DNA of 64,000 bases. It comes from Vermamoeba vermiformis (taxonomy: Eukaryota). The stretch spans positions 124,001 to 188,000 of the forward strand of contig JBEWZL010000013.1 of assembly GCA_045837725.1 (NCBI GenBank), in the 5' to 3' direction. Under the pieces are notes generated by a model. The model made no database searches, was not told the origin of the DNA, and was given only the letters and a program-made list of their open reading frames with translations. Positions 1 through 64,000 of the stretch are shown piece after piece. How positions within the stretch are numbered: the stretch's first letter is position 1; each line of letters begins with the position of its first letter. A program made the position numbers and the translations under genes.

Positions 1-1
1 G

Positions 2-533
2 CAGTTACATTACCTTACAAATGTTATCAAAGAAAACATGCGCTTATCACCTCCAGTGCCGTTGTTATTTTCTCGAGTGGCTGCCACAGATATCGCAGTA
101 GATGGCATGAATATTCCAGCTGGTGTACGTACATATCTATGTATTGAACCTCAAATAATTGACTGTGAATCAGACCAAAATTGGTGTGAGCCCTCATATT
201 ATACACCATGATCCTTCATTTTGGCCCGAACCGGACGTGTTCAATCCTGACCGATTCGACAAACCTTACAATCCATTTGCATTCTTGCCATTCTCATTGA
301 AATCTCGAGCTTGGTTCGTACCCTTATTGATTCTATTTCCTTCGATAGCGCCTCACCTTTCTTCCTTTAGCTTGGGCAGTCAGTTCTCAATGGCAGAACA
401 AACTGTTTTCGCAGCAACTTTCATTCAGCACTTTAAATTGGATTTACTACACTCATTTGCCCAGCTTGACACGATGTTCAGTAAGCCAACTGAATTGAAG
501 ATTGTTTTGAAGCAGCGCCGTTCTGAGGATTAA
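2..533 (+). CDS. Cytochrome P450, 3' part (truncated by window start)
   Basis: Spliced translation gives the K-helix ExxR motif (VIKENMR), a PERF-like FNPDRF, and the heme-thiolate motif FSLKSRAC|LG, with the Cys codon split by an intron at about 324-370. Confidence 0.93.
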
Positions 534-744
534 TAAATCGCCTTGATGAAAGTCGTTCTTGATATCGACGAGTTGGGTTTCCTGCTCCATTTTTGCTTTA
601 TGTGATAGTTATTTTTAAATTTTTGTTTTATTATGCCAATACAATGGGTGTAGTTGGGTCAAAAATGATGTCTATATGATATATGCTGGTAAGGGTTGAT
701 CATGGTTTGGTTAATTAGAAGTTGCGATCTAATTCACAGCGGAT

Positions 745-3700
745 CTACTGTTTGTTTGCAGGTTGAGCAGGAGTGTCAGACTTGACCTTGTAAACAGGTC
801 CAGCTTTCTTTGGCTTCGGTTCGAAGGTCTTAGGAGGCGCGGGGTTGTTCGTGTTGTTCATGTTCACGTTGTTGTTCGCGCTGCCCTTAGGTTGACCACG
901 TGGCTTGAACTCACGAGCCACGGTTGGTTGTTGACCACGAGGCCATCTTGGTTGATCAGCTGGACTGTCAGTGCTCGTGTTTGCGCTCGTCGGCAAGTTG
1001 ATTCTATTGGGCTTAGGACTGCTCGAAGCGGCGGGCTCTTTCACTTCACGCGTGTTGTTTCCGTTGTTCCTCTTGTCTTCGCGTGGCTTTCGCTCGGGCT
1101 TGGGTCCTTCAGGTCGCTCGTTTCGCACGTTAGAATCTTTTTGTGGCTTGCCGTTGGCATTAGCGTCCTTCTTCCTGTTGTTGCCCTTTTCGGCATTGGG
1201 TGCCTTTTGTTGCTGAGTCTTTTGTTCAGCTGCAGCTGGCTTTTGAGACTTCTCGACGGGCTTGGTAGGCTCAGTAGGCTTGTCTTGTTTAACAGGGGTC
1301 TCTTTAGCCGGAGCTTCCTTGGCAGGAGTCTCTTTGGCACCAGTATCGGGGTTGCGAGTCACCTTCTCGTAGGTCGGTCGTCCTCGACCTTTAGGCTTCT
1401 CTGAGCGAGCACGTGGTGGTCGTTGATTCTCAGTGTCCTTGCTAGTCTGTTGCTTAGGCTGCTCAGTGACAGCTGTAGCATTGGCCGCGGCAGGTGTCTT
1501 TGGTGGCATTGTGACACTCGACTTGCCTGAGGTAATTGGAGCGGTAACATTGAATCCTCGAGGCTGAGTCTGGACGTTGGATGAAGGAGAAGGTGAAGCT
1601 GAGGGACTTTGTTGGACAACAGGCTGCTCTCCTGACTTTGGTTGCTGTTGTTGGATCTGCTGTTGCATCTGAGGGAAGGGCTGGGGAATGGCTGGTGTGA
1701 GGGCGTAGGTTCCGAGTTGAGGATTGAAAGTATAAAACACAGTGGGAGGAATAAATACAGGCGCTTGGTTGTAGTAAGGGTTATCTACAGTTGAAGTTAA
1801 TACACCATACATCAAACTGCTAGTGCTTGACTTACCTATATTAGACACGACGGGGTTTGGAATCACCTGTTGAGGCTTGCTGGAATAACGACGCGACTGC
1901 GGTGAATAGCCGGACACGGGCTGCTCAGGTACGACGTATTGCACGGGAACAACAGGAGCTGTGACAGCAACCTGTTGGACTTGCTGTTGTGGGACAGTTT
2001 TGACAGGCTCGACGGTCTTCTCTACAGCAGGTTGAGCAGGCTTGACCTCGACCTTTGGAGCTGTAGTCTCGACTTTCTTGTCAGTAGCAGTCTCAGTCGA
2101 AGGAGTGACCTTGGGCTTGAAGACAGGACCCTTCTTTTCGCGCTTGTTGCCACGTGTGGTTCTCTTTTGACCTTGCTCTTCTGATGTTTCACGTTGTTTT
2201 TGCACGCGCTCACCTTGAGGTTGGTCCTTAGCTTCACGGGGTTGGCGGGGCTCGCGAGGTTCGCGAGGAGGTCGCTCTTTACGGCCCTTCTTTTCTTCCT
2301 TCTTGGGAGGCTCGTCCTTCTTAATCTCTTCAGTCTTCATGATCTGTGCAAGATTCTCGGTCTTTGCAACTGGTGAAGGTTGTTTCTTCCAAGGATTCTC
2401 AGCGGGTGCAGGAGGAATAACAACTTGAGGCTTGGTCGGTGTCTCAACTTTAGGAGCTTCAGCAGGCTTTTCAACGGGCTTCTCGACTGGCTTCTCGGCA
2501 GGCTTTTCAGCAGGTTTCTCAGCTTGCTTCTCGACTTGAGCTTTGGGGGCCTTTGGGGCACGTTGAGTCTTCTCAGTGCGTTGTTTCTCCTTTTCAGCCT
2601 TTTTCTTCAACTCGCGCTTGTCCTTCTTTGATTTGACATCTTGGAAGGCACCGTCATCTTGATGATCAATGCCGGATTGCTCGTTGATAAACACAACACC
2701 ACCGACACCGCTGGGCAATTCGATAGCTCCATCACCAACGGGCGCGGTCTTTGCTGCTGCGACTTTGTCCTTCGGCGCTTCAGGCTCAGCAGACTTTTGC
2801 TCAGGAGCAGGTGTCTTCTCCTTTTTCTCTTCAGGCTTTTTCTCTTCTTTAGCAACATACTGCTTCTCGCCTTTAGGAACGAAAGAGGCTCTGTCACCTC
2901 GTCCACGACCGCGACCACCGCGCCCACGTTTGCCTTCACTTCGTTCAGTTGTGCTTTCTTCGTGAGTCTTGTCGGTGACAGTCTTTTTATCAACTCTTTC
3001 GTAGGGTCTGTATTCAACATCTCGAGAGTCGTCAAATGAAGCTCTATCTCCTCGTCCACGACCACGACCTCCGCGACCTCTAATGCCACCTTCACGAGAT
3101 GGGACATCAGCTGATTCGCGAGGAGTGCTGTCACGATCGCGGCCACGGCCTCGTTCAGAACGGCCACGACCGCCTCTGCCACCACGTTGAGAGAATGTTT
3201 CAGTCTCTTGTGAATCACTTGGTTTGTTTTCAAACCGGCTAGCGTAGAAATCTTCACGACCTCCACGACCGCGACCACCTCTGGTACCACGGCCACCACG
3301 ACCTCCACGACCACGTCCAGCAAATTCAGTTTCGGTGGATTCCTTGTTCTCTTTAGTGACAGACTCGGCAGCAGCTTTTCGGGTATCCCAGACTGACTTG
3401 GGTTGCTCTGGTCTGGGTTCAATTTTAACAGGGTGAGACTCCCTGGCAGCTGGCTTCTCATGAGCAACTTGTTTCTCTTGCTCTTTTGGCTTCTCTTGAG
3501 GAGCTTCGGCAGCTCGCTTTTCTTGAATTCTCTTTTCAAGTTCCAACAACTTTTGTTGAGCACCTTCTTTTCGGAGTCTCTCGCGCTCTTCCTCTTCTTG
3601 TCGGAGTTGTTCCGCGCGTTCTTTTGCCTTTTGAGCCATAAAGGACTTGAGCTCAGCCACTCGCTTTCGCTCTTCCTCAACTAATTGCCGTCTTTGTTCT

Positions 3701-5448
3701 TCGGCCTTTCTCTTTTCTTCCTCCTCGCGCTGCTTTCGTTCTTGTTCCTCGCGCTTTTTACGCTCTTGCTCTTCGCGTTTTCGCTTAGCATCCTCTTCGC
3801 GACGCAATCTTTCTTCTTCCTCACGACGGCGTCGAGCTTCCTCCTCACGCTGTCGTTGTTCTTGTTCTCTTTGTTTCCTGATACAACGTTAATAACTGCA
3901 ACCGATCAATAAACTGATAAGATTCACTTACTTTTCAGCTGCTTCACGTTGAACACGTTCAGTATCTTCTTCTGCTTCTAAAGCCCAGTCCTTTGGTGTA
4001 GCAATGAAGCTTCTGTGGACGGATTCAACTTTGATGTGCGATTCAGGGTGAGGAGTGGCCTCTTTGCTTTTGATTGTGACATTGCCATAAGAACGGTTCT
4101 CTTCGTTTTCATATCGAGAAGGAGGTCGCTCGTCGCGCGAGTAGCGCGAGACTCTATTGCCAACATATCGGCTGCTTTCGTTTGGTCGTCGTTGCTCGCG
4201 TCCATAATCGCTGCGTCGATCACGATCATAACCGTTGGAATTGTTATAATCTCTGTGGCTGCTATAGTTAGGTCTTTCTTGTTGGTGAGGCGGGCTCGAA
4301 GGTTCCTTCGGCGGTTGATCTTTTAAGCTCGGGAATTCGTCTTTTCGCAACGAAAATCGCTCCTCGTCACGACGTGGGGGTTGGTATCGTGACGGAAGTG
4401 GGTAGTCTTGGTCATTTGCAGGTTTGGGTCGGTTCCAGGCACTTTCGCTATGGGCATCGTTGGCGTTATTATTTACATTTTGGGCAGGGTTGGTTTTGGT
4501 TTCGGGTTGGTTGGTCGCAACTTCATTGTCTTTTGATTCGTTTGCTGGTTTATCCTGAGCACCCCAGCTTGAAGATTTGGTAACTATTTCATAATATGAC
4601 GTTAGCCCCCAGTTATTTTAAGTGTAATAATGCATTAGTGAATTTAACGTACCATTAGATTCGCTTTTGATTGATGGTAAATTGATGGGCATAGGAGCAA
4701 TAGGAGCGGGTGTTTTCGTGCTACCTCGTCCTCGCCCTCGGCCAGCAGGGGCCAATACTAAGTAGCGTGAGCCTTGACCTATATTATCGATAAATAACGT
4801 TAATAACCGATGGAAGACAAAGTCCGAGTAAAGGGACAAATTAAATATTTAATTAAAATTTACTGGCGCGCGATGAAAAATAAATTGTTAATAACAAATA
4901 TTCAATAATTATGCTGCGTTTATAGTTATAATACGCACGCTTTTCTATTATTTTGAATATAATTATTCTCAACGCTTTCGCAAATTTTGAAATCTGAAAC
5001 TCGCAGATTTGAGGCAGTTAAGCATTGAGGCATTAATATAAAATTAATATATAATATTTGGAGCATATATTGATAGTAAATTTGGTAGCAGAAATTCAAA
5101 AAAGAGGCTAAGCAGATCCTTGTTAAATCGCGCAAAGACCTGGCCACATATTTTTTGAAAATATTTATAATGTACTAAAAATGTATGATAATAGCGATAC
5201 TAGAAAATACTAGTATTATGAATTTATTATAAAATTATTAAAAACCTCTCTGCTCGATTCGGCTCGTGCTTACGTCATTGCACGAACGCCCATAACCAGC
5301 GCAAAAATGGAAATTAAAACTTACCAGATTGTGTAGCGCGGCCAGTGCCTTGTTTGAGGGCACCAGCACCTTTAAGCTGTTGATTAAGCGTGGAAAACTT
5401 TGGCTTGGCTACATTCGGGAGAGATGCTTGTCCTGTATTCTTTTGCAT
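745..5448 (-). CDS. PRRC2: PRRC2/BAT2-like (MOS1-like) large low-complexity RNA-associated protein
   Basis: Exon 1 MQKNTGQASLPNVAKPKFSTLN (ATG 5448), then PMPINLPSIKSESNG (BAT2_N-like PANLPSLKSEN) and DEFPSL. These are followed by an E/R/K coiled coil, several RGG boxes and Q/P-rich tracts (ORF 745-3807). Confidence 0.7.
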
Positions 5449-5636
5449 TATTTATTCGCATAAATTGGTATACAAAACCAATACCAAGTTCAATAAGTAA
5501 TGAAAATGAACAAAGAATTCTGCTCTTTTTTGCTGGCTCTCGGTCATCCAAAAGTCAACGCCTAAATTTGCTAATTTTCTTCTCGCAAGCACAATAGTCA
5601 CAAAGAGTTCTATCAACGACAACAACTACTGCATTA

Positions 5637-6798
5637 ATGAGTTTCTATATCCCAGCTACACCAACGAGCTTTCAGGATAACACTTTGGTTCTCGTAAGTT
5701 TTCGTCATCCGAAAAAAAATGAAAAAAAAAATCCAAATTAATCGTGGCCACGTCGAATACAACAATTATTCACACCCTATGTTCTCTACTCTATCGCTAA
5801 TTTTAAAATAATTTTCAGCCTTCACTTACGCTGGGTCACGTTGGACAATTAGCCTTGGACGCTATTATAACAACCCTTAAATTGCCGAAAGTTGGTTATA
5901 TTGACGAGCCAAATGTTTTACCCACTCTGAGCAACGATGCTTTTACAGCCGATCAAGGTGTTTTGACAACCAGCCTCGAAGGTACAGCTATCATTTTCAA
6001 GTAAATATTCTAATAATGCTCTACTAGTGTTCCAATCCAGTGAAAAGAAAGTTACAATGTATTCAACAGAGAGCCCCTATAGTCCGGGTACGAACATGGT
6101 GGACACGTGACTTTTCCGTTAGTTATTCACAGTGTAATTTATTCTCTTTTCCTAAATAGGCTTACAATGCACAATACGCGGCAAGCATAGTACAATGGGC
6201 GAAATCTGCACAATTTAAAGAGATTGTTGTTCTTATGAGCGCGGATGCAACCCGCCGTAATGACGAACAATTAGTGGGGTAATGCACCCTCTGTCATCAA
6301 TCATTCTTGTATTAACTTATCATAGAACTCAATTCCGGTTCGTTTCTACCCCAAACTCTCCTCTACGCCAACAAGCATCAGAATTGAAGTGGATCGAACT
6401 TGAAGCCGAGACAAAAGATTCGATCATCAGACAAGTACGAAAGCTAGTCAAGGCATTATACATATTAACGTGCTTTACTTCAGGGTACTATCGCTCAAAA
6501 ATTACTTGAAGAAGGCGAGAAACAAGGCTTCTCTGTCACTGTCGTACTGTTGTTCTGCGCTGAAGGCAATAACGTGCCTGATGGCTTAATGATGGCCTCG
6601 CATGTCAATCAGTATCTTAAAGTCAAAGAACCAAACCCAAGTAAGTATACATTTCAGGAACTGTTCCACTGTTTCTGTGCTATTTTTGGCATCTACTAAA
6701 TATCTGAATCAGATCCGCAAGTGTCAGAGTGGCTCGTGCCATCAAGTTGGTCAGTACTGCTCGAGGGACCTCCCATTGATCGAAGTTTATTCATGTAA
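5637..6798 (+). CDS. PSMG2: Proteasome assembly chaperone 2 (PAC2)
   Basis: Spliced MSFYIP..TLVL|PSLTLGHVGQLALDAII..LPKVGYI..VLPTLSND..IQQRAP..LFCAEGNNVPDG..WLVPSSWSVL, which are PAC2 family motifs. There is an apparent 1-nt frame disruption near 6060. Confidence 0.88.
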
Positions 6799-6863
6799 TT
6801 AAATCGAAGTTAATTTACAAGTTTATTTACAAACGTGTCCCGGTATCACATTGACAAATCGAG

Positions 6864-8096
6864 TTAACTAGCCGAGTTTTGTTCTTGTTTAACCTTCGGC
6901 ACGACCGTTACTTTCGGCTTAGTTTTAGTGACATTACTTGATGGCGTATTTACATTGACACCAAAACCGGATGGGACGTGAGAGCTCTTCTTGAATAATG
7001 AGACATCTAGACCTCGCTTAATCGACTTCTCTAACGCTAGTCGTTGCTTGAGATCTTGCTGCAGCGTTGATCCGCTCTTGTCCTTCGCAAAGATACTTTT
7101 TCCGTTTGTTAATTGTTTGCTTAGTTTATATTGCTGGACCGGTGTAGCTTGCTGTCCATACTTGACCTTGTGTGCAGCTTCCTTATCTTCTTCAGTCTCG
7201 GGTAATAGAGGCACAAATATTCCTTTACTTTTCGCTTTCTTCTCGTCTTCAACTGTCAGCTTCTTTTCAACCCGAAACTTGCTTCGTAATAATGAGTTCA
7301 ATTGGTAGTCATCCTTAGCAATACTATCACGATATTCTGCGAGCTCGTGTAATTCAGGCTCTTTCGTTTCTGCAATTGCTGTATCTTGTTGCAAGTGTTC
7401 CAATCGTGCGAATGGATCTTCGTCGATTTTCTCCTTTGTCTCCGCACTCATCAGCTCTATCGTGCCTTTATCTTCGTAGTCATTGCCGAGCTCAGTCTTT
7501 TTCTGAGCACCGCTGACCACGATGAAATCATGATGCTAATAAAATCGAGTTTAGAATCGGTGTCTGAAAACGACGTGTCACTTCTGATTCGTACCTGCGG
7601 ATCGGTCTGAATTTCGAACCAATTGTCGCACAAATGACACTTCATTCGAAAGCTCCATATCTTGCTGCTGAAGTAATTACCAGCCTGTTTCTTCTGTGCA
7701 TTAAAGCGGACTCCCTTTGCTATGTGAGCGTTGCAACCCCCGCACCATATGTTGAAAGGCATCTCAAATCGTACAATTAAGATGCCTTGGTCAAGCTTTC
7801 TAGCGCGATCTCGAAGAGGATGCGAATTTCTGAACGTGTTGATGGATCCCTATTACTTGTGAGCCAAAAAATACTCAAATAATTTTTAAAATTACAATAC
7901 CTTAGAGGGATCCCAGTCAGGTGGGTAATACTTGTTTGTCGCTTTTCTTTCAGCCTAATTCAATAATATTAGATCCGGTGTCACACAATGGCTTCAATTT
8001 AAAAGCTACATTTAAGGCAATTACAATCAAAATAAATAAAAGGGATAAATTTTGTGTAGGTATAATAAAATAGGTCGTTTTGCGTGATCTTACCAT
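6864..8096 (-). CDS. YJU2B: Splicing factor YJU2B/CCDC130 (Saf4/Yju2 family)
   Basis: M|AERKATNKYYPPDWDP..LIVRFEMPFNIWCGGC..GVRFNAQKKQAGNYFSSKIWSFRMKCHLC..TDP. The ATG is alone at the end of exon 1. Confidence 0.93.
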
Positions 8097-8564
8097 CGAT
8101 TGAGATCTCTCGTAAAACTAATCACTGTAATCTCGCTTTATTTTAAGCTTTGTGATCTTATTTCGATTGTGTAGATTAGTTGCGATTGATGAACAAAAAT
8201 GATACTGTGGTGGTTCGTTGAAGCAAATTTACATACTATTCAAAGAGAATTCTTTTAAAAGTAGAGCGGACACATTGAGCCGCTCGCGCGAGGTAACTCT
8301 ATGGAAGAATTCATGCACACATAGTATACCAATATTCAATCCTGTTTTACAAACATCGACTAAAAAGGATAAATAAATTTACTGCGAACTTGCGTCGTAG
8401 GATAAACTGTACAATTTATTTATAAGGGCACTGAGGTGAAGGAATTTACAAAATTGTTTACAAAATACCTAGCGCCTCTTATTAATTGGATTTTTCTAAT
8501 TATTCGATACCGGTCAAAATTAATCTCCGGCTTCGTTCTTTGTTTCCGTATTAGTAGGCTTCAG

Positions 8565-9814
8565 TTAAAACCGATGCGACGTGATAGGCACTGGCGAAAC
8601 CTTTTGTTTCTTTGTTGCGTTGCTTTCTACTGGTGTTTCGGGAGTTCTTCGTTTTCGGCTTTCTGTCGATCTCTCGAATTCCAGTACCTGATCCGCCATA
8701 GCAAACAAAGCTTGCTTAGCTTGCTCTTCGAGTTCTAAAGAGTATATTAGATGACTATCCTATCGAAGAGTAAGAATTCTTGAACTTACCATTACTGCTT
8801 TTGAGTTTCGGCGAGAACGCGGACTTTTTGTCGTTAACGGGAGAATGTGCTGAAGAGCTTGACTTGGGCTCTGAATGTACTTCCTTATTTACATGACCGT
8901 TAGCACTCTTAGGCGCCGACTTGTGTGAATCTGAATAAATAGTAGGTAAGTATTACGTTGATCCAAAGAAGCCGTTGTGGAAATTTCTGGTAATTATTTA
9001 AAATCTGTCGATTGATGTTCGTTCTTACCTTCTGTTTTATGAGTTCCGTTTGTGGATGAAACTTGACTGGAGGGAATGAACTCGGCCCAATTCGCCGGCG
9101 GTTGGTTTTGTCCCATCTGCGGCCCAGCGTATGACGCTACGCCCGAAGGGATACTCATAGCTTGAGAAGGTTGTGCATATTGGTTAATAAAGGGTTGCGA
9201 GGGTGCAGAAGATGTTGGTGGGGATTTGGATGCGGGGTTGGCAATTGCTTGTTGCGGATTAACGGCAAGGTACGGATTCATTTGAGGAGGGAAGGCGTTC
9301 GGAACTGGACCGGCGATGACATAGCTCGGGTAAGTGCCAACAGGATTAGTCCCAAAGGCCATAGTTTGCTGTTGTTGCTGAATTGCCTAAATATGGGAAT
9401 CACAAATTAATGAACAGCACCACAAACGAGATAGAGCCAGGTCATCCTAGGAATTTGAATAATACGAAAATATGCCGTAGAGAAGTACTACGCGTTGATA
9501 AAGCGAGAAGTGTAATGAACGGCAAAATTGAAAAATTGATGGCTTTTTTGGTGAATTGATTTTGCGTATTTCAAAAAAATAAAAATAAAGGGATGCCAGA
9601 AGGCAATCGACGACATTTATTAAAAAGCCGTGATTTGATATTCGGTATAATTGAATGTTATCCTATTCGTAATGATTTAATTACTTACCCACATATACTG
9701 CGCGTTGTATTCTTTGATTATTGGTTCGACAACATCTCGAAGATGCGGAAGAACACAACCTTCTGGTGCTGGAGGTAAAGTTATACTAGGGAATGAGATG
9801 GCGTCGAGCGACAT
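8565..9814 (-). CDS. Hypothetical low-complexity (Q/P/S-rich) protein with basic NLS-like C-terminus
   Basis: ATG 9814 (MSLDAISFPSITLPPAP..) and consistent GT-AG joins through ORF 8994-9362. Last exon reads ..RKRRTPETPVESNATKKQK..RF*. Confidence 0.6.
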
Positions 9815-11190
9815 GACGGTTTGTTCTCTATATTGTCAAATATATTATGTCAGAGGAGTGTTTTATCAAATCCACAACTTTATCGAGCCCAAATAATAAA
9901 TAGACCCAAGATGATTAACTTGTGGTTGTGCCGACGTGTAAATGGTCAAAAATAAAGTCAAAAAGACGCCGGAATCTTGTTGGACAAAAAGATGATCACG
10001 TGGCGAGCTTGCGCCCAAAAAAAACGGAACATAACTAAAAATAACTCGGAATATTTACGATCCGTTTTTTCGCTTTAGAGGACTTTCATGATTTACCCGT
10101 CCTATTGGTCGGGTGACAATTAGCGTCATAAACGGATTTGTAAAGTTTGACGAAAACGAAATGAACATCCGACAAAAAAAGTAATTCGGATTTGGTGTTT
10201 CTGAAACAAAGTATTTACCTTCGAGGTTCTGCCGTGACTTGAACGACCTGGGGTTCCATTTTAACCGGTTGATGTGTATTGAAATTATCGCGTCGCACGC
10301 TTGCATTGGCTACAAACACAAGTAATTAAATTGGGTTCACAAACTCGAAAAGAAAGTGACAGCTTCATTGATTGCATCATGAATGATACGCACCATAGTA
10401 TCCTGCCATTATTTCATTCACTTGATATTCTGGCATCATGCTTGGAGGAACGCCATGACGATAATCTCCGTTTAGCCTCAGATCACGGATGGGCTCCCCG
10501 TTGCTCATTGCTGCCATCATTTTAACTATGCAACGGAAAGAGAATTAGTCTTTGGTTCAATTCTTGAGTTTCGTTTATCAATATAAATTATTGGAATCTG
10601 CTTAAGAATAAATCATTATTGCCGTTTCTGGATGTATGACCCTTACCTGAAGATTATAACAATTCAATCTATGCTAGATTTAAAATTTCTTTGTGGGACT
10701 TGTGTCTCACCTTTGGATTGAAATGAAATAATAATTGCGTTTCTTGCACGTCTTCATATTTGTGATGTAAAACTTAGATCTATAAAAGGAAATCGAACAA
10801 AATTGAAACAAACTCTGGGCTCGTCCCGGCCGCTACGTTTATTAGACATCTCGCTGACGCATTAGTACCTTTAGTGAGAATAACAAGACACTGCGGCATC
10901 AGATGGTACCGCTGCGTAAAGAGGATTTCCGGCGATTACCGCACTGATTTATAAGTCTTGCATGGGGTATATTTCGTCTCATATGTCGTTCGGAGTGAGC
11001 ACTTGCTTACGGCGGACACTAACCTATTATTGACGGCCATTAGTAATCGAACGAGTAATTTGTTTGCCAAGGGTAGCTTCCGGCGACAAACGCGAACCGA
11101 AATTAACAGGAAAGCTCCAAAAACATTAAATGATTAATATTAACAGCTCACGGGTTTAAATAAGGAGCGTTGTAGGTAATAATGCAAGCG

Positions 11191-12321
11191 TTAATGTGCC
11201 AATACCGCTATTTTTCTAATTTTAGTGGGCTAGGGAAATTAACACCTCGATTTGCGTGATTTAATCGAAAAGATGCAATGTTTTGAATCTTTGATTAGTG
11301 AACGCTTACCAGCCATTCAGACAACGCTTGCTCATCAGGTGCTTCAGGTAATAATGGCCAAGGCTGATGTTCCCGAATATGTGCGAGCAACTCTTCCGAA
11401 ACTTTCAGGAGCTCCTCTAACTGCTTCTCGTCGTTAGTACTTCGTATGCGAATCAAGTAGTCTCGTTCAGCGCAGTCCTGAAATTAAGCGGATAATTAGT
11501 CATTGCCGTGATTTATTTTCGACCGTTTATTCGTTTCGCGAGATAAATCGTAAACCCGGAGATTAACCCTCCCTTTAAATTTTCAATGGTCACTCGGTGA
11601 ATTATGACGTGAGGGGTATCGAATTTGAGCATTACTTACCGGCCAGAAGACGTTGGGATCTTGCCCGTGAATAATTCTTTTGGCTTCGTATAATAACCGA
11701 ATGGTGTGGTAAATGCGTTTGCCGACCATTGCCTTCTTTTCGTGCTTCTTCAATTGCTTTTCGATGTATGAGAGGTATTGGTGAATTGTTCTCTTGCTTA
11801 GCACTCGTTGGCGCAACTTGCGCAGATCTTGCCAGCTTTGAGACATGTAGCAGTTTCTTTCGCAAAATAACGTGTCTATGGCGAATGGGTTGCCTAAATA
11901 CACGATGAAAAAGTATTAGTGAAGTCTTGGTGATTAAGGGAATAGATGCAGAATTGATCGGTGAATAAATACGAACAGTAATTTTTTAAAATTACAATTT
12001 ACGTATCAAATGTATTAATTGGTATATTCAATTACCTTCTACTAATAATTTTAAATATTGCTTGGCTTCGTAAGCATTAATATCGTTAGGCTCATCTACA
12101 TTGTGGGCTTGCGTAACTAAGGCTTCTTTAGGTAATTTGTTACATGCTGATAAAAATTCGTCAGTGTTTGCTAAATAAACACCAACGTAATCAATGTCTG
12201 AACTACCGCTGGCCAGATTGTAACAATGAGAGCCAGTCACCATCGAGAATAGGACGGTGCCTTTCACATTATTACGCTCTAAGTAGCCAGCGATAGCGTT
12301 ACGTGACTCTTCTGGGTTCAT
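11191..12321 (-). CDS. DNA pol-beta superfamily nucleotidyltransferase, RlaP/YcgL-like
   Basis: GSHCYNLASGSSDIDYVGVY (GS..D.D motif), YE..KQYLKLLVEGNP, K.IYHTIRLL, RDYLIRIR..LPEAPD..LSEWL. The 3' end is uncertain (stop at 11295 or about 11191). Confidence 0.82.
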
Positions 12322-12456
12322 GTTGCGTTAAGATTGAGTAAATGGTGCGCGTAAGAAATTTCTATTTTTTAACTAAGTTTTTGATTTCGATAGCACAGTA
12401 TCTATCCAATAATATTTATTTAGGCGCATAGTCGCCGTCACGATATATTTCCTAAT

Positions 12457-15142
12457 ATGGATAAAGGTAGCGAGGATAGACGAATATGCGAAGAGTTTGT
12501 GCAGCTGTTAGAAAGATCGCAGCAACTCTTCGCTGGTTTACGTGATATACCTATGTTTGGGAAGCAATGGGAGCCATATTTTCAAAGAACTTTTGATATT
12601 TATACCAGAGTAAGTCTGTTTTCGGGACGAATCCATTATTTTCAAAATAATTAACTAGCATTTCAAATATTAATTATTCTGCTTAAATAGCTATGGAAGT
12701 TTCAACAGCAGCACAGGTAAATATTTGAAATAATTAATAAATAATCACTCCAAAATTACGCGTGAATGTTTATTAATAATCTTTATTCAGAGCCGTTTTA
12801 GAAAATAAAGAACGATATGGAATGGAGCGTTGGGAAATAGGAGAGATAGCCAGCAAAATAGGGCAATTATATTATCATTACTAGTAAGTAATTTTATCAT
12901 CAGGAAATATTGCGCATCCGCAATTCTTTCAGAGCGAAAATTTTGAGCATCGAGCTCGCTTATTTTTAACGAGCACTATTTTATAATATTTTCCGCCCAT
13001 TGGCCTTCGGCTATACAGGGTCCTTGAGGAAATTTCCTGTACTACCTTTCTAACGTCTGTTTTTCAGTTTGAGGACGAGCGAGACTCACTATTTAGAAGA
13101 ATCATTTGTATTTTATGAAGCTATTCGAGCCAGAGCATATTTTAAAGGAGTTTCTAAGTTATCTAAGTACGTATTTGCGCCACGACATTTTCTGTTGACT
13201 GACCCTCGCACTTAGACCTTCGATCATGGTCAAACAGCTTCGATATTTCGCGCGATTTATAGTGGTCTGTTTACTACTCGGCAGACACACTATAGTCGAC
13301 GAGTTGGTTAGCGAGCTAACTACACTGGTCGAAGAGTACATCATGCTCAAACCAAACGACGCGCAAGAGTGGCAGTTGGTCGTTCAAGAAATCACTTTGT
13401 TCTTACAAGTATGGTCATATACGCGTCAGCCAATACTAGGCACTAACCATTTTATAGGCCGATTATCCCTTGCGCATCAAGGACTCGCCGAATTTTGTTC
13501 CCTATCGAAGGTTCCCACCACAACTATTAGTACGCGACCTCTTTCGATTAATAGTGCGCATCTAACTCATTATATATAGTCTTCGCAACCTATCGCATCG
13601 CGGTTGTATTTGCAAAATGCGTTGTTGATTAGTAATCACCAGCATCAAGTCAAATTTTCAGAACTGACGTTAGATATGTTCCGTATTAATGTCAGCTTGG
13701 AGAAAGAGCTATCGACACTTGACAAAGAGGTGCGGTTTGAAATCAAATGAGTTTTTGTGTTTAGTTTCGGTACCAATAATTTTTTCTTTTTTTAGATGCT
13801 TGGCATGAATGATTTCAGACCGAATCCCAAAAAATACTTGATTTATAGACCTACAAACTCACAGCTACTCTTGCACTTGGCTTCCGCGACAAAAGAGCTC
13901 AAAGAAAATGGTGTCATGTTGTTTTATATTTCCGCCGACGGAGAAAAACCACAAATACCACCCTTGCCAATGGATCTCGCAAGTATGTGCACTTTTGTTC
14001 ATACATTTCCTTAATCGGCTTTATTTTATAATTTTACGCATTGATTTAATTTAGCCATTTTTCTCGCGAATTATTGCAAAGCTTGCGGGATTTTAATATT
14101 GGCGTTTACTGACGAACATTTTGGCAGATTCTAAGTATCTACCATACTCGCACGGAGGGTTGAAGCTGAATAGCAAGGAAGATGAGACTCGCGAGAGGTC
14201 ATCGTCGATTGGATCGAATGGTCCTTCCAATGACTCACCGCGCGGTTCACTCGGATCGGGCCCGCTAGATTTGTATTCGTCGCGAGATTGCTTATATCCA
14301 GAAGATATGATGCCGTTCCTGCGTAAGCCAATGGTGATTATTGTTGATAGCGACAACGCATCTTCGTTCTTGGTAAGTTTACGCTTCCAATCATGGATTG
14401 CCTCATAATTAACTTCCGTACTTACAAATTGAGCAGAACATCCCAAATACATTCGGAGTTCCTTTTATGGTATTGTGTTCTCCACGGGCTCAGCCTCCAG
14501 AACTTTTAGGTAAGATCGCCCACACAAATAATTTCATAAATAACACGTAAAGCTATTAATTGGATCTAACACGATGTTATACACCATATAGAGGCCTCTC
14601 AAGCCGGAAACCTGTTTACTTTCTTCTTGCACGATCCGTTATCAGCGTTTTGCTTCGTTGTAGCTAAAACAGTGTTCCCGCTTGATATTCACAAGAAGTG
14701 CACCGAGTGCATAAACAACTTATTCTTGGACTTGGCTAGTGCGCTACAATCAAGCTCAGAGTTGCGTAAGTACTTGAGATCTACTTCGAATGAAATTGAT
14801 CCGTGTTTTGCAGCGGTTAACTGCGCCAGACTCATTCAAGACGAGTTCATCCTCGTGTTCTTTATGAGGTTTTTGTTCTGCCATGCAATGTTCTCAACGA
14901 ATGTGCTGTTCTTGCCACAGGTAAATAGCCATCCAAATCCACATCCAAACAGTTCATTAATGTGTTATAAATAGCCACGTCAATATTTGCCTGCGTGCCA
15001 TCCTAAACTACCCAAGTCACTACTGCTACATCCACGAGTCGTAGCAGGTATTCAACAGTTAGCAGGCGTTCTCGGGGTCTCCGATCGGTTTAAGTACCCA
15101 GCCTCCGTTGACCTGCTTGTATCAAAAGACGATATTAAATAG
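12457..15142 (+). CDS. SCAI: SCAI (suppressor of cancer cell invasion, DUF3550) homolog
   Basis: LLERSQQLFAGLRDIPMFG..WEPYFQRTFDIYTRLWKFQQQHR..RWEIGEIASKIGQLYYHYYLRTSE..KQLRYFARFIVVCLLL..NPKKYLIYRPT..LYPEDMMPFLRKP..GNLFTFFLHDPLSAF. Confidence 0.95.
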
Positions 15143-15324
15143 TTCAAATAAATCGTGTAATATTTTAAGTTGCTAGTATTATTTTTGCTAATCTGTCGCT
15201 TTGTGGCCTCGTCCAAGTAATTCGCATCCACGCACGTGATTTTTCAATTTAAAAATGGCTATTGGATTACCGCCATTTCAGCTCTATAACGGTTAAGATA
15301 AAGTCATCTCGCAGTAATGTCACG

Positions 15325-18300
15325 ATGACTGATAGACATCTCCTATGTTATGGGTCAGATGGAGAAGAGGCCCCGTTTGAAAAAGAAGATTCGAGTAGCG
15401 ATAGTGAAGAAAAGCAACCAGATAATTTTGCAAATACTAGTTTAGATAAGAAAACACTGCAAGATGCGTTGGGCTTGCATTATACACAGCAGAATCCAAC
15501 TCCATTAATTCAAATTACTCCTGGATCATTTGGTAGGCCATTGACAATTTTATTAATTCAATAATAAGCAGACAGTACTTCATAATATTTAAATTTAACT
15601 GTATTTGTAATTTTCGTTCGAATAATATTTTATTTTCAGATTGGAACGCGGAGTTTCAAAAGTTGCTCGATCAGTCGTGGCCTGAACCAAATACGAACAA
15701 TACTCACGAAGTGTAAGTAATTTTTAATATTTAAATGTTATAAAATCGTATCTGACTGATTTTGTCGTTGCGCAGTAACAAAGAGGTGTCCCGTACCGTT
15801 CAATTACGAAAATTATGCGTTAAATTCGCCGAAGTGGCATCAAAAATTGGTGTTACTATCATCAAGTAGGTTATTATAATTGTGTTACAATTACTCTGCG
15901 CGTGTCTAACGATAAACCGTAGCGAACTTTACCTCGATCCAGCTCGCAAGACAATTCAACCAATTACAAAGCAAGTTGGAGGCATTGCAGGTATGTATAT
16001 GAATATTGTATTTATGGAGCGTTATTAATATTGATGATAAAGGTGGCGAGAAATATGTACACGAAGGAATATTTTTCAAATTATCATCGCGGGATATTCT
16101 AGGTCTTTATGGAGGTGATTCATATGCTATTAAAGCAGCTGAGGTAATAGTTAATACGATTACAACAGTTCATTGCGAAGTAACGTCTAAATTATAATAA
16201 TATTAATAGCATGAGCTGAAAGGCACTCTGGCCTATTTAGATTGTCGTATTCAAGGACTATATACGCCGTTAGTGGCTCTTATCAGGTACTATTATCAGT
16301 ATTAAATTCGAAGAAGATCAATTTGCTAAGCTCGTGTAACAGATATCGAGGACATCAACTATTAGCGTCATCTGTATTGCCTATTAGCAAATCAACATTG
16401 TGCTATGGATCAAGGTAAGTGACTAGACATATAGAACGAAGTAAGGCAAAGCTTATTTTTCAATTCTTTTAGTGATGGTGGCAGATCTATTCACGCTGAT
16501 GATAAAGAAGTTTGTTTAAAGCTCGAAGCAGCAGCAAAAATTCTAAATATTAAGGTAAGCATCAATATGCATGACAATACACAGTTTAATGTTGCCGTAT
16601 TAATACGGGAAATTCACTTTTAAAAATTATCGAATTTTTAAGTTCACCGAATCGCAATGGCAATGTCAAATAATTCTACTAAATTAATCTATGATTTACT
16701 AGGGACATTTTGTGTGGAGTAAAGCTCATGTTGCGACGTTTTTACATTCTGCAGCGGATCTAGAAGTTCATCGTGGATATGACGGGCGGATCTACGTGCT
16801 CGATACGGCACGTGTGTTTCCGCCAGTGGTGCCAACGAGGAAAAAGAAAGGAGAACATTTGTATCAGATGTTTAGACCTGAATTTGTCAAACTGAACCCT
16901 GTCCCGTTGAGTTCTGACGCGTTCTCGTGGTTTGCTGGCAACATTAACATTCCCGATGTCAAGGCCAACAACGACGTAAGTATACCATTGCATATATAAT
17001 CAATGCATATTAAACATTTTGGCTCGCTCTCTCGAAGTTTCATTGATTTTGATTTTCCTGGATCTCGACTGATGGCACGTGACTCGATTGATACTAACGT
17101 GCATGTTTAATATAGGACGTGGCTGAAGCTACGATGAGGTTAAAGACACAAACTATTCAAGCTTTCGCAGAGTATTTGGAACAACGTTACGCTCTGTTGG
17201 AAGAAGAAAACAATAAGAAAGAAGAGCAGCTGTTCGAAGACGCAGATGATTTGAGAGCTGAAATGCATTTGCGCGGCATTAACATGCGCTACTTGTTGTT
17301 CGTGTGTTCGTTTGCCAGATCTCAGAAGATCCGCAGGACACTCTTAACAGAGGCTGTAGCTCGTACTATCAAACATTTAGTTGAAGAACGGTAAGTCTCG
17401 TTTACCTCGCGATTTAAGCTATTTTATTATACTATGCTACTGTTGGATCGAGGAACTGATCTGACTGTTGCCGTGTAGGTGGCGAGCAGTGTTCTCTAGC
17501 GATGACACGCACTATTTCCGAGTCGCAGTGGAGCTGTTCAATCTCGTGTTCGGCAACACAATGGACTCAGAGCTCTGTTGGCAGACGACTGTCAAGGACG
17601 AATTGGTGTTGAGATTTGAATTAGCCCCGCATACTCCTTTGTACGTAGTATAGGGTACTCATAATACACGGCTAATATAGCACGTTTAGGGCGTACCAAT
17701 TCCAAGCTCTGGATCTGAATTTGAAAAGTTTCGTGGATCTGGCACAATTATTCTTTCGCTCTTGTGAGCTTCTTGGACTTCAATTCGAGTTGTAAGTGCT
17801 CGGAATACTATATTTTATCAGTATTAACATATTGTAATGTTAGTAGCAAAAGTATCACAGAAATGCAAGTTCTCGAGCGGTGTTCCCATCCGCAACCTTT
17901 CGACATTTTCGAAATTGTGTACGTTTCAATTTATGTTATTGCAAGACCTATATTTAATACTTCTTCATAGTTCCATCGAACCCCGCGCTAAATATTTCCA
18001 CCGCGTCGGATTTGAAGAGGGAACGGCGTTGTGTCGATTGGCGATGACCAAAACTGGTCAAGAAGCGTTTGATCTTCATGAACGGGCCAATGAGAAGTTC
18101 AAAGAGTGCCTCATATTGAAGCCTAACGATTATCGGGCGCTTTATAATTGGGCCCTAAATTTAAGCAAACAAGCGGAGATTTCATCCGGCGACCAAGCCC
18201 AAAGGTAACTTAGAAAATAACAGCTCTTTTGATGCTGTTAAGCTATTATATTTACCTTCTAAAGCAATTCAGGATTTATAAGCGTTACTTCAGTATCTTG

Positions 18301-21300
18301 GCTAAAATTTTAGCAAGGATTTCCGTTAATTAATGTGTATTTTTAGGTTATGGGCGGAAGTCGCGGACAAATACGAGAAAGTTTTAGTCTTACAGCCCAA
18401 TGATTGGCGGGCGTTATGGAAGTGGGGCAGTGGTCTCTGCATCCAGGCCAAGGCTTCGTCAGTCGGTCAAGCTTTTTCATTGTACAAATTGGCCTGCGAG
18501 AAGCTGCTACAAGCCGCGAATATTATGCCCAACTTTAAGACCCTTTACAACGCCGGAAATGCCCATCTGAATTTCGCGAAGTTGATTGGTAAGCCAAATT
18601 TAAAAATTTTTTAAACTACGAATCAACGTGTCAAATCTCGTCATACGAAATGAAATGATTTGGCAAGTGACATTTCATCCGACACTTGCGTTCGTATAGC
18701 CTTCTAAGATAGACTATAATACGAGCTATTAAATGACCTATTTATCCTATAGAGGACAACCGGCTTGAAGGCGAAAGAAACAAAGAAAGAATTCGAGAGC
18801 TGCTGCAAAATGCCGTGACATTGTTCTCTAAAGCCACGGAGATGGATCCGAAGTCCGCGGACAGCACTCGAAATCTCGCTGCCACTTACGCTAAATTCGC
18901 ACGATTGTGTACTGAATCAGCCAAACGAGGTATGTTATAATAATAATGACCTTATTTTACGGAGTTGTATTATAACGTATTGGTAGATGATTATTACACG
19001 CAATGTTGTGATTGTTACAAGCGGGCCTATGAACTCGATAAAAATAATCGAGATTTAATGGTGAGTTGTGTTCCTATTTATACTTTGCCTGACACTTTTA
19101 CCTTGTAGTTTGGCTGGGCAAATGCGCTGTTCAGACAAGCGGCTTCATGGCGCGAAGATGTGCCGCAAAGGAGCGACAAAAATATCATTGCTTTATTGCT
19201 GCAGGCGGCAGTTAAATACTCACAAGTACGTTCATTACGTTATGAATTTGCACAATACTCACCCAATATAGTCGTTGCAAACTCCTGGTCCGTTCTTCCG
19301 AGAGGCCTACATTAATTTGGGCAGCGTGCTGTTACTGGTTCTGAGGCTGAACAAACGACAGGTGGTCTCGCTGCTCGCAATGAAAGAGTATCAAAAGGAC
19401 TTTCATGATTGTGCTTCTGCTTATTTGGAAATGGAGAATAAGCACGTGTCATCGGGATCAAGTACGTGACAAAAGTCTCTCGATGTAGTAGAACTAATGC
19501 GGCATTTAGAGGATTTTCCTTACGAGGACCGCATTCTCAAGCTACTATCTGAGTGCGATGATTTGATCATTAAAAGCAAGGCCAGTCAAGTTCTCTCAGT
19601 TCTTCAACCCGCGGGAAAAAAGGTTGTGCCAATGGAACCAGTGGAAGAAGCAAAAGAACTCATCATATCACCCCGATCACCGCCTTTAAGTCTTGATAGG
19701 CAAGAGTTATCATCATTGGCAGTAGCTGTCAAACGAAGTGAGATTGATGACGCACCCAAGCCTTCCGGCTCACTCATCAGCGCGAGCTATTTGAGCCCTT
19801 TGGCGCGCAAGAAAGCTAAGCGGAAATCAAACGAAGCGATTAGAAAGGGCTCGGACTCGCCGAGCACGTTCAAAGTTACTTCACTGAGCGGCAGTCTCGG
19901 TCGTGCTACAACGCGACAGTGGCGCAGTAGATCCGTGCCTGACGCATTGCCGAACATCTTTAATTTGCCGTCTACAGGCAGTGATTCCGCTTTAGTCAAA
20001 AGTAAGTCACAAATTAGCGATATTTGACCTTAATTTAGCTATTATGAGCACTACTAACAAGGACAATTTATTGCAGGTGAGAAGGAGACGAGAGAAAAGG
20101 ATCGCGAAAAAGAATCAAAAGAAAAAGAGCCCAAAGAGAAGAAAAAGCATCGTCGATTGAGCATTAAGCGACGAGGGGTTCGGAAGAGCTCCGAAGGTTC
20201 AACGATGAAGCAGCCACGCAATCCAGTTGAAATTGATTGGGACAAGTGCGTGCTGTACAGTTACAGCCCTGAACACGCAAATCTCAATAAGATCAGTGAA
20301 AGCGATCTTAAAATAGAAAATATTATTGGTCGACATCGATACGGCATGGTAAGATCCACTTGACACTGCCATTTTTGGTAAATTCACTAAACATTCACAG
20401 ATCTTTCAAGTCAAGTGGCAAGGGAAGGAATATGTGCTTAAGACATTCCCTAAAAGCAGCGGTATATTATCTAGAGGCCTATTAGTCTTCAAAACACCCT
20501 ATTTCGTCAAGACAGAACTGATCTTCCATGACGACACCAAGATCTACTTTTTATTCGAGGCTATTAAAGGTAAATTAGCACGAAATATTAGAAAGAGATC
20601 TAATAATTCTATTTTAGGCGTAAAATTCATTCAATTCATTCAAGAAACGAGTAAAGATAAGAAACTGAAAGAAGATGTGATGATGTTCTACGCTCAAGAG
20701 CTATTCATCATATTTGAGTGCTTAGAAGATTGCGGGTTTATATGCAGGTACGTAGATGGGATTATTCGTTCAAGAGATTAAGCATTAAATATTTAAGAAT
20801 TTTCCTTTTTTAGAAGGGTCTGCTTTTCGACATTGGATCTAACTTTGAATGATTTTTTAGGGACTTTAAATCGCATAATATACTGCTACGAGACGACGGC
20901 CATTTAATATCAACAATGTTCTGGGAATCAAATACCGACAAATCGTTCTCCAATGCTGCGATCTCGTTGCTAACACCCGAAATCATCAAACGATTGCGAT
21001 CGAAGCAGCGAGCTGATTCAGCGGAGATTAAGAAACAAACTGATTATGAAGACCATGTCGCAATGTGGTGGAGCTTTGGCGTGTTTTTGTACATTTGCTT
21101 GGTGGGCAAGGTAAGAACGATTGATCCACGTTTTTTTAGGCGGGAAATATTATTATTAATATCACTGTTGCAGCATCCGTTCAAAAATGACAAAAATGAG
21201 CTGCAAGAAGAGTTAATGCAAAAGAGGAAGTTAAGCCTGCCTTCCGATCTGAGCAAGCCTTGCAGATCCTTGCTTAGAGAAGTAAGTACATCGATCTATA

Positions 21301-21751
21301 TTTTGATATTACGAGATACTAATTAAGATATAGTTGCTCGAACCTGATCCGAAAAAGCGATTGTGTTCTGCATCTGCTGTTAGGAAACACGCATTTTTCT
21401 ATGGATGTGACTGGGAAGCCGCCAAGCGGCATTCAAACAAACCACCTCTGAAACCTAAAGTCAAGGTATGCATAATACAACATTAAATATAATATTAACC
21501 GAGTTCTACATTTTACTAACTGTTTACCATAAAAGGCAATTCCATCGTACTTGACGGCGCCGATGAGCACGCAACTGGCTGCTAGCAGTGGCAGTATGAC
21601 AAATAGCGAGTCAGAGAGCTCGTTAGACTCGTCTTCCTCGACTATTAATATACAACAGCCGATCGGCATGACAATGTTCGCACCAGATGCGTCGAATTTG
21701 TTGGAAGGATTTACGGTTGTAGTCCCTTCCGATGATATAGACGATGTATAA
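15325..21751 (+). CDS. CLU-domain + TPR repeats + degenerate AGC-like kinase domain protein
   Basis: CLU motifs (DWNAEFQ, GGIAGGEKY..GIFFK, AIKAAEHELKG, YGSSDGG, DLEVHRGYDGRIYVLDTARVFPP, EMHLRGINMRYL) and TPRs (YRALYNWA, WRALWKWG). The C-terminal kinase fold reads CRDFKSHNILL..TPE..WWSFGV..LLEPDPKKRL..HAFF. Confidence 0.85.
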
Positions 21752-21869
21752 TCTTTGTACAGACTACTTTTACAAATCATACAAGTGTAAATAAACCATC
21801 GCGAAAACTAAAATTTCCAAGGAGATCCATCGAATCATAAGATCCACCAGAGAAGTAAAGCTTTGCTCT

Positions 21870-23176
21870 TTAATTAATCTCCTCGTATTCTTGCCTAAGA
21901 AAGTCGTCCTTCTTTTTCTTATTCTTTTGACATCTCTGCGCTACTCCAACAAAAGCGAATAGCAAAGCAGATGCGACCAGTAGCACTACGAATGCTACGA
22001 TATTGTCTTTCAGATGCCCAAGTGGATCAGGTTTTGAGTTATCTAGACTAGAAAGCGCTGGTTCTAAAATAAAAACATTTTCAGTTCATGGATCTACCTA
22101 AATTCCGATACGTACTCCAAGACCATTGAATGACTCCGTAATCATATTCCGACAAGTTTGCAATATTTGGCTTCGTACTAAATATGAAATATGTCGTATT
22201 TGTAGCGTTGATGGATTGTCCGGTGCTCCCTAAAGAAGTTAATTATTTGTTTGTGGATCTAGAGAAGAGTCGACAAAGCTTACACCTTCGCCCATCCAAG
22301 TGATATGTTACCACATTAGTCTTATTAACAGCATTTCTGCCCCATAATTCCATCGTGGCCGGTACACTGGTGTACCCATTTACGCGTACTTCGACCCCAG
22401 TTGTACTATTGTTGATGGAGAAATAGCCGAATGTGCGACAATCCAACAGGGGATTGCTCGGACAATTTAGTGGAAATTTTGTATTGCTCAGAATGTTGGA
22501 CAAGGGTACTAGAGATCCGATCAGCACCGGAAAATAGCTTTAAGGGATGTTACGACTTACGATAGCCTAATTCTCCATAAATGTAACCACCAGGGGCGTT
22601 AGTGCTAGCTTTGAAACGCATGTTCAGGGTTTGCCCGGTAAAATACTGTAAGTAAGATGGATCTGGTACAAAATCTAGTAATCCGTAAGAATACTGCTCA
22701 AATAAGGTAAGAATATTATATACCTTCATACGGAAACTCGCTGTAAATTCTCGTTTTATTCTGAAGCGTTACGACTGCGGGTTCATAACTGAAAGCGTGT
22801 AGTAAGATCTCTTGATGTTTATTCTGAATCTATTTAGTTGCGTTAATAATAATTAAACTCTATTATAATGAAATAATAAACAATATTTGGAAGCCTTAAA
22901 ATAATATTATATATTTCATTATTTTTTTCCTACCGGATCAAATAGTCTTAAATAGAGCTCTACTTGGGGCAAGTTGATGTAATATTCGTCGTTGATGAAT
23001 GATGCAAGGGTCACGTTTAAAGTGAAGTATGGGATGGACATCGGCAACATTGGAGTGCTTAAGAACGGATCGTCCCTGATCGGATTTGACCAGCTGAAAT
23101 ACACGGTTCTATTCACTTCGACCGCATTCGCATAGAATAATAGCGACACTATGAATTTTAACTTGTAGCAGTTCAT
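21870..23176 (-). CDS. Hypothetical type I membrane protein
   Basis: Signal-like N-terminus (MNCYKLKFIVSLLFYANA), N-glycosylation sequons, and a C-terminal TM segment IVAFVVLLVASALLFAFVGV followed by basic KNKKKK. Confidence 0.65.
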
Positions 23177-24408
23177 TCTTCGGTCATCATTAAAGTCGTT
23201 GTAGTGCTTTGGTAATAAAAAATTAATTCTGATGAACCACGCCGACGCAAGCACCACAATACCACGAACTAAATAAATTGGTAAGAATTATCCTTAGATT
23301 GTACTGGACCGAATTGAAATTTCTAGAGGCGCCTAATGATTTATTTGGCACTCAAAATATGCTGACCAATAGCGTAATAGTTTTTGCCTCCAAAAATGGA
23401 AGGCATTCCTAGTGGCAATCTGAGGCTTGCCGCGTACAATTTATTCTAATGTATATTGCCTGTTGACGCGTTTCGTCTCATTTTTGTTGACTTAATCGTA
23501 CTAGATGCGATCAGTAGCGCATCTATCAAAAACGAGCGGGAACAGTGAAGTCGACGGTATCGTCGGCAACTGCTGAATGTGCTCAAGTACGAGCAGCAGA
23601 TTAAGAGGCTCAGTGAAGACATCTTGAGCTGCAGTGGGACCAGATTACGAATCAGCTACGAAGTTAATGACGATATAAGGACAGACAGTGTCAGTGAGGT
23701 TGATTCACTTGTTGAATGCAGTAGCGGTGATGTTGCTACCTGCCTCGCAGCAGACGATTAGAGATGCATGTTGGGTGATGTCGTTTAAGATTTTTGGGTT
23801 GTCGCCGTTGCCAGCGCGGAGGTCATCGACACCATGCTGCCATGCTAGTTCTAGTTACCTTGGCTTTGTGCGGGGTTGTTCGACGGAGTAATGCGATAGA
23901 TTAGATTGTTATTGACCGATAATAAAGATGTATCGCCGAATTTGGAAATAGGTTAGTTTTGTTTAGAAATTAGTGCCAGAGGTTGCTTTGTAACATGTAT
24001 CTTCAATAATAATGCACATCTAACGAGATCTTATTTTCTTACGATAATTGGGTTGTATCCGATCCTTCGTTGGATGTTTTGCTCCTTTGTAGTTATTTTA
24101 GGGCAATTTGCCACCTTTGTGAACAAAGCAGAGCAGATGTCAAAAAAAGGCACTATAATCGCAAGAACTTTAATTTCTGCCCGCGTTCAGGATTTGCAAG
24201 TTGTTACGACCTCGCAATATTTAGAAGGAATTACTACTTTTGGATTTCCTTATTTGGACGAACTGCAGTATTAACCGCAGTATTTCCGGCAATTCGGTGT
24301 TATCCTACTTTTTTCTTACTATTGCAAGCAGATTTCTAATTCAACCGAATGTGCGCAAGATTTAATGGAATTCGAATCGAGCCAAATTTCAATTTCCTCT
24401 CTTCGAAA

Positions 24409-27400
24409 ATGAGCAAGACCACGATAACGGCCATCGTCTTTTTAGCGTCACTGCTCACCGTAGTTTATGCCACAACTACGGTCACGAACCTAGCTTCAGC
24501 GGACACCTGCATCGATCCGTACAATGGGCAAAACGCCAAAGTAACGGTGTATCCGTTGTACCACGGCACACGCATTCCTATGATGAAATTCGACTTATCT
24601 GGCATACCTGCTGATGCCTACATTATAAGCGCCCAATTGAACTTAACCTTCGAGAGTTGGGGCACGGACTGGGGGTAAGCAATTAATTAATTTAATTCAA
24701 TCCATAAATTAATGTATTATTACAGAGGTCCTCAATCGATAAAGGTGTTCGATTATACCGTTCAAGACGTATGGACTGAATTTACCGAAGATGCTACATG
24801 GGATTCATCTGGAATTACTTCTTGGGGTAAATACTCATCTAATATTAAATCCGATCGTTGCTTGTAACTAATCTTTGCATTGTTAAGCTGCACTCGGTAT
24901 GAAGGATGCCGTCGATAAGAACACCATCTTAAACCGAGTGTTTTTGTTAAACGTTTTTAACGGCCAAAACTGGACTACCGTTGAAACACGAGAAAGCGTT
25001 CAAGGTACGTGATCCCTTTGCTAAATAAGTGCACTAGATCTAACTAGTCTAATTGCAGCGAGCATTGAGAACTCCCGCAACTGGGCTGGCTTTATGTTCA
25101 CAGCGTTCCAGTTCAGCGCATACATCTTCTCGCGCGAGAGTACCAATCCACCCACTCTAACGATCACGTGGGCTCAAGGCGTGCCTCGTGCTTCATTGCG
25201 TAAGTAATCCGGTCATCTATTTTATCGATGGGACTAACTGATCCGGATCGGACAGCCGATATCATCATCAAGTCCAGCGATGAGTGGAGCGCTGGTGGTA
25301 CTGTCTCTATTCCCTGCAGCAACAGCATCATCCCGCAGGGTACTACACCTGTGTACACTTGGACTCTCGTTTCAGCCCCTCCCGGCTCATCCCACGTGGT
25401 AGGTAAAGTCATCCATTGGCCACATCTGATACACATACCAACGGCTCTGATCTACAGGCGAAACTGTTGGCAGTGACGCGACTCTCAGTCTCACCGCAGA
25501 TGTTCCTGGCTTCTATCACGTGCGATTACGCATTGCCAAGAGCGACGACGCCAACGCGTTCACTGAAGCAGACAGCTACGTACAAGTCGGCATTAAGACC
25601 GAACGACCTAGGTAAGCTATAAGGGCAGTACCAGTACTTCGATCTCCGAACTAACGCATTCATCCAGAGTTCACATCTCTAAAGACTACGTCAATACTCA
25701 CATCAAGAACGCTAACTTGACTGCGCACCCGTACGTAGTATTAATTGAACTATAATCGATGTCTATATTTACCTTATTTGTTCCAGATGGCCCAAATTGC
25801 TCGGACTAGCAGCGAACAACGGATACTGGAGCTTTGCCTACGAAGAAATTTACACGCTGTTTATGTTGTGGCAAGCGACCGGTAATCAAGCTTACTGTCA
25901 ACAGGCTTGGGACAACTCCATTAAGCCTATCCTCTTCGTCAATGGTGATCCGAATCAAGGCTACTTAACTCTTGACGCTAAATTCGGAGGTGATTCTCAC
26001 TCCGCCGCGTTCATGGGAGGCCAGTACTTGGGAAATTTCCCTGTCGCTATCGATTGGGGCTTCGATTGCTTAAGCACCTTCCAAAAGGACTCAATCGTCG
26101 AGTGGGTGCATCACGAGACCGAATACATGCTTAGCAACGGATTCTTCGAAACTTACTTGAGAAATGACGGTAAGTCGCCTTTCATGAAGCAATCTACGGA
26201 TCGATTAATAATATGCCTGTAGGTGTCATCATTCTCTCTTCAATTTCTCGAGCATTCGCTGCTCTCTATGGTTATGATAACAACGTAAATCGCTTTGCTG
26301 AGCTCTACGTCAAGGGATGGGCCAAGCGTAAGTTTAAAACCTTTTCTGACTCTGACCATGCCACTGACACTCTAACAGTTAAGCGCGCGTGGGGCAAGAC
26401 TGGCAGGGGTGGTTCTTCAGGTGAAGGCAACGGTTACGGTCACTCGACTGCCAACTACTTGATCGTGGGTGCTCATGCTATGTAAGGAATTCAATACGAC
26501 ACTGAACTGCGTGCTAATGATTGTATATTAGGTGGACTGCAACTGGCGAGGACGTGTTTGAAGAGCTCGATTTCTTTAAGCAAAAGTTGATGTTTGACGC
26601 CTTCGGTCTTTGGCCCCGAACATTCGGCAACCCCAATGATGTACGTGTGACCTTTGAGACTCTCGTAACTGCCATATATTGACCATTACTATACAGCCCT
26701 ATGGCACCGCGCCCTATGGTTATCCCATGTGGGAGATGTCGGGCATTGGTGGTGACGGTCGCCGTAGTCTCGGTTGGATCAGTATCGCCATCAGACCAGT
26801 GGGCCAAGCGCTGCTGACACGTTACAAGGACACTGAAGAGGGCAACGCATTTGCCTATCTAGTGCGTCCTGTGCCTGATGAGTGGGACATTCACGAGCTG
26901 ATCTACCCCGTTGTTCGCAATACTCCCCAAGTACCGACAAAGCTGTCACACTATGCTGAGGGCATGGGCTATGTGTACATTAGATCCGATTGGACGCCAG
27001 ACAGCACGTGGTTTGCATTCTGGGCCGGTCCTCATGTTGACTTGCACCAACATTTGGATCAAGGAGCGTTCAATATCTACAAGCGCAGAGACTTGGCGAT
27101 TAAATCCGGCAGTTACGATTCTGGTGCTGCAACTTCTGACCACAGCGTTGCATATTACACTCGTACCATCTCAGCCAATGGCATCTTGATCATCGATCCT
27201 GAAGAGCAGTTCATGTAAGTTTTGTTTGACTCATTTATGAGCAAGTTTTTAATAAGTTTATCTTACCTAGGCACTTTATCGGAGGTCGTGGTTGCATGTC
27301 AAACAATGGTTGGAACGTTGCAGTGACCCTGAACAATGGTCTTTGCCCGCCCAACGACGGAGGTCAACGCACTTGCTCGCCATTGGCCATGTCTGTTGGC

Positions 27401-28405
27401 ACGGTGGAGTACTGGGAAAACAATTTCTACATTTACGACACTGCCAAGGTCACCAGCTTCTACGACTTTGAAGGTGTTGTTAGCATTGCATCGGATCTGA
27501 CCAACGCGTACAACAACCCGCTCTACACTACCACTTGGAACAAGCCTAAGGTGAATCAAGTGCTGCGCAAGACACTTTACATCCGCGATCTCGACATCTT
27601 CTTGGTGGGTGACGTGATCGAAGCTACGAACAGCACCTTCAGAAAGAAGACTCTGTTGCACGCCTTGCAAATGATCGAGATTGATACCGACGCCAACACA
27701 GTGATCGAGAATGAACGCAAAGGCATTGATCGCTACAGAAACGTCAAGTCCGGCAAGATTATCATGGACGACACCGACCCCAGCAATCCCAATCAAATCA
27801 CTTACGATCTTCGTTGGGGCAATTCCACGCTATTGTTCGAAACTGCATTTCCGTCAAAGTTCTCGTACAGACTGGTCGGAGGAAGAAATCCAGTTGAAGG
27901 CAGTTACGCTGACTTTTGGGTCGATGACTACGCTAAAGACGCATGGGGTGGTATTCAGTCGCGTTCTTCAGTCAACTACCCGGTCTCATATGCAATTGAG
28001 ACAGCTTATAATACCTTTGGACCTACTTATGTTGGCGGTTATGGTCGCTACAGATTGGAAGTCGAGGCCGAGACCAATGAGGCCACAGACTACTTTTTGA
28101 ACATCTACAGACCTACCGTTGACGGCATCAACAACGAGATCCCTGCGTACACCACGTTCGAGGACAGCAACTTCTTTGGCGTGGTGTTCAATGTGAACGG
28201 CAGAGAATACAAAGCCAAGTTCCCCAAGAACGGCGATGCGCCATTCGTCGGTGACGCGCCACCTACGATACCTGTTTCTGTGCCCGCTTCGCCCGGAACG
28301 AAGACGCCTGGTAGCAACACTCCTGGCAAGCAAACTATCAGCGCTGCTAGTTCTGTCGTAACTAGCCTCGCACTGGGCTTGGCTGCATTAGCCTTAGCTT
28401 GTTAA
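24409..28405 (+). CDS. Secreted, probably GPI-anchored DNRLRE(CBM96-like)-PKD-heparinase II/III-like polysaccharide lyase
   Basis: Signal peptide; MKFDLSGIPADAYIISAQLNLT..FSRESTNPPTLTITW (DNRLRE); YTWTLVSAPPGS..TADVPGFYHVRL (PKD). The lyase region has MGYVYIRSDW..HQHLDQGAFNIYK..YYTRTISANGILIIDP..NDGGQR. A P/T linker and a hydrophobic C-terminal tail follow. Confidence 0.85.
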
Positions 28406-28506
28406 ATAAACTTATTTTCAGCGCAAATATATGAGCTGCTAGTCAAACTTATCTTTATGTTTACCTTAACGGATCAAGATCCAGATGCAAGCTGAAGAAG
28501 TCCAGT

Positions 28507-31500
28507 CTAGTTCAACTTTGCGAGTAAAGAAGTGACTACTGGCAGCGATTCCACCACCTCTTCATCCCCTTTCTCAACGTATATAAGAGTGGCTTCCATT
28601 CCCTTTCTCAAGTTCTCCTTGATCTCGCTGTTCGCCAACAGATCGGGTCTACAACAAAAAGTTAGCGGACTTACAAATGCGCTTAATAATATACCTCTTG
28701 GCGATAATCTGGTCTAATCTTTTTAGAGTTTTAGCAACTTCTTCCCAGTCTCCATCAACGGCTGAAGGGAAGCAAGTCGAAATGAAGGCGAATTTTTCGT
28801 TGAGGTTAGGTACTTGGGCTTCACAATAGTATATGACGTTCATATATGCCACTATTGTATCATTAGTAATTATAGTACGAAGTACTTCGACTTACTAAGT
28901 GCGTTGTCGTAGACCAAGGGTCGTGTCGTGCGGTACTCTGGGGTCAATTTTTGTTCAATCCAATTGATCAATTCTGTCCATCAGTGCCGTTAATATACAG
29001 TACTGGGCACCTATAGTATACTTACGAATGAAGTCATCTCCAGTTGGCAATGTGCTCGGACACAGCTCCATCGCAACACCTAGGGTGTCGTTGTGTCAGA
29101 AAATTGTCATTAGGCTTAATTGATCATACCGTAATGATTAACAACCGCTTGTTGAATATAACGCGAGTCATTATTGAAGAAATTTGCCAAGAAATCGAGC
29201 AAGGGTTTCTGTTTTTTTGGTGTTAGATCCGGTCATGAGTTGTCGAATGAACTTACAGCACTCAAGGCGAAGTGAGCAGCGAACGTTTCACAAGCAATAG
29301 CAACTATGCATAGGTCCAACCATCGTTCTTCAGGGTCCTCAGAGTCCTCAGGGTCCGATTTATCTTCATCAAAGGGGTCGACGACAGTGTCCAGCAAAAA
29401 ATTAACAAAGACACTAAAGCCCGGTTTTTGACAGAAGAGGTCCTTATTAGGAATGTGCTTGCATATTGTCGAGAAATAGTATATGACCTAAAACAGTATA
29501 AGCATTAAATTAGTCAACGAAAGGTGGATTCGCTCAGTAAATTCAAATTTCCAATAAGAATTAAACTAAATAGCGATATTAAGAAACGGTTCATTTAAAG
29601 GTACCAACGGTTTCAATATGAGATGTAAGAGTTCCTACTTACTTCAGCTCCAAAGCCTCGTTTTTCGTCGAACGGACTGTCTGTTACACCGAATGTCATA
29701 ACGCCAGCAGGAATCATCGCCATTAGTTCATTAGTAAAATTTGAATTGAACAGTAATTCTGGTGCTAAAGTAAGCACATGCGACACAACCTGAAAAAGTA
29801 AGATTTGTAAGTAAGCTGGATCCGAGCTCGAGCTTTGTTCGTTAAGATTCAGTACCTTATTGAACGCTCTAAAAACGTGTTCTTTGGTTTTAATATCAAA
29901 GGTAACCTCGTTGATGATTGTTTCGGACATTTGTCGCAAGCGAATGACTTCTGCGAAGTTCTGTTTTGCCCGCTCAGATGTGGTGAGGTCATGTCGCGTG
30001 ATGAGCTCCGAGAACGCATCAGAGCAAATCATAATAAAATCTAAGCTAGTTAGAACGCTTATAGGTGTACCTGAGACGTACCTGGGGTGGTTTGACTCTG
30101 ATAAAAACGTTTCCCAAAGGAGATCTCGCATTTGAGCGAGGTAGGGCTGCAATATCTCGTTGTCCACGTGCAGCAATAGTCTCCACATAGCTGACAGTGC
30201 CGATTTCTTTGCTTCAACACTACTGTTGAGGCCTCCACGCTAAATCAACGAGATAAAAATGAGTTCAGATCTACGAGGGACACGTGTCAAAAGTGTCACT
30301 CTAACTTACTCCCAATACGTAATCCAGCTGTCTATCCTTTTGATGAGGTACATCATCGTCGCCTAGAAGTAAAGTACATTAGATTCACTGAACGAATCAT
30401 TCATGAATGATCGTACCACTGTCCATTTCGTCCGAAAAGGCGATGACATCCGCCGATGCTTTTTCCATTAAGATTGGAAAGATGATTGGAAGGAATGGCG
30501 CAAAGTTGTTGCCAAGCGAGCTCACGGCAAACTCCGTCAACTTAATCACCAAGCTTTCATTCGCTTCTCTGTCATTCTTAAAGTCTTCCACTGCCTGGGC
30601 GTACAATTCAGACACGTCAGTGGCAATGCTCGCTTTGTTCGTCGCGCTCAACACTGCGCCTATTCTGCCTAGTGTCTCCATGACCGAGTCACGTGTCATT
30701 TTGTCACCAGTGGCAAGCAGTTTTTTGAACTGTTTCAGTGCCGACTCCTTGTACTACCCGCCAAAAGGTTATTATCGAAGTTAATATACTTTAATCATTC
30801 CTACCTTCAAGAACGTATTGTCGGATATCATGAGCAATGCACAGATCGCAAAAATAGCCTCGTGTCGCTTAGCAGAATTGTCGTCGCTAATCACGTACAA
30901 CTTCTCCAACAAGGGCTGTAAATACGGCTCTAATTTTGTCTCGTCGTCAACGTGTTCACAGTAGCGAGTAATGAACGAGCAGACTAAGAATTTGATCCTG
31001 CAAATAAACTTTGTAAAATTGTACTAACATCGAAAGATCCATGGATCCGCGTACCTCATACTCGGGGAATCAATTAACTTTAATATAATTGGTAGAATTT
31101 GCGCAGCGTAATCTTCGGCAATTTTCATCTGTGTCAATTAATGAGCGACGATTCATCGGATCCGAACTGTTTTGTTAAACTTACTTCTGTTTCCTCGCTA
31201 AGATAGGAAGGCAAAGTGGACAAATAATGGAGCGATGATATGGTCATTTCTCGGTCTTCTGATACTTGGAAATAAGGGAAGAAGTATCTAGAGTTGCATA
31301 AGTGTTAATCCAAAGTGACGTGTGAAAATTTTATGACACGTGTCATGATCGGATCCGAATGTCAATTTTTGAATTGTCCCACAAGCAGAAAAAAGTAATA
31401 GATTTAATGACACGTGTCAAACATCGAATACTTACGTTGCCATAAAGTTAGGCAAGTTCTGCACTATCGCACTAGCACATCCTTCAGCAATTGCATTGAT

Positions 31501-32972
31501 GATGCTAAGGATTGTTATCGGCCTTCGCGGCGACGGTTCAATGGACTTGAAAGCCGCTTCAAAAGTTTGGAATGCTCTTCTAGCAAAGGGTTCTAAAGGA
31601 GTTACATATTAAGCCCATTCATTCATATGAATGTTTTAAGCCTTACTTAGTGACATGCTCAAGTAGTTAAACGACTCTTCAATTTCATGCGTTGGCGAGT
31701 CACTTTCGGGGTCAAAGTCCTCGCTCAAGAATTTTTGCTAGCAATCTTGTCAGGACCAATAGAATAGCAATAGTAGGTCTATTTCAAATGACTTACCCAT
31801 GCCTCGCCAAGCGGTACTTCATGAAGGTACTTTGTCATCGCTCGGATGAAGTTGCCCAAGTACATCCAGTACCAATCGACTTCTTCCAAATAATCGGTCT
31901 TGTGCCACTCCAAGAACAATTCAGCGCAAGACAGCAAGTGTTGTGAGACTACATCAATAGGCACTTCTTTCTTAATCGCCAATTCGCAGAACTTTTCGGT
32001 TACTTTAGCAACGCTGAAGATCAAGGTAAGAATAATGTTTCATGAGCTGAATAAATGTAACGTACCGTTGCGGAAGTTCTTTAAAAATACAAGGTGCAAT
32101 AAATTCACGATAACGCCGCAAAAAACTGCTGGCAAAGTTGAGGTACTTCACACGCGAGACGTTCACTTGGGACAGGATGTGGAGCTCCAGCTCCAAATGA
32201 AAATTCGCTAAATGCATTAAATTTGCTCTTACAAAGGATGCTCGTGACTCTTCAAAGCCTTCGACCAATTGTCGCACCATCTCATCGAGCGCAGTGTCAA
32301 GTTTTTTGGTGAAAGTGCCCAGATCTCTGATCGACAAAAATCCGTCTGAAAAAAGACTCTTATTGTTACTTCCTACGCCTTTAGTCTTCTTCTTTCTGAG
32401 TTCTTGCATCCAGCTCGGAACACGATTGTTTTTCTTCTCTGGTGTAAAGTACTGGATCGCACTTTCAGCCTTCTCGCCCAGATCTCTGTTTCAACGCTGA
32501 TTAAGTGCCGTTGTATTATGTTAAATACTAACCTTAGTAAATATACTTTGCGCCAATCAACTCGACGTTCTTTGTCGGCACCTTGATGGATGAAAGTGTC
32601 AGTCCTGCAGGATCTGGACTTTCAGTGACAACGGCTTACCTCCTTCGCGCATAGGAATAAGCCAATTCTTCGCGTAGTCCTTTTCAGTTGGCAAAACCTC
32701 CCATCTTGTCAAGCAGAACTGTCGCCAAAGCTCGTTGTTAACGCTCATCTGGCTCCATTTTTTGCAAACTTCCGCGAAATTATCTTTAAATAATTTTAGA
32801 AATTAGTGTAAGGAATAACAAACTATAATTTGAACGAAATCATGTTATTTATTTTACTAAAATTTAAAAAAATTGGCGGACAGAAAGTCTTACGTAATTC
32901 AAATGGATCCAACGCGGCGAAGAATGAAAAGAGCACTTCCGTGGGCCAAGAATTAATGTCAAACGAGTTCAT
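28507..32972 (-). CDS. F-box + importin-beta (IPO4/IPO5-like) HEAT-repeat fusion protein
   Basis: N-terminal WPTEVLFSFFAALDPFEL..VCKKW..NNELWRQFC (F-box). It splices in frame into SIINAIAEGC, RDSVMETLGRIG, FAPFLPIIFPILMEKA, EAKKSA and YDNALS, which resemble karyopherin-beta 3/4 HEAT segments. Confidence 0.75.
31334..31345. repeat. Intronic palindrome TGACACGTGTCA, copy 1 (extends to 14 bp, ATGACACGTGTCAT)
   Basis: Read directly; lies in the intron at about 31288-31435 of the F-box-importin gene. Confidence 0.9.
31408..31419. repeat. Intronic palindrome TGACACGTGTCA, copy 2
   Basis: Read directly; same intron as copy 1, near its donor site. Confidence 0.9.
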
Positions 32973-33214
32973 GTCTGGCGTGATAAGTAAGAATTGTTAG
33001 ACTGACTGGACGACAGTAGCAAAAAATCTTTTTGAGGCCTGGAGAATCACAAAAAGCTATTTAGTTATTACGAAGACCCTTATATATTATAACTTTAAAC
33101 TTACTTTATCAATTTGAATGCAGGCACGGTGCGTTCTTTCGGCGCCAAGATCCAAATTTACTCAAACGCGACTCGGTTTCGAGTTTGTAGAGTTCCTTTT
33201 GTCCCATATTACTA

Positions 33215-33925
33215 TTATGAAGTCTTTCTGCTGTATTTTAAGGTGATTTTTTTGTATTTGTACGAGTTCATGTCCGGCAACTGTTTGTACACTGAATCCG
33301 TCAACTTCATCACTTGAAGCCAATGCAGTGGCTCTTCATTCGGATCAGTAACGCCCCCTAATATAATATTTGATAATTAATCCGGCTTTGATGTTGAATT
33401 AACCACTAATTTAGTTTTACGTCCGATCAACAGCTGGATCGGATTCAAATCAGATCGTAGTAAGTAGAAAGCTATGATAACGTACTCATTCGATATATAG
33501 TGATCTCTCGTTGATGATAGTAATGTATTCTACCACGGATAACAACAAAGTCGCCTACTTCGAAGAGATCCGTCGCTGGATTATTGTTGTTCCATTTATT
33601 GCATAGAATGACACCTGTGCCATCATCAACTGGTATTACGTTAATATATATGCCTTAGTGTATTTTATAATAGAACGTACTCCACATCTTGCTTTTATCA
33701 ACGTAGCCCCGCAGATCGACAATAATTCCTGCGATCTCAACTCGCGCAACTGGGTGTCCGTAATAATTGATTATGTCTGGTTATTATTGAACACATTAGC
33801 AATGTTATATAACTGTGTATATTATTCGTACTGTTGAAGTCGTAATACTGTGGTGCTTGCAAAAGTGCGCGGATCGACAATTTAACTGAAGCGTAAAGCA
33901 CTGGATCGAGCGTCCACTGCGTCAT
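33215..33925 (-). CDS. STN1: CST complex subunit STN1-like OB-fold protein (short form)
   Basis: VKLSI..GHPVARVEIAGIIV..DDGTGVILC..GDFVVIRGRIHYY.QREITI..DPNEEPLHWLQVMKL, an STN1/RPA32-type OB fold. The 3' end is approximate. Confidence 0.72.
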
Positions 33926-34439
33926 CGGTAATAATTTTATGCGTATCCTTATTATTAGTATGGTTATCATTGTTTGTCTTGTCTCCTTTCTCCATTTTTG
34001 ATTGTGGATCCCGCCTAAAAAAAATAAATGGTTATATTAGGCATTAATTTCGATTTAAATATTATTATTAATGCTTATTGTTGAAATTTAATAATTTTCT
34101 AGCCACCAAACAGAAAAATAAGCAAATACAGGTGAGATCAAATGGTGTCGTACCTCGATCAGGAACTTGCGTGTTTAAATCGTCATGATGCACATATGTA
34201 TAGCTGTACTGTATTGTTTATAGCAAAATTAAAATATCTTCTGTGCTCTTACAGGCAGGTGGCAGCATCAAAATCAAATCCAAAAAAAAATTCGACTCGA
34301 GACACACAAGAGCCATCAACCAAGCCTCCTTTAGTTTCCTTTCGCAGGCTCGCTCCTTATCCTGTACAGCACTTTGTATATTTCTTGTATATATTCTCTT
34401 TCACTGTAAATAGCCTCACTCCACTTCCAAATCTCAATA

Positions 34440-34973
34440 ATGGGTCGCTTGTTCTTGAATTATCTTTCTGGCAATAAGGTCTATGTGTGCAGCACTTGCG
34501 AGTCGCATTTTACAACCTATGACGATATCGTCTCGAAGGTAAACTCAGGATCAATCCGACAGATTTGCAAATACTAAATTCAAACGCAGGCTTTTCAAGG
34601 TCGACATGGAAAAGCATATCTATTCCGTGGAGTGTGAGTAATATTTGAATTTTTCTGGCATAAACTTAGCTATCAAGAGAAAAGTTTTTAAATATTCAAA
34701 TTTCTAGGGTGAATGTGACCGCAGGACCGATTGAGAAGAGAAATCTTCGAACGGGAATGCACCAAGTTGCAGACATATATTGCAATCAATGCCAGGAGAT
34801 TGTCGGCTGGAAATACGTGAGTTTAATTTTCCTCATCGGGATTCACGAAATAATTTTGGGGTCTAATAATTGCTCTATTACAGGAGATTGCCTATGAAGA
34901 AAGTCAAAAATATAAAGAAGGCAAATTCATCATCGAAAAGGCTAAGCTGAAGCGTGCAAGCAATTGGGCTTAG
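34440..34973 (+). CDS. YPEL: Yippee-like zinc-binding protein
   Basis: [72 protein letters not shown]. Confidence 0.96.
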
Positions 34974-35328
34974 TTCATCCGCCGTTCAAACCTTTCTTAT
35001 CCTTGTACCATAGTGTTTCATAGTTAATTTTCTATCAATATGCATATAATATCCGAATTTCTCATCGAAATCAAAGGCAATACGCTCACAACTCCAATTC
35101 GGCCCAACTGGATTTTGTAAATCTCCCGTGCAGCGTTTTTGATGATTCGATATTCATTCGATTTGTTAATAAATACTCTTTTAGCAGGTTAGTAGCATTA
35201 CGCATATTTATTTGGCTCAGATTGCGCGACATTCACAAATCTTGCATCCGCTACGCTGTTCGTTGCCCTTGGTGCTTGTCAATATGAATCTATCTATTTA
35301 TCTAACCTTTGAAACTATAATTACATAT

Positions 35329-36213
35329 CTAAATATTGTACGGGTTGCACCTCTTTTTCTCCGCAGCCAGGGCCTTTACATCACACGGGCAATGCTCAAA
35401 AAGCACTGTGTTTTCACCACGTGTGGCGGCAGCGGAGATTCCCTCGGGCATTGCAAACACAAAAGAACGGCCGTCGGGCAAAGATAGCGCGAGATCAATA
35501 GGTCTGGTGGATTGCACGGTGTTCTGCGCGTCTTTGAAGTGACCTTGCAGCGTGCATTCAGTGCCTTCAATTTTGTTGTGCCACTGATAGTCGTGTTGGT
35601 CGTAGGGCTCGGACATCGATTCGAAGCTCATAGCACCAAGCTGAAGCTTGAATTGATCATTGTATGATGCAGTTTTGAATGAGCCTAAAATTGTAATGAG
35701 TGTATATTTTTAAAGGCGGATCTTAAGATTGCAATTATACCTGTTAGACTCAATGGCACCAGAGATGCTTTCTTGACATCAAACGAAGGAATGGTGAGTA
35801 TCTCGACCGAATGCGATTTATCGTCAATCGTCAAGAAGTAATGGGCCGGCGTTGTCGAGCAGTGATCGAACAATTGTCCGCGAAGCTGGATGTCGATTGT
35901 AGGATCAACACCTGTCAAAAATGTGTTAATTATTGTTTGTGAATTGTTATGGGGCGAGCTTACTTCCTAAAGCCTGGTTGATAGTAAACAAATCGATTTG
36001 TAATTGGATGCATCCGCTCTTTTCGGTAAAAGCGAGAATGTTGGTTCCATGCGGCATCGATAGGGCACTTGCTACCGCATGCCACGGTCTTGAAGCGTGT
36101 GTTTCATTGTAAGAGGGGCTAGTGCGATCGGCACATGGATCTCGTGAGGTGCACAAACAGTTGTGCCACGTGCAACAAAGGGATATGACTGCAAGTAGTA
36201 TAATTGTACGCAT
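35329..36213 (-). CDS. Hypothetical secreted Cys-containing protein
   Basis: Signal peptide MRTIILLAVISLCCTW and three spliceable ORFs (35947-36261, 35685-35918, 35329-35631). No family recognised; 3' end uncertain. Confidence 0.55.
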
Positions 36214-36551
36214 AATGTGAATTTGTGAGCTGTCGTGCTCTTGGGAATGAAAAATAGACAAAAGCGATTTCGGATCGACAGTAAATTTAAATCAGCAGAT
36301 AATTTTCAATTGGGAAAGTAAACCAGTAAAATACAAAGAAATTCTTCTTGGTTAGGTATTATATATGAAACGAATAATATTAACGTGAAACTTTTTCGAT
36401 GATAATTCTCCTTCGTACCTTTGATAGAATTGACATTGAATACGACATTGATGGCATTGCTTCTTTAGGAATCTATTATTAGAAGTATATCAAAACGATC
36501 AATCTACCTTCACACGAAATAAATATTTACTGTATATCAAGTTTCATTGAC

Positions 36552-37872
36552 CTATTTTGAGCTCTTTTCGTTCTTGCGCGTGATGGCCAATCCAACCTTT
36601 GAGCGCGTGTCTTTGTTGAGAGTGCGCGAGATCATATTGCCCACTTCAATCAGCCTGTCCAAATTGACACCTGTTTCAATGCCCATTCCATTGAGCATGT
36701 ACACGACTTCCTCGGTAGCCACGTTGCCCGACGCACCCTTTGCCAAATTTAGCAACGGCAACATAAAGCACATGAATATCAAAGCGGCCTTACCTTCGCG
36801 TAAGGGCAGCCACCCAATCCAGCGACAGAGCTATCAACAACACTCACGCCCATTTGCAAGGCAGTGACAATGTTAGCAAGTGCTTGGCCATAGGTGTCGT
36901 GGAAGTGCACGGCCAATTGTTGCACCGGCACGTGCTTTTGTACTTCATTTAACATGGCGACGGTGCTGCCTGCATCGAACATTAGCCCAAATCTACTCTG
37001 TTTGTATTATCATCACAACATACCAGGAGTTCCAGTGCCGATAGTGTCACCGAGTGAAATTTCATAACAGCCCATATCGAGCAGTTTTTTAGCGACACGT
37101 GCAACGGCCTCAGGTGCAATCTTGCCTTCATAAGGACAACCTAACACGCACGAGACATATCCGCGAACTTTGACGTTTTGTGCCTTAGCTGCTTGCATCA
37201 CTTCTTCAAATCTTTTCAAGCTCTCCTCGATGGAGCAGTTAATGTTCTTTTGACTGAATGATTCACTAGCAGCTCCAAATATGGCAACTTCATTGGCACC
37301 GGCCTCTACTGCAGCCTGGAATCCCTTCAAGTTGGGCGCGAGTACTGGATAAGACACGCCAGGCAATTTTTTGATGGACTTCAAAACGTCACTGCTGTCG
37401 GCCATCTAAGGCAAAAATTAGCCCTAGGATGGTAGTTATTGATAATTGTTACGTACTTGAGGCACCCATTTGGGCGAAACAAAAGCTCCGGCTTCAATAA
37501 CTTTAAGTCCGCTTTCTCCGAGTTTGTTGATCAGATCGACTTTGACATTTAAAGGAATAATTTCTTTCTCATTTTGGAGACCGTCTCTAGGGCCTACTTC
37601 GACGATTTTAACTGACTTGGGAAGATTGGAACCAAAAGAAAATGGTGCTTGCATTTTTGCCGATTGCTGAAACAACCAATAATAATTAGTAAAAATATTT
37701 TGACTATTATAATTGCACAAACAACATCTATTTTCGTCATTATTAATTTATTTAATTATTTTTGAAATTAATTTGTAATTTTACTTACAGCAAACGTTCT
37801 TTTAGCTACTTTCGCAGGAGTCTTCAAAGTTCTAAAGCCAAGAAAAACTGTTCGAACTGTATTACCGAACAT
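36552..37872 (-). CDS. HMGCL: Hydroxymethylglutaryl-CoA lyase, mitochondrial
   Basis: Arg/Lys-rich presequence exon; [64 protein letters not shown]. Confidence 0.98.
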
Positions 37873-38082
37873 AATTTAATGTGTTACAATGAGTTGTGTA
37901 GATCACGAAGGACCTTCTGGATTCGAATGAAAACTAGAACATTCCAAACTTCGACGAAGAGACACCGCGGGACGGAGTTTTTTTCTAACAACTTAATTAC
38001 ACGTCTTAATATTATTTAGCGTAAGATGCGTTCGCGTTGTAAGTTGTGTTTATTGTTGATTGGATCAACCAATGTACAGTGC

Positions 38083-38811
38083 TTAATCGATCTTTCTGAT
38101 CAATAAATAAATGTTATTATCGAGCTCAATGCCTTGCAAGTTCCTTTGATCTCCTTTCAGCAACATTAACAAGCCTCCAAATGAAGCAAAGACGGAACTA
38201 AGCCATAAAACAATTGTCAGATCTCGTGTACGAATAAATATGCAAATACTAGGACTTACATTTTCATATTAGTGCCTTCCTTAATTTTAAACACCTTGCC
38301 GTACATAGCATATTCATATTTGTCCAACAGCGAAGGAGCGCCATCTGCGGGCTGTGTAGTTGAACCATCCAAATTTAAGCTCTTAGACAAAGCCATAGTA
38401 AACTAGTATTATCATAAAATTAATATAATTGCCACGAATTATTTAGCTATTCCATTCTGCGATCCGCCCGATCCCAATTTATGATCCTGTTTCCAAACGC
38501 GTAAATCAGCTTACCTTTTGGTTTAATCTGAGTTTATATATTTCGCTGTTAATATCCAATTGTAACTCCATTTCGAAGTTGTCGCTGGTGCAATCCAAAC
38601 GAGAAACTATTAAAAAATTATTATTATCCTTCTAAAAAATCCTATAAATTATGCAATACGATTTCATCGTTATACAATCAACCGTAAGTAATATTTGTAA
38701 ATTATTGGGTGCAAATGAAGCGTTTTCTGTTAATCTACCTCGATCGAAGAAAGTGCCGTCTTTGTTAATGGCTTTAACTTCAAAATAATCTTCAAATAAG
38801 ATGGAACTCAT
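38083..38811 (-). CDS. POLR2H: RNA polymerase I/II/III shared subunit RPB8
   Basis: LFEDYFEV..FDRVSRL..MELQLDINSEIY..SLLDKYEYAMYGKVFK..ASFGGLLMLLKGD..IYLLIRK. Confidence 0.96.
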
Positions 38812-39229
38812 TATGGCTAAGGCTCTTAAGTGGTGTTACAACGACAAAATTGCTAACAAATAGTCCGCGACAAGTTTCGTCTTTTTCTCCTTTCACGCCG
38901 TCCAAAAAACCACGCAACCCACTAATGGACCAAAAATATCTGATAATCGATTCGCCCTATCGGAATATTTTTGAAATTGAGTTGTGGAGTAAGCGCAATA
39001 ATTTCTGATCGTGAATTAGATTTGGAAGATCACTCCACACCAAGGCACTATCGAAAAGAATATACTAAAAAACGCATGAATGCAAAGCAAATGAGCCTCG
39101 CTGTCAAAGATCAATTTGAATTCTCATAGAGAATTGGCATATTTCTCAAACCTGGCCTACTTTCAATCAGCAGTAACGTGGCCCTAGAATGTTCTTCACA
39201 ATTGATTCCATCTAAAGCTGTCATACACA

Positions 39230-40203
39230 ATGGAGTCATCTCCGAATATTCAAGATGTACTGCCTTCTGAGCTGCTCGTCCTCTGCTTCAGCTTCTTAGG
39301 AGCTCAAGATCTATGTAAAGCCTCATTAGTTTGCAAACGATGGCATAGGTAATATTGATTTAATCAATTATCATTTTGAAAACGAAGGAGCGAGCTAATT
39401 TTTGACGTAGTGCTGGACAATACGATCCCTTATGGAAAAGATTTGCAATGCGGACATGGATCAAGTCAAAAGAACTTTGCAATATTATCAGTGAATCAAC
39501 TTGTCAAAGTTGGAAATTAATTTGCCAAAAATTAACCAAGGAGAAAATAAAGAGTAAGTTTCAATCAAAAATTGATTTCAGATCCGCTGGATCCCATTAA
39601 TTTTGGTTCTTGCTAACACTCCATTGTGTAGAGAAAGAAGAGACGCTTGAGACAAGATTCAAAATTACCATCCGCGATACAATTATGAGCCAAATTCGAT
39701 TTATTGCTAGTTTGAGCGCAGTCCTCTTCATTGCCATTCTCGCGCTCTATTTTGCCATTCATTATCGTAATTACACTTACGAGCAATTCGTCAAGTCATA
39801 TAGCCAAATGTGGACCACGAAATGTATAGATTATTCATATGACATCCGGAAGTGCTCTCAAGTGCTCTGCTTGTTCGAACAAACTATCGTGCTCATGGTA
39901 TGGGCTACCGTGTGCGTCCTGCAGCCTATAATATTTCAACTGCTATTCATGTTTGACGAAGCGTGTTGTCGATTGTACCTCGTTACCTTTGGCTGGCTCG
40001 CACCTCCCTCGTTGCTCAAGGACTTGGACACGAGCAGAATGGCGCGTGTGATACTTGGATCCAATGCCATCATGGCCGTTGTCATTATAACTGCGCTAGT
40101 CTATTCAATCAAGTCGGTCATTCAGTACTACTACACCAAGAGCAAAATCAAGCGGAGATTCTTTCAAAAGCTAAGAAGAGGCTTTTCTCAAGGCATATTC
40201 TAA
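39230..40203 (+). CDS. F-box protein with multi-pass transmembrane C-terminus
   Basis: LPSELLVLCFSFLGAQDLCKASLVCKRWH..DPLWK (F-box). ORF 39610-40203 contains 3-4 hydrophobic segments. Confidence 0.78.
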
Positions 40204-40524
40204 ATCTAAAACAATACGATTATAATTAATGAGTAATAAACTGTACTTTTAATTTAATCGCTAAGATCTGCATCTTGCGCAAGCAACCCGAAGTAACAGA
40301 CGTGCAACAAGGAGGTTTGTAGATGTATTTTTTACACCTTTGTAGTGTAGTTGAGCTGGTGTGCCATAAAGACTGTACAAAACCCGAATTCGGCTGTTTA
40401 TCAGATTTTTCGCAGTTTTCCAGCCCACGTGCCGCAAGTCTCTATCCAAAAAGCGTTCCATTTCAGTTATTTTCATTCTTAACACTACCCGTTGACCACA
40501 AAACAAAACCACTTTCGTACAAAA

Positions 40525-41275
40525 ATGAGCTATCAAGACTGGGAACCCTCTGTCATCCGAGCCAAGCCTCAATCTAAGTCACAACAGGTCAAGCAGGCCC
40601 AAAAGCTTGGTCAAGTCGAAACTGTAATGAAATGTAAGTAGCAACTCATTTTGAATATTAGCGCACGTTGTAGCACTAGCTAGAAGGCTAGATTTGATAT
40701 TCTGAACTCATTCCTCATCCTTGCTTTTTAGACAATGCCGGCAAGAACCAACAAAAGCCTAGCAATATTAACGCTAAGAAGATTGAAGAGAACGAAGACG
40801 AAATTGAAAGTAAGTAAATTCAATGAAATGGAAATATTTCTGAATGCGTGACGTGGAGCTGAGCTGTAATTTAAGCAAATTTCTCTCGACTCTCCGACTG
40901 CCTCCAAATTATTAACTATATAATTTTAAAATTATTTACAAATTTTTGACGCATTTTTACGAAGCCCCGCTAGATTTTGAAAAGATGAATAACAAAAAAT
41001 TGTTTTTTAGTCAAGAAAGTCAATCTCTCCCTCTCTCAACGCCTCCAACAAGCCAGACAAGCCAAGGGCTGGACTCAAAAGGAACTAGCAGTGGTAAGCT
41101 TCATGAACACGAATATGACCGTTGCAACTCGTTCACTAACGTGACTCGCGCTTAGCAAATCCAAGAGAAGCCTCAAGTCGTTCAATCCTACGAAGCTGGT
41201 ACCGCTACTCCAAACCAATCTATCATTTCTAAGATGGAGAAGGCATTGGGCGTTAAATTGAGAGGCAAGCAATAA
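40525..41275 (+). CDS. EDF1: Multiprotein bridging factor 1 (MBF1)
   Basis: [66 protein letters not shown]. Confidence 0.97.
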
Positions 41276-41528
41276 GCGCCCTGCTCAGCGGATGCATCCG
41301 AGTTTGGGAATGAACGATAACTACTCGGACCTTCAACTATGCCGTTCTTCTTTATTATACCAACGAACTATTATCAATACATTAAGACAACTATAGCAAA
41401 ATATAGAATGTACGCATAGCAATGTTGTAAATAAATTGTAAATCGTTTTTGTACAAAACAATAATTGACTTGCTTCCTAGATTTAATTGAATTTTTTATT
41501 ACAGTTGTAGTATGTGCATCCCTACAGT

Positions 41529-42293
41529 TTATTTTTGATCGGGAGGAGCGAAGAAAGAGGCACCACTCAGGCCCTTGGGAGGCGTGGTACCGAACAACTT
41601 TTGCAAGTTGGGACGAATAGACATCGAAGCCAGAATGTAAATGAACACCATAGAGCTGTCGGTGTAGTCGGAGCCTAAGTGGTCATATCAATATTGCAGC
41701 TCTAATTAGTTAACTAAGCGCGTGTACGTACCAGGAACACCACGGTGCGAAATGCCTTGAATGATTGACAAGGGCTCGAAAGGCAGCTTAGCAACGGCAC
41801 GTCCATCAAAGCTGCTCGTGCGTTAGACCAATGGGTGGTGATATTGTATGAATAGAACTTACTAGGAGTTCAGGGCAGAGATGAAGGCGAAAGTGAATCC
41901 AATGAAAATGAAGAAATCGGACTTCATCTTCACCATCGTCAAATCTTTGCTAGCGTTGCGCAACTCTGCGTCTACAGTCTTAACTTTCTTGTTTTCTTTG
42001 GCACCGCCTTGCGTCTTCTCTTTCTGCTTTTCCACTGCGTTTATCGATTAATTACAAATAATATTACGAAAATGGTAGAAAAATAGAGAAAAATCAACTT
42101 ACATTTTTTAGTTAACTTGTCGATAGTGGCCTTTAATCTTTTGTAATTTTGAGTTCGATAAATCAACACGTAAGCCATGCCTGGATCATGTTAATAAAAT
42201 ATTGCATACGTCACTAATTCAAGTACCTTCGGCAATGAGCGAGCTGACAAATGATGCCAACAGCACTAAAAATAAATCTTGCAAGTCTATCAT
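41529..42293 (-). CDS. TMCO1: TMCO1 (Oxa1-superfamily ER membrane protein)
   Basis: AEGMAYVLIYRT.NYKRLK..KMKS..FDGRAVAKLPFEP..SHRG.PG.DYTDSSMVFIYILASMSIRPNLQKLFG. Confidence 0.96.
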
Positions 42294-42413
42294 TGTCCTT
42301 CGGTCCTGTAGTCGCTTCGGACTGGTCAAAAAGTTCGTTTTTTTGGTTTGACACGCTTTGACCGTCCAGGTCTTTCTTTATTAAACTTTGTAATGGTGCA
42401 CATATAATATCAA

Positions 42414-45400
42414 ATGTCTCTACTCGAGTTCGTGGAACGCGGAGACGTCGACAACGTGCGTAAGCTCTTGGAGTCGCGATCCTTTGCGAATGTGGATCAG
42501 ACCAACGCAGATGGAGAGACAGTCCTCATGATAGCAGCTCAAAAAGGATTTGCAGAAATAGTTAAATTATTGCTTGCTCATGGCGCTAATTCCACGCTGA
42601 CCACGCCGGTAAGAAAAGCTGATCCACAAATATTATTTCGCGCTCAAATTTTATATTTCCTTGTTCTTATAGGAGCTTATAATTAATATTATCGTGTTTA
42701 AATCAATTTAATAATTGATAAGACCTTCATTTGAAATGGCGACTGAATCTGTCTCATTATTAGGAAGCCGAGGTTAATGCGCTCCACTTTGCATGCGAAG
42801 AGGGTCACGAAGAGGTCGTAGATATATTAACACGCTTACCAGACGAAGGAGGTGCAGGTAATTTACGTTCAAAACCATAAATTTTTAAGATCTTGACCGG
42901 ACTCGATTTTATGACCTTCAATAGCCTTTTTGGACGATAATATCAGACATCAATTATTATTAATAACATTTTGTCTTTCGTACTTGCTTAGTTCGCCAAA
43001 AGAATACGGAGATATCTCGTAATTGCTAAATCGGAGTAATCTAATCTGTATTATTGCAGGAATGGATGTTAATGCTACTACGAGCTATGAATGGACTCCT
43101 GCACACAGTGCTGCAGCACACGGTCAATATAAAAGCTTAGAGATTCTATTAACACGAGGAGCAAGGTACTTAATATTTTAGATCCCTTTACCTCGCCCCT
43201 CTATTGGACCGTTATTAGCGTCAATATATCATTATTAATTCTGTTAAATAATACCTCCAACTTGCATCCGTTAATTTATCGATTTAGACCGGATCACGAA
43301 GACAAAGCTAAACGAACACCGTTAAATTATGCAGCGAAGCACGGTCATACTGAAGCAGTAAAGCGTCTTATTCAAGCAGGTGCGCGAGTCAATCACCAAG
43401 ATGCGCTGCTTCAAACACCATTACACAAGGCCGCATCTGTCGGTTCGCTTGATACAATCAAAGTGCTCGTTGCTGCTGATGCAGATATCAATTTAGTCGA
43501 CAAAGATGAGTGTACAGGTATGTTAAACTGTATGATTCACTACGCCAAATTTCGAATAATCCAATTTTCCAAGCGTTTGATCTCGCTGACTCGTTGAGTC
43601 ACGCGTCAACAGCCTTGTATTTGTGGCTTCAAGGAACACAAACCAAGTCTATAAAAGGTGCAGGTAAGCAACTGACAAAAGCAGTTATTGTATTCCAAAG
43701 AAATCACCGAGTTATTTACCCGGATCTATTTAGGAATGGCAAGTTACAAATGGTCCAGACCACTTATGGTTGGCAGTAAGTCACAACATTGGATTTTAAC
43801 GGCACTATCTTGATCAAATTCTAATCTTTACATCGTTTTTAGGCCCTTCACCTCGTTACGACGCAGCTTTGTGTGCTTGTGGATCAAACATTTTATTGTA
43901 TGGAGGCTACGGAACATCTTCTTATAATAGAAACACTTCAATGGATCGTCGCGACCTTGCTGATATGTATATTCTCGATACAAGTAAGTTACATGCTCAA
44001 CTTACAATTTAAATCCTTTGGGCGCCAAATCCGCGGCTTAATGACGAACTTATTCTTTTTAGAAAAAATCAGCAGCGGACATTGTTTAAGAATTCACGAG
44101 CGATCAAAAGCTGTCAAAGGATTAAGCAAAACAAAGAAATCAAAATTATTGAGAGTTGAAGATGACGGCTATACGGTTGTATATATTCCTACTGAAGCTA
44201 ATTGCCCCGTTGGCGTAAGTACTCATTAATACTATCATTAGTACCAAATAAATATGCTAATAATTTACAGACCGTTCTTGGCGACGGAGTTTTCAAGCTC
44301 GAGGAAGGAGTGACTTGCGCGTACTTTGAAGTAACAATAGTCGATGCTGGACTCAAAGGGTAGTTAAAATATTAATATAGTTGGCAGTGTTCATCTATCT
44401 AACGTTGCGATTGCAGTTATATTGGCGTTGGTTTTGTAGACGAACATTACAAATTTGACCGCCAACCCGGCTGGGATCCAGAGTATGTAATATTTTTAAA
44501 TGAGTAATCAATGCTTATACTTGCATTTAGATCATATGGTTATCATGGTGACGATGGACAAGTAAGAAAATTAGATAGAATTAATGTTTCGAGTGATTTG
44601 ACACGCGTGTTAGGTGTATCATAGTGAAGGCGCAGGCTGTCCTTGGGGCCCTCTTTATACAACCGTATGTAATAGATGTGCATATGGGTCTCGAGCATAG
44701 TATTAATAAGCGATCTAGGGCGATATTGTCGGTTGTGGTGTTAACTTTTTGACCGGTGAAGTGTTCTTCACGAAAAACGGTCAATTCTTAGGCGTCTGCT
44801 TTAAAGGTACGAATTATTCTATAAATGCTATATATACTCACTAATGGTATTATAGGCGCGAAGGATTTAGAGTTGATTCCTGCTGTTGGAATGCACAGCC
44901 CTGGTGAAAAAGTTTACCTCAATTTTGGTCAAAAACCATTTGCATTCTCATTCGAGACAGGTATATTATCTTAATAGTATTATTACGGACATTAAACTCA
45001 CTACTTTTGTTCAGAAATCTACACTTGGCGTCGAATTAACTCAGTGGGCATTCCAATGCGAGCACCGCAATTGGTGCCATTGAGCGACCACGAAGCTTTG
45101 TTGCTCGAATGTGGCCCGTTCACTTCTGAAGTATACAAACTCGACTTGCGTAAGAACACTCATTATATGGCTGCTAAGTTTGTACTAACATTTTACAAGA
45201 AAAATTATGTTGGGACAAGATCGCGGTCACGGGCATTCATCCTGCTTATTTGGAAGCCTCATTGCATAAGATAGGTACGTACTATAGTTAGTATAATGGC
45301 TTTCAAGTTAACGATTTGTATTTAGATGACAGAATTTACGTCATTGCTCCCGATAGACTGTACTACTTGGATCTGAATCAGTATCAATGGCACCAGATAG

Positions 45401-47725
45401 TCGGCTTACCTAACGCTCCTAGCCCTCGGTATGCGTTATTTAATACACTAGGTCTCAGTGTTACTAATGGAGAATCATTAGCGTCAAGTTCTCAAGTTGC
45501 GTGATTGGCAAGCGGATCTATGTTTGGGGCGGTGAGAAAGAACAGCCGCAAGTGTTCAATCGAAAGACAACACCGATCGTATTGACAGACTACTTTTATT
45601 TCGACACTGGTTCGTACTATTATATCACGATCCTATTGAGCTTAATTGAACTTTTGCTCGTGCAGAGAAATCAGAGTGGGTTGAAGTCGTTGTTGAAGGT
45701 CAAAACTTGGCCACGCACAGTTTGTACTCGATTCAAACGATCAACAACAAGGCACTCGTGTTTGGAGGCTGGGGTATGGAAATGACGTCACAACACATAA
45801 CAATTAATATTAATTGCTTATATGTCGTATTGTAGACGGCAACAAGCAGCACAATGAAGTTTGGATGCTCGAGCCGATCAACTCCGAAGGCACGAGACTG
45901 CGGTGGTTCAAGCCACACATCACTGGCACAGTACGTAAAACAACTCTTCATGCGATTTAGTTCCTAACTTGGCGTAGATTCCTCGGCCGAGAAACAATCA
46001 TGCAGCTGGTGTAGTCGGCAATAAGATCTTTTATTGCGGTGGCTGGGGTGGAAAAACATTCTTGTTTGACATTGACGTGCTCGATCTAGGTACGTAGAGC
46101 AGTATGTTGACAGCATTGGACCTCACTGACACGTTACACTAGACACGCAAGCTGTCAAGGACAATCGATCGCTCGAGTACTGCTTCAATAATTCTACTTT
46201 GTGGGATATTGAAGTGCTCGTGGGAGGAAGAAAAATATTCGCAAACAAAGCGGTGTTGAGTGCTCGGTCGTCTGTTTTCCGAGAACTTTTGGACCCTCAA
46301 TTAGCACAAAAAGTCAAAGCGGAACAATTGAATGCCAATAATACCAATACAAATAAGAACGGTCCATTGCACTTTGACAACGTCAACTTGCGGTGGTTTT
46401 CACTGAACAATTCCTCGGAGGTCATGCGATCAGCCAAGGACTTCTTGAAGCTCACTGACAATGGCTTCGTGTTGGAAATTTCAGATTTTAGTTACGAGGT
46501 CATTTACTCACTGGTAGGCAACAATCAATAGGGTGTTATGACGTCACTTATATTAATCACTATTGCAGTTGTACTTCATGTACGCCGATCGACTGGACGT
46601 GTCTCGCCTAGACAACCGTGAGCGGTACTTGAACACCGTTAAAGCTGCACATTTGTTCGCGCCAGAACTGGCCCAAAAGATCTCTGAAGAGTTGATCTTG
46701 ACGCGCACGACTGAAGGCAGCTCAATGTTCAAAGACACCGCGATCTACTTCAATTGGGACGTGTTTGCTGATGTCACATTCAGCGTTGAGGTATGACACT
46801 TGACACGTGTCAAATATAGACATCTCTGACACGAGTTCATTTAGGGCCGACCAATCAAAGCGCACAAAGCGATTGTTTGTTCGCGAAGTCCGTTCTTCAG
46901 AGCTCTTTGCATGGGTGGTTTATCTGAAAGCAGACAAGTACGTGAGATATTAATCAACATTACCAAATAAGGCTAAACCTAACTATTTTTTTGCAGAACG
47001 AAATTCCGCTAATGAACATTTCGTACGACGTGTTCAGCATTCTTTTGCAATGTTTGTACGGCGCAGAATTGAACTACGAACAGATCTCAGAGGAGCATTC
47101 GATCATGGACGTCCTTGAGGCCGCGTGTCAATATCAAATCGACAATTTGGTGCGAGACTTGGAGGATATTATTGGCACCAACTTGACGCAGGAGAATGTT
47201 TTATCAATTTTATTGGAGGCTGACAGACACCAAGCCAATCGATTGAAAAAGTATTGTTTGGACGTTATTGCCTCGGACGAAGAAAGTATCGTGAACAGCG
47301 AAGAATACTTGCAAAACAAACAAATGTTCGATTCCATATTAGGAAATTTCTTCGAAGAAGAAAAACAAAACCGCGAACAAAAGAAGCGCGAAGAAGAATG
47401 GACCAAACAAGAAGAACAAATGGTGCAAGAGCAAGGAGACGATGAAGAAATGATTGAGAATGACGACGGAGAATTTAATTTGCCCGAGGGCCTTGCAAAT
47501 ATCTTAGGCGCGCAGGGCCTGCAAATGTTACAAGCTTATTTGAACGGCCAATTGAATCAAGGTGACGTCGACATTGATATTGGCGATGAAGATCCGAATG
47601 ACCCGAATGCCGAACATCACCACGATGAAGATAATATGGACGAGGACGATGATGACGATCAGCCACCGCCACCGCAGCACAATAATTTGCCACCGCCTGG
47701 TGCTGCTAAATGTAACATGCAATAA
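42414..47725 (+). CDS. Ankyrin repeats-Kelch (with inserted SPRY)-BTB-BTB protein with acidic tail and CaaX
   Basis: ANK ([23 protein letters not shown]); Kelch (PSPRY..LYGG, IYVWGG, VFGG, PRNNHA..YCGG); SPRY ([41 protein letters not shown]). Two BTB domains ([36 protein letters not shown]) precede the C-terminal CNMQ. Confidence 0.88.
46801..46812. repeat. Intronic palindrome TGACACGTGTCA, copy 3 (extends to 14 bp, TTGACACGTGTCAA)
   Basis: Read directly; intron 46791-46844 of the ANK-Kelch-BTB gene. Confidence 0.9.
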
Positions 47726-47996
47726 ACAAGTGTTTAACAAGCAACACATCTGTCCCACGAATAAAATTGATAAAAATAGTGCTTTTTCAATGAATCATTG
47801 AATGTAATGTTTAATGTAAAGAAGAATCGGAAGAGACAAACATAACTCTTTTAACTTGCGATGAATGCATTTAGCTGGCAAGTAAATTCATTAGTAAATT
47901 TCGAAATAATTGATTACAAAAGGTAAAGAAGTTTATTTTACATCGATAAAGGAATAGAAGGATTTCACGAAGTACATCCGGCCATTTAGATCCGAC

Positions 47997-49293
47997 TTAT
48001 TTTTGGCCCGGCACTATTGAAATATAAACAAAGTTATCAGGGTGCGACAAATTATTCGCGAGCCACACGAGTGGTGTATTCAATGGCGGTCTAATTCCTT
48101 GGACGACCACCGCACAATCTACAGCAACGTAATTTCCTTTTACGGCAGTCTCCTTGATTAACTCGGGAAATTTCGTTTTCAAAAACGCACCGAGAGTCGT
48201 CTCTTCCCCACTCGCGTCAATAGCCGGCACTGGCTCTTGCGTGAAGGGTCTGTCTTGTCTGCAGACACGCACTGGCACGCTCTTCATTTGGTCTTTGTCC
48301 GCGGTGAGCAACTCGTTTGACTTCCAGAATAGACTGAACCCGTCTAGCGGCACATATTAGTATTTATATGCAGGGATATAGGAAGGCGAGCAAGGGTGTG
48401 GGGTAGATATAAATGGGTTGTATATGATTATAGTGCTATAATAATGGAGCACAAAGGACTTACTGTTAATGAGCCCTTGCCACAAGTTCTCGGATTCTTG
48501 CAGCGACAACGTGTTAATTTTCTTGATGTCTCCGTGCTTCAAATAATTAGCCTATCGTGCGTAGTTAATATACGAAGCATATTATATAATAATTAATAAG
48601 ACGTACTTCTTTAACTGAGTTGTTGAAGTGTGATTGAATGGTTTGGATGTTGGGGCAGCGTAACAGTCGTGCAGTCGGGAAGCCTTGGAAATGTACGATC
48701 AAACTCCAGGGCAGTTCTTCGTTGCCATATAAATCATATAATACACCAACAGGAATGTGCCTGAACGAAGAGCAGATTTAGAATTAAAAATTAATTTTAT
48801 CGAGCTAAATTGAAAATTTGAAGGAAATTAGTCGCTACAATATTATTTGTTACCAATTATGCCAAATAATAGTATTTTTTGAATTGGGTCGGCTTGCATC
48901 CGAAATTTAGAAAATTGAAAAATTGAAATAAATAGTAATACCATTTTAAAGGAATCCTTGAGTCTGTTTCAAACCACATTTCGTCATTAATAGCTGGTAC
49001 TGATGCTTGGAAATATTGTTTAATTGGATCCGTCACCAAGGTGAAGTAAGTACTGCGAGAAATGTTCATCTGCGACCAAAAATTAAGGAGAAATATAATT
49101 CATCGTGTAAATAATATTAATATTCAATATAATGCATAATAAGCATTAAAATATTAATTTTGAAGGATACGAAAAATGGATTTGGTTTTTCTAAGGTGGT
49201 GACTTCGTTGCTCGCCAAATTGAAGACTATGGGGATAGTTCCTTCCCAAATTCTTTTTCTAAATTCACCGTCATTGGCAGCACCTTCGTTCAT
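47997..49293 (-). CDS. ATG5: Autophagy protein 5
   Basis: IWEGTIP..SRSTYF..MWFE..PLKWHIPVGVLYD..PWSLIVHF..VPVRV..VVQGIRPPLNTPLVWLANNLSHPDNFVYI. Confidence 0.97.
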
Positions 49294-49414
49294 ATTTGCA
49301 ACTTGTCTAGTGTTCTGTTGGTTCGTGTTAACAAAATGAAAAGTGAGCCATCCACAACAATTAGCCGTTTCGAGCGAACACCACTAGCGGTCATAATTCA
49401 TTAATGAGTATAAT

Positions 49415-50871
49415 ATGAGCAATACTTTATGGAGAAGAGTTGCAGCAGTCACATGGAACGAGCCCAACCATGCACTGGTATGTTTGTAATCGGATCTCTG
49501 TTACATTGCACTGCTTATTCAAGATATGCTAGTCATAATATATACGATATTAGAGGAAATATTTTTAAACGATATTTTGCATGTTTGCACGAGGCATTTC
49601 GAAGCACATTTCCGATCTCAATTTTTCTGAACCTCGTTAACACTTTAAAATATGTAGGTGTATGCTAAATATGATGTAGATGTTACAGAGCTCGAAATAA
49701 TTCTCAAACAATTATCAGCGCGCTGGGGCATTAAATTGACTTTAACGACGCTGTTATCGTGGGCCTGGGCGAGGTAAATCCTTATAAATAGCATCTAATT
49801 ATTCACAATATAATATTAGAGCGATGGGAGATAATCCGCTAGCCAACGCTATTGTGCGTGACGGAGTTTTGAAGCCTGTAAGTCGGATCTCCTTTGGATC
49901 TTGTTGTACAAGCGCTTATGACTGTTATTCCATAGCTACCATGCATCAAAGCATCATTAGTAGTTTCACTACCCAAATCAGATCAAGTTTGGCCAGTCAC
50001 CATCGAAAAAGCAGATCAGCTCAATTTAGAACAATACGCACAAGCATTAAAACAAAGCGTAATATCCGTAGTAACCTTAATAATGCAGCTTTATATTAAT
50101 TATAGCTATAGGTACATGCGATTAGAGAAAAGAAGGAAAAAGAGCTCGACGATCGACTGCTACCAAAGTTGCTGCCAGTAACTATCTTGAAGTGGTTGTT
50201 AGGGCTATTTACGACACTAAGGACTGATTATGGATTCAATCTCAATTGGATTGGCGTCGAGAACGAGCCTTTTCAAGTATGAACTGCAACCTTAATTGTA
50301 CGGATCTAACAAGTCTTTTACAGCCGTCGAGCTTCACTTGTACAAGTGTCGGAATGTATGATATGGATGACGGTAATAACAATATACTATATTAGTGCTA
50401 TATAATGTTATCTGAAGCTAATTATATCCTACTAGCATTCGCTACGTTTGCTCCGTTTCAACCAGTTCCATTTGTAGTCGCAATAGGCACAGCACGAGTA
50501 CGTATACATAACTAACATTATATGTAGTTATTATATTAATGGTTGTATTGTGCAGTGGAGGCCGTGGGTGATGGAGCAAGGCAGTACGCAACAAATTGTT
50601 CCGCGACGCATTGTACCATTTTGTTTGACCGCTGATCATCGTGTGATCGTATCCTTAATAGTTATCGTATTATTAATATTATATGGACCTCTCTTTTGTT
50701 TTCTTTGACCAGTTGTTTCAGGATGGAAAGTTAGGTAGCTCGTTGTGGGCAGATTTTAAGAAGCATTTGAATCAATTCAGCAAAGAATATGAAGGTCTAA
50801 TAGCGCATAATACGAACACTAATAATAATAACAATAATTATTCACTGCCTGTTGTACAGTCGAAGTTATAA
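49415..50871 (+). CDS. Stand-alone 2-oxoacid dehydrogenase E2-type acyltransferase catalytic domain with PTS1
   Basis: MSNTLWRRVAAVTWNEP..VDVTEL..LTLTTLL..SFTCTSVGMY..VVAIG..FCLTADHRVI|DG (E2 catalytic DHRxxDG). No lipoyl domain is seen; ends VQSKL*. Confidence 0.85.
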
Positions 50872-51228
50872 ATTACCCTAAAATGGAGCCGCTCTTCTCC
50901 CGTTCTGTGTGCTATTTAAGTATTAATTCGTGGAAATACTAGTTATACATCACATATAGTAAAGTAAAAAAGTGCGAATTCAAAACGGTCTGATCGCTGA
51001 ACACGAAAAATTAAACTATGCTAAAAGGCTTAGAACTCAAATAGTAGCCTCCCAAGCGTTGGTGTTTGTGCAAGGAATTTTTCTGGTTGGTCGTGGAAGA
51101 GCAGTCAGACCGAAATTGGAAACGCACATGTTAGGGGTCCCCGTTAGTTCGGTAAGAAATTGAACTGAATTTCATGTTCCAACATTTGCGCAACTGAACA
51201 ACACGGCGGCTAGTACTATTGAGCCAAT

Positions 51229-52935
51229 ATGGAGGAATTTCCGGAAGGATTAAGGAAATATTACGAGGATGTTGAAAAGTACAGCTCTGACGTACGGTTT
51301 GTCTGCATCTAAATTTGAAACTTGATTAATGTAAGTCTTTAGTATGATGGCAGAGTATATAAGTGTGTTCATAAAACCAAGAAGACGATTGTGCTAATTA
51401 AAGAGGTATCTGATTATTTGCGCCAGGCAGAGGCAAAGATGTTTTTTAGAAAATTGTTTATTTGGCTTGATCTGCTCAACCACGAAAATATTTTGCAGCT
51501 ATATTACGTGCACAGAATAGATAATAAGGTTTACCTTGCATATGAACATATGGGTAAGCTTGAACATTAATTTTGCGACGTTTTCCAAATTTAATTTTTT
51601 TTTTATGTTCAGCGTCAGATCTGCACGCCGTAGCACGAGCACAAATACTTCTAGACGTTCATATTAGATACTTTACATATGAAATACTTCGTTTATTCAA
51701 ATATGCGCATTCAGCAGGCTTGATCTTCCGTGACCTTCGGGTAAAGATTATTAGCCTTAATATTTACATATATCCTCCGTATTAATTATGACTAATGTAA
51801 TATAGTCAGTTTTATTTGGGGTGAATGAGGACTGCACGATGAAATTGATGGAATTGAACGACGCTTTTGTTCAAAGCGATATTGCGGGCGACACTGAAAT
51901 TCGCGATCGAGTGATTTCGAATCGATGGTATCGTCCTCCAGAGCATATGGTAGGCACTCCTGAGTAAGTCATACTATTACGAAAGCAATCAACGAATGAT
52001 CAGATCAGATCTGACCGAATCTAATTTTTCATTAGCGAGGAACTTACTCCGGCGTATGATATGTGGGCACTCGGTTGTATTCTAGGAGAAATGCTAGGAA
52101 AAACGCCATTTACTGGCTATTCAACGATGAATCAGATGGAAAGAATCGTCGAATTTGTTGGATTCCCGACTCAACAAGACTTAGAAGACATGAAGTCACC
52201 ATATGTTGCTGCAATAATGGAGGCCGTGGTTGTTCCACAAGTATTTCGAGATTTTAAAGAGATTTATCCTAACGCATCTGAAGATGCGCTCGATCTACTC
52301 AAAAAATTGCTGCAATTCAATCCGAAGAAGAGAATCACTGCGGATGAGGCTTTAAAGCACAAATTCGTCGCACAATTTCACGGATGCATGCCAGAAAACG
52401 AATGCCCAAACAAAATAACTTTTCCGTTTGACGACGCTCAATTCTCCGATAAACAATACACCGAGAAGATATTGCAAGAATTTATTGCAAAATTAACGCT
52501 AAAAGTACACGAGCCATTAACGTCTACACTGATATTAGCGCACAACATTGCACGCAGTTCAGAGGCCCTCGCATTGCTACCCATTGAAATATGGCTGTTG
52601 ATATTCAAAATGATGGACGGACCAGCACAGTCCGACGACAAAATTGGATTGCACGAGAAGACAGCTGCGCAAGTGTTCAATCATTATTTTAGAACTGGAC
52701 GGAAAGTAAGATACAATCAGCCAGGCGTCAATAATGACAGCGAATGAAAAAGGCAAATGTGACTGCCGAATATCAAGAACGTAGCTACTGGAAGAAAGTG
52801 CCGCTACGGCCACTTATCAAGTCACAAGGAGACTCGTACACATTCAAAATTGTTGGCATGCAATACGATCCTTCGGCGACTGTTGCTTCATTAGCAGGAC
52901 CACAGCACTTTCTAACATTATACCCCGACATGTAA
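51229..52935 (+). CDS. ERK7/MAPK15 (ErkB)-like pseudokinase with C-terminal extension
   Basis: SDLHAVARAQILLDVH, RWYRPPE, DMWALGCILGEML, GYSTMNQMERI, ALDLLKKLLQFNPKKRITADEAL..QFH, with degenerate catalytic motifs. A 35-nt intron (52706-52740) joins ORF 52744-52935 in frame. Confidence 0.85.
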
Positions 52936-52983
52936 TCGATGATGCATAGATGGAACTCCAACCAAAACAGCATTAAGATCTAT

Positions 52984-54661
52984 TTATAGAATCGCTAGCC
53001 AAGCCACAATACAAAGAACTACAAAAATAAAATATTTTGCAGTATTTCCAGCAGCGGAGCTCGTTGTGTGAGTGCACTCCGGAGTGTCAACAATTGCATC
53101 ACTTGGAGTGGCGAGAGGACTGTCATTAGTGCTTGGTGCAGCTACTGGCGAACTATCCACGGCCAGTGCAAATGGATTCTCAGTCACTTTGGTGCAGCGG
53201 TCCATGAGGCCCTGACAGTCGTTGAGCAGTGACGTGTTTGACGTGACGAGATCAATGACAGATTGGATGTCACACTCGTCGTAAGTGACACGCTCGACAC
53301 CCTCCTTGCGGTAGTACCAATCAGCTACATTTTGCGCGATGGTTCTGCCTTGAATAGCGAGGCCATTCCACTCCAACACGTGCTTGAAACACGTGGTCAC
53401 GAACACAGCATCGTTCATTGGATTTCGTTTCAAGTCCGTCAACAGTGAGCTGCGCACGTACTCGCCAACACGCATCACGTAGTCCCCGGCCCCTGAAGCA
53501 GCCAAAGCAGCACTGATTGGTGAAGGAAAGCGCAAGTTCTGGAGCAGTGACGTGTCGAGCAGTGATTGGGCCGAGTACAGTCTGTTGGGCAGATAGTTCC
53601 AGCCGTAGAGCGGAAAGCCGCAGTACGATGCGTTGGTTGGATTAGCTGCGGCACAGTCAGCATTCACACGACCTTTGTACAGCACTGAAAATGCGAGGGA
53701 CAAACTGTCTGGCAGCGACGGACCAGTCCACGAGGGCGTGAAGTCAGTGAACCACCCTGCATTCATTAGCGCTGATATGCTTGCATTGGGCACTCGCTAT
53801 AAAACATAACGGTGTTAGCTCTTGATTAGTATTTTGATGCACGTGTACATTGTTGAGCCAGTCAATGTTTGAGGTCACGCCTAACGCTCCAGCACTGCCA
53901 CCAGCCATCAAAACTTCCGTAGCATTATTGAAGCCGTACTTGGCAATAATATCTATGGGTTGAATCATCTGTAAGTATTTATACTAGTGCGCAGCCAGGC
54001 CCTGAACTGACCCTCAATGACAGCTTTGAAAATCAAATGACCCGCAAAGTATAGCCCAAAAGTCACCGTTGAGTTTTCAGTCTGCGTGCCAGTCCACAAG
54101 TCACCGCTGCAATACGGAATATGCACGCGTGTCCAGTTGTAGAAACCCTATAACAATGACACGTGTCAGAAGATCCCAACTTTTCAGCTGCGAGTGGATA
54201 CTTACCGGATTAGAACTTTGGTTGGGACTAGTATACGTACCAGTATAGCTAGCGCCAAAATAATTGCTCGAACCCAAGCTAGTCTGTTTGAAAAATAAGA
54301 AACGAAAATTCAATCATTGCATACTGTAGTACGAGCAGTGCAACCAGCTTTATCAAAGCATAAGCCACCTCCTTCGAGTGAGATCACCCACTTCGTAGAT
54401 TCCGCGCCTATTCAGTGGTTGTCAAAGAGTATGTTGATTAAATGATGGATCTTTAGAGATCTTACCTGCTTCAAAATAATAGCCTGCATTCGATCCATCG
54501 AGACTAATTATGTTAAAATTAAATGTCTTGTACAAATGTTCGGCTAGTTACCATCTGGCCCCTGTTTGATCTACGGCACCGAGCAATGCCAGAGATAAAT
54601 TGGCATCACAGTACCTAAATACAGCCAACAAAAGGGTAGTTAATAATATGCACTTGATCAT
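52984..54661 (-). CDS. Pectin acetylesterase/Notum-family hydrolase, secreted, probably GPI-anchored
   Basis: Signal peptide; ARCLDGSNAGYY, WVISLEGGGLC, FYNWTRVHIPYCSGDLWTG, nucleophile GGSAG. An S/T/P linker and a hydrophobic C-terminal tail follow. Confidence 0.92.
54157..54168. repeat. Intronic palindrome TGACACGTGTCA, copy 4
   Basis: Read directly; intron at about 54148-54205 of the acetylesterase gene, overlapping a CTGAC branch-site-like position on the minus strand. Confidence 0.9.
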
Positions 54662-55053
54662 CCTCGCGTGGCTGAATGTGCAAAAACGCAATAAAAATGT
54701 CTCCGTAATTTTCAATTCATTTGGACAATTTGTTGTCAAAATCTCTGGCAACAATTACATCATTGGTACTTATTTAATTAACTCCTATCATATCTTTATC
54801 GCTAATGAAGGGATATTTTATCGGCAAACGTTTCTTTCTCTAGCGATTCTTTTTCTCTTGCAGGCTAGCCGGCTTGGTCTTAAAATTGCCATTACAAATT
54901 AATGTCCATATACAGCGTGTTAAAGCCCAAAGTTGTCTTCGTTCCAGACGAATCCAGAAGGGTCTAAAATTGACCCGCCGTCAAATGACCAAATTTTGTC
55001 CGTTTCTAAAGATATTTTTGTCATTTTGATTTGTTTCCATCTACACGATCACT

Positions 55054-58000
55054 ATGGACTGCAGAAAATTCACAGTAATCGATCCAGAGACTATCTCTAC
55101 GGAAGAAGAAAGGAGATTAGCTCGGGATGCATCTCGTGAGGCAAATTGGAAAAGATGGGGTAATTATGACGTCCTTTACCGATTAATAATTAAAAAATAT
55201 TATTTTACTCATATTTATGCTGTTAATTGAGATTAACTAAGCGAATTGCGTGCTAAATTTACATCTGACAGGACCTTACTTATCTGAGAGACAATGGGCC
55301 ACGGTGCGAGAGGTAAATAATGATTAGCATATATTTGTTATTTGAATGCATAATTTCACAAATAGCGGCTCAAGAGCTAACGCCGGAACGGCAGCATCCA
55401 AAAATCTTTTGTTATTAAAATTAGAATAATTCAAGCTTGCGTGCATTTGGCAGTACTATATTGATACTATATTACCCGATCATTAAAAGGCCTAAAATTA
55501 TTCTAGTTCTAGAATGTTCTACGGCAGCTAAATCCGTTTTGAGACACAAGATTTCTAATACGCTTAATAGGATTATTCCGAAAACGGAGACGTATGGAAC
55601 TATTTTACGCACGATCAATCGCGAAGGTAGAGCTATTATTGCACTCATTTACGCAAACGACCTTTGGATCCACATTTTATAATTTTATTTCAAGCGTAAT
55701 TACTAATCAAATTTAATAGCCGCGCTTATCGATGGGGTGAAGACGGTATTTTAGGCATTTGCGATCGCGAGGTAAAACTTTAATTTTATTTTAATTTCTT
55801 TCTAAATATTTGTAGTGCCGATTATGCTTTGCCTTGGCTTTATGGAACGAAAAAGGTACATATATTACATGATCACCGTATTCTTTAAAGAACATAAAGC
55901 TAATAAATGCAGATCCGATTTTGAAAGAAAGAATTTTCGGTCTGACCGGAGCAGAAGGCAATCACGGAGAAGACCCTAAAGAGCTGTATTTTTACGTTGA
56001 CTCGACTCCTACGCACTCTTATATGAAAGGTACATAATACTACACCTCCGCTAATGAAAACTAACTCTTTTTCAGGCCTGTACAAATATCCTCAGGCTGA
56101 ATATCCTTACGCCAAACTCGCTGCTGAAAACAGAAAACGAACCAGAGACGAGCCTGAATATGAATTATATGATACTGGTACGATATTGCTACATTTTTTA
56201 AATATGACGGCTAATTTATATTTTGACTAGGTATTTTTGAAGAAAACAGATATTTTGACGTGCAAGTGGAATATGCCAAAGCAGCGGACAATGATATTTT
56301 GATCAAATTGACAGTCAGCAACAGAGGACCCGATACAGCTACTATTCACGTCTTGCCAACGATTTGGTTCAGAAACACGTGGATCTGGGGCTGCACTCAC
56401 GAGGGCTGTTGGATGAAGCCCAAGATCAAGGACAGATCTCCATTTGTACGTGACACGTGTCATTGGTTTTGCTAGCGTGGTGGCTAACATTTCCTTTTTA
56501 GGAAGTCGAGACATCGCACGAGTCCCTGGAGCCGTTCGTGTTCCAAGTCGAAGATCAGCCTGACTGGCTCTACACGGACAATGAAAGCAACAATGTCGCG
56601 CTGTGGGGACCTAGCGCTGAAAACTCCTCCAAGTACACCAAGGACGCGTTCCACCGCTACTTGGTACGCATCATATTCCTTTCGTATTTATCAGTTTTAT
56701 ATGATACTTTAAGGTTTAATAAGGGTTGTGACTTACACTATGAATAATAGATTAAAGGAGAAAAAGACGCTGTTAACCCAAAGCCACGTGGCACTAAAGT
56801 GGCTGCTCATCAGCGACTCGAAATTCCTGGTGGTCAAACACGCGTGTTGAAGATGAGAATGTTCGCGCCTAGCAAACCTACGGGCATTCCTCAAGAACAC
56901 AAAGCCGCCTTTGGTACGTGCAACAGATTCCATTCCTTAGATGAAAAACTAATTTTTTTTCATAGCCGCTTTTGACGCCATGTTTGACAAGCGAGTGCAA
57001 GAAGCCGATGAATTCTACGGCAAAGTTATTCCCGCCAACCTGTCGCGCGAAGAAAAGAACACTGCTCGCCAAGCCTTTGCGGGTCTATTGTGGGGCAAAC
57101 AATTTTATCACTACATTGTCAAGGACTGGATTGACGGTGATCCAGGTACGCGCCAAACAATAATCAATGTGACATCTGACATTAATACTGCTGATAGAGC
57201 AATTGAAGCCGCCAGAGAATAGAAAGAAAGGTCGTAATTCAGATTGGGGTCACTTGTTCAATCGCGACATTATCAGCATGCCCGACAAGTGGGAGTACCC
57301 CTGGTACGCCTCGTGGGACTTGGCTTTCCACATGGTGCCCTTCGCTGAGATTGATCCGTACTTTGCCAAGGACCAATTGATTCTCTTCTTGCGCGAGTGG
57401 TACATGCATCCCAACGGTACGTGCGAAGGGCTGACTTTGACGATCCGAGACTCATTTCCTAATTTAGGCATGATCCCCGCATACGAATGGAACTTCTCCG
57501 ATGTCAACCCGCCAGTGCACGCATGGGTACGTAGCTATTTCCTTTTATGGTAAGGCTAGTGTTAACGTGTTAACCAGGCTGCATGGAAAGTCTACAAAAT
57601 GACCGGCAAGAAAGACAAGGGATTTTTGATGCGAGTCTTCCAGAAGTTGTTGCTCAACTTCACGTGGTGGGTCAACAGAAAAGATATGTCAGGCAATCAC
57701 ATCTTCTCGGGTGGTTTCTTGGGTCTCGATAACATTTCAATTTTTGATCGCTCAACGACACGCGACCTCGAACAAGCTGATGCTACCAGCTGGATGGCTT
57801 TCTTCTGCGCTAGCATGCTCAAGATTGCCATTGAATTGGCTCAGCACTTCCCTGCCATGGAGGACATTGCCTCGAAGTTTTTCGAACACTTTGGTAAGGG
57901 AGTTAAAAGTAATAATTGATTTAGCTAACTGTCTCTAGTCGCTATTGTTGACGCTATGAACACGCTGGGAGGAACTGGTCTTTGGGTAAGTGCCTTAAAG

Positions 58001-59180
58001 ACAAGAATTCTAGGAGCTATGCAATTGACACGTGTCATATAGGACGAGACAGATGGTTTCTACTACGATCAGCTCAAAGCAGGCAATGATCGTGTACCTC
58101 TGCGTATCCGTTCAATGGTCGGTTTGATTCCGCTCTGCGCTGTTAACGTGCTCAAGTCCAAGGACATTGAAAACTTGCACGGCTTCAAGCGTCGTATGGA
58201 ATGGTTCTTGAACAACCGCAAAGGTAGGCACAAGCGCCTAATATGAATATGCATCACGAGCTCTAACACTTTTGACCAGATTTGGGTCGTCACATCTCGT
58301 GGATGCAAAGCGGCGATTCTGCACGACCTAACTACTACTTGTTGGCCGTGCCAAGTGAAGAACGTACGTATAAACTGCTAGTATTTCCAAGAAGGAGGAC
58401 TAACGTGCTTCAGGCCTGGTTCGTGTGCTGCACTATTTGTTCAAAGAAGACGAGTTCTTGTCGCCCTACGGCATTCGCTCCATGTCCAAGAAGTACGAGA
58501 AAGAGCCGTACACCTTCAAAGAGGGCGACAAGGTCTACACGATCAATTACTTGCCTGGCGAGTCCAACATTGATTTGTTCGGTGGTAACTCCAACTGGCG
58601 TGGTCCTATTTGGTTCCCTGTCAACTGTTTGCTCATTGAAGCTTTGCACAAATTCGCGAGGTATGTCTTTTCAGTGAACGATACTCGCATTAACTGACAC
58701 GTGTCAATTGCAGATACTACGGTGATAAACTTCAAGTCGAGTATCCCACGGGCTCGGGTGTCAAAATGGGTCTCGAAGAGTGCGCTGTAAGTGCTGGCTA
58801 TATATTTAGTTGCAAGACTTTGCATTAATTTTTCACAACTTTTACAGCAAGACATCCGCCGCCGCATGACAAAGATCTTTTTGCCCAGTGCTGAAGCTGA
58901 CGGAGCACGACCTTGCTTCGGTGACAACGAGCACTTCAAAGCAGATCCGCACTGGAAGAATTTGTTGTTGTTCCACGAGTACTTCCACGCTGACTCGGGC
59001 AAGGGTCTTGGCGCAGAGTACGTAGATCTGGTATTGCCTTTTATGGTAACCGTGCTCTAACCAACTTCCTTTTATAGACATCAAACAGGCTGGACTGGAC
59101 TCATCGCGTATCATTTGTTACATTTGACGAAGAAGGGTCGTAGTCAATCCAACCTGGATGAGAAGGCCAATGGCAAGTGA
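55054..59180 (+). CDS. GH63-like glucosidase (YMR196W / mannosylglycerate hydrolase-like)
   Basis: [120 protein letters not shown]. Confidence 0.95.
56451..56462. repeat. Intronic palindrome TGACACGTGTCA, copy 5
   Basis: Read directly; overlaps the last base of the GTACGT donor (56446) in the GH63 gene. Confidence 0.9.
58026..58037. repeat. Intronic palindrome TGACACGTGTCA, copy 6
   Basis: Read directly; just before the TAG acceptor (58040-58042) in the GH63 gene. Confidence 0.9.
58695..58706. repeat. Intronic palindrome TGACACGTGTCA, copy 7
   Basis: Read directly; overlaps a CTGAC branch-site-like motif before the CAG acceptor (58711-58713) in the GH63 gene. Confidence 0.9.
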
Positions 59181-59409
59181 GATCTGATTCGGTTGTAATT
59201 GCTGGGTGCTACGTGCTAGGGATCAATAATGTTGTATAAATACAATTAAATGCATTAAAGTTTCGTGACGTTAGCTCTTTGATAACACTCTTAAACGGAA
59301 TGCAACCTAAATAGACCAATAGAAATCAAGATAAAAATAGTTCGTACACTGTGCCGTTTTACTTTTTTCAGTTATTCTAATTGAATAATACGAGGACAAG
59401 GTTGCAATA

Positions 59410-61733
59410 ATGCAAGTAGAAGACTGGAAGTTAGTAATACTGGGGAAGTTAGGCGTTGGAACGACTACTTTTTTGGTCCGCCACGTCCAAAACATTTTCA
59501 TTGGTGCGTGATTACAGCATAATTATGCAATAATTTTAATAATTCTAATTTTCCAATTTGATTACCAATTTCATAACGACAAAAATAAACAAAAATATTT
59601 CTAATTTATTAATTCATAACAGATTACTTCGAGCCCGATTTGTACATGGGTAAGTATATAATAATTTAAGTGTTAACAATAAATTAATGAATCTAAACTA
59701 TTGGACAGACGCGTACCGTAAACAATTGGAGATCGACGATCGCCTTTGCATTCATGAAATGTACGATCTTTGGCTCACTACCGATGAGGTACACGCAATG
59801 TCAGACATTGTCATGAAAAACGGCCAAGGCTTTATTGTAAGTGCCCCAAGATCCGAACGGAAACCACTAACAAACCTTACTGTAATTTAGATTGCATACA
59901 GCAGCACCGATCGATCGTCCTTCCAAGTAGTACCCGAATATATTGAAAAAATCCAACAAATTAGAGGTGTTCCGCTCGAAGAAATTCCAATCGTTCTGAT
60001 CGAAACAAAGTGCGATCTCGACACAAGTCAGTCACACCAGCAAAACAACGCTATAATTATAGAAAATTAACACAGTATCGCTTAGATCGACAAGTATCGA
60101 TTCAAGAAGGTCAAGCTCTCGCAGCTCAATACGGATTCAAGTTCTTGTCAACATCCGCGAAGACAGCACACAACGTTGACGAGACGGTGTACGAATTAAT
60201 TCGATTGCTGCGAGCCAAAGCGGATTTGGAACGATTCATCAAAAAGAACGGCGGCAAGCGACCCATTCCTGCTTCGAAGATTGTATTCCCGCCATTCAGC
60301 TCAACTCTGGTACCCTACTGATGACGCTGATAGCCTTATTTGGAAATAACTGATTATTTCTTATAGATTAGTGACATCTCAACGCAGTTGTTCGACAATC
60401 CAACCTATTCAGACTTGACACTCGTGGTCGACAAGAGGCCTATTCACCTGCACAGTACGATCAGTGATAATACTGCAATCGATTTCATTTGGCTAATGTT
60501 TCTCACTGAACAGAAGCAGTGCTGTTTGGACGACTTCCGAGCTTCATGGAGAAAATCAAAGCTGTAAGCTTGATCCGCTCACATATGTGTGCAATGCGGA
60601 ACTAACACCCGATCATTCAGGACGACAAAGTGATTGACCTCGAGTCATCAATGACCTATCCAGTAGTGTACAGTGTATTCAAATATGTCTACTTGGGAAA
60701 GTTTGAGAGGTATGCCTACGAAGGTCTAGCAGGTCGACTAACCATCGATAACTAACAATCGATTACAGAGCACAAGGAGCAACAGACGCACAATACAAAG
60801 CAGCAATCATGAAGTGGGAAGTGTTCAACTTGCTGCCAATTCTCAAGGTACGTTCGCTTGCCGTTGAGTTACATGTACGCGTACTAACTGGACGTCACAG
60901 AACGAAGAAGTCGAGAGTTTCACACCAGCATTCGAACGACTGTTCAATCTGAACTTCATGAGTGACTTGAAGATTGTAGTTGATACGAGTGACAAGAAGA
61001 AGCAACAGCGGCACGAGATCTTCTGTCACAAGATGATTCTTTGTGCACGCAGTGAGTACTTCAGAGCCATGTACTCGGTAAGTGAAGCATTCTAAGTGAC
61101 ACGTGTAAAAGCAACTCACACTTTCCTCTCAGGCAGGATTCAAAGAGTCCACGAACACGGAGCTTGTTATTGACGACTGCAGTTATGAAGGTTAGTGTTA
61201 AAATATACATCATATTGCTCTTCTAACCGACACTACAGCTGTTTTGTTATTGCTCAACTATTACTACCGCGATACACATGAGATTGAAGATGAGTCGCTG
61301 ATGATGGATCTGCTACCGTATGTGGCAAAGAGATCATGTAATATTAATTCTAATGTTTTCACAGACTCGCCAATCGCTACAACGAGCGACAAGTGCTGCA
61401 AATGGTAGCGCGCTATCTGCACAAAAAGATCACCATCGAGGCTGTGTGCTACATTCTCGCACTGTGTGAGATGTTTGTGCTTGACAATGAACTCAAACAA
61501 GGTACGACTCCACTGGTGCTTGTCAAGTACTCATTCATTGTTCAATAGCGTGCCACGAGTTCATTTCCTATCGGTTCAAAGCAGTCGCCAAGACATCAGG
61601 ATTCAAACAACTCTCAGCTGAGACACGTGCATCATTGGAAACACAACAAGCACCAGGTCTGTGGTTTATTGTCAAAGAGAAGCAAGATGAGTCGTCGCAG
61701 CTGGTCAAACTCATCAAGAACCTTACGCTGTAA
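59410..61733 (+). CDS. Degenerate Ras-like GTPase domain fused to two BTB domains
   Basis: KLVILGKLGVGTT, DAYRKQLEIDD, NGQGFI.AYS, PIVLIETKCDL, STSAK. The BTBs read LSDLTLVVDKRPIHLH and MSDLKIVV..IFCHKMILCARSEYFRAM..GFKES. Confidence 0.88.
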
Positions 61734-61936
61734 AGACTACTAACCAACGCGCTTATTTAATTTCTGTGGCGAATGATTGCCGTACGAAATTCGATTGCCA
61801 ATACCGCCCTTTGTAATTTAGAGACCATAAGTAATTGTATAAAAGGAACAACAATCATTCTAACCAATTTTCATTGAATTTTGAGTGCTTGCGTTGAAAA
61901 TTTCATTCTTCATTTAAACTCGATTGAGAGCACACA

Positions 61937-62672
61937 ATGGGGAACTTCTTTGGCTTAAAAAATACTAATGATATTAATACTGGAAATACGAATAGTAAGC
62001 CAATCAAAGCAGTTATGGTAAGAAGGTTTAGCTAAATCCACTCCAACGCCAAGAAAAATTCTTAATATTCATTGCAAGGCTGGCATTGATGCAGCAGGTA
62101 AATCAACGCTAGTATATAAGCTTAAAGCTCAAGTCGAATATTCGCGCCTTGGTCCTCGTGGCCCGTCGATGGAAATAGCCAAATACAAAAACTTTGAACT
62201 GGTGGTGTGGGACTCTGATAGTAGTGCTAGAGTAAGTACAATTAAGTCTCTATCCTCGCTAAAAGATACGAAATTTACGCGATCCGTTGGTTAGTATGGC
62301 CCACTTAAAAAGTACGCGTCCTCCGAAGCAGTCGGCTTGATATATGTAGTGGATGTAACGGAGAGAGAGAGAATAGATGAGGCTATAATTGAGCTCAGAA
62401 ACGAACTTTCATTCATAGAGGACAACGGACGGTCAGATGTGCCGCTCTTGATATTCGCCAACAAGATAGATCTGCCCAACGGACTAACCAAGGCTGAAAT
62501 TATTGATAAATTTGGCCTGAGATCGATGATTAATCGTCCCTGGCACGTTCAGCCTTGTTCTGCATTGCAAGGCACAGGCCTGAACGAAGGATTTGAGTGG
62601 TTTATGGAACAGATCGCACGGCGGTCTTTCCAAGTAACCGCTGCGTGTGATTTGGATGATAGGACGCTTTAA
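61937..62672 (+). CDS. Divergent Arf/Arl family small GTPase
   Basis: MGNFFG (myristoylation-type start), GIDAAGKST, IYVVD..ERIDEA, LLIFANKIDLP, WHVQPCSALQGTGL.EGFEW. Confidence 0.9.
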
Positions 62673-62934
62673 ATAGATAATTATTTGATATTTAAATTGT
62701 AAATATAATAATATAATATAAAAATCACCGTTTATTTTGGTGAAGCAGGTACCATTTATGCCACAACAGACAAATTGATGATAGGTTGCATGTTGTAGAT
62801 AATAATATATTATAATTATCTAATTTTGTGGTGCTGTTCTTTACGCTGCTAACTTTGTGCTTGAAGAAGCACAAATTTTGGTCGAAATTGTTGACACAGG
62901 TAATTAAGTTTCAACATTTATTATCACGAACACA

Positions 62935-63763
62935 ATGCAGACACAATTAGTAGGACAAAAATTAATTAACAGCAAGGGCCAGAGTTTCGCAGCTGACGAG
63001 ATCTTGAAAGATAAAATGGTAATTACGGTTTGAAACACGATAAAAGCGCCTTCTTTAATTTTAAAATAATCACAACAAACCATATTAAATATGGAGTAGT
63101 GAAATAAGGCTTTACAGCATTGCCTCATAATTTTAAATTATTTTTTGACAGATCGGACTATATTTCTCTGCCAACTGGTGTCCACCTTGCAAAACGTAAG
63201 CACAAATAATAATACGTTAATAATGTGCTAATTATGCGCGCATTAGATTTACTACAAAGCTCGTAGAATTCGTGAATGAACTTAAAGCTGAAAATAAGCC
63301 ATTTGAAGTTGTCTTTGTGAGCTCAGATCAATCTGAAAAGAAAATGATGGAATATATGGCACCTGTAAGTATTTTTTCAACTTGGCGTTGCGACTTCAGA
63401 TCAAGATCCAGAGATACATCAGCTAAATGCTTTTAATAGACTCCTTTCTATGCTATTCCGTTCGGCAGCTCTTTAATAGAAGAGATTACAGACGAATATG
63501 ATATAATGGGCATTCCAGCTCTCGTAAGAATTGATTTGTAGCGATATATTTTTTGGAGCTGACAACGTTTCCAATGCCAGGTGATTGTTAGGAACGGCAA
63601 ATTAATTACTTGCGAGGGTCGTGAAGGTGAGTACTATTAACCTACAGCTCAATATTCAATATTTGTCCGCGACTAATGCTAGATCTCAGAACTCACCGCG
63701 AAAGGCAAAGCAGTGTACGACGAGTGGCTCAAAGCACCAACAGCAGCCGCGAAACAAATTTGA
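62935..63763 (+). CDS. Nucleoredoxin/tryparedoxin-like thioredoxin
   Basis: IGLYFSANWCPPCK.FT.KL..FEVVFVSSD..YAIPF..IMGIPALVIV..GKLIT..GR. Confidence 0.93.
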
Positions 63764-63825
63764 ACACGTGTAAATATAGCTTGAGTAAATAGATTGATTG
63801 CACTTCCGGCGATGTTGTAAAAACT

Positions 63826-64000
63826 TCAGAGAAAGGCGGCAAAATCATTCTTGCCAACCACCAAAACTGTCGAACAGATCTCAACAACCGGCGAATGCAC
63901 CTCATAATGCAGTACGAAAGAACTGGTGCTACGCATTGCCATGGAGTCGAAGAGCCTCTTGTACTGTAAGTTCTGCAGATGGTTCGCAACATCCAATCCG
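63826..64000 (-). CDS. Possible 3' end of a gene running off the window
   Basis: Open frame ..DVANHLQNLQYKRLFDS..NDFAAFL* converging on the nucleoredoxin gene; no family recognised. Confidence 0.3.
   Translation of the reverse strand, partial: GLDVANHLQNLQYKRLFDSMAMRSTSSFVLHYEVHSPVVEICSTVLVVGKNDFAAFL

Follow-up and report, generated by a model that had tools for sequence, protein, structure and literature searches.

A probable bacterial heparinase II-fold gene, rich in introns and with a putative surface anchor, in the amoeba Vermamoeba vermiformis

The window analyzed here, a 64,000-nucleotide stretch of the Vermamoeba vermiformis assembly GCA_045837725.1 (43.3 Mb, 309 contigs; contig JBEWZL010000013.1, positions 124,001-188,000), carries on its plus strand a gene of 13 exons that starts at 24409 and closes with a stop codon at 28403-28405 (Table 1). 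Removal of the 12 introns, all of them GT..AG and 50-61 nt long, leaves 1113 codons with no internal stop; G+C content is 0.42-0.56 in the exons versus 0.18-0.46 in the introns. The spliced model is colinear with an intron-less bacterial ortholog, P0001, over 1129 alignment columns (residues 1-1066, 35% identity), and a spliced aligner placed the same 12 intron phases in two paralogs, C193 and C38, at positions matching within one residue. Colinearity and shared introns put the predicted gene model beyond chance, and the claim of more than 10 spliceosomal introns in a preliminary description of this DNA holds. Twelve is a high number against the mean of 2.7 introns given for the bacterial-like genes of another amoeba in PMC7125106 (in part; its main text does not mention lyases).

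Table 1. Features of the lyase gene and of the overlapping antisense introns (positions counted from the first base of the window).
Feature	Position	Strand	Basis or remark
Whole gene	24409..28405	+	13 exons, 12 GT-AG introns, 1113 aa; P0001 colinearity; intron positions common to two paralogs
Introns 1-6	24675-24725, 24827-24887, 25005-25058, 25200-25255, 25403-25457, 25612-25667	+	GT..AG
Introns 7-12	25731-25786, 26170-26222, 26328-26378, 26482-26531, 26641-26696, 27215-27270	+	GT..AG
Signal peptide (about aa 1-21)	24409..24471	+	Hydropathy; cleavage site is an estimate
DNRLRE/CBM96-like module (about aa 22-200, exons 1-4)	24472..25175	+	NF033679, own profile, ortholog model fold
PKD/Ig-like module (about aa 209-305, exons 5-6)	25256..25600	+	Alignment to bacterial long forms
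(Alpha/alpha) toroid domain, DUF4962-like (about aa 306-635)	25601..26910	+	Alignment, profile, ortholog model
R455-N456-D457	26160..26168	+	Asn neutralizer kept; Asp at heparinase II His202 / PL15 His311 site
Y512, heparinase II Tyr257 equivalent	26435..26437	+	Profile alignment
Heparinase II/III beta-sandwich region (about aa 645-1062)	26940..28249	+	Pfam, 2FUQ, profile; holds H680, H682, K699, Y703, H712, A723, NDGGQR
P/T/S/G-rich linker	28250..28342	+	Missing from bacterial orthologs
Small-residue spacer, uncharged hydrophobic C-terminus (GPI-signal-like) and stop	28343..28405	+	Hydropathy, charge count
Antisense intron GTACGC..GCTAAC..AAG	27466..27511	-	Skipped in X2 contig
Antisense intron GTAAGT..TAG	27733..27805	-	Skipped in X1 contig
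Antisense intron GTAAAC..AAG	28378..28464	-	Skipped in X1 contig; 43 nt past stop of convergent frame ending 28507

The catalytic region was recognized through exon 12, which matches Pfam family PF07940 (E=2.1e-5; 24.6 bits, cut-off 24) and the heparinase II structure 2FUQ (E=2.4e-11); it contains HQHLDQG at residues 680-686 and NDGGQR at residues 764-769. Exon 1 matches the NCBIfam DNRLRE model NF033679 (E=3.7e-5), scoring under the cut-off because partial sequence was scanned, and the ortholog P0001 matches the same model at E=2.7e-20. A profile built from nine bacterial N-terminal CBM and PKD regions detected the spliced model at E=2.9e-25 and reported none of 15 decoys. The PKD-region exon pieces gave no Pfam match when scanned alone; the module is assigned by alignment to bacterial long forms, of which P0020 and P0070 match PKD families. 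The predicted structure of P0001 (pLDDT 71) consists of a toroid and a beta-sandwich (Z 18-21 to PL12/15/17/21/35/39), preceded by a domain resembling two polyuronate-binding modules, 8WAB (Z16.8) and 7VBO (Z16.1). Transferred through the 35% full-length alignment, this model supports a heparinase II fold in the amoebal protein; the ESM Atlas returned generic Hepar_II_III clusters only. Both structures matched by the N-terminal domain belong to the DNRLRE family, 7VBO being CBM96 and 8WAB a chondroitin-sulfate-binding CBM. As with Arg36 and Phe42 of CBM96 (PMC9971899, in part), an Arg lies six residues ahead of a conserved Phe, a likeness of spacing only; the C38 copy and several bacterial forms lack this Arg. 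The modules, motifs and terminal segments named in the preliminary description (signal peptide, DNRLRE/CBM96-like module, PKD/Ig module, heparinase II/III domain, P/T linker and GPI-like tail) were thus all located.

Hydropathy of the spliced protein confines hydrophobic stretches to its N- and C-terminal ends. Together with the charge count, it reveals the features of a GPI-anchored protein: a signal peptide, a small-residue omega region, an uncharged hydrophobic C-terminus and no cytosolic tail. The host genome encodes the Gaa1 transamidase subunit. Among 240 proteins checked, ten bear a hydrophobic tail, all of them products of eukaryotic last exons from V. vermiformis or from one relative at 72-75% identity on environmental contigs of up to 457 kb; none of 148 full-length proteins has one, and the bacterial orthologs also lack the linker and the introns. 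Searches with exon 12 against longer proteins (21 matches among 438 candidates) returned no tailed protein, and the best 150 matches read from a profile search of 1.84 billion representatives included a single one, the C193 copy of the same species; exon 13 gave five matches among 8000 candidates, three of them eukaryote-type. Judging from these comparisons, the eukaryote added no more than the introns, the P/T linker and the GPI-like tail. It is quite probable that the protein is GPI-anchored, and its location is most likely the cell or phagosome membrane.

Turning to the active site, the alignment of a profile made from 46 relatives covers the entire heparinase II of Pedobacter heparinus (HepB, PL21; 2FUQ, 3E7J), at E=3e-99. 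This enzyme is the best sequence match and has the same toroid and beta-sandwich; the P0001 model superposes on it with Z19.8 (rmsd 4.8, 602 aligned residues, ~19% identity), and the amoebal protein adds the CBM, PKD, stalk and GPI-like tail. Tyr257, His406, His408, Tyr429 and His440 correspond to Y512, H680, H682, Y703 and H712, and NDGGQR is also kept. In contrast, His202 aligns with R455 or D457 in two HMM registers, such that an Asp in the R-N-D motif takes its place; Glu205 is lost. Asp425 and His451, which we take to be, with His408, the zinc ligands of heparinase II, are replaced by K699 and A723, whereas H682 is retained at the His408 site. Hence the catalytic Tyr and His anticipated in the preliminary description are present as the equivalents of Tyr257 and His406, but His202 is replaced and two metal ligands are gone. 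Y512, H680, Y703, R455 and D457 are invariant in all three amoebal and all 25 bacterial subfamily rows; within the latter, K699 is found in 22 of 25 and a His at position 723 in none, compared with 17 of 24 outer rows that have that His. Because the bacterial orthologs share them, the changes at His202 and the metal ligands are a signature of the subfamily and not decay in the amoeba. The searches made gave no solved example of an R-N-D site.

These substitutions bear directly on what the protein may do. Heparinase II employs His202, Tyr257 and His406, with Glu205 as neutralizer (PMC12088678 and PMC10656541, both in part). PL35 enzymes, resembling the amoebal protein in this, use Asn, Tyr and His and have no anti-base His; their action on polymers of GlcA but not IdoA is ascribed to the want of a His202-type base (PMC12088678, in part). 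By analogy with PL35, the missing base predicts a syn-only lyase and not a heparin lyase. An enzyme cleaving heparin or other glycosaminoglycans of animal tissue, or heparosan-like polymers, would agree with heparinase II being the closest solved relative by sequence and with the retained equivalents of Tyr257, His406 and Tyr429 and NDGGQR. However, no amoebal copy has a His anywhere in residues 445-465, and the His202 equivalent is essential for activity on heparin in PCHepII (PMC10656541, in part). Moreover, the HepB model NF045571, with a cut-off of 600 bits, gives only 72-90 bits for full-length bacterial orthologs and 50 for exon 12 alone. We regard a true heparinase as very unlikely, and the glycosaminoglycan role considered earlier loses ground with the loss of His202 and two metal ligands; activity on GlcA-rich heparosan may occur. 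By predicted working mode the protein is a PL21/PL35-type toroid lyase that lacks three defining properties of heparinase II: His202, the zinc site and a score above the HepB cut-off.

Comparison with the other structural neighbors leads to a similar placement. The PL15 oligo-alginate lyase Atu3025 (3A0O/3AFL; Z21.2) and the PL35 GAGases (8KHV; Z19.9) tie as top matches to the P0001 model, and in sequence both match far more weakly than PL21. His311 and Arg314 of PL15 are missing, their positions being taken by D457 and I460, and the PL35 Mn site is partly lost. Metal-ligand mutants are inactive in PL35 (PMC12088678, in part) and in dermatan-sulfate epimerase, DSE (PMC8006597, in part). With two ligands gone, the amoebal protein could therefore be weakly active or altered in its activity, and this is the chief reason for caution in reading it as a lyase. 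Lys699 probably stands in for the lost metal. Without His202 and two metal ligands, and with a CBM, stalk and anchor suited to binding, the protein might instead be a surface lectin or adhesin whose catalytic module mainly binds uronic-acid polysaccharide and grips prey or biofilm. We consider this rather unlikely, given that 25 bacterial rows, many of them adjoining TonB-dependent transporters, have these substitutions fixed as well, and that Tyr512 and His680 have stayed unchanged among copies sharing as little as 46% identity. An active lyase is the probable state of the protein.

The nearest relatives, 33-40% identical, are either about 800 aa long and catalytic only, or 1100-1190 aa long with CBM, PKD and catalytic regions. 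They include uncharacterized Acidobacteriota DUF4962/Hepar_II_III proteins (for example MFB3825319.1 of Bryobacteraceae and P0001) with the same active-site signature and, unlike the amoebal gene, no introns, linker or hydrophobic tail. P0001 possesses the full set of signal peptide, DNRLRE/CBM96, PKD and heparinase-II-fold catalytic module, and because the bacterial long forms show the same domain order, that order is older than the transfer. The suggestion that the modules were assembled in the eukaryote is therefore not sustained: they arrived whole from bacteria, as the P0001 alignment indicates, and exon shuffling was rejected on the identical order in bacteria. A GTDB search, biased in that its patterns derived from the alignment of these same relatives, confirmed nine loci among 54 pattern matches, all nine titled Acidobacteriota.

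A careful LG+G4 tree built from 26 catalytic modules groups the three amoebal copies together (100/100) and places them as sister (100/100) to the bacterial Acidobacteriota-type subfamily (94/96), with a pair including Abditibacteriaceae as the next branch outside. A quick mixture tree of 49 rows (kept from 59 after ten redundant or out-of-frame rows were dropped) agrees. The outer rows are mostly unnamed and were assumed to be bacterial from their lack of introns and tails; those with names are bacterial. The best tree has the sister position, and the AU test does not reject nesting of the amoebal copies with P0001 (p=0.124).

The alignment and the tree relation are direct observations; the direction, from bacterium to eukaryote, is inferred, and such a transfer is very probable. 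That it was old is supported by the time needed for 12 introns and for a duplication that has diverged to 46% identity, which agrees with the old horizontal transfer first envisaged. Nuclear integration is evident from introns, paralogs, eukaryotic intron-bearing neighbors and copies on five contigs, and contamination is excluded because of the 12 spliceosomal introns, those neighbors and the five contigs. As an alternative to transfer, vertical descent from ancient times with widespread loss, or contamination by bacterial DNA, would find some room in the sister rather than nested position of the amoebal clade and in the uneven sampling of eukaryotes in the protein collection. The same introns, neighbors and dispersed copies weigh against it, as does the restriction of the eukaryote-type relatives found to V. 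vermiformis and the one relative at 72-75% identity, and its probability is very slim. The broad distribution across eukaryotes that would have spoken for vertical descent did not appear in this unevenly sampled collection.

Two called proteins of that relative start with an apparent in-frame intron, which suggests a further intron in its gene. A metagenome scan confirmed 11 of 191 stretches, nine of which were inspected and were all intron-less or frameshifted (GC 0.54-0.66); a viral scan gave 0 of 174. The literature covered, mostly open-access, yielded no description of the subfamily or the gene.

The main actin of the host genome scores 829 bits with PDB 4EFH and 825 with 1NLV/3CHW, actins of Acanthamoeba and Dictyostelium, against 819 for vertebrate cytoplasmic actin; the narrow margin fits a probable amoebozoan. 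Within this genome, the window gene and the C38 copy (46% identity, one extra intron) are intact. The C193 copy (79% identity) is open from the mature N-terminus through the tail, with a dN/dS of 0.13 relative to the window gene; in the assembly as given, a TGA lies just before the mature N-terminus and there is no in-frame start, so a count of three intact copies was rejected. Two further copies, C184 and C239, are relics. On this evidence the family is partly dispensable. Because the C38 copy shares introns and tail, the transfer and the gain of both precede its split.

Bacterial gene neighborhoods offer clues to function. Around the nine bacterial loci, 36 of the 74 ORFs listed were scanned. 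A TonB-dependent transporter gene, a neighbor denoting polysaccharide uptake, is directly adjacent to the ortholog in five loci, some of which also contain rhamnosidase, sulfatase or RG-lyase-like genes. Three loci have neighbors of neither this type nor the synthesis type. The ninth, the frameshifted L017, lies in a polysaccharide-synthesis cluster with O-antigen-ligase (Wzy) and flippase genes, because of which the enzyme may act on the coat of the cell that makes it. A lyase or C5-epimerase remodeling the surface coat or cyst wall of the amoeba would fit this bacterial long form and human dermatan-sulfate epimerase 1, an epimerase with the same fold and catalytic residues (PMC8006597, in part; 6HZN, Z17.4 to the P0001 model). 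DSE, however, requires its Mn site, which is lost in the amoebal protein, and the bacterial contexts seen are mostly catabolic; coat remodeling is accordingly unlikely. DSE is a Golgi enzyme with 16% identity that keeps His205 and the Mn site, is not an ortholog, and has a debated transfer history.

The host genome also holds nine loci of a separate, intron-poor PL15-like family (3A0O, E=7e-37; His311 kept). In the frames read, eight of the nine show both a stalk and a hydrophobic tail; L028 ends prematurely, and three loci (L022, L026, L030) are split or shortened. The family has named relatives in chytrid fungi (40-46%), and the two of these scored for a tail have none. Because two separately gained lyase families end in the same type of tail, a surface role on polyuronates gains support. 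The heparinase-II fold is already known in eukaryotes from the chytrid PL15-like proteins and human DSE, and is thus less confined to prokaryotes than the earlier view suggested.

Together, these data suggest the following scheme. An ancestor of the amoeba would have taken up in one piece, from a donor lineage close to the Acidobacteriota subfamily, a bacterial gene for a secreted enzyme with CBM, PKD and heparinase-II-fold modules; the 12 introns and the P/T stalk with its GPI-type tail would have been gained before the duplication, as the shared introns show. The CBM may hold a polyanionic uronic-acid polysaccharide. By equivalence with PL21, PL35, PL12 and PL17, Asn456, aided by Arg455, and His680 would neutralize the carboxylate, and Tyr512 and His680 would perform the beta-elimination. 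Cleavage would be of the syn type, restricted to sites next to glucuronate or mannuronate-type residues and sparing iduronate-rich heparin, and the substrate would likely be a bacterial capsule or biofilm exopolysaccharide encountered during grazing. We give this overall reading, in which a uronate lyase of syn-only type is tethered at the surface and attacks the exopolysaccharide of prey, a probability of roughly 0.55; prey polysaccharide is the somewhat favored target. More tentatively, the R-N-D motif and the Lys at the metal position could define a so far undescribed, metal-free lyase family with a new substrate, and two independent GPI-tetherings, this one and that of the PL15-like family, could amount to a contact-dependent kit for stripping capsule or biofilm.

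The enzymes by which amoebae breach the exopolysaccharide that shields bacteria are largely unexplained; an Acanthamoeba alginate lyase gene has been proposed to act on biofilm and was left uncharacterized (PMC7641382, in part). Domestication of bacterial carbohydrate enzymes by phagotrophs is a well-known pattern. The present family offers candidates that are named and can be tested, and the prediction for them is specific: a syn-only, metal-independent, contact-bound lyase. It also draws attention to an Acidobacteriota lyase subfamily that is so far unstudied and has an active site unlike those of its solved relatives.

A search for RNA data sets holding the sequence listed none. Transcript evidence came from four runs that are only guessed to be RNA and yielded low-depth contigs. 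In these thin data no sense splice of the window gene was seen, one contig crosses its intron 3 unspliced, and at intron 7 of the C193 copy one contig from run X2 is spliced. Runs X3 and X5 contributed 7 and 20 reads, mostly less than 95% alike and without joints. The downstream minus-strand gene has no naming match (importin-5, E=0.07). Contigs from X1 and X2 skip three introns on the strand opposite the lyase gene (Table 1), and these antisense splices point to transcription running on past the end (28507) of the convergent gene.

The first exon of the lyase-like gene gave a weak match to the TGF-beta propeptide (E=0.034), in agreement with a table in PMC9971899 in which CBM96 structurally resembles BMP9 and proactivin. 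Three canonical introns have been removed from antisense RNA across the last exon of this gene, as seen in contigs of sequencing runs X1 and X2 (both presumed to be RNA). This antisense RNA probably represents 3' read-through from the convergent gene ending at 28507.

Location of features (window coordinates unless a locus or contig is named)
Feature	Location	Strand	Remark
Exon 1, TGF-beta propeptide match	24409-24672	+	
Antisense intron	27466-27511	-	canonical; spliced in X2 contig
Antisense intron	27733-27805	-	canonical; spliced in X1 contig
Antisense intron	28378-28464	-	canonical; spliced in X1 contig
Pectin-acetylesterase-family exon	52984-53796	-	PF03283, E=2.4e-7
C193 paralog, N-terminal region	L005:2150-2210		TGA
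Last-exon relic	L007:5325-5852		
Last-exon relic	L008:4058-4357		
Bacterial long form	L017:898-8229		frameshifted in the record
PL15-like loci L022-L030	C236, C116, C124 (two loci), C145, C239, C247, C77, C232		intron-poor

Elsewhere in the host genome, the paralog on contig C193 carries a stop codon immediately before its mature N-terminus and lacks an in-frame start; its reading frame is open elsewhere and is spliced in run X2. Either recent loss or an assembly error could account for the missing start and the stop codon. The last exon also survives in two places as a relic piece, and one of these pieces has a frameshift.

Among bacterial relatives, the long form at L017, combining CBM96 and lyase, sits within a polysaccharide-synthesis cluster containing O-antigen ligase and flippase genes. 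Protein P0021, a profile-search hit, fuses a VanZ-like membrane region (PF04892) to a heparinase II/III module, and many of the 1120-1200 aa hits from that search may share this fusion type.

The pectin-acetylesterase-family exon ends in a P/S/T linker followed by a hydrophobic tail, and its product is likely another surface-anchored carbohydrate enzyme. The genome also carries nine PL15-like (Atu3025-type) lyase loci, the majority of which encode a stalk followed by a GPI-like tail. Their nearest named relatives belong to the chytrid fungi Obelidium, Siphonaria and Rhizoclosmatium (40-46%), compared with only 21-24% for bacteria; from these sequence comparisons, eukaryote-to-eukaryote transfer or an old gain in common is possible. 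Separately, the actin family is very large (123 matches), with six intron-less copies of identical score.

Follow-up and report, generated by a model that had tools for sequence, protein, structure and literature searches.

A perfect 12-base palindrome confined to short spliceosomal introns, with a possible dual role as branch site and RNA pairing element

We found that the perfect 12-base palindrome TGACACGTGTCA is a real cis-element confined to short spliceosomal introns: an exact search of the whole 64,000-base stretch of DNA analysed here (the window) recovered seven copies, every one of them in an intron. Its site of action is most likely the pre-mRNA. Our leading reading, which we put forward tentatively and as short of probable, is that the palindrome is an RNA-level, self-complementary module that may act both as a branch site and as a zipper.

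The seven copies (31334, 31408, 46801, 54157, 56451, 58026 and 58695) are those listed in a preliminary description of this DNA, and its statement that they lie in GT-AG introns of four unrelated genes on both strands was borne out, with two host genes on each strand. Predicted introns make up 6,556 of the 64,000 bases (10%), and the probability that 7 of 7 copies would fall there by chance is ~1e-7. Similarly, both one-mismatch copies (at 30278 and 61097) lie in GT-AG introns, such that 0 of 9 perfect or one-mismatch copies in the whole window were found outside introns; the ~34 kb of DNA that is unannotated or outside genes has none, and none lies close to a gene start. Two-mismatch copies were found in exons (26815 and 30687), in an intron (46127) and overlapping the perfect copy at 46801 (46794). 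The near-copies that had been described as intronic, at 30279, 61097, 6101, 7573, 46126 and 46826, all exist, but that at 6101 lies outside the Yju2 gene and can be called intronic only tentatively. The motif is present in only about one in ten introns and its position is not fixed: offsets from the intron start are +6, +11, +17, +35, +38 and +41, and the second copy of a 148-nt intron stands at +91.

Some of the motif coincides with frequent splice signals (GTACGT donors, CTGAC branch sites), as would be expected if the 12-mer arose by chance or reflected base composition together with the consensus sequences of donors and branch sites. This explanation is effectively refuted by shuffles and mismatch counts: no copy appeared in 100 dinucleotide-preserving shuffles, versus seven in the real sequence, and 13 sites had at most two mismatches where 2.1 +/- 1.4 were expected. 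Also against chance, TCA directly follows TGACACGTG in 7 of 9 copies, and the palindrome arms are exactly 6 bases long in 5 of the 7 perfect copies. Among the 40 listed of 158 differences between RNA reads and the window, no substitution falls inside a perfect copy, and a 1-base deletion listed at 58706 allows a placement that leaves the copy there intact.

Three perfect copies lie in a plus-strand gene for a GH63-type glucosidase, in introns of 56 nt (56446-56501), 57 nt (57986-58042) and 53 nt (58661-58713), all absent from the collinear, ~95% identical, intronless JGI protein P0001. The first of these copies (56451-56462) overlaps the donor (GTACG followed by TGACACGTGTCA), in agreement with the earlier report of donor-adjacent copies, and its intron has a separate GGCTAAC branch site. 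Splicing of this intron was also seen in four RNA reads of run X21. The run derives from a strain 95-99% alike, its depth does not exceed ~3 reads per base, and no lariat reads were present at that depth; the reads back this one motif intron and two other introns. On the same strand, a gene for a Kelch plus two-BTB protein carries the copy at 46801-46812, at +11 of a 54-nt intron (46791-46844) with a separate CTCTGACACGAG branch site downstream; this intron is supported by the continuity of the BTB profile, as its removal joins DVTFSVE to an exon that fits the profile from position 21 (Pfam). On the minus strand, a pectinacetylesterase-like (PAE-like) gene carries the copy at 54157-54168 in a 58-nt intron (54148-54205), supported by Pfam domain continuity: the exon that this intron precedes fits the PAE profile at 95-138. 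The fourth host, also on the minus strand, encodes a HEAT-like protein without homologues. In transcript sense, its 148-nt intron (31288-31435) has a first perfect copy at 31408-31419, 16 nt downstream of the donor, and a second at 31334-31345 on the 3' side; its 70-nt intron (30240-30309) has the one-mismatch copy TGACACGTGTCC at 30278-30289, with a second sense TGACAC 3 nt upstream. Both introns are defined by frame and splice signals only (compatible open frames and GTAAGT donors in a crude gene model), and a homologue search returned just one 88-aa fragment and nothing able to test the 148-nt intron.

The remaining near-copies are the plus-strand one-mismatch copy TGACACGTGTAA (61097-61108), in a 55-nt intron (61078-61132) that splits the BTB domain of a BTB gene and has the support of Pfam domain continuity; the plus-strand two-mismatch copy TGACACGTTACA (46127-46138), at the branch-site position of a 53-nt intron (46090-46142); and TGACACGTCG, in the sense orientation at +15 of a 59-nt minus-strand intron (7536-7594) of a Yju2/CCDC130-like gene, where protein P0126 confirms the intron. 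There is proof of splicing for the three motif introns of the glucosidase gene and the one of the Yju2/CCDC130-like gene, four in all. Most of the 68 short introns in the window are 44-62 nt long. The host appears to be an opisthokont-like microbial eukaryote; protein searches gave close relatives and otherwise mixed matches of that character.

The motif is used asymmetrically relative to the direction of transcription. When the perfect copies are set aside, 11 instances of the half-site TGACAC lie on the sense strand of introns, compared with one of its complement GTGTCA (binomial P = 0.006). Similarly, the sense 5' part TGACACGT is kept in 4 of 4 near-copies, with decay confined to the 3' part. 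Among branch-site candidates, taken as YTRAY-type sequences 8-32 nt from the acceptor, the TGAC of the motif is the sole candidate in introns 57986-58042 (copy at 58026-58037, A 14 nt from the acceptor) and 54148-54205 (A 18 nt), and one of two in intron 58661-58713 (copy at 58695-58706, CTGAC with its A at 16 nt, alternative TTAAC at 20 nt). Likewise, TGACACGTTACA supplies the candidate in intron 46090-46142, with its A at 13 nt. YTRAY with the A ~10-20 nt upstream of the acceptor was thus found at three perfect copies and one near-copy (A 13-18 nt). The preliminary claim that copies coincide with a branch-site-like YTGAC stands for the three perfect copies, at 14, 16 and 18 nt, but not for those at +6, +11, +17 and +91; the bias of single copies towards the branch site was not significant by a rough estimate (4 of 8 versus ~27% expected, P ~0.1).

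We propose that the 5' half, yTGACAC, may act as a branch site, and that a motif 13-18 nt from the acceptor would be the branch site itself. Where CTAAC has an A, this half has a weaker G, which would be offset by two extra pairs formed by AC with the GU that we take to precede GUAGUA in U2 snRNA. AC comes after most CTGAC-type branch sites in the window introns, and TGACACTT, the form that would extend this pairing to U2, was found in further introns. An Rfam search of the window found no RNA genes and therefore no U2.

Self-complementarity of the 12-mer means that a transcript with two copies could form a 12-13-bp helix between them. In the rare over-long introns, one copy stands 13-23 nt after the donor and the second just before the branch site, and their pairing would loop out the surplus, restoring the donor-to-branch spacing usual for the spliceosome. 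The 148-nt intron is laid out as 16 nt, copy, 62 nt, copy and 46 nt, and in its predicted minimum-energy fold the two copies pair in a 13-bp stem. We found two further introns of this kind on unrelated metagenome contigs: a 136-nt intron (L042) in an XPD-like gene, where it interrupts the Helicase_C_2 profile at 99|106, with 23 + 24 nt left after pairing, and a 145-nt intron at one locus represented three times (L004/L014/L051), with 13 + 31 nt left. L042 and L004 have the same unusual GTACG donors and 50-60-nt introns as the window. Pairing would leave 44-62 nt in the three two-copy introns, which is normal intron size, and copy-copy stems of 12-13 bp are predicted in the minimum-energy folds of all three (z-scores -1.2, -3.6 and -2.5). 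The metagenome scan asked for pairs of TGACACGTGTCA 47-77 nt apart, so that finding pairs was by design; information lies only in both copies falling within a single intron, as seen in just three cases. Of at least 120 loci from the scan, only these two were useful; most were unrelated, being satellites, MITE-like repeats or promoters of bacterial appearance. A scan of viral contigs gave one irrelevant match. Tandem duplication as the source of the copy pairs was rejected, as flank similarity was not significant (P = 0.03-0.95).

These observations bear on the earlier suggestion of a branch-point or hairpin splicing signal: the sense bias, the use as sole candidate and the zipper-like placement of pairs support a branch-point or pairing signal, but a hairpin of the 12-mer alone would be too short to matter. 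Several points count against the branch-site and zipper module. Most copies are single, in introns of ordinary length and with no partner in the same intron; the perfect 3' half of these single copies is left unaccounted for by the model; and the enrichment of palindromes in introns is restricted to even, loop-free forms. Long introns also need no zipper, as an RNA-supported 181-nt intron (~48761-48941) has no stabilising stem (z = +1.0).

Perfect even palindromes are in general excess in introns, a class in which TGACACGTGTCA is the most frequent sequence and which the preliminary description had overlooked. Such palindromes are 4-10 times enriched in the window introns, and even, loop-free ones are present in 18 of 68 introns versus 4.1 +/- 2.0 expected. 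Those with one unpaired centre base are not in excess (4 versus 3.8 expected), and hairpins with an odd centre or a loop occur at chance level in these introns, which rules out the palindromes as RNA hairpins. Intergenic palindromes were not enriched (18 versus 11.1 expected, with 5 of the 18 in intron-like contexts). The class comprises many unrelated sequences, among them ATCATTCATGAATGAT (30396-30411, intron 30363-30416) and the related CATTCATATGAATG (31620-31633), CGAAGTACTTCG (28878-28889, intron 28852-28895), TTAGTTAACTAA (41706-41717, intron 41675-41731) and CAATTAATATTAATTG (45801-45816, intron 45774-45835). The arm ends are sharp, with complementarity past the core of 0.31 versus 0.27 expected, which rules out decayed longer palindromes. 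Introns as inverted copies of flanking exons were rejected because inverted and direct matches were equal. A reading of each palindrome as a branch site joined to its own complement was abandoned, since on visual inspection it suited just 3-4 of 12.

With only even palindromes in excess, symmetry of the duplex or an origin at the DNA level is a better fit than selection for RNA hairpins. The intron palindromes, the 12-mer included, might accordingly be products or passengers of an intron-tied DNA process, such as break repair involving hairpin caps or template switching, a mobile palindrome of miniature size, or a sequence carried by intron copying to new sites; they would persist because introns tolerate them, and the 12-mer would owe its frequency to one half being, by accident, usable as a branch site. 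We regard this explanation as rather unlikely, although the loop-free symmetry, the sharp arm ends and the variety of sequences all favour it. So does the occurrence of the same 12-mer in introns of unrelated genes on other contigs. The glucosidase gene is 64-74% identical to bacterial glucosidases, from which it looks bacterial in origin, yet it carries at least 14 introns; two of these share 25 of 27 aligned 5' positions and are thus paralogous, which indicates that introns get copied in this lineage. On the other side, intergenic sequence lacks the enrichment, no flanking direct or terminal repeats of the transposon-footprint or MITE type were found at the copies in the window, the motif introns otherwise share nothing, and inverted copies of flanking exons were not found. 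Seven identical 12-mers without degenerate relatives require constraint or very recent spread, random repair would not yield one sequence repeatedly, and the half-site and near-copy asymmetry tracks the transcript strand.

The same facts bear on a common ancestry of the motif introns, in which a single intron multiplied through reverse splicing or transposition and its copies diverged except in a constrained 12-mer. Copies do cluster in genes (three in the glucosidase gene, two plus a near-copy in the HEAT-like gene, one plus a near-copy in the Kelch gene), the glucosidase introns show clear paralogy, and three introns have a common layout of motif, 5-9 nt, then AG. Nevertheless, we consider such a family improbable: in an all-against-all comparison there was no similarity beyond the 12-mer and at most three flanking bases, and the varying offsets of the motif argue against a common architecture. 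Among the 88 predicted introns of this window, motif introns share 12-15 nt only, whereas known introners show near-identity from end to end (PMC8469720). No terminal inverted repeats or target-site duplications of a DNA-transposon-type introner were found around the copies or the introns. The earlier suggestion that the motif is the footprint of an intron-generating element thus draws support from the intron-rich, bacterial-like glucosidase gene and its paralogous introns, but not from the motif introns themselves.

Two-fold symmetry, even length and a CACGTG core are also what a site for a dimeric DNA-binding protein would have, whether for bHLH or bZIP proteins on CACGTG or for a TALE-homeodomain pair on TGACA..TGTCA, and the 12-mer resembles TGACAGCTGTCA, which we take to be the MEIS/TGIF palindrome. 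It appears to be a workable dimer site, as it brackets promoter-like TTGACA boxes in many bacterial-looking metagenome contigs. That it serves here as an intragenic regulatory or chromatin mark is nonetheless poorly credible, given its absence from non-genic sequence and gene starts. Plain CACGTG shows no notable excess outside introns, and genuine binding sites of such factors vary in sequence, unlike the copies here, 7 of 9 of which match at all 12 positions. Transcript-strand asymmetry would be unexpected for a symmetric DNA site, and no common function is evident among the genes carrying TGACACGTGTCA. The related proposal of a chromatin-organising protein or DNA-modification site found no positive support, with no intergenic copies and with near-copy decay asymmetric relative to the transcript. 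The strict even symmetry of the intron palindromes still keeps a duplex-level reading alive.

Where every intron is ~55 nt long, intron recognition has to span a fixed distance, and little is known, budding yeast apart, of how variable branch sites and the occasional long intron are accommodated. One self-complementary word of fixed sequence, reused as branch site and as clasp, would solve this in a new and simple way and would be easy to test by single-base mutation. A broader and more doubtful possibility is that a small vocabulary of perfect self-complementary words, TGACACGTGTCA being the commonest, forms an intron-specific system that supplies branch sites, clasps surplus RNA and is spread by intron copying. 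If so, it would be the eukaryotic equivalent, restricted to introns, of the REP-like palindromic repeats of bacteria, and would set intron size by a rule written in the sequence. The palindrome excess, the intron-filled bacterial-type gene and the intron paralogy may also bear on the origin of new introns. Literature searches of main texts for TGACACGTGTCA, and for GACACGTGTC or TGACACGTG with intron, returned only primers and plant G-boxes, and those on palindromes and introners gave no account of such an intron 12-mer.

Several known systems resemble this element in part. In Trichomonas and Giardia, extended branch-site motifs are fused to the 3' splice site (ACTAACACACAG); as here, a branch site followed by AC(AC) lengthens the U2 pairing in very short introns, close to the acceptor. 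Those motifs are non-palindromic, at a fixed position and in nearly every intron, unlike the sparse and variably placed motif described here. The G-box/E-box core CACGTG is bound by bZIP and bHLH dimers, and the 12-mer shares with such sites, and with TALE-homeodomain dimer sites, a CACGTG core and two inverted TGACA half-sites; unlike them, it is strictly intronic, lacks degenerate copies and shows transcript-strand asymmetry. Bacterial REP/BIME elements are imperfect looped hairpins between operon genes, mobilised by RAYT transposases. They too are short palindromic units dispersed only in transcribed non-coding stretches, but we saw no looped hairpins, operon-intergenic siting or RAYT-type mobilisation here. 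Introners and symmetrical stwintrons are nearly identical over whole introns of 50-250 nt, with stwintron inverted repeats of 45-55 nt, and the internal symmetry of Hypoxylaceae stwintrons is thought to allow double-stranded intron RNA (PMC8469720). As with introners, a repeat is found specifically in introns, across unrelated genes, and the lineage seems both to gain and to copy introns; unlike introners and stwintrons, only 12 bases are common here. In Saccharomyces cerevisiae, zipper stems of RPS17B, RPL7B and other genes form a helix between a segment after the donor and one before the branch site (PMC12350175; 10.1101/2025.03.14.643126); the published criteria ask for a linker of at least 42 nt and at least 20 nt to the branch site (PMC12350175). 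By our own counts, the window intron falls within these limits (16 + 28 = 44 nt linker), while L004 (~30-35 nt) and L042 (~32 nt) do not, so that two of three two-copy introns fall outside limits modelled on the yeast A complex; the donor-to-branch distance here is normally only ~30-45 nt. As in the yeast zippers, the helix would shorten the effective donor-to-branch distance in long introns. Each yeast stem is an idiosyncratic inverted repeat, poorly conserved in sequence, whereas here one fixed self-complementary 12-mer recurs across genes and contigs, also as a single copy, and doubles as a putative branch site.

The window is eukaryotic, with a GC content of about 0.41 and Pfam-recognisable genes cut by numerous very short GT-AG introns; the nearest named relatives of its proteins are spread over animals, early-diverging fungi and bacteria. 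An exact search recovered seven perfect copies of the 12-base palindrome TGACACGTGTCA (31334, 31408, 46801, 54157, 56451, 58026 and 58695), each where the preliminary description had placed it, and no copy appeared in 100 dinucleotide-preserving shuffles. When up to two mismatches were allowed, the window held 13 sites, compared with 2.1 ± 1.4 expected: these include one-mismatch copies at 30278 and 61097, and two-mismatch copies in exons (26815, 30687) and in introns (46127 and 46794, the latter overlapping a perfect copy). The other near-copies previously reported as intronic are present at 6101, 7573, 46126 and 46826; for the one at 6101, intron status could not be demonstrated. Chance was excluded as the origin of the 12-mer, as the observation lies far beyond random expectation. 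Searches of the literature by sequence string and by word found no account of this motif, although supplementary motif tables may hold one.

Gene models came from a crude, codon-potential dynamic programme and were then tested against proteins, profiles and RNA reads. We found that gene D, a GH63-type glucosidase gene (55054-59176, + strand) with at least 14 introns, is collinear at roughly 95% identity, across every predicted junction, with P0001, a 728-aa intronless JGI protein from a 2.9-kb contig; the alignment also exposed one extra in-frame 51-nt intron. Because gene D is collinear with an intronless protein, the introns at 56446-56501, 57986-58042 and 58661-58713 are genuine. Four reads of RNA run X21 also skip the first of these, so that the earlier claim that the sites lie within spliced introns is proven for three gene D introns by P0001 and for one of them by RNA as well. 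For gene B (Kelch and two BTB domains, + strand), excision of the 54-nt intron 46791-46844 fuses DVTFSVE to the next exon, in which the BTB profile match begins at position 21. Similarly, the exon following 54148-54205 in gene C (pectinacetylesterase-like, - strand) matches the pectinacetylesterase profile at 95-138, the intron at 61078-61132 interrupts a BTB domain, and that at 7536-7594 is confirmed by P0126, a CCDC130-like protein. For two introns of gene A (HEAT-like, - strand), 30240-30309 and the 148-nt, two-copy 31288-31435, the support consists of frame compatibility, coding potential and donors reading GTAAGT; an exhaustive profile search for gene A homologues returned a single related fragment of 88 aa. 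Given that predicted introns occupy 6,556 of the 64,000 bases, the intronic location of all seven perfect copies has P ~1e-7, and that of nine of nine when one-mismatch copies are included has P ~1e-9. The observation of a recurrent, intron-confined 12-mer is confirmed.

Across 43000-62900, RNA runs under the species label of the best DNA run align at 95-99% identity only and at very low depth; either these runs stem from a different strain or species, or the organism makes up only a small part of the samples. On the - strand, 745-4692 holds a very long reading frame, modelled at 1274 aa with two introns and without a Pfam match, in a region of strong AT skew (-0.29) and raised GC (0.49).

The window contains 88 predicted introns, 68 of them 44-80 nt long and the majority 50-57 nt. 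Their donors include GTAAGT (n=22) and the unusual GTACGT (n=18), and their branch site reads CTAAC or CTAAT, with the A 10-20 nt from the acceptor. The motif occupies varying offsets within introns (+6, +11, +17, +35, +38, +41 and +91). Several copies had been said to overlap a branch-site-like YTGAC. This held for three perfect copies: the TGAC of the motif is the sole YTRAY candidate at branch distance in 57986-58042 (A 14 nt from the acceptor) and 54148-54205 (18 nt), and one of two candidates in 58661-58713 (16 nt). For the remaining copies, an ordinary branch site is present downstream. In 46090-46142, a near-copy supplies a branch candidate, its A 13 nt from the acceptor.

We found that partial forms of the motif are oriented with the transcript. 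Outside the perfect copies, TGACAC occurs 11 times on the intron sense strand and once on the complement (P = 0.006, with some of these introns predicted only), and in four of four near-copies the sense 5' part, TGACACGT, is intact and the 3' part damaged. AC usually comes after CTGAC branch sites. Against the U2 snRNA sequence GUGUAGUA, AC after CTGAC would add two more pairs to the branch helix, a gain that would make up for the wobble pair (G-U) in TGAC. Several more introns contain TGACACTT, which prolongs this pairing. Mainly because the asymmetry of half-sites and near-copies follows the transcript, we favor an RNA-level role. The most likely reading, held tentatively, is that the 12-mer is a self-complementary branch-site module acting in RNA, pairs of which may zip over-long introns.

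The 12-mer is the commonest member of a wider excess of intron palindromes. A perfect palindrome of 10 bp or longer is present in 18 of the 68 short introns, compared with 4.1 ± 2.0 in dinucleotide shuffles (maximum 10 in 200), and one of 12 bp or longer in 11, compared with 1.1 ± 1.0. With the motif family left out, the counts are 12 of 61 (3.9 expected) and 7 of 61 (1.1 expected), respectively. Palindromes with one unpaired central base show no excess in the 68 introns (4 versus 3.8 expected at 10 bp or more, 1 versus 1.0 at 12 bp or more), and further odd loops are also at chance level in introns. Over the whole window, 19 palindromes of 12 bp or longer lie in introns (2.4 expected) and 8 in exons (4.6 expected), with 18 in the remaining sequence (11.1 expected), 5 of these 18 sitting in intron-like contexts. 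The arms stop sharply, complementarity past the core being 0.31 versus 0.27 expected. Selection for RNA hairpins was rejected as the cause, as it would not yield strictly even, loop-free symmetry. Because the symmetry is of this kind, a duplex-level entity fits, and this could be paired RNA copies, a site for a DNA-binding dimer, or what hairpin-end or template-switch repair leaves behind. It is possible, if less likely than the RNA module, that the intron palindromes, the 12-mer included, originated at the DNA level; no introns were found to be inverted copies of adjoining exons. The 12-mer stands apart from the other palindromes in its seven occurrences, five of which have arms of exactly 6, and is also present in contigs other than the window. 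That it is the site of a dimeric DNA-binding protein agrees with the even symmetry and is improbable given the transcript-following asymmetry. Gene A (28507-32748) is a hot spot for such palindromes, with eight in 7 of 16 predicted introns; this gene also carries TTCGGATCCGAT in two neighboring introns (31155, 31358) and the half-site CATTCAT/ATGAATG in two others (30396, 31620).

Gene D also bears on intron history. One of its exons matches many bacterial glucosidases at 64-74% identity, and among the best 120 matches the only named eukaryote is Corallochytrium; by these similarities the gene probably came from bacteria and gained its introns afterwards. Two gene D introns, 57527-57577 and 59018-59077, agree at 25 of 27 aligned 5' positions once a 5-nt indel is set aside, with GTACGTAG and TATT(T/G)CCTTTTATGGTAA in common; their 3' halves are unrelated, and they look like paralogous introns inside one gene. 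On this evidence, introns have seemingly been gained and copied in this lineage. Such copying would suit a reading of the motif-bearing introns as a diverged intron family, which we also regard as improbable: comparison of these introns found nothing in common past 12-15 bases, and neither target duplications nor terminal repeats turned up around copies or introns. Separately, the window holds a probable high-copy MITE, an element of ~145 bp at 50984-51129 with inverted ends GGTCTGA...TCAGACC, ~8-fold the DNA-run depth of its neighbors (1265 versus ~150) and loose ends where it borders the flanking sequence. Retention of all 12 bases in single copies is unaccounted for by every reading, and an explanation outside those considered is unlikely, if less so than either the protein site or the intron family.

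Returning to the RNA module, the sole two-copy intron in the window, 31288-31435 of gene A, is about three times the normal length (16 nt, copy, 62 nt, copy, 46 nt), and its predicted minimum-energy fold joins the copies in a 13-bp stem. A metagenome scan for copy-N(47-77)-copy matched at least 120 loci, most of them unrelated: bacterial-looking promoters with a copy on either side, as well as satellites and MITE-like repeats. In the GC-rich, bacterial-looking loci (L001, L007, L008, L011, L015, L021, L022 and others), copies 64 bp apart flank TTGACA-type promoter boxes, an arrangement that looks like the operator pair of some repressor. Two loci are eukaryotic and share the intron grammar of the window, with GTACG donors and introns of 50-62 nt; no sequence similarity to the window was found for either. 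The first, L042 (1085-3007), is an XPD/ERCC2-like helicase gene with an Asn-rich C-terminal tail on an oral-metagenome contig; the branch region of its intron 1429-1479 is AACTGACACGTAT. Its 136-nt intron (23 nt, copy, 65 nt, copy, 24 nt) interrupts the Helicase_C_2 profile at 99|106 and folds with a copy-copy stem (z = -3.6). The second, a single locus recovered as L004/L014/L051, probably contains an intron of 145 nt (13 nt, copy, 77 nt, copy, 31 nt; z = -2.5) and, in addition, one of 57 nt in which the motif ends 3 nt ahead of the AG. With the copies paired, the residual lengths are 62 (window), 47 (L042) and 44 nt (L004/L014/L051), which is normal intron size; the two-copy introns number only three, and the search pattern itself demands pairs. 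Among RNA-supported introns, one of 181 nt showed no stabilizing stem in its fold (z = +1.0), and the fold of one of 101 nt has an AT-rich hairpin (z = -1.8). Judged by the criteria for yeast zippers, stems that shorten the effective donor-to-branch distance, as set out in PMC12350175, only the 148-nt intron of the window passes among the three two-copy introns.
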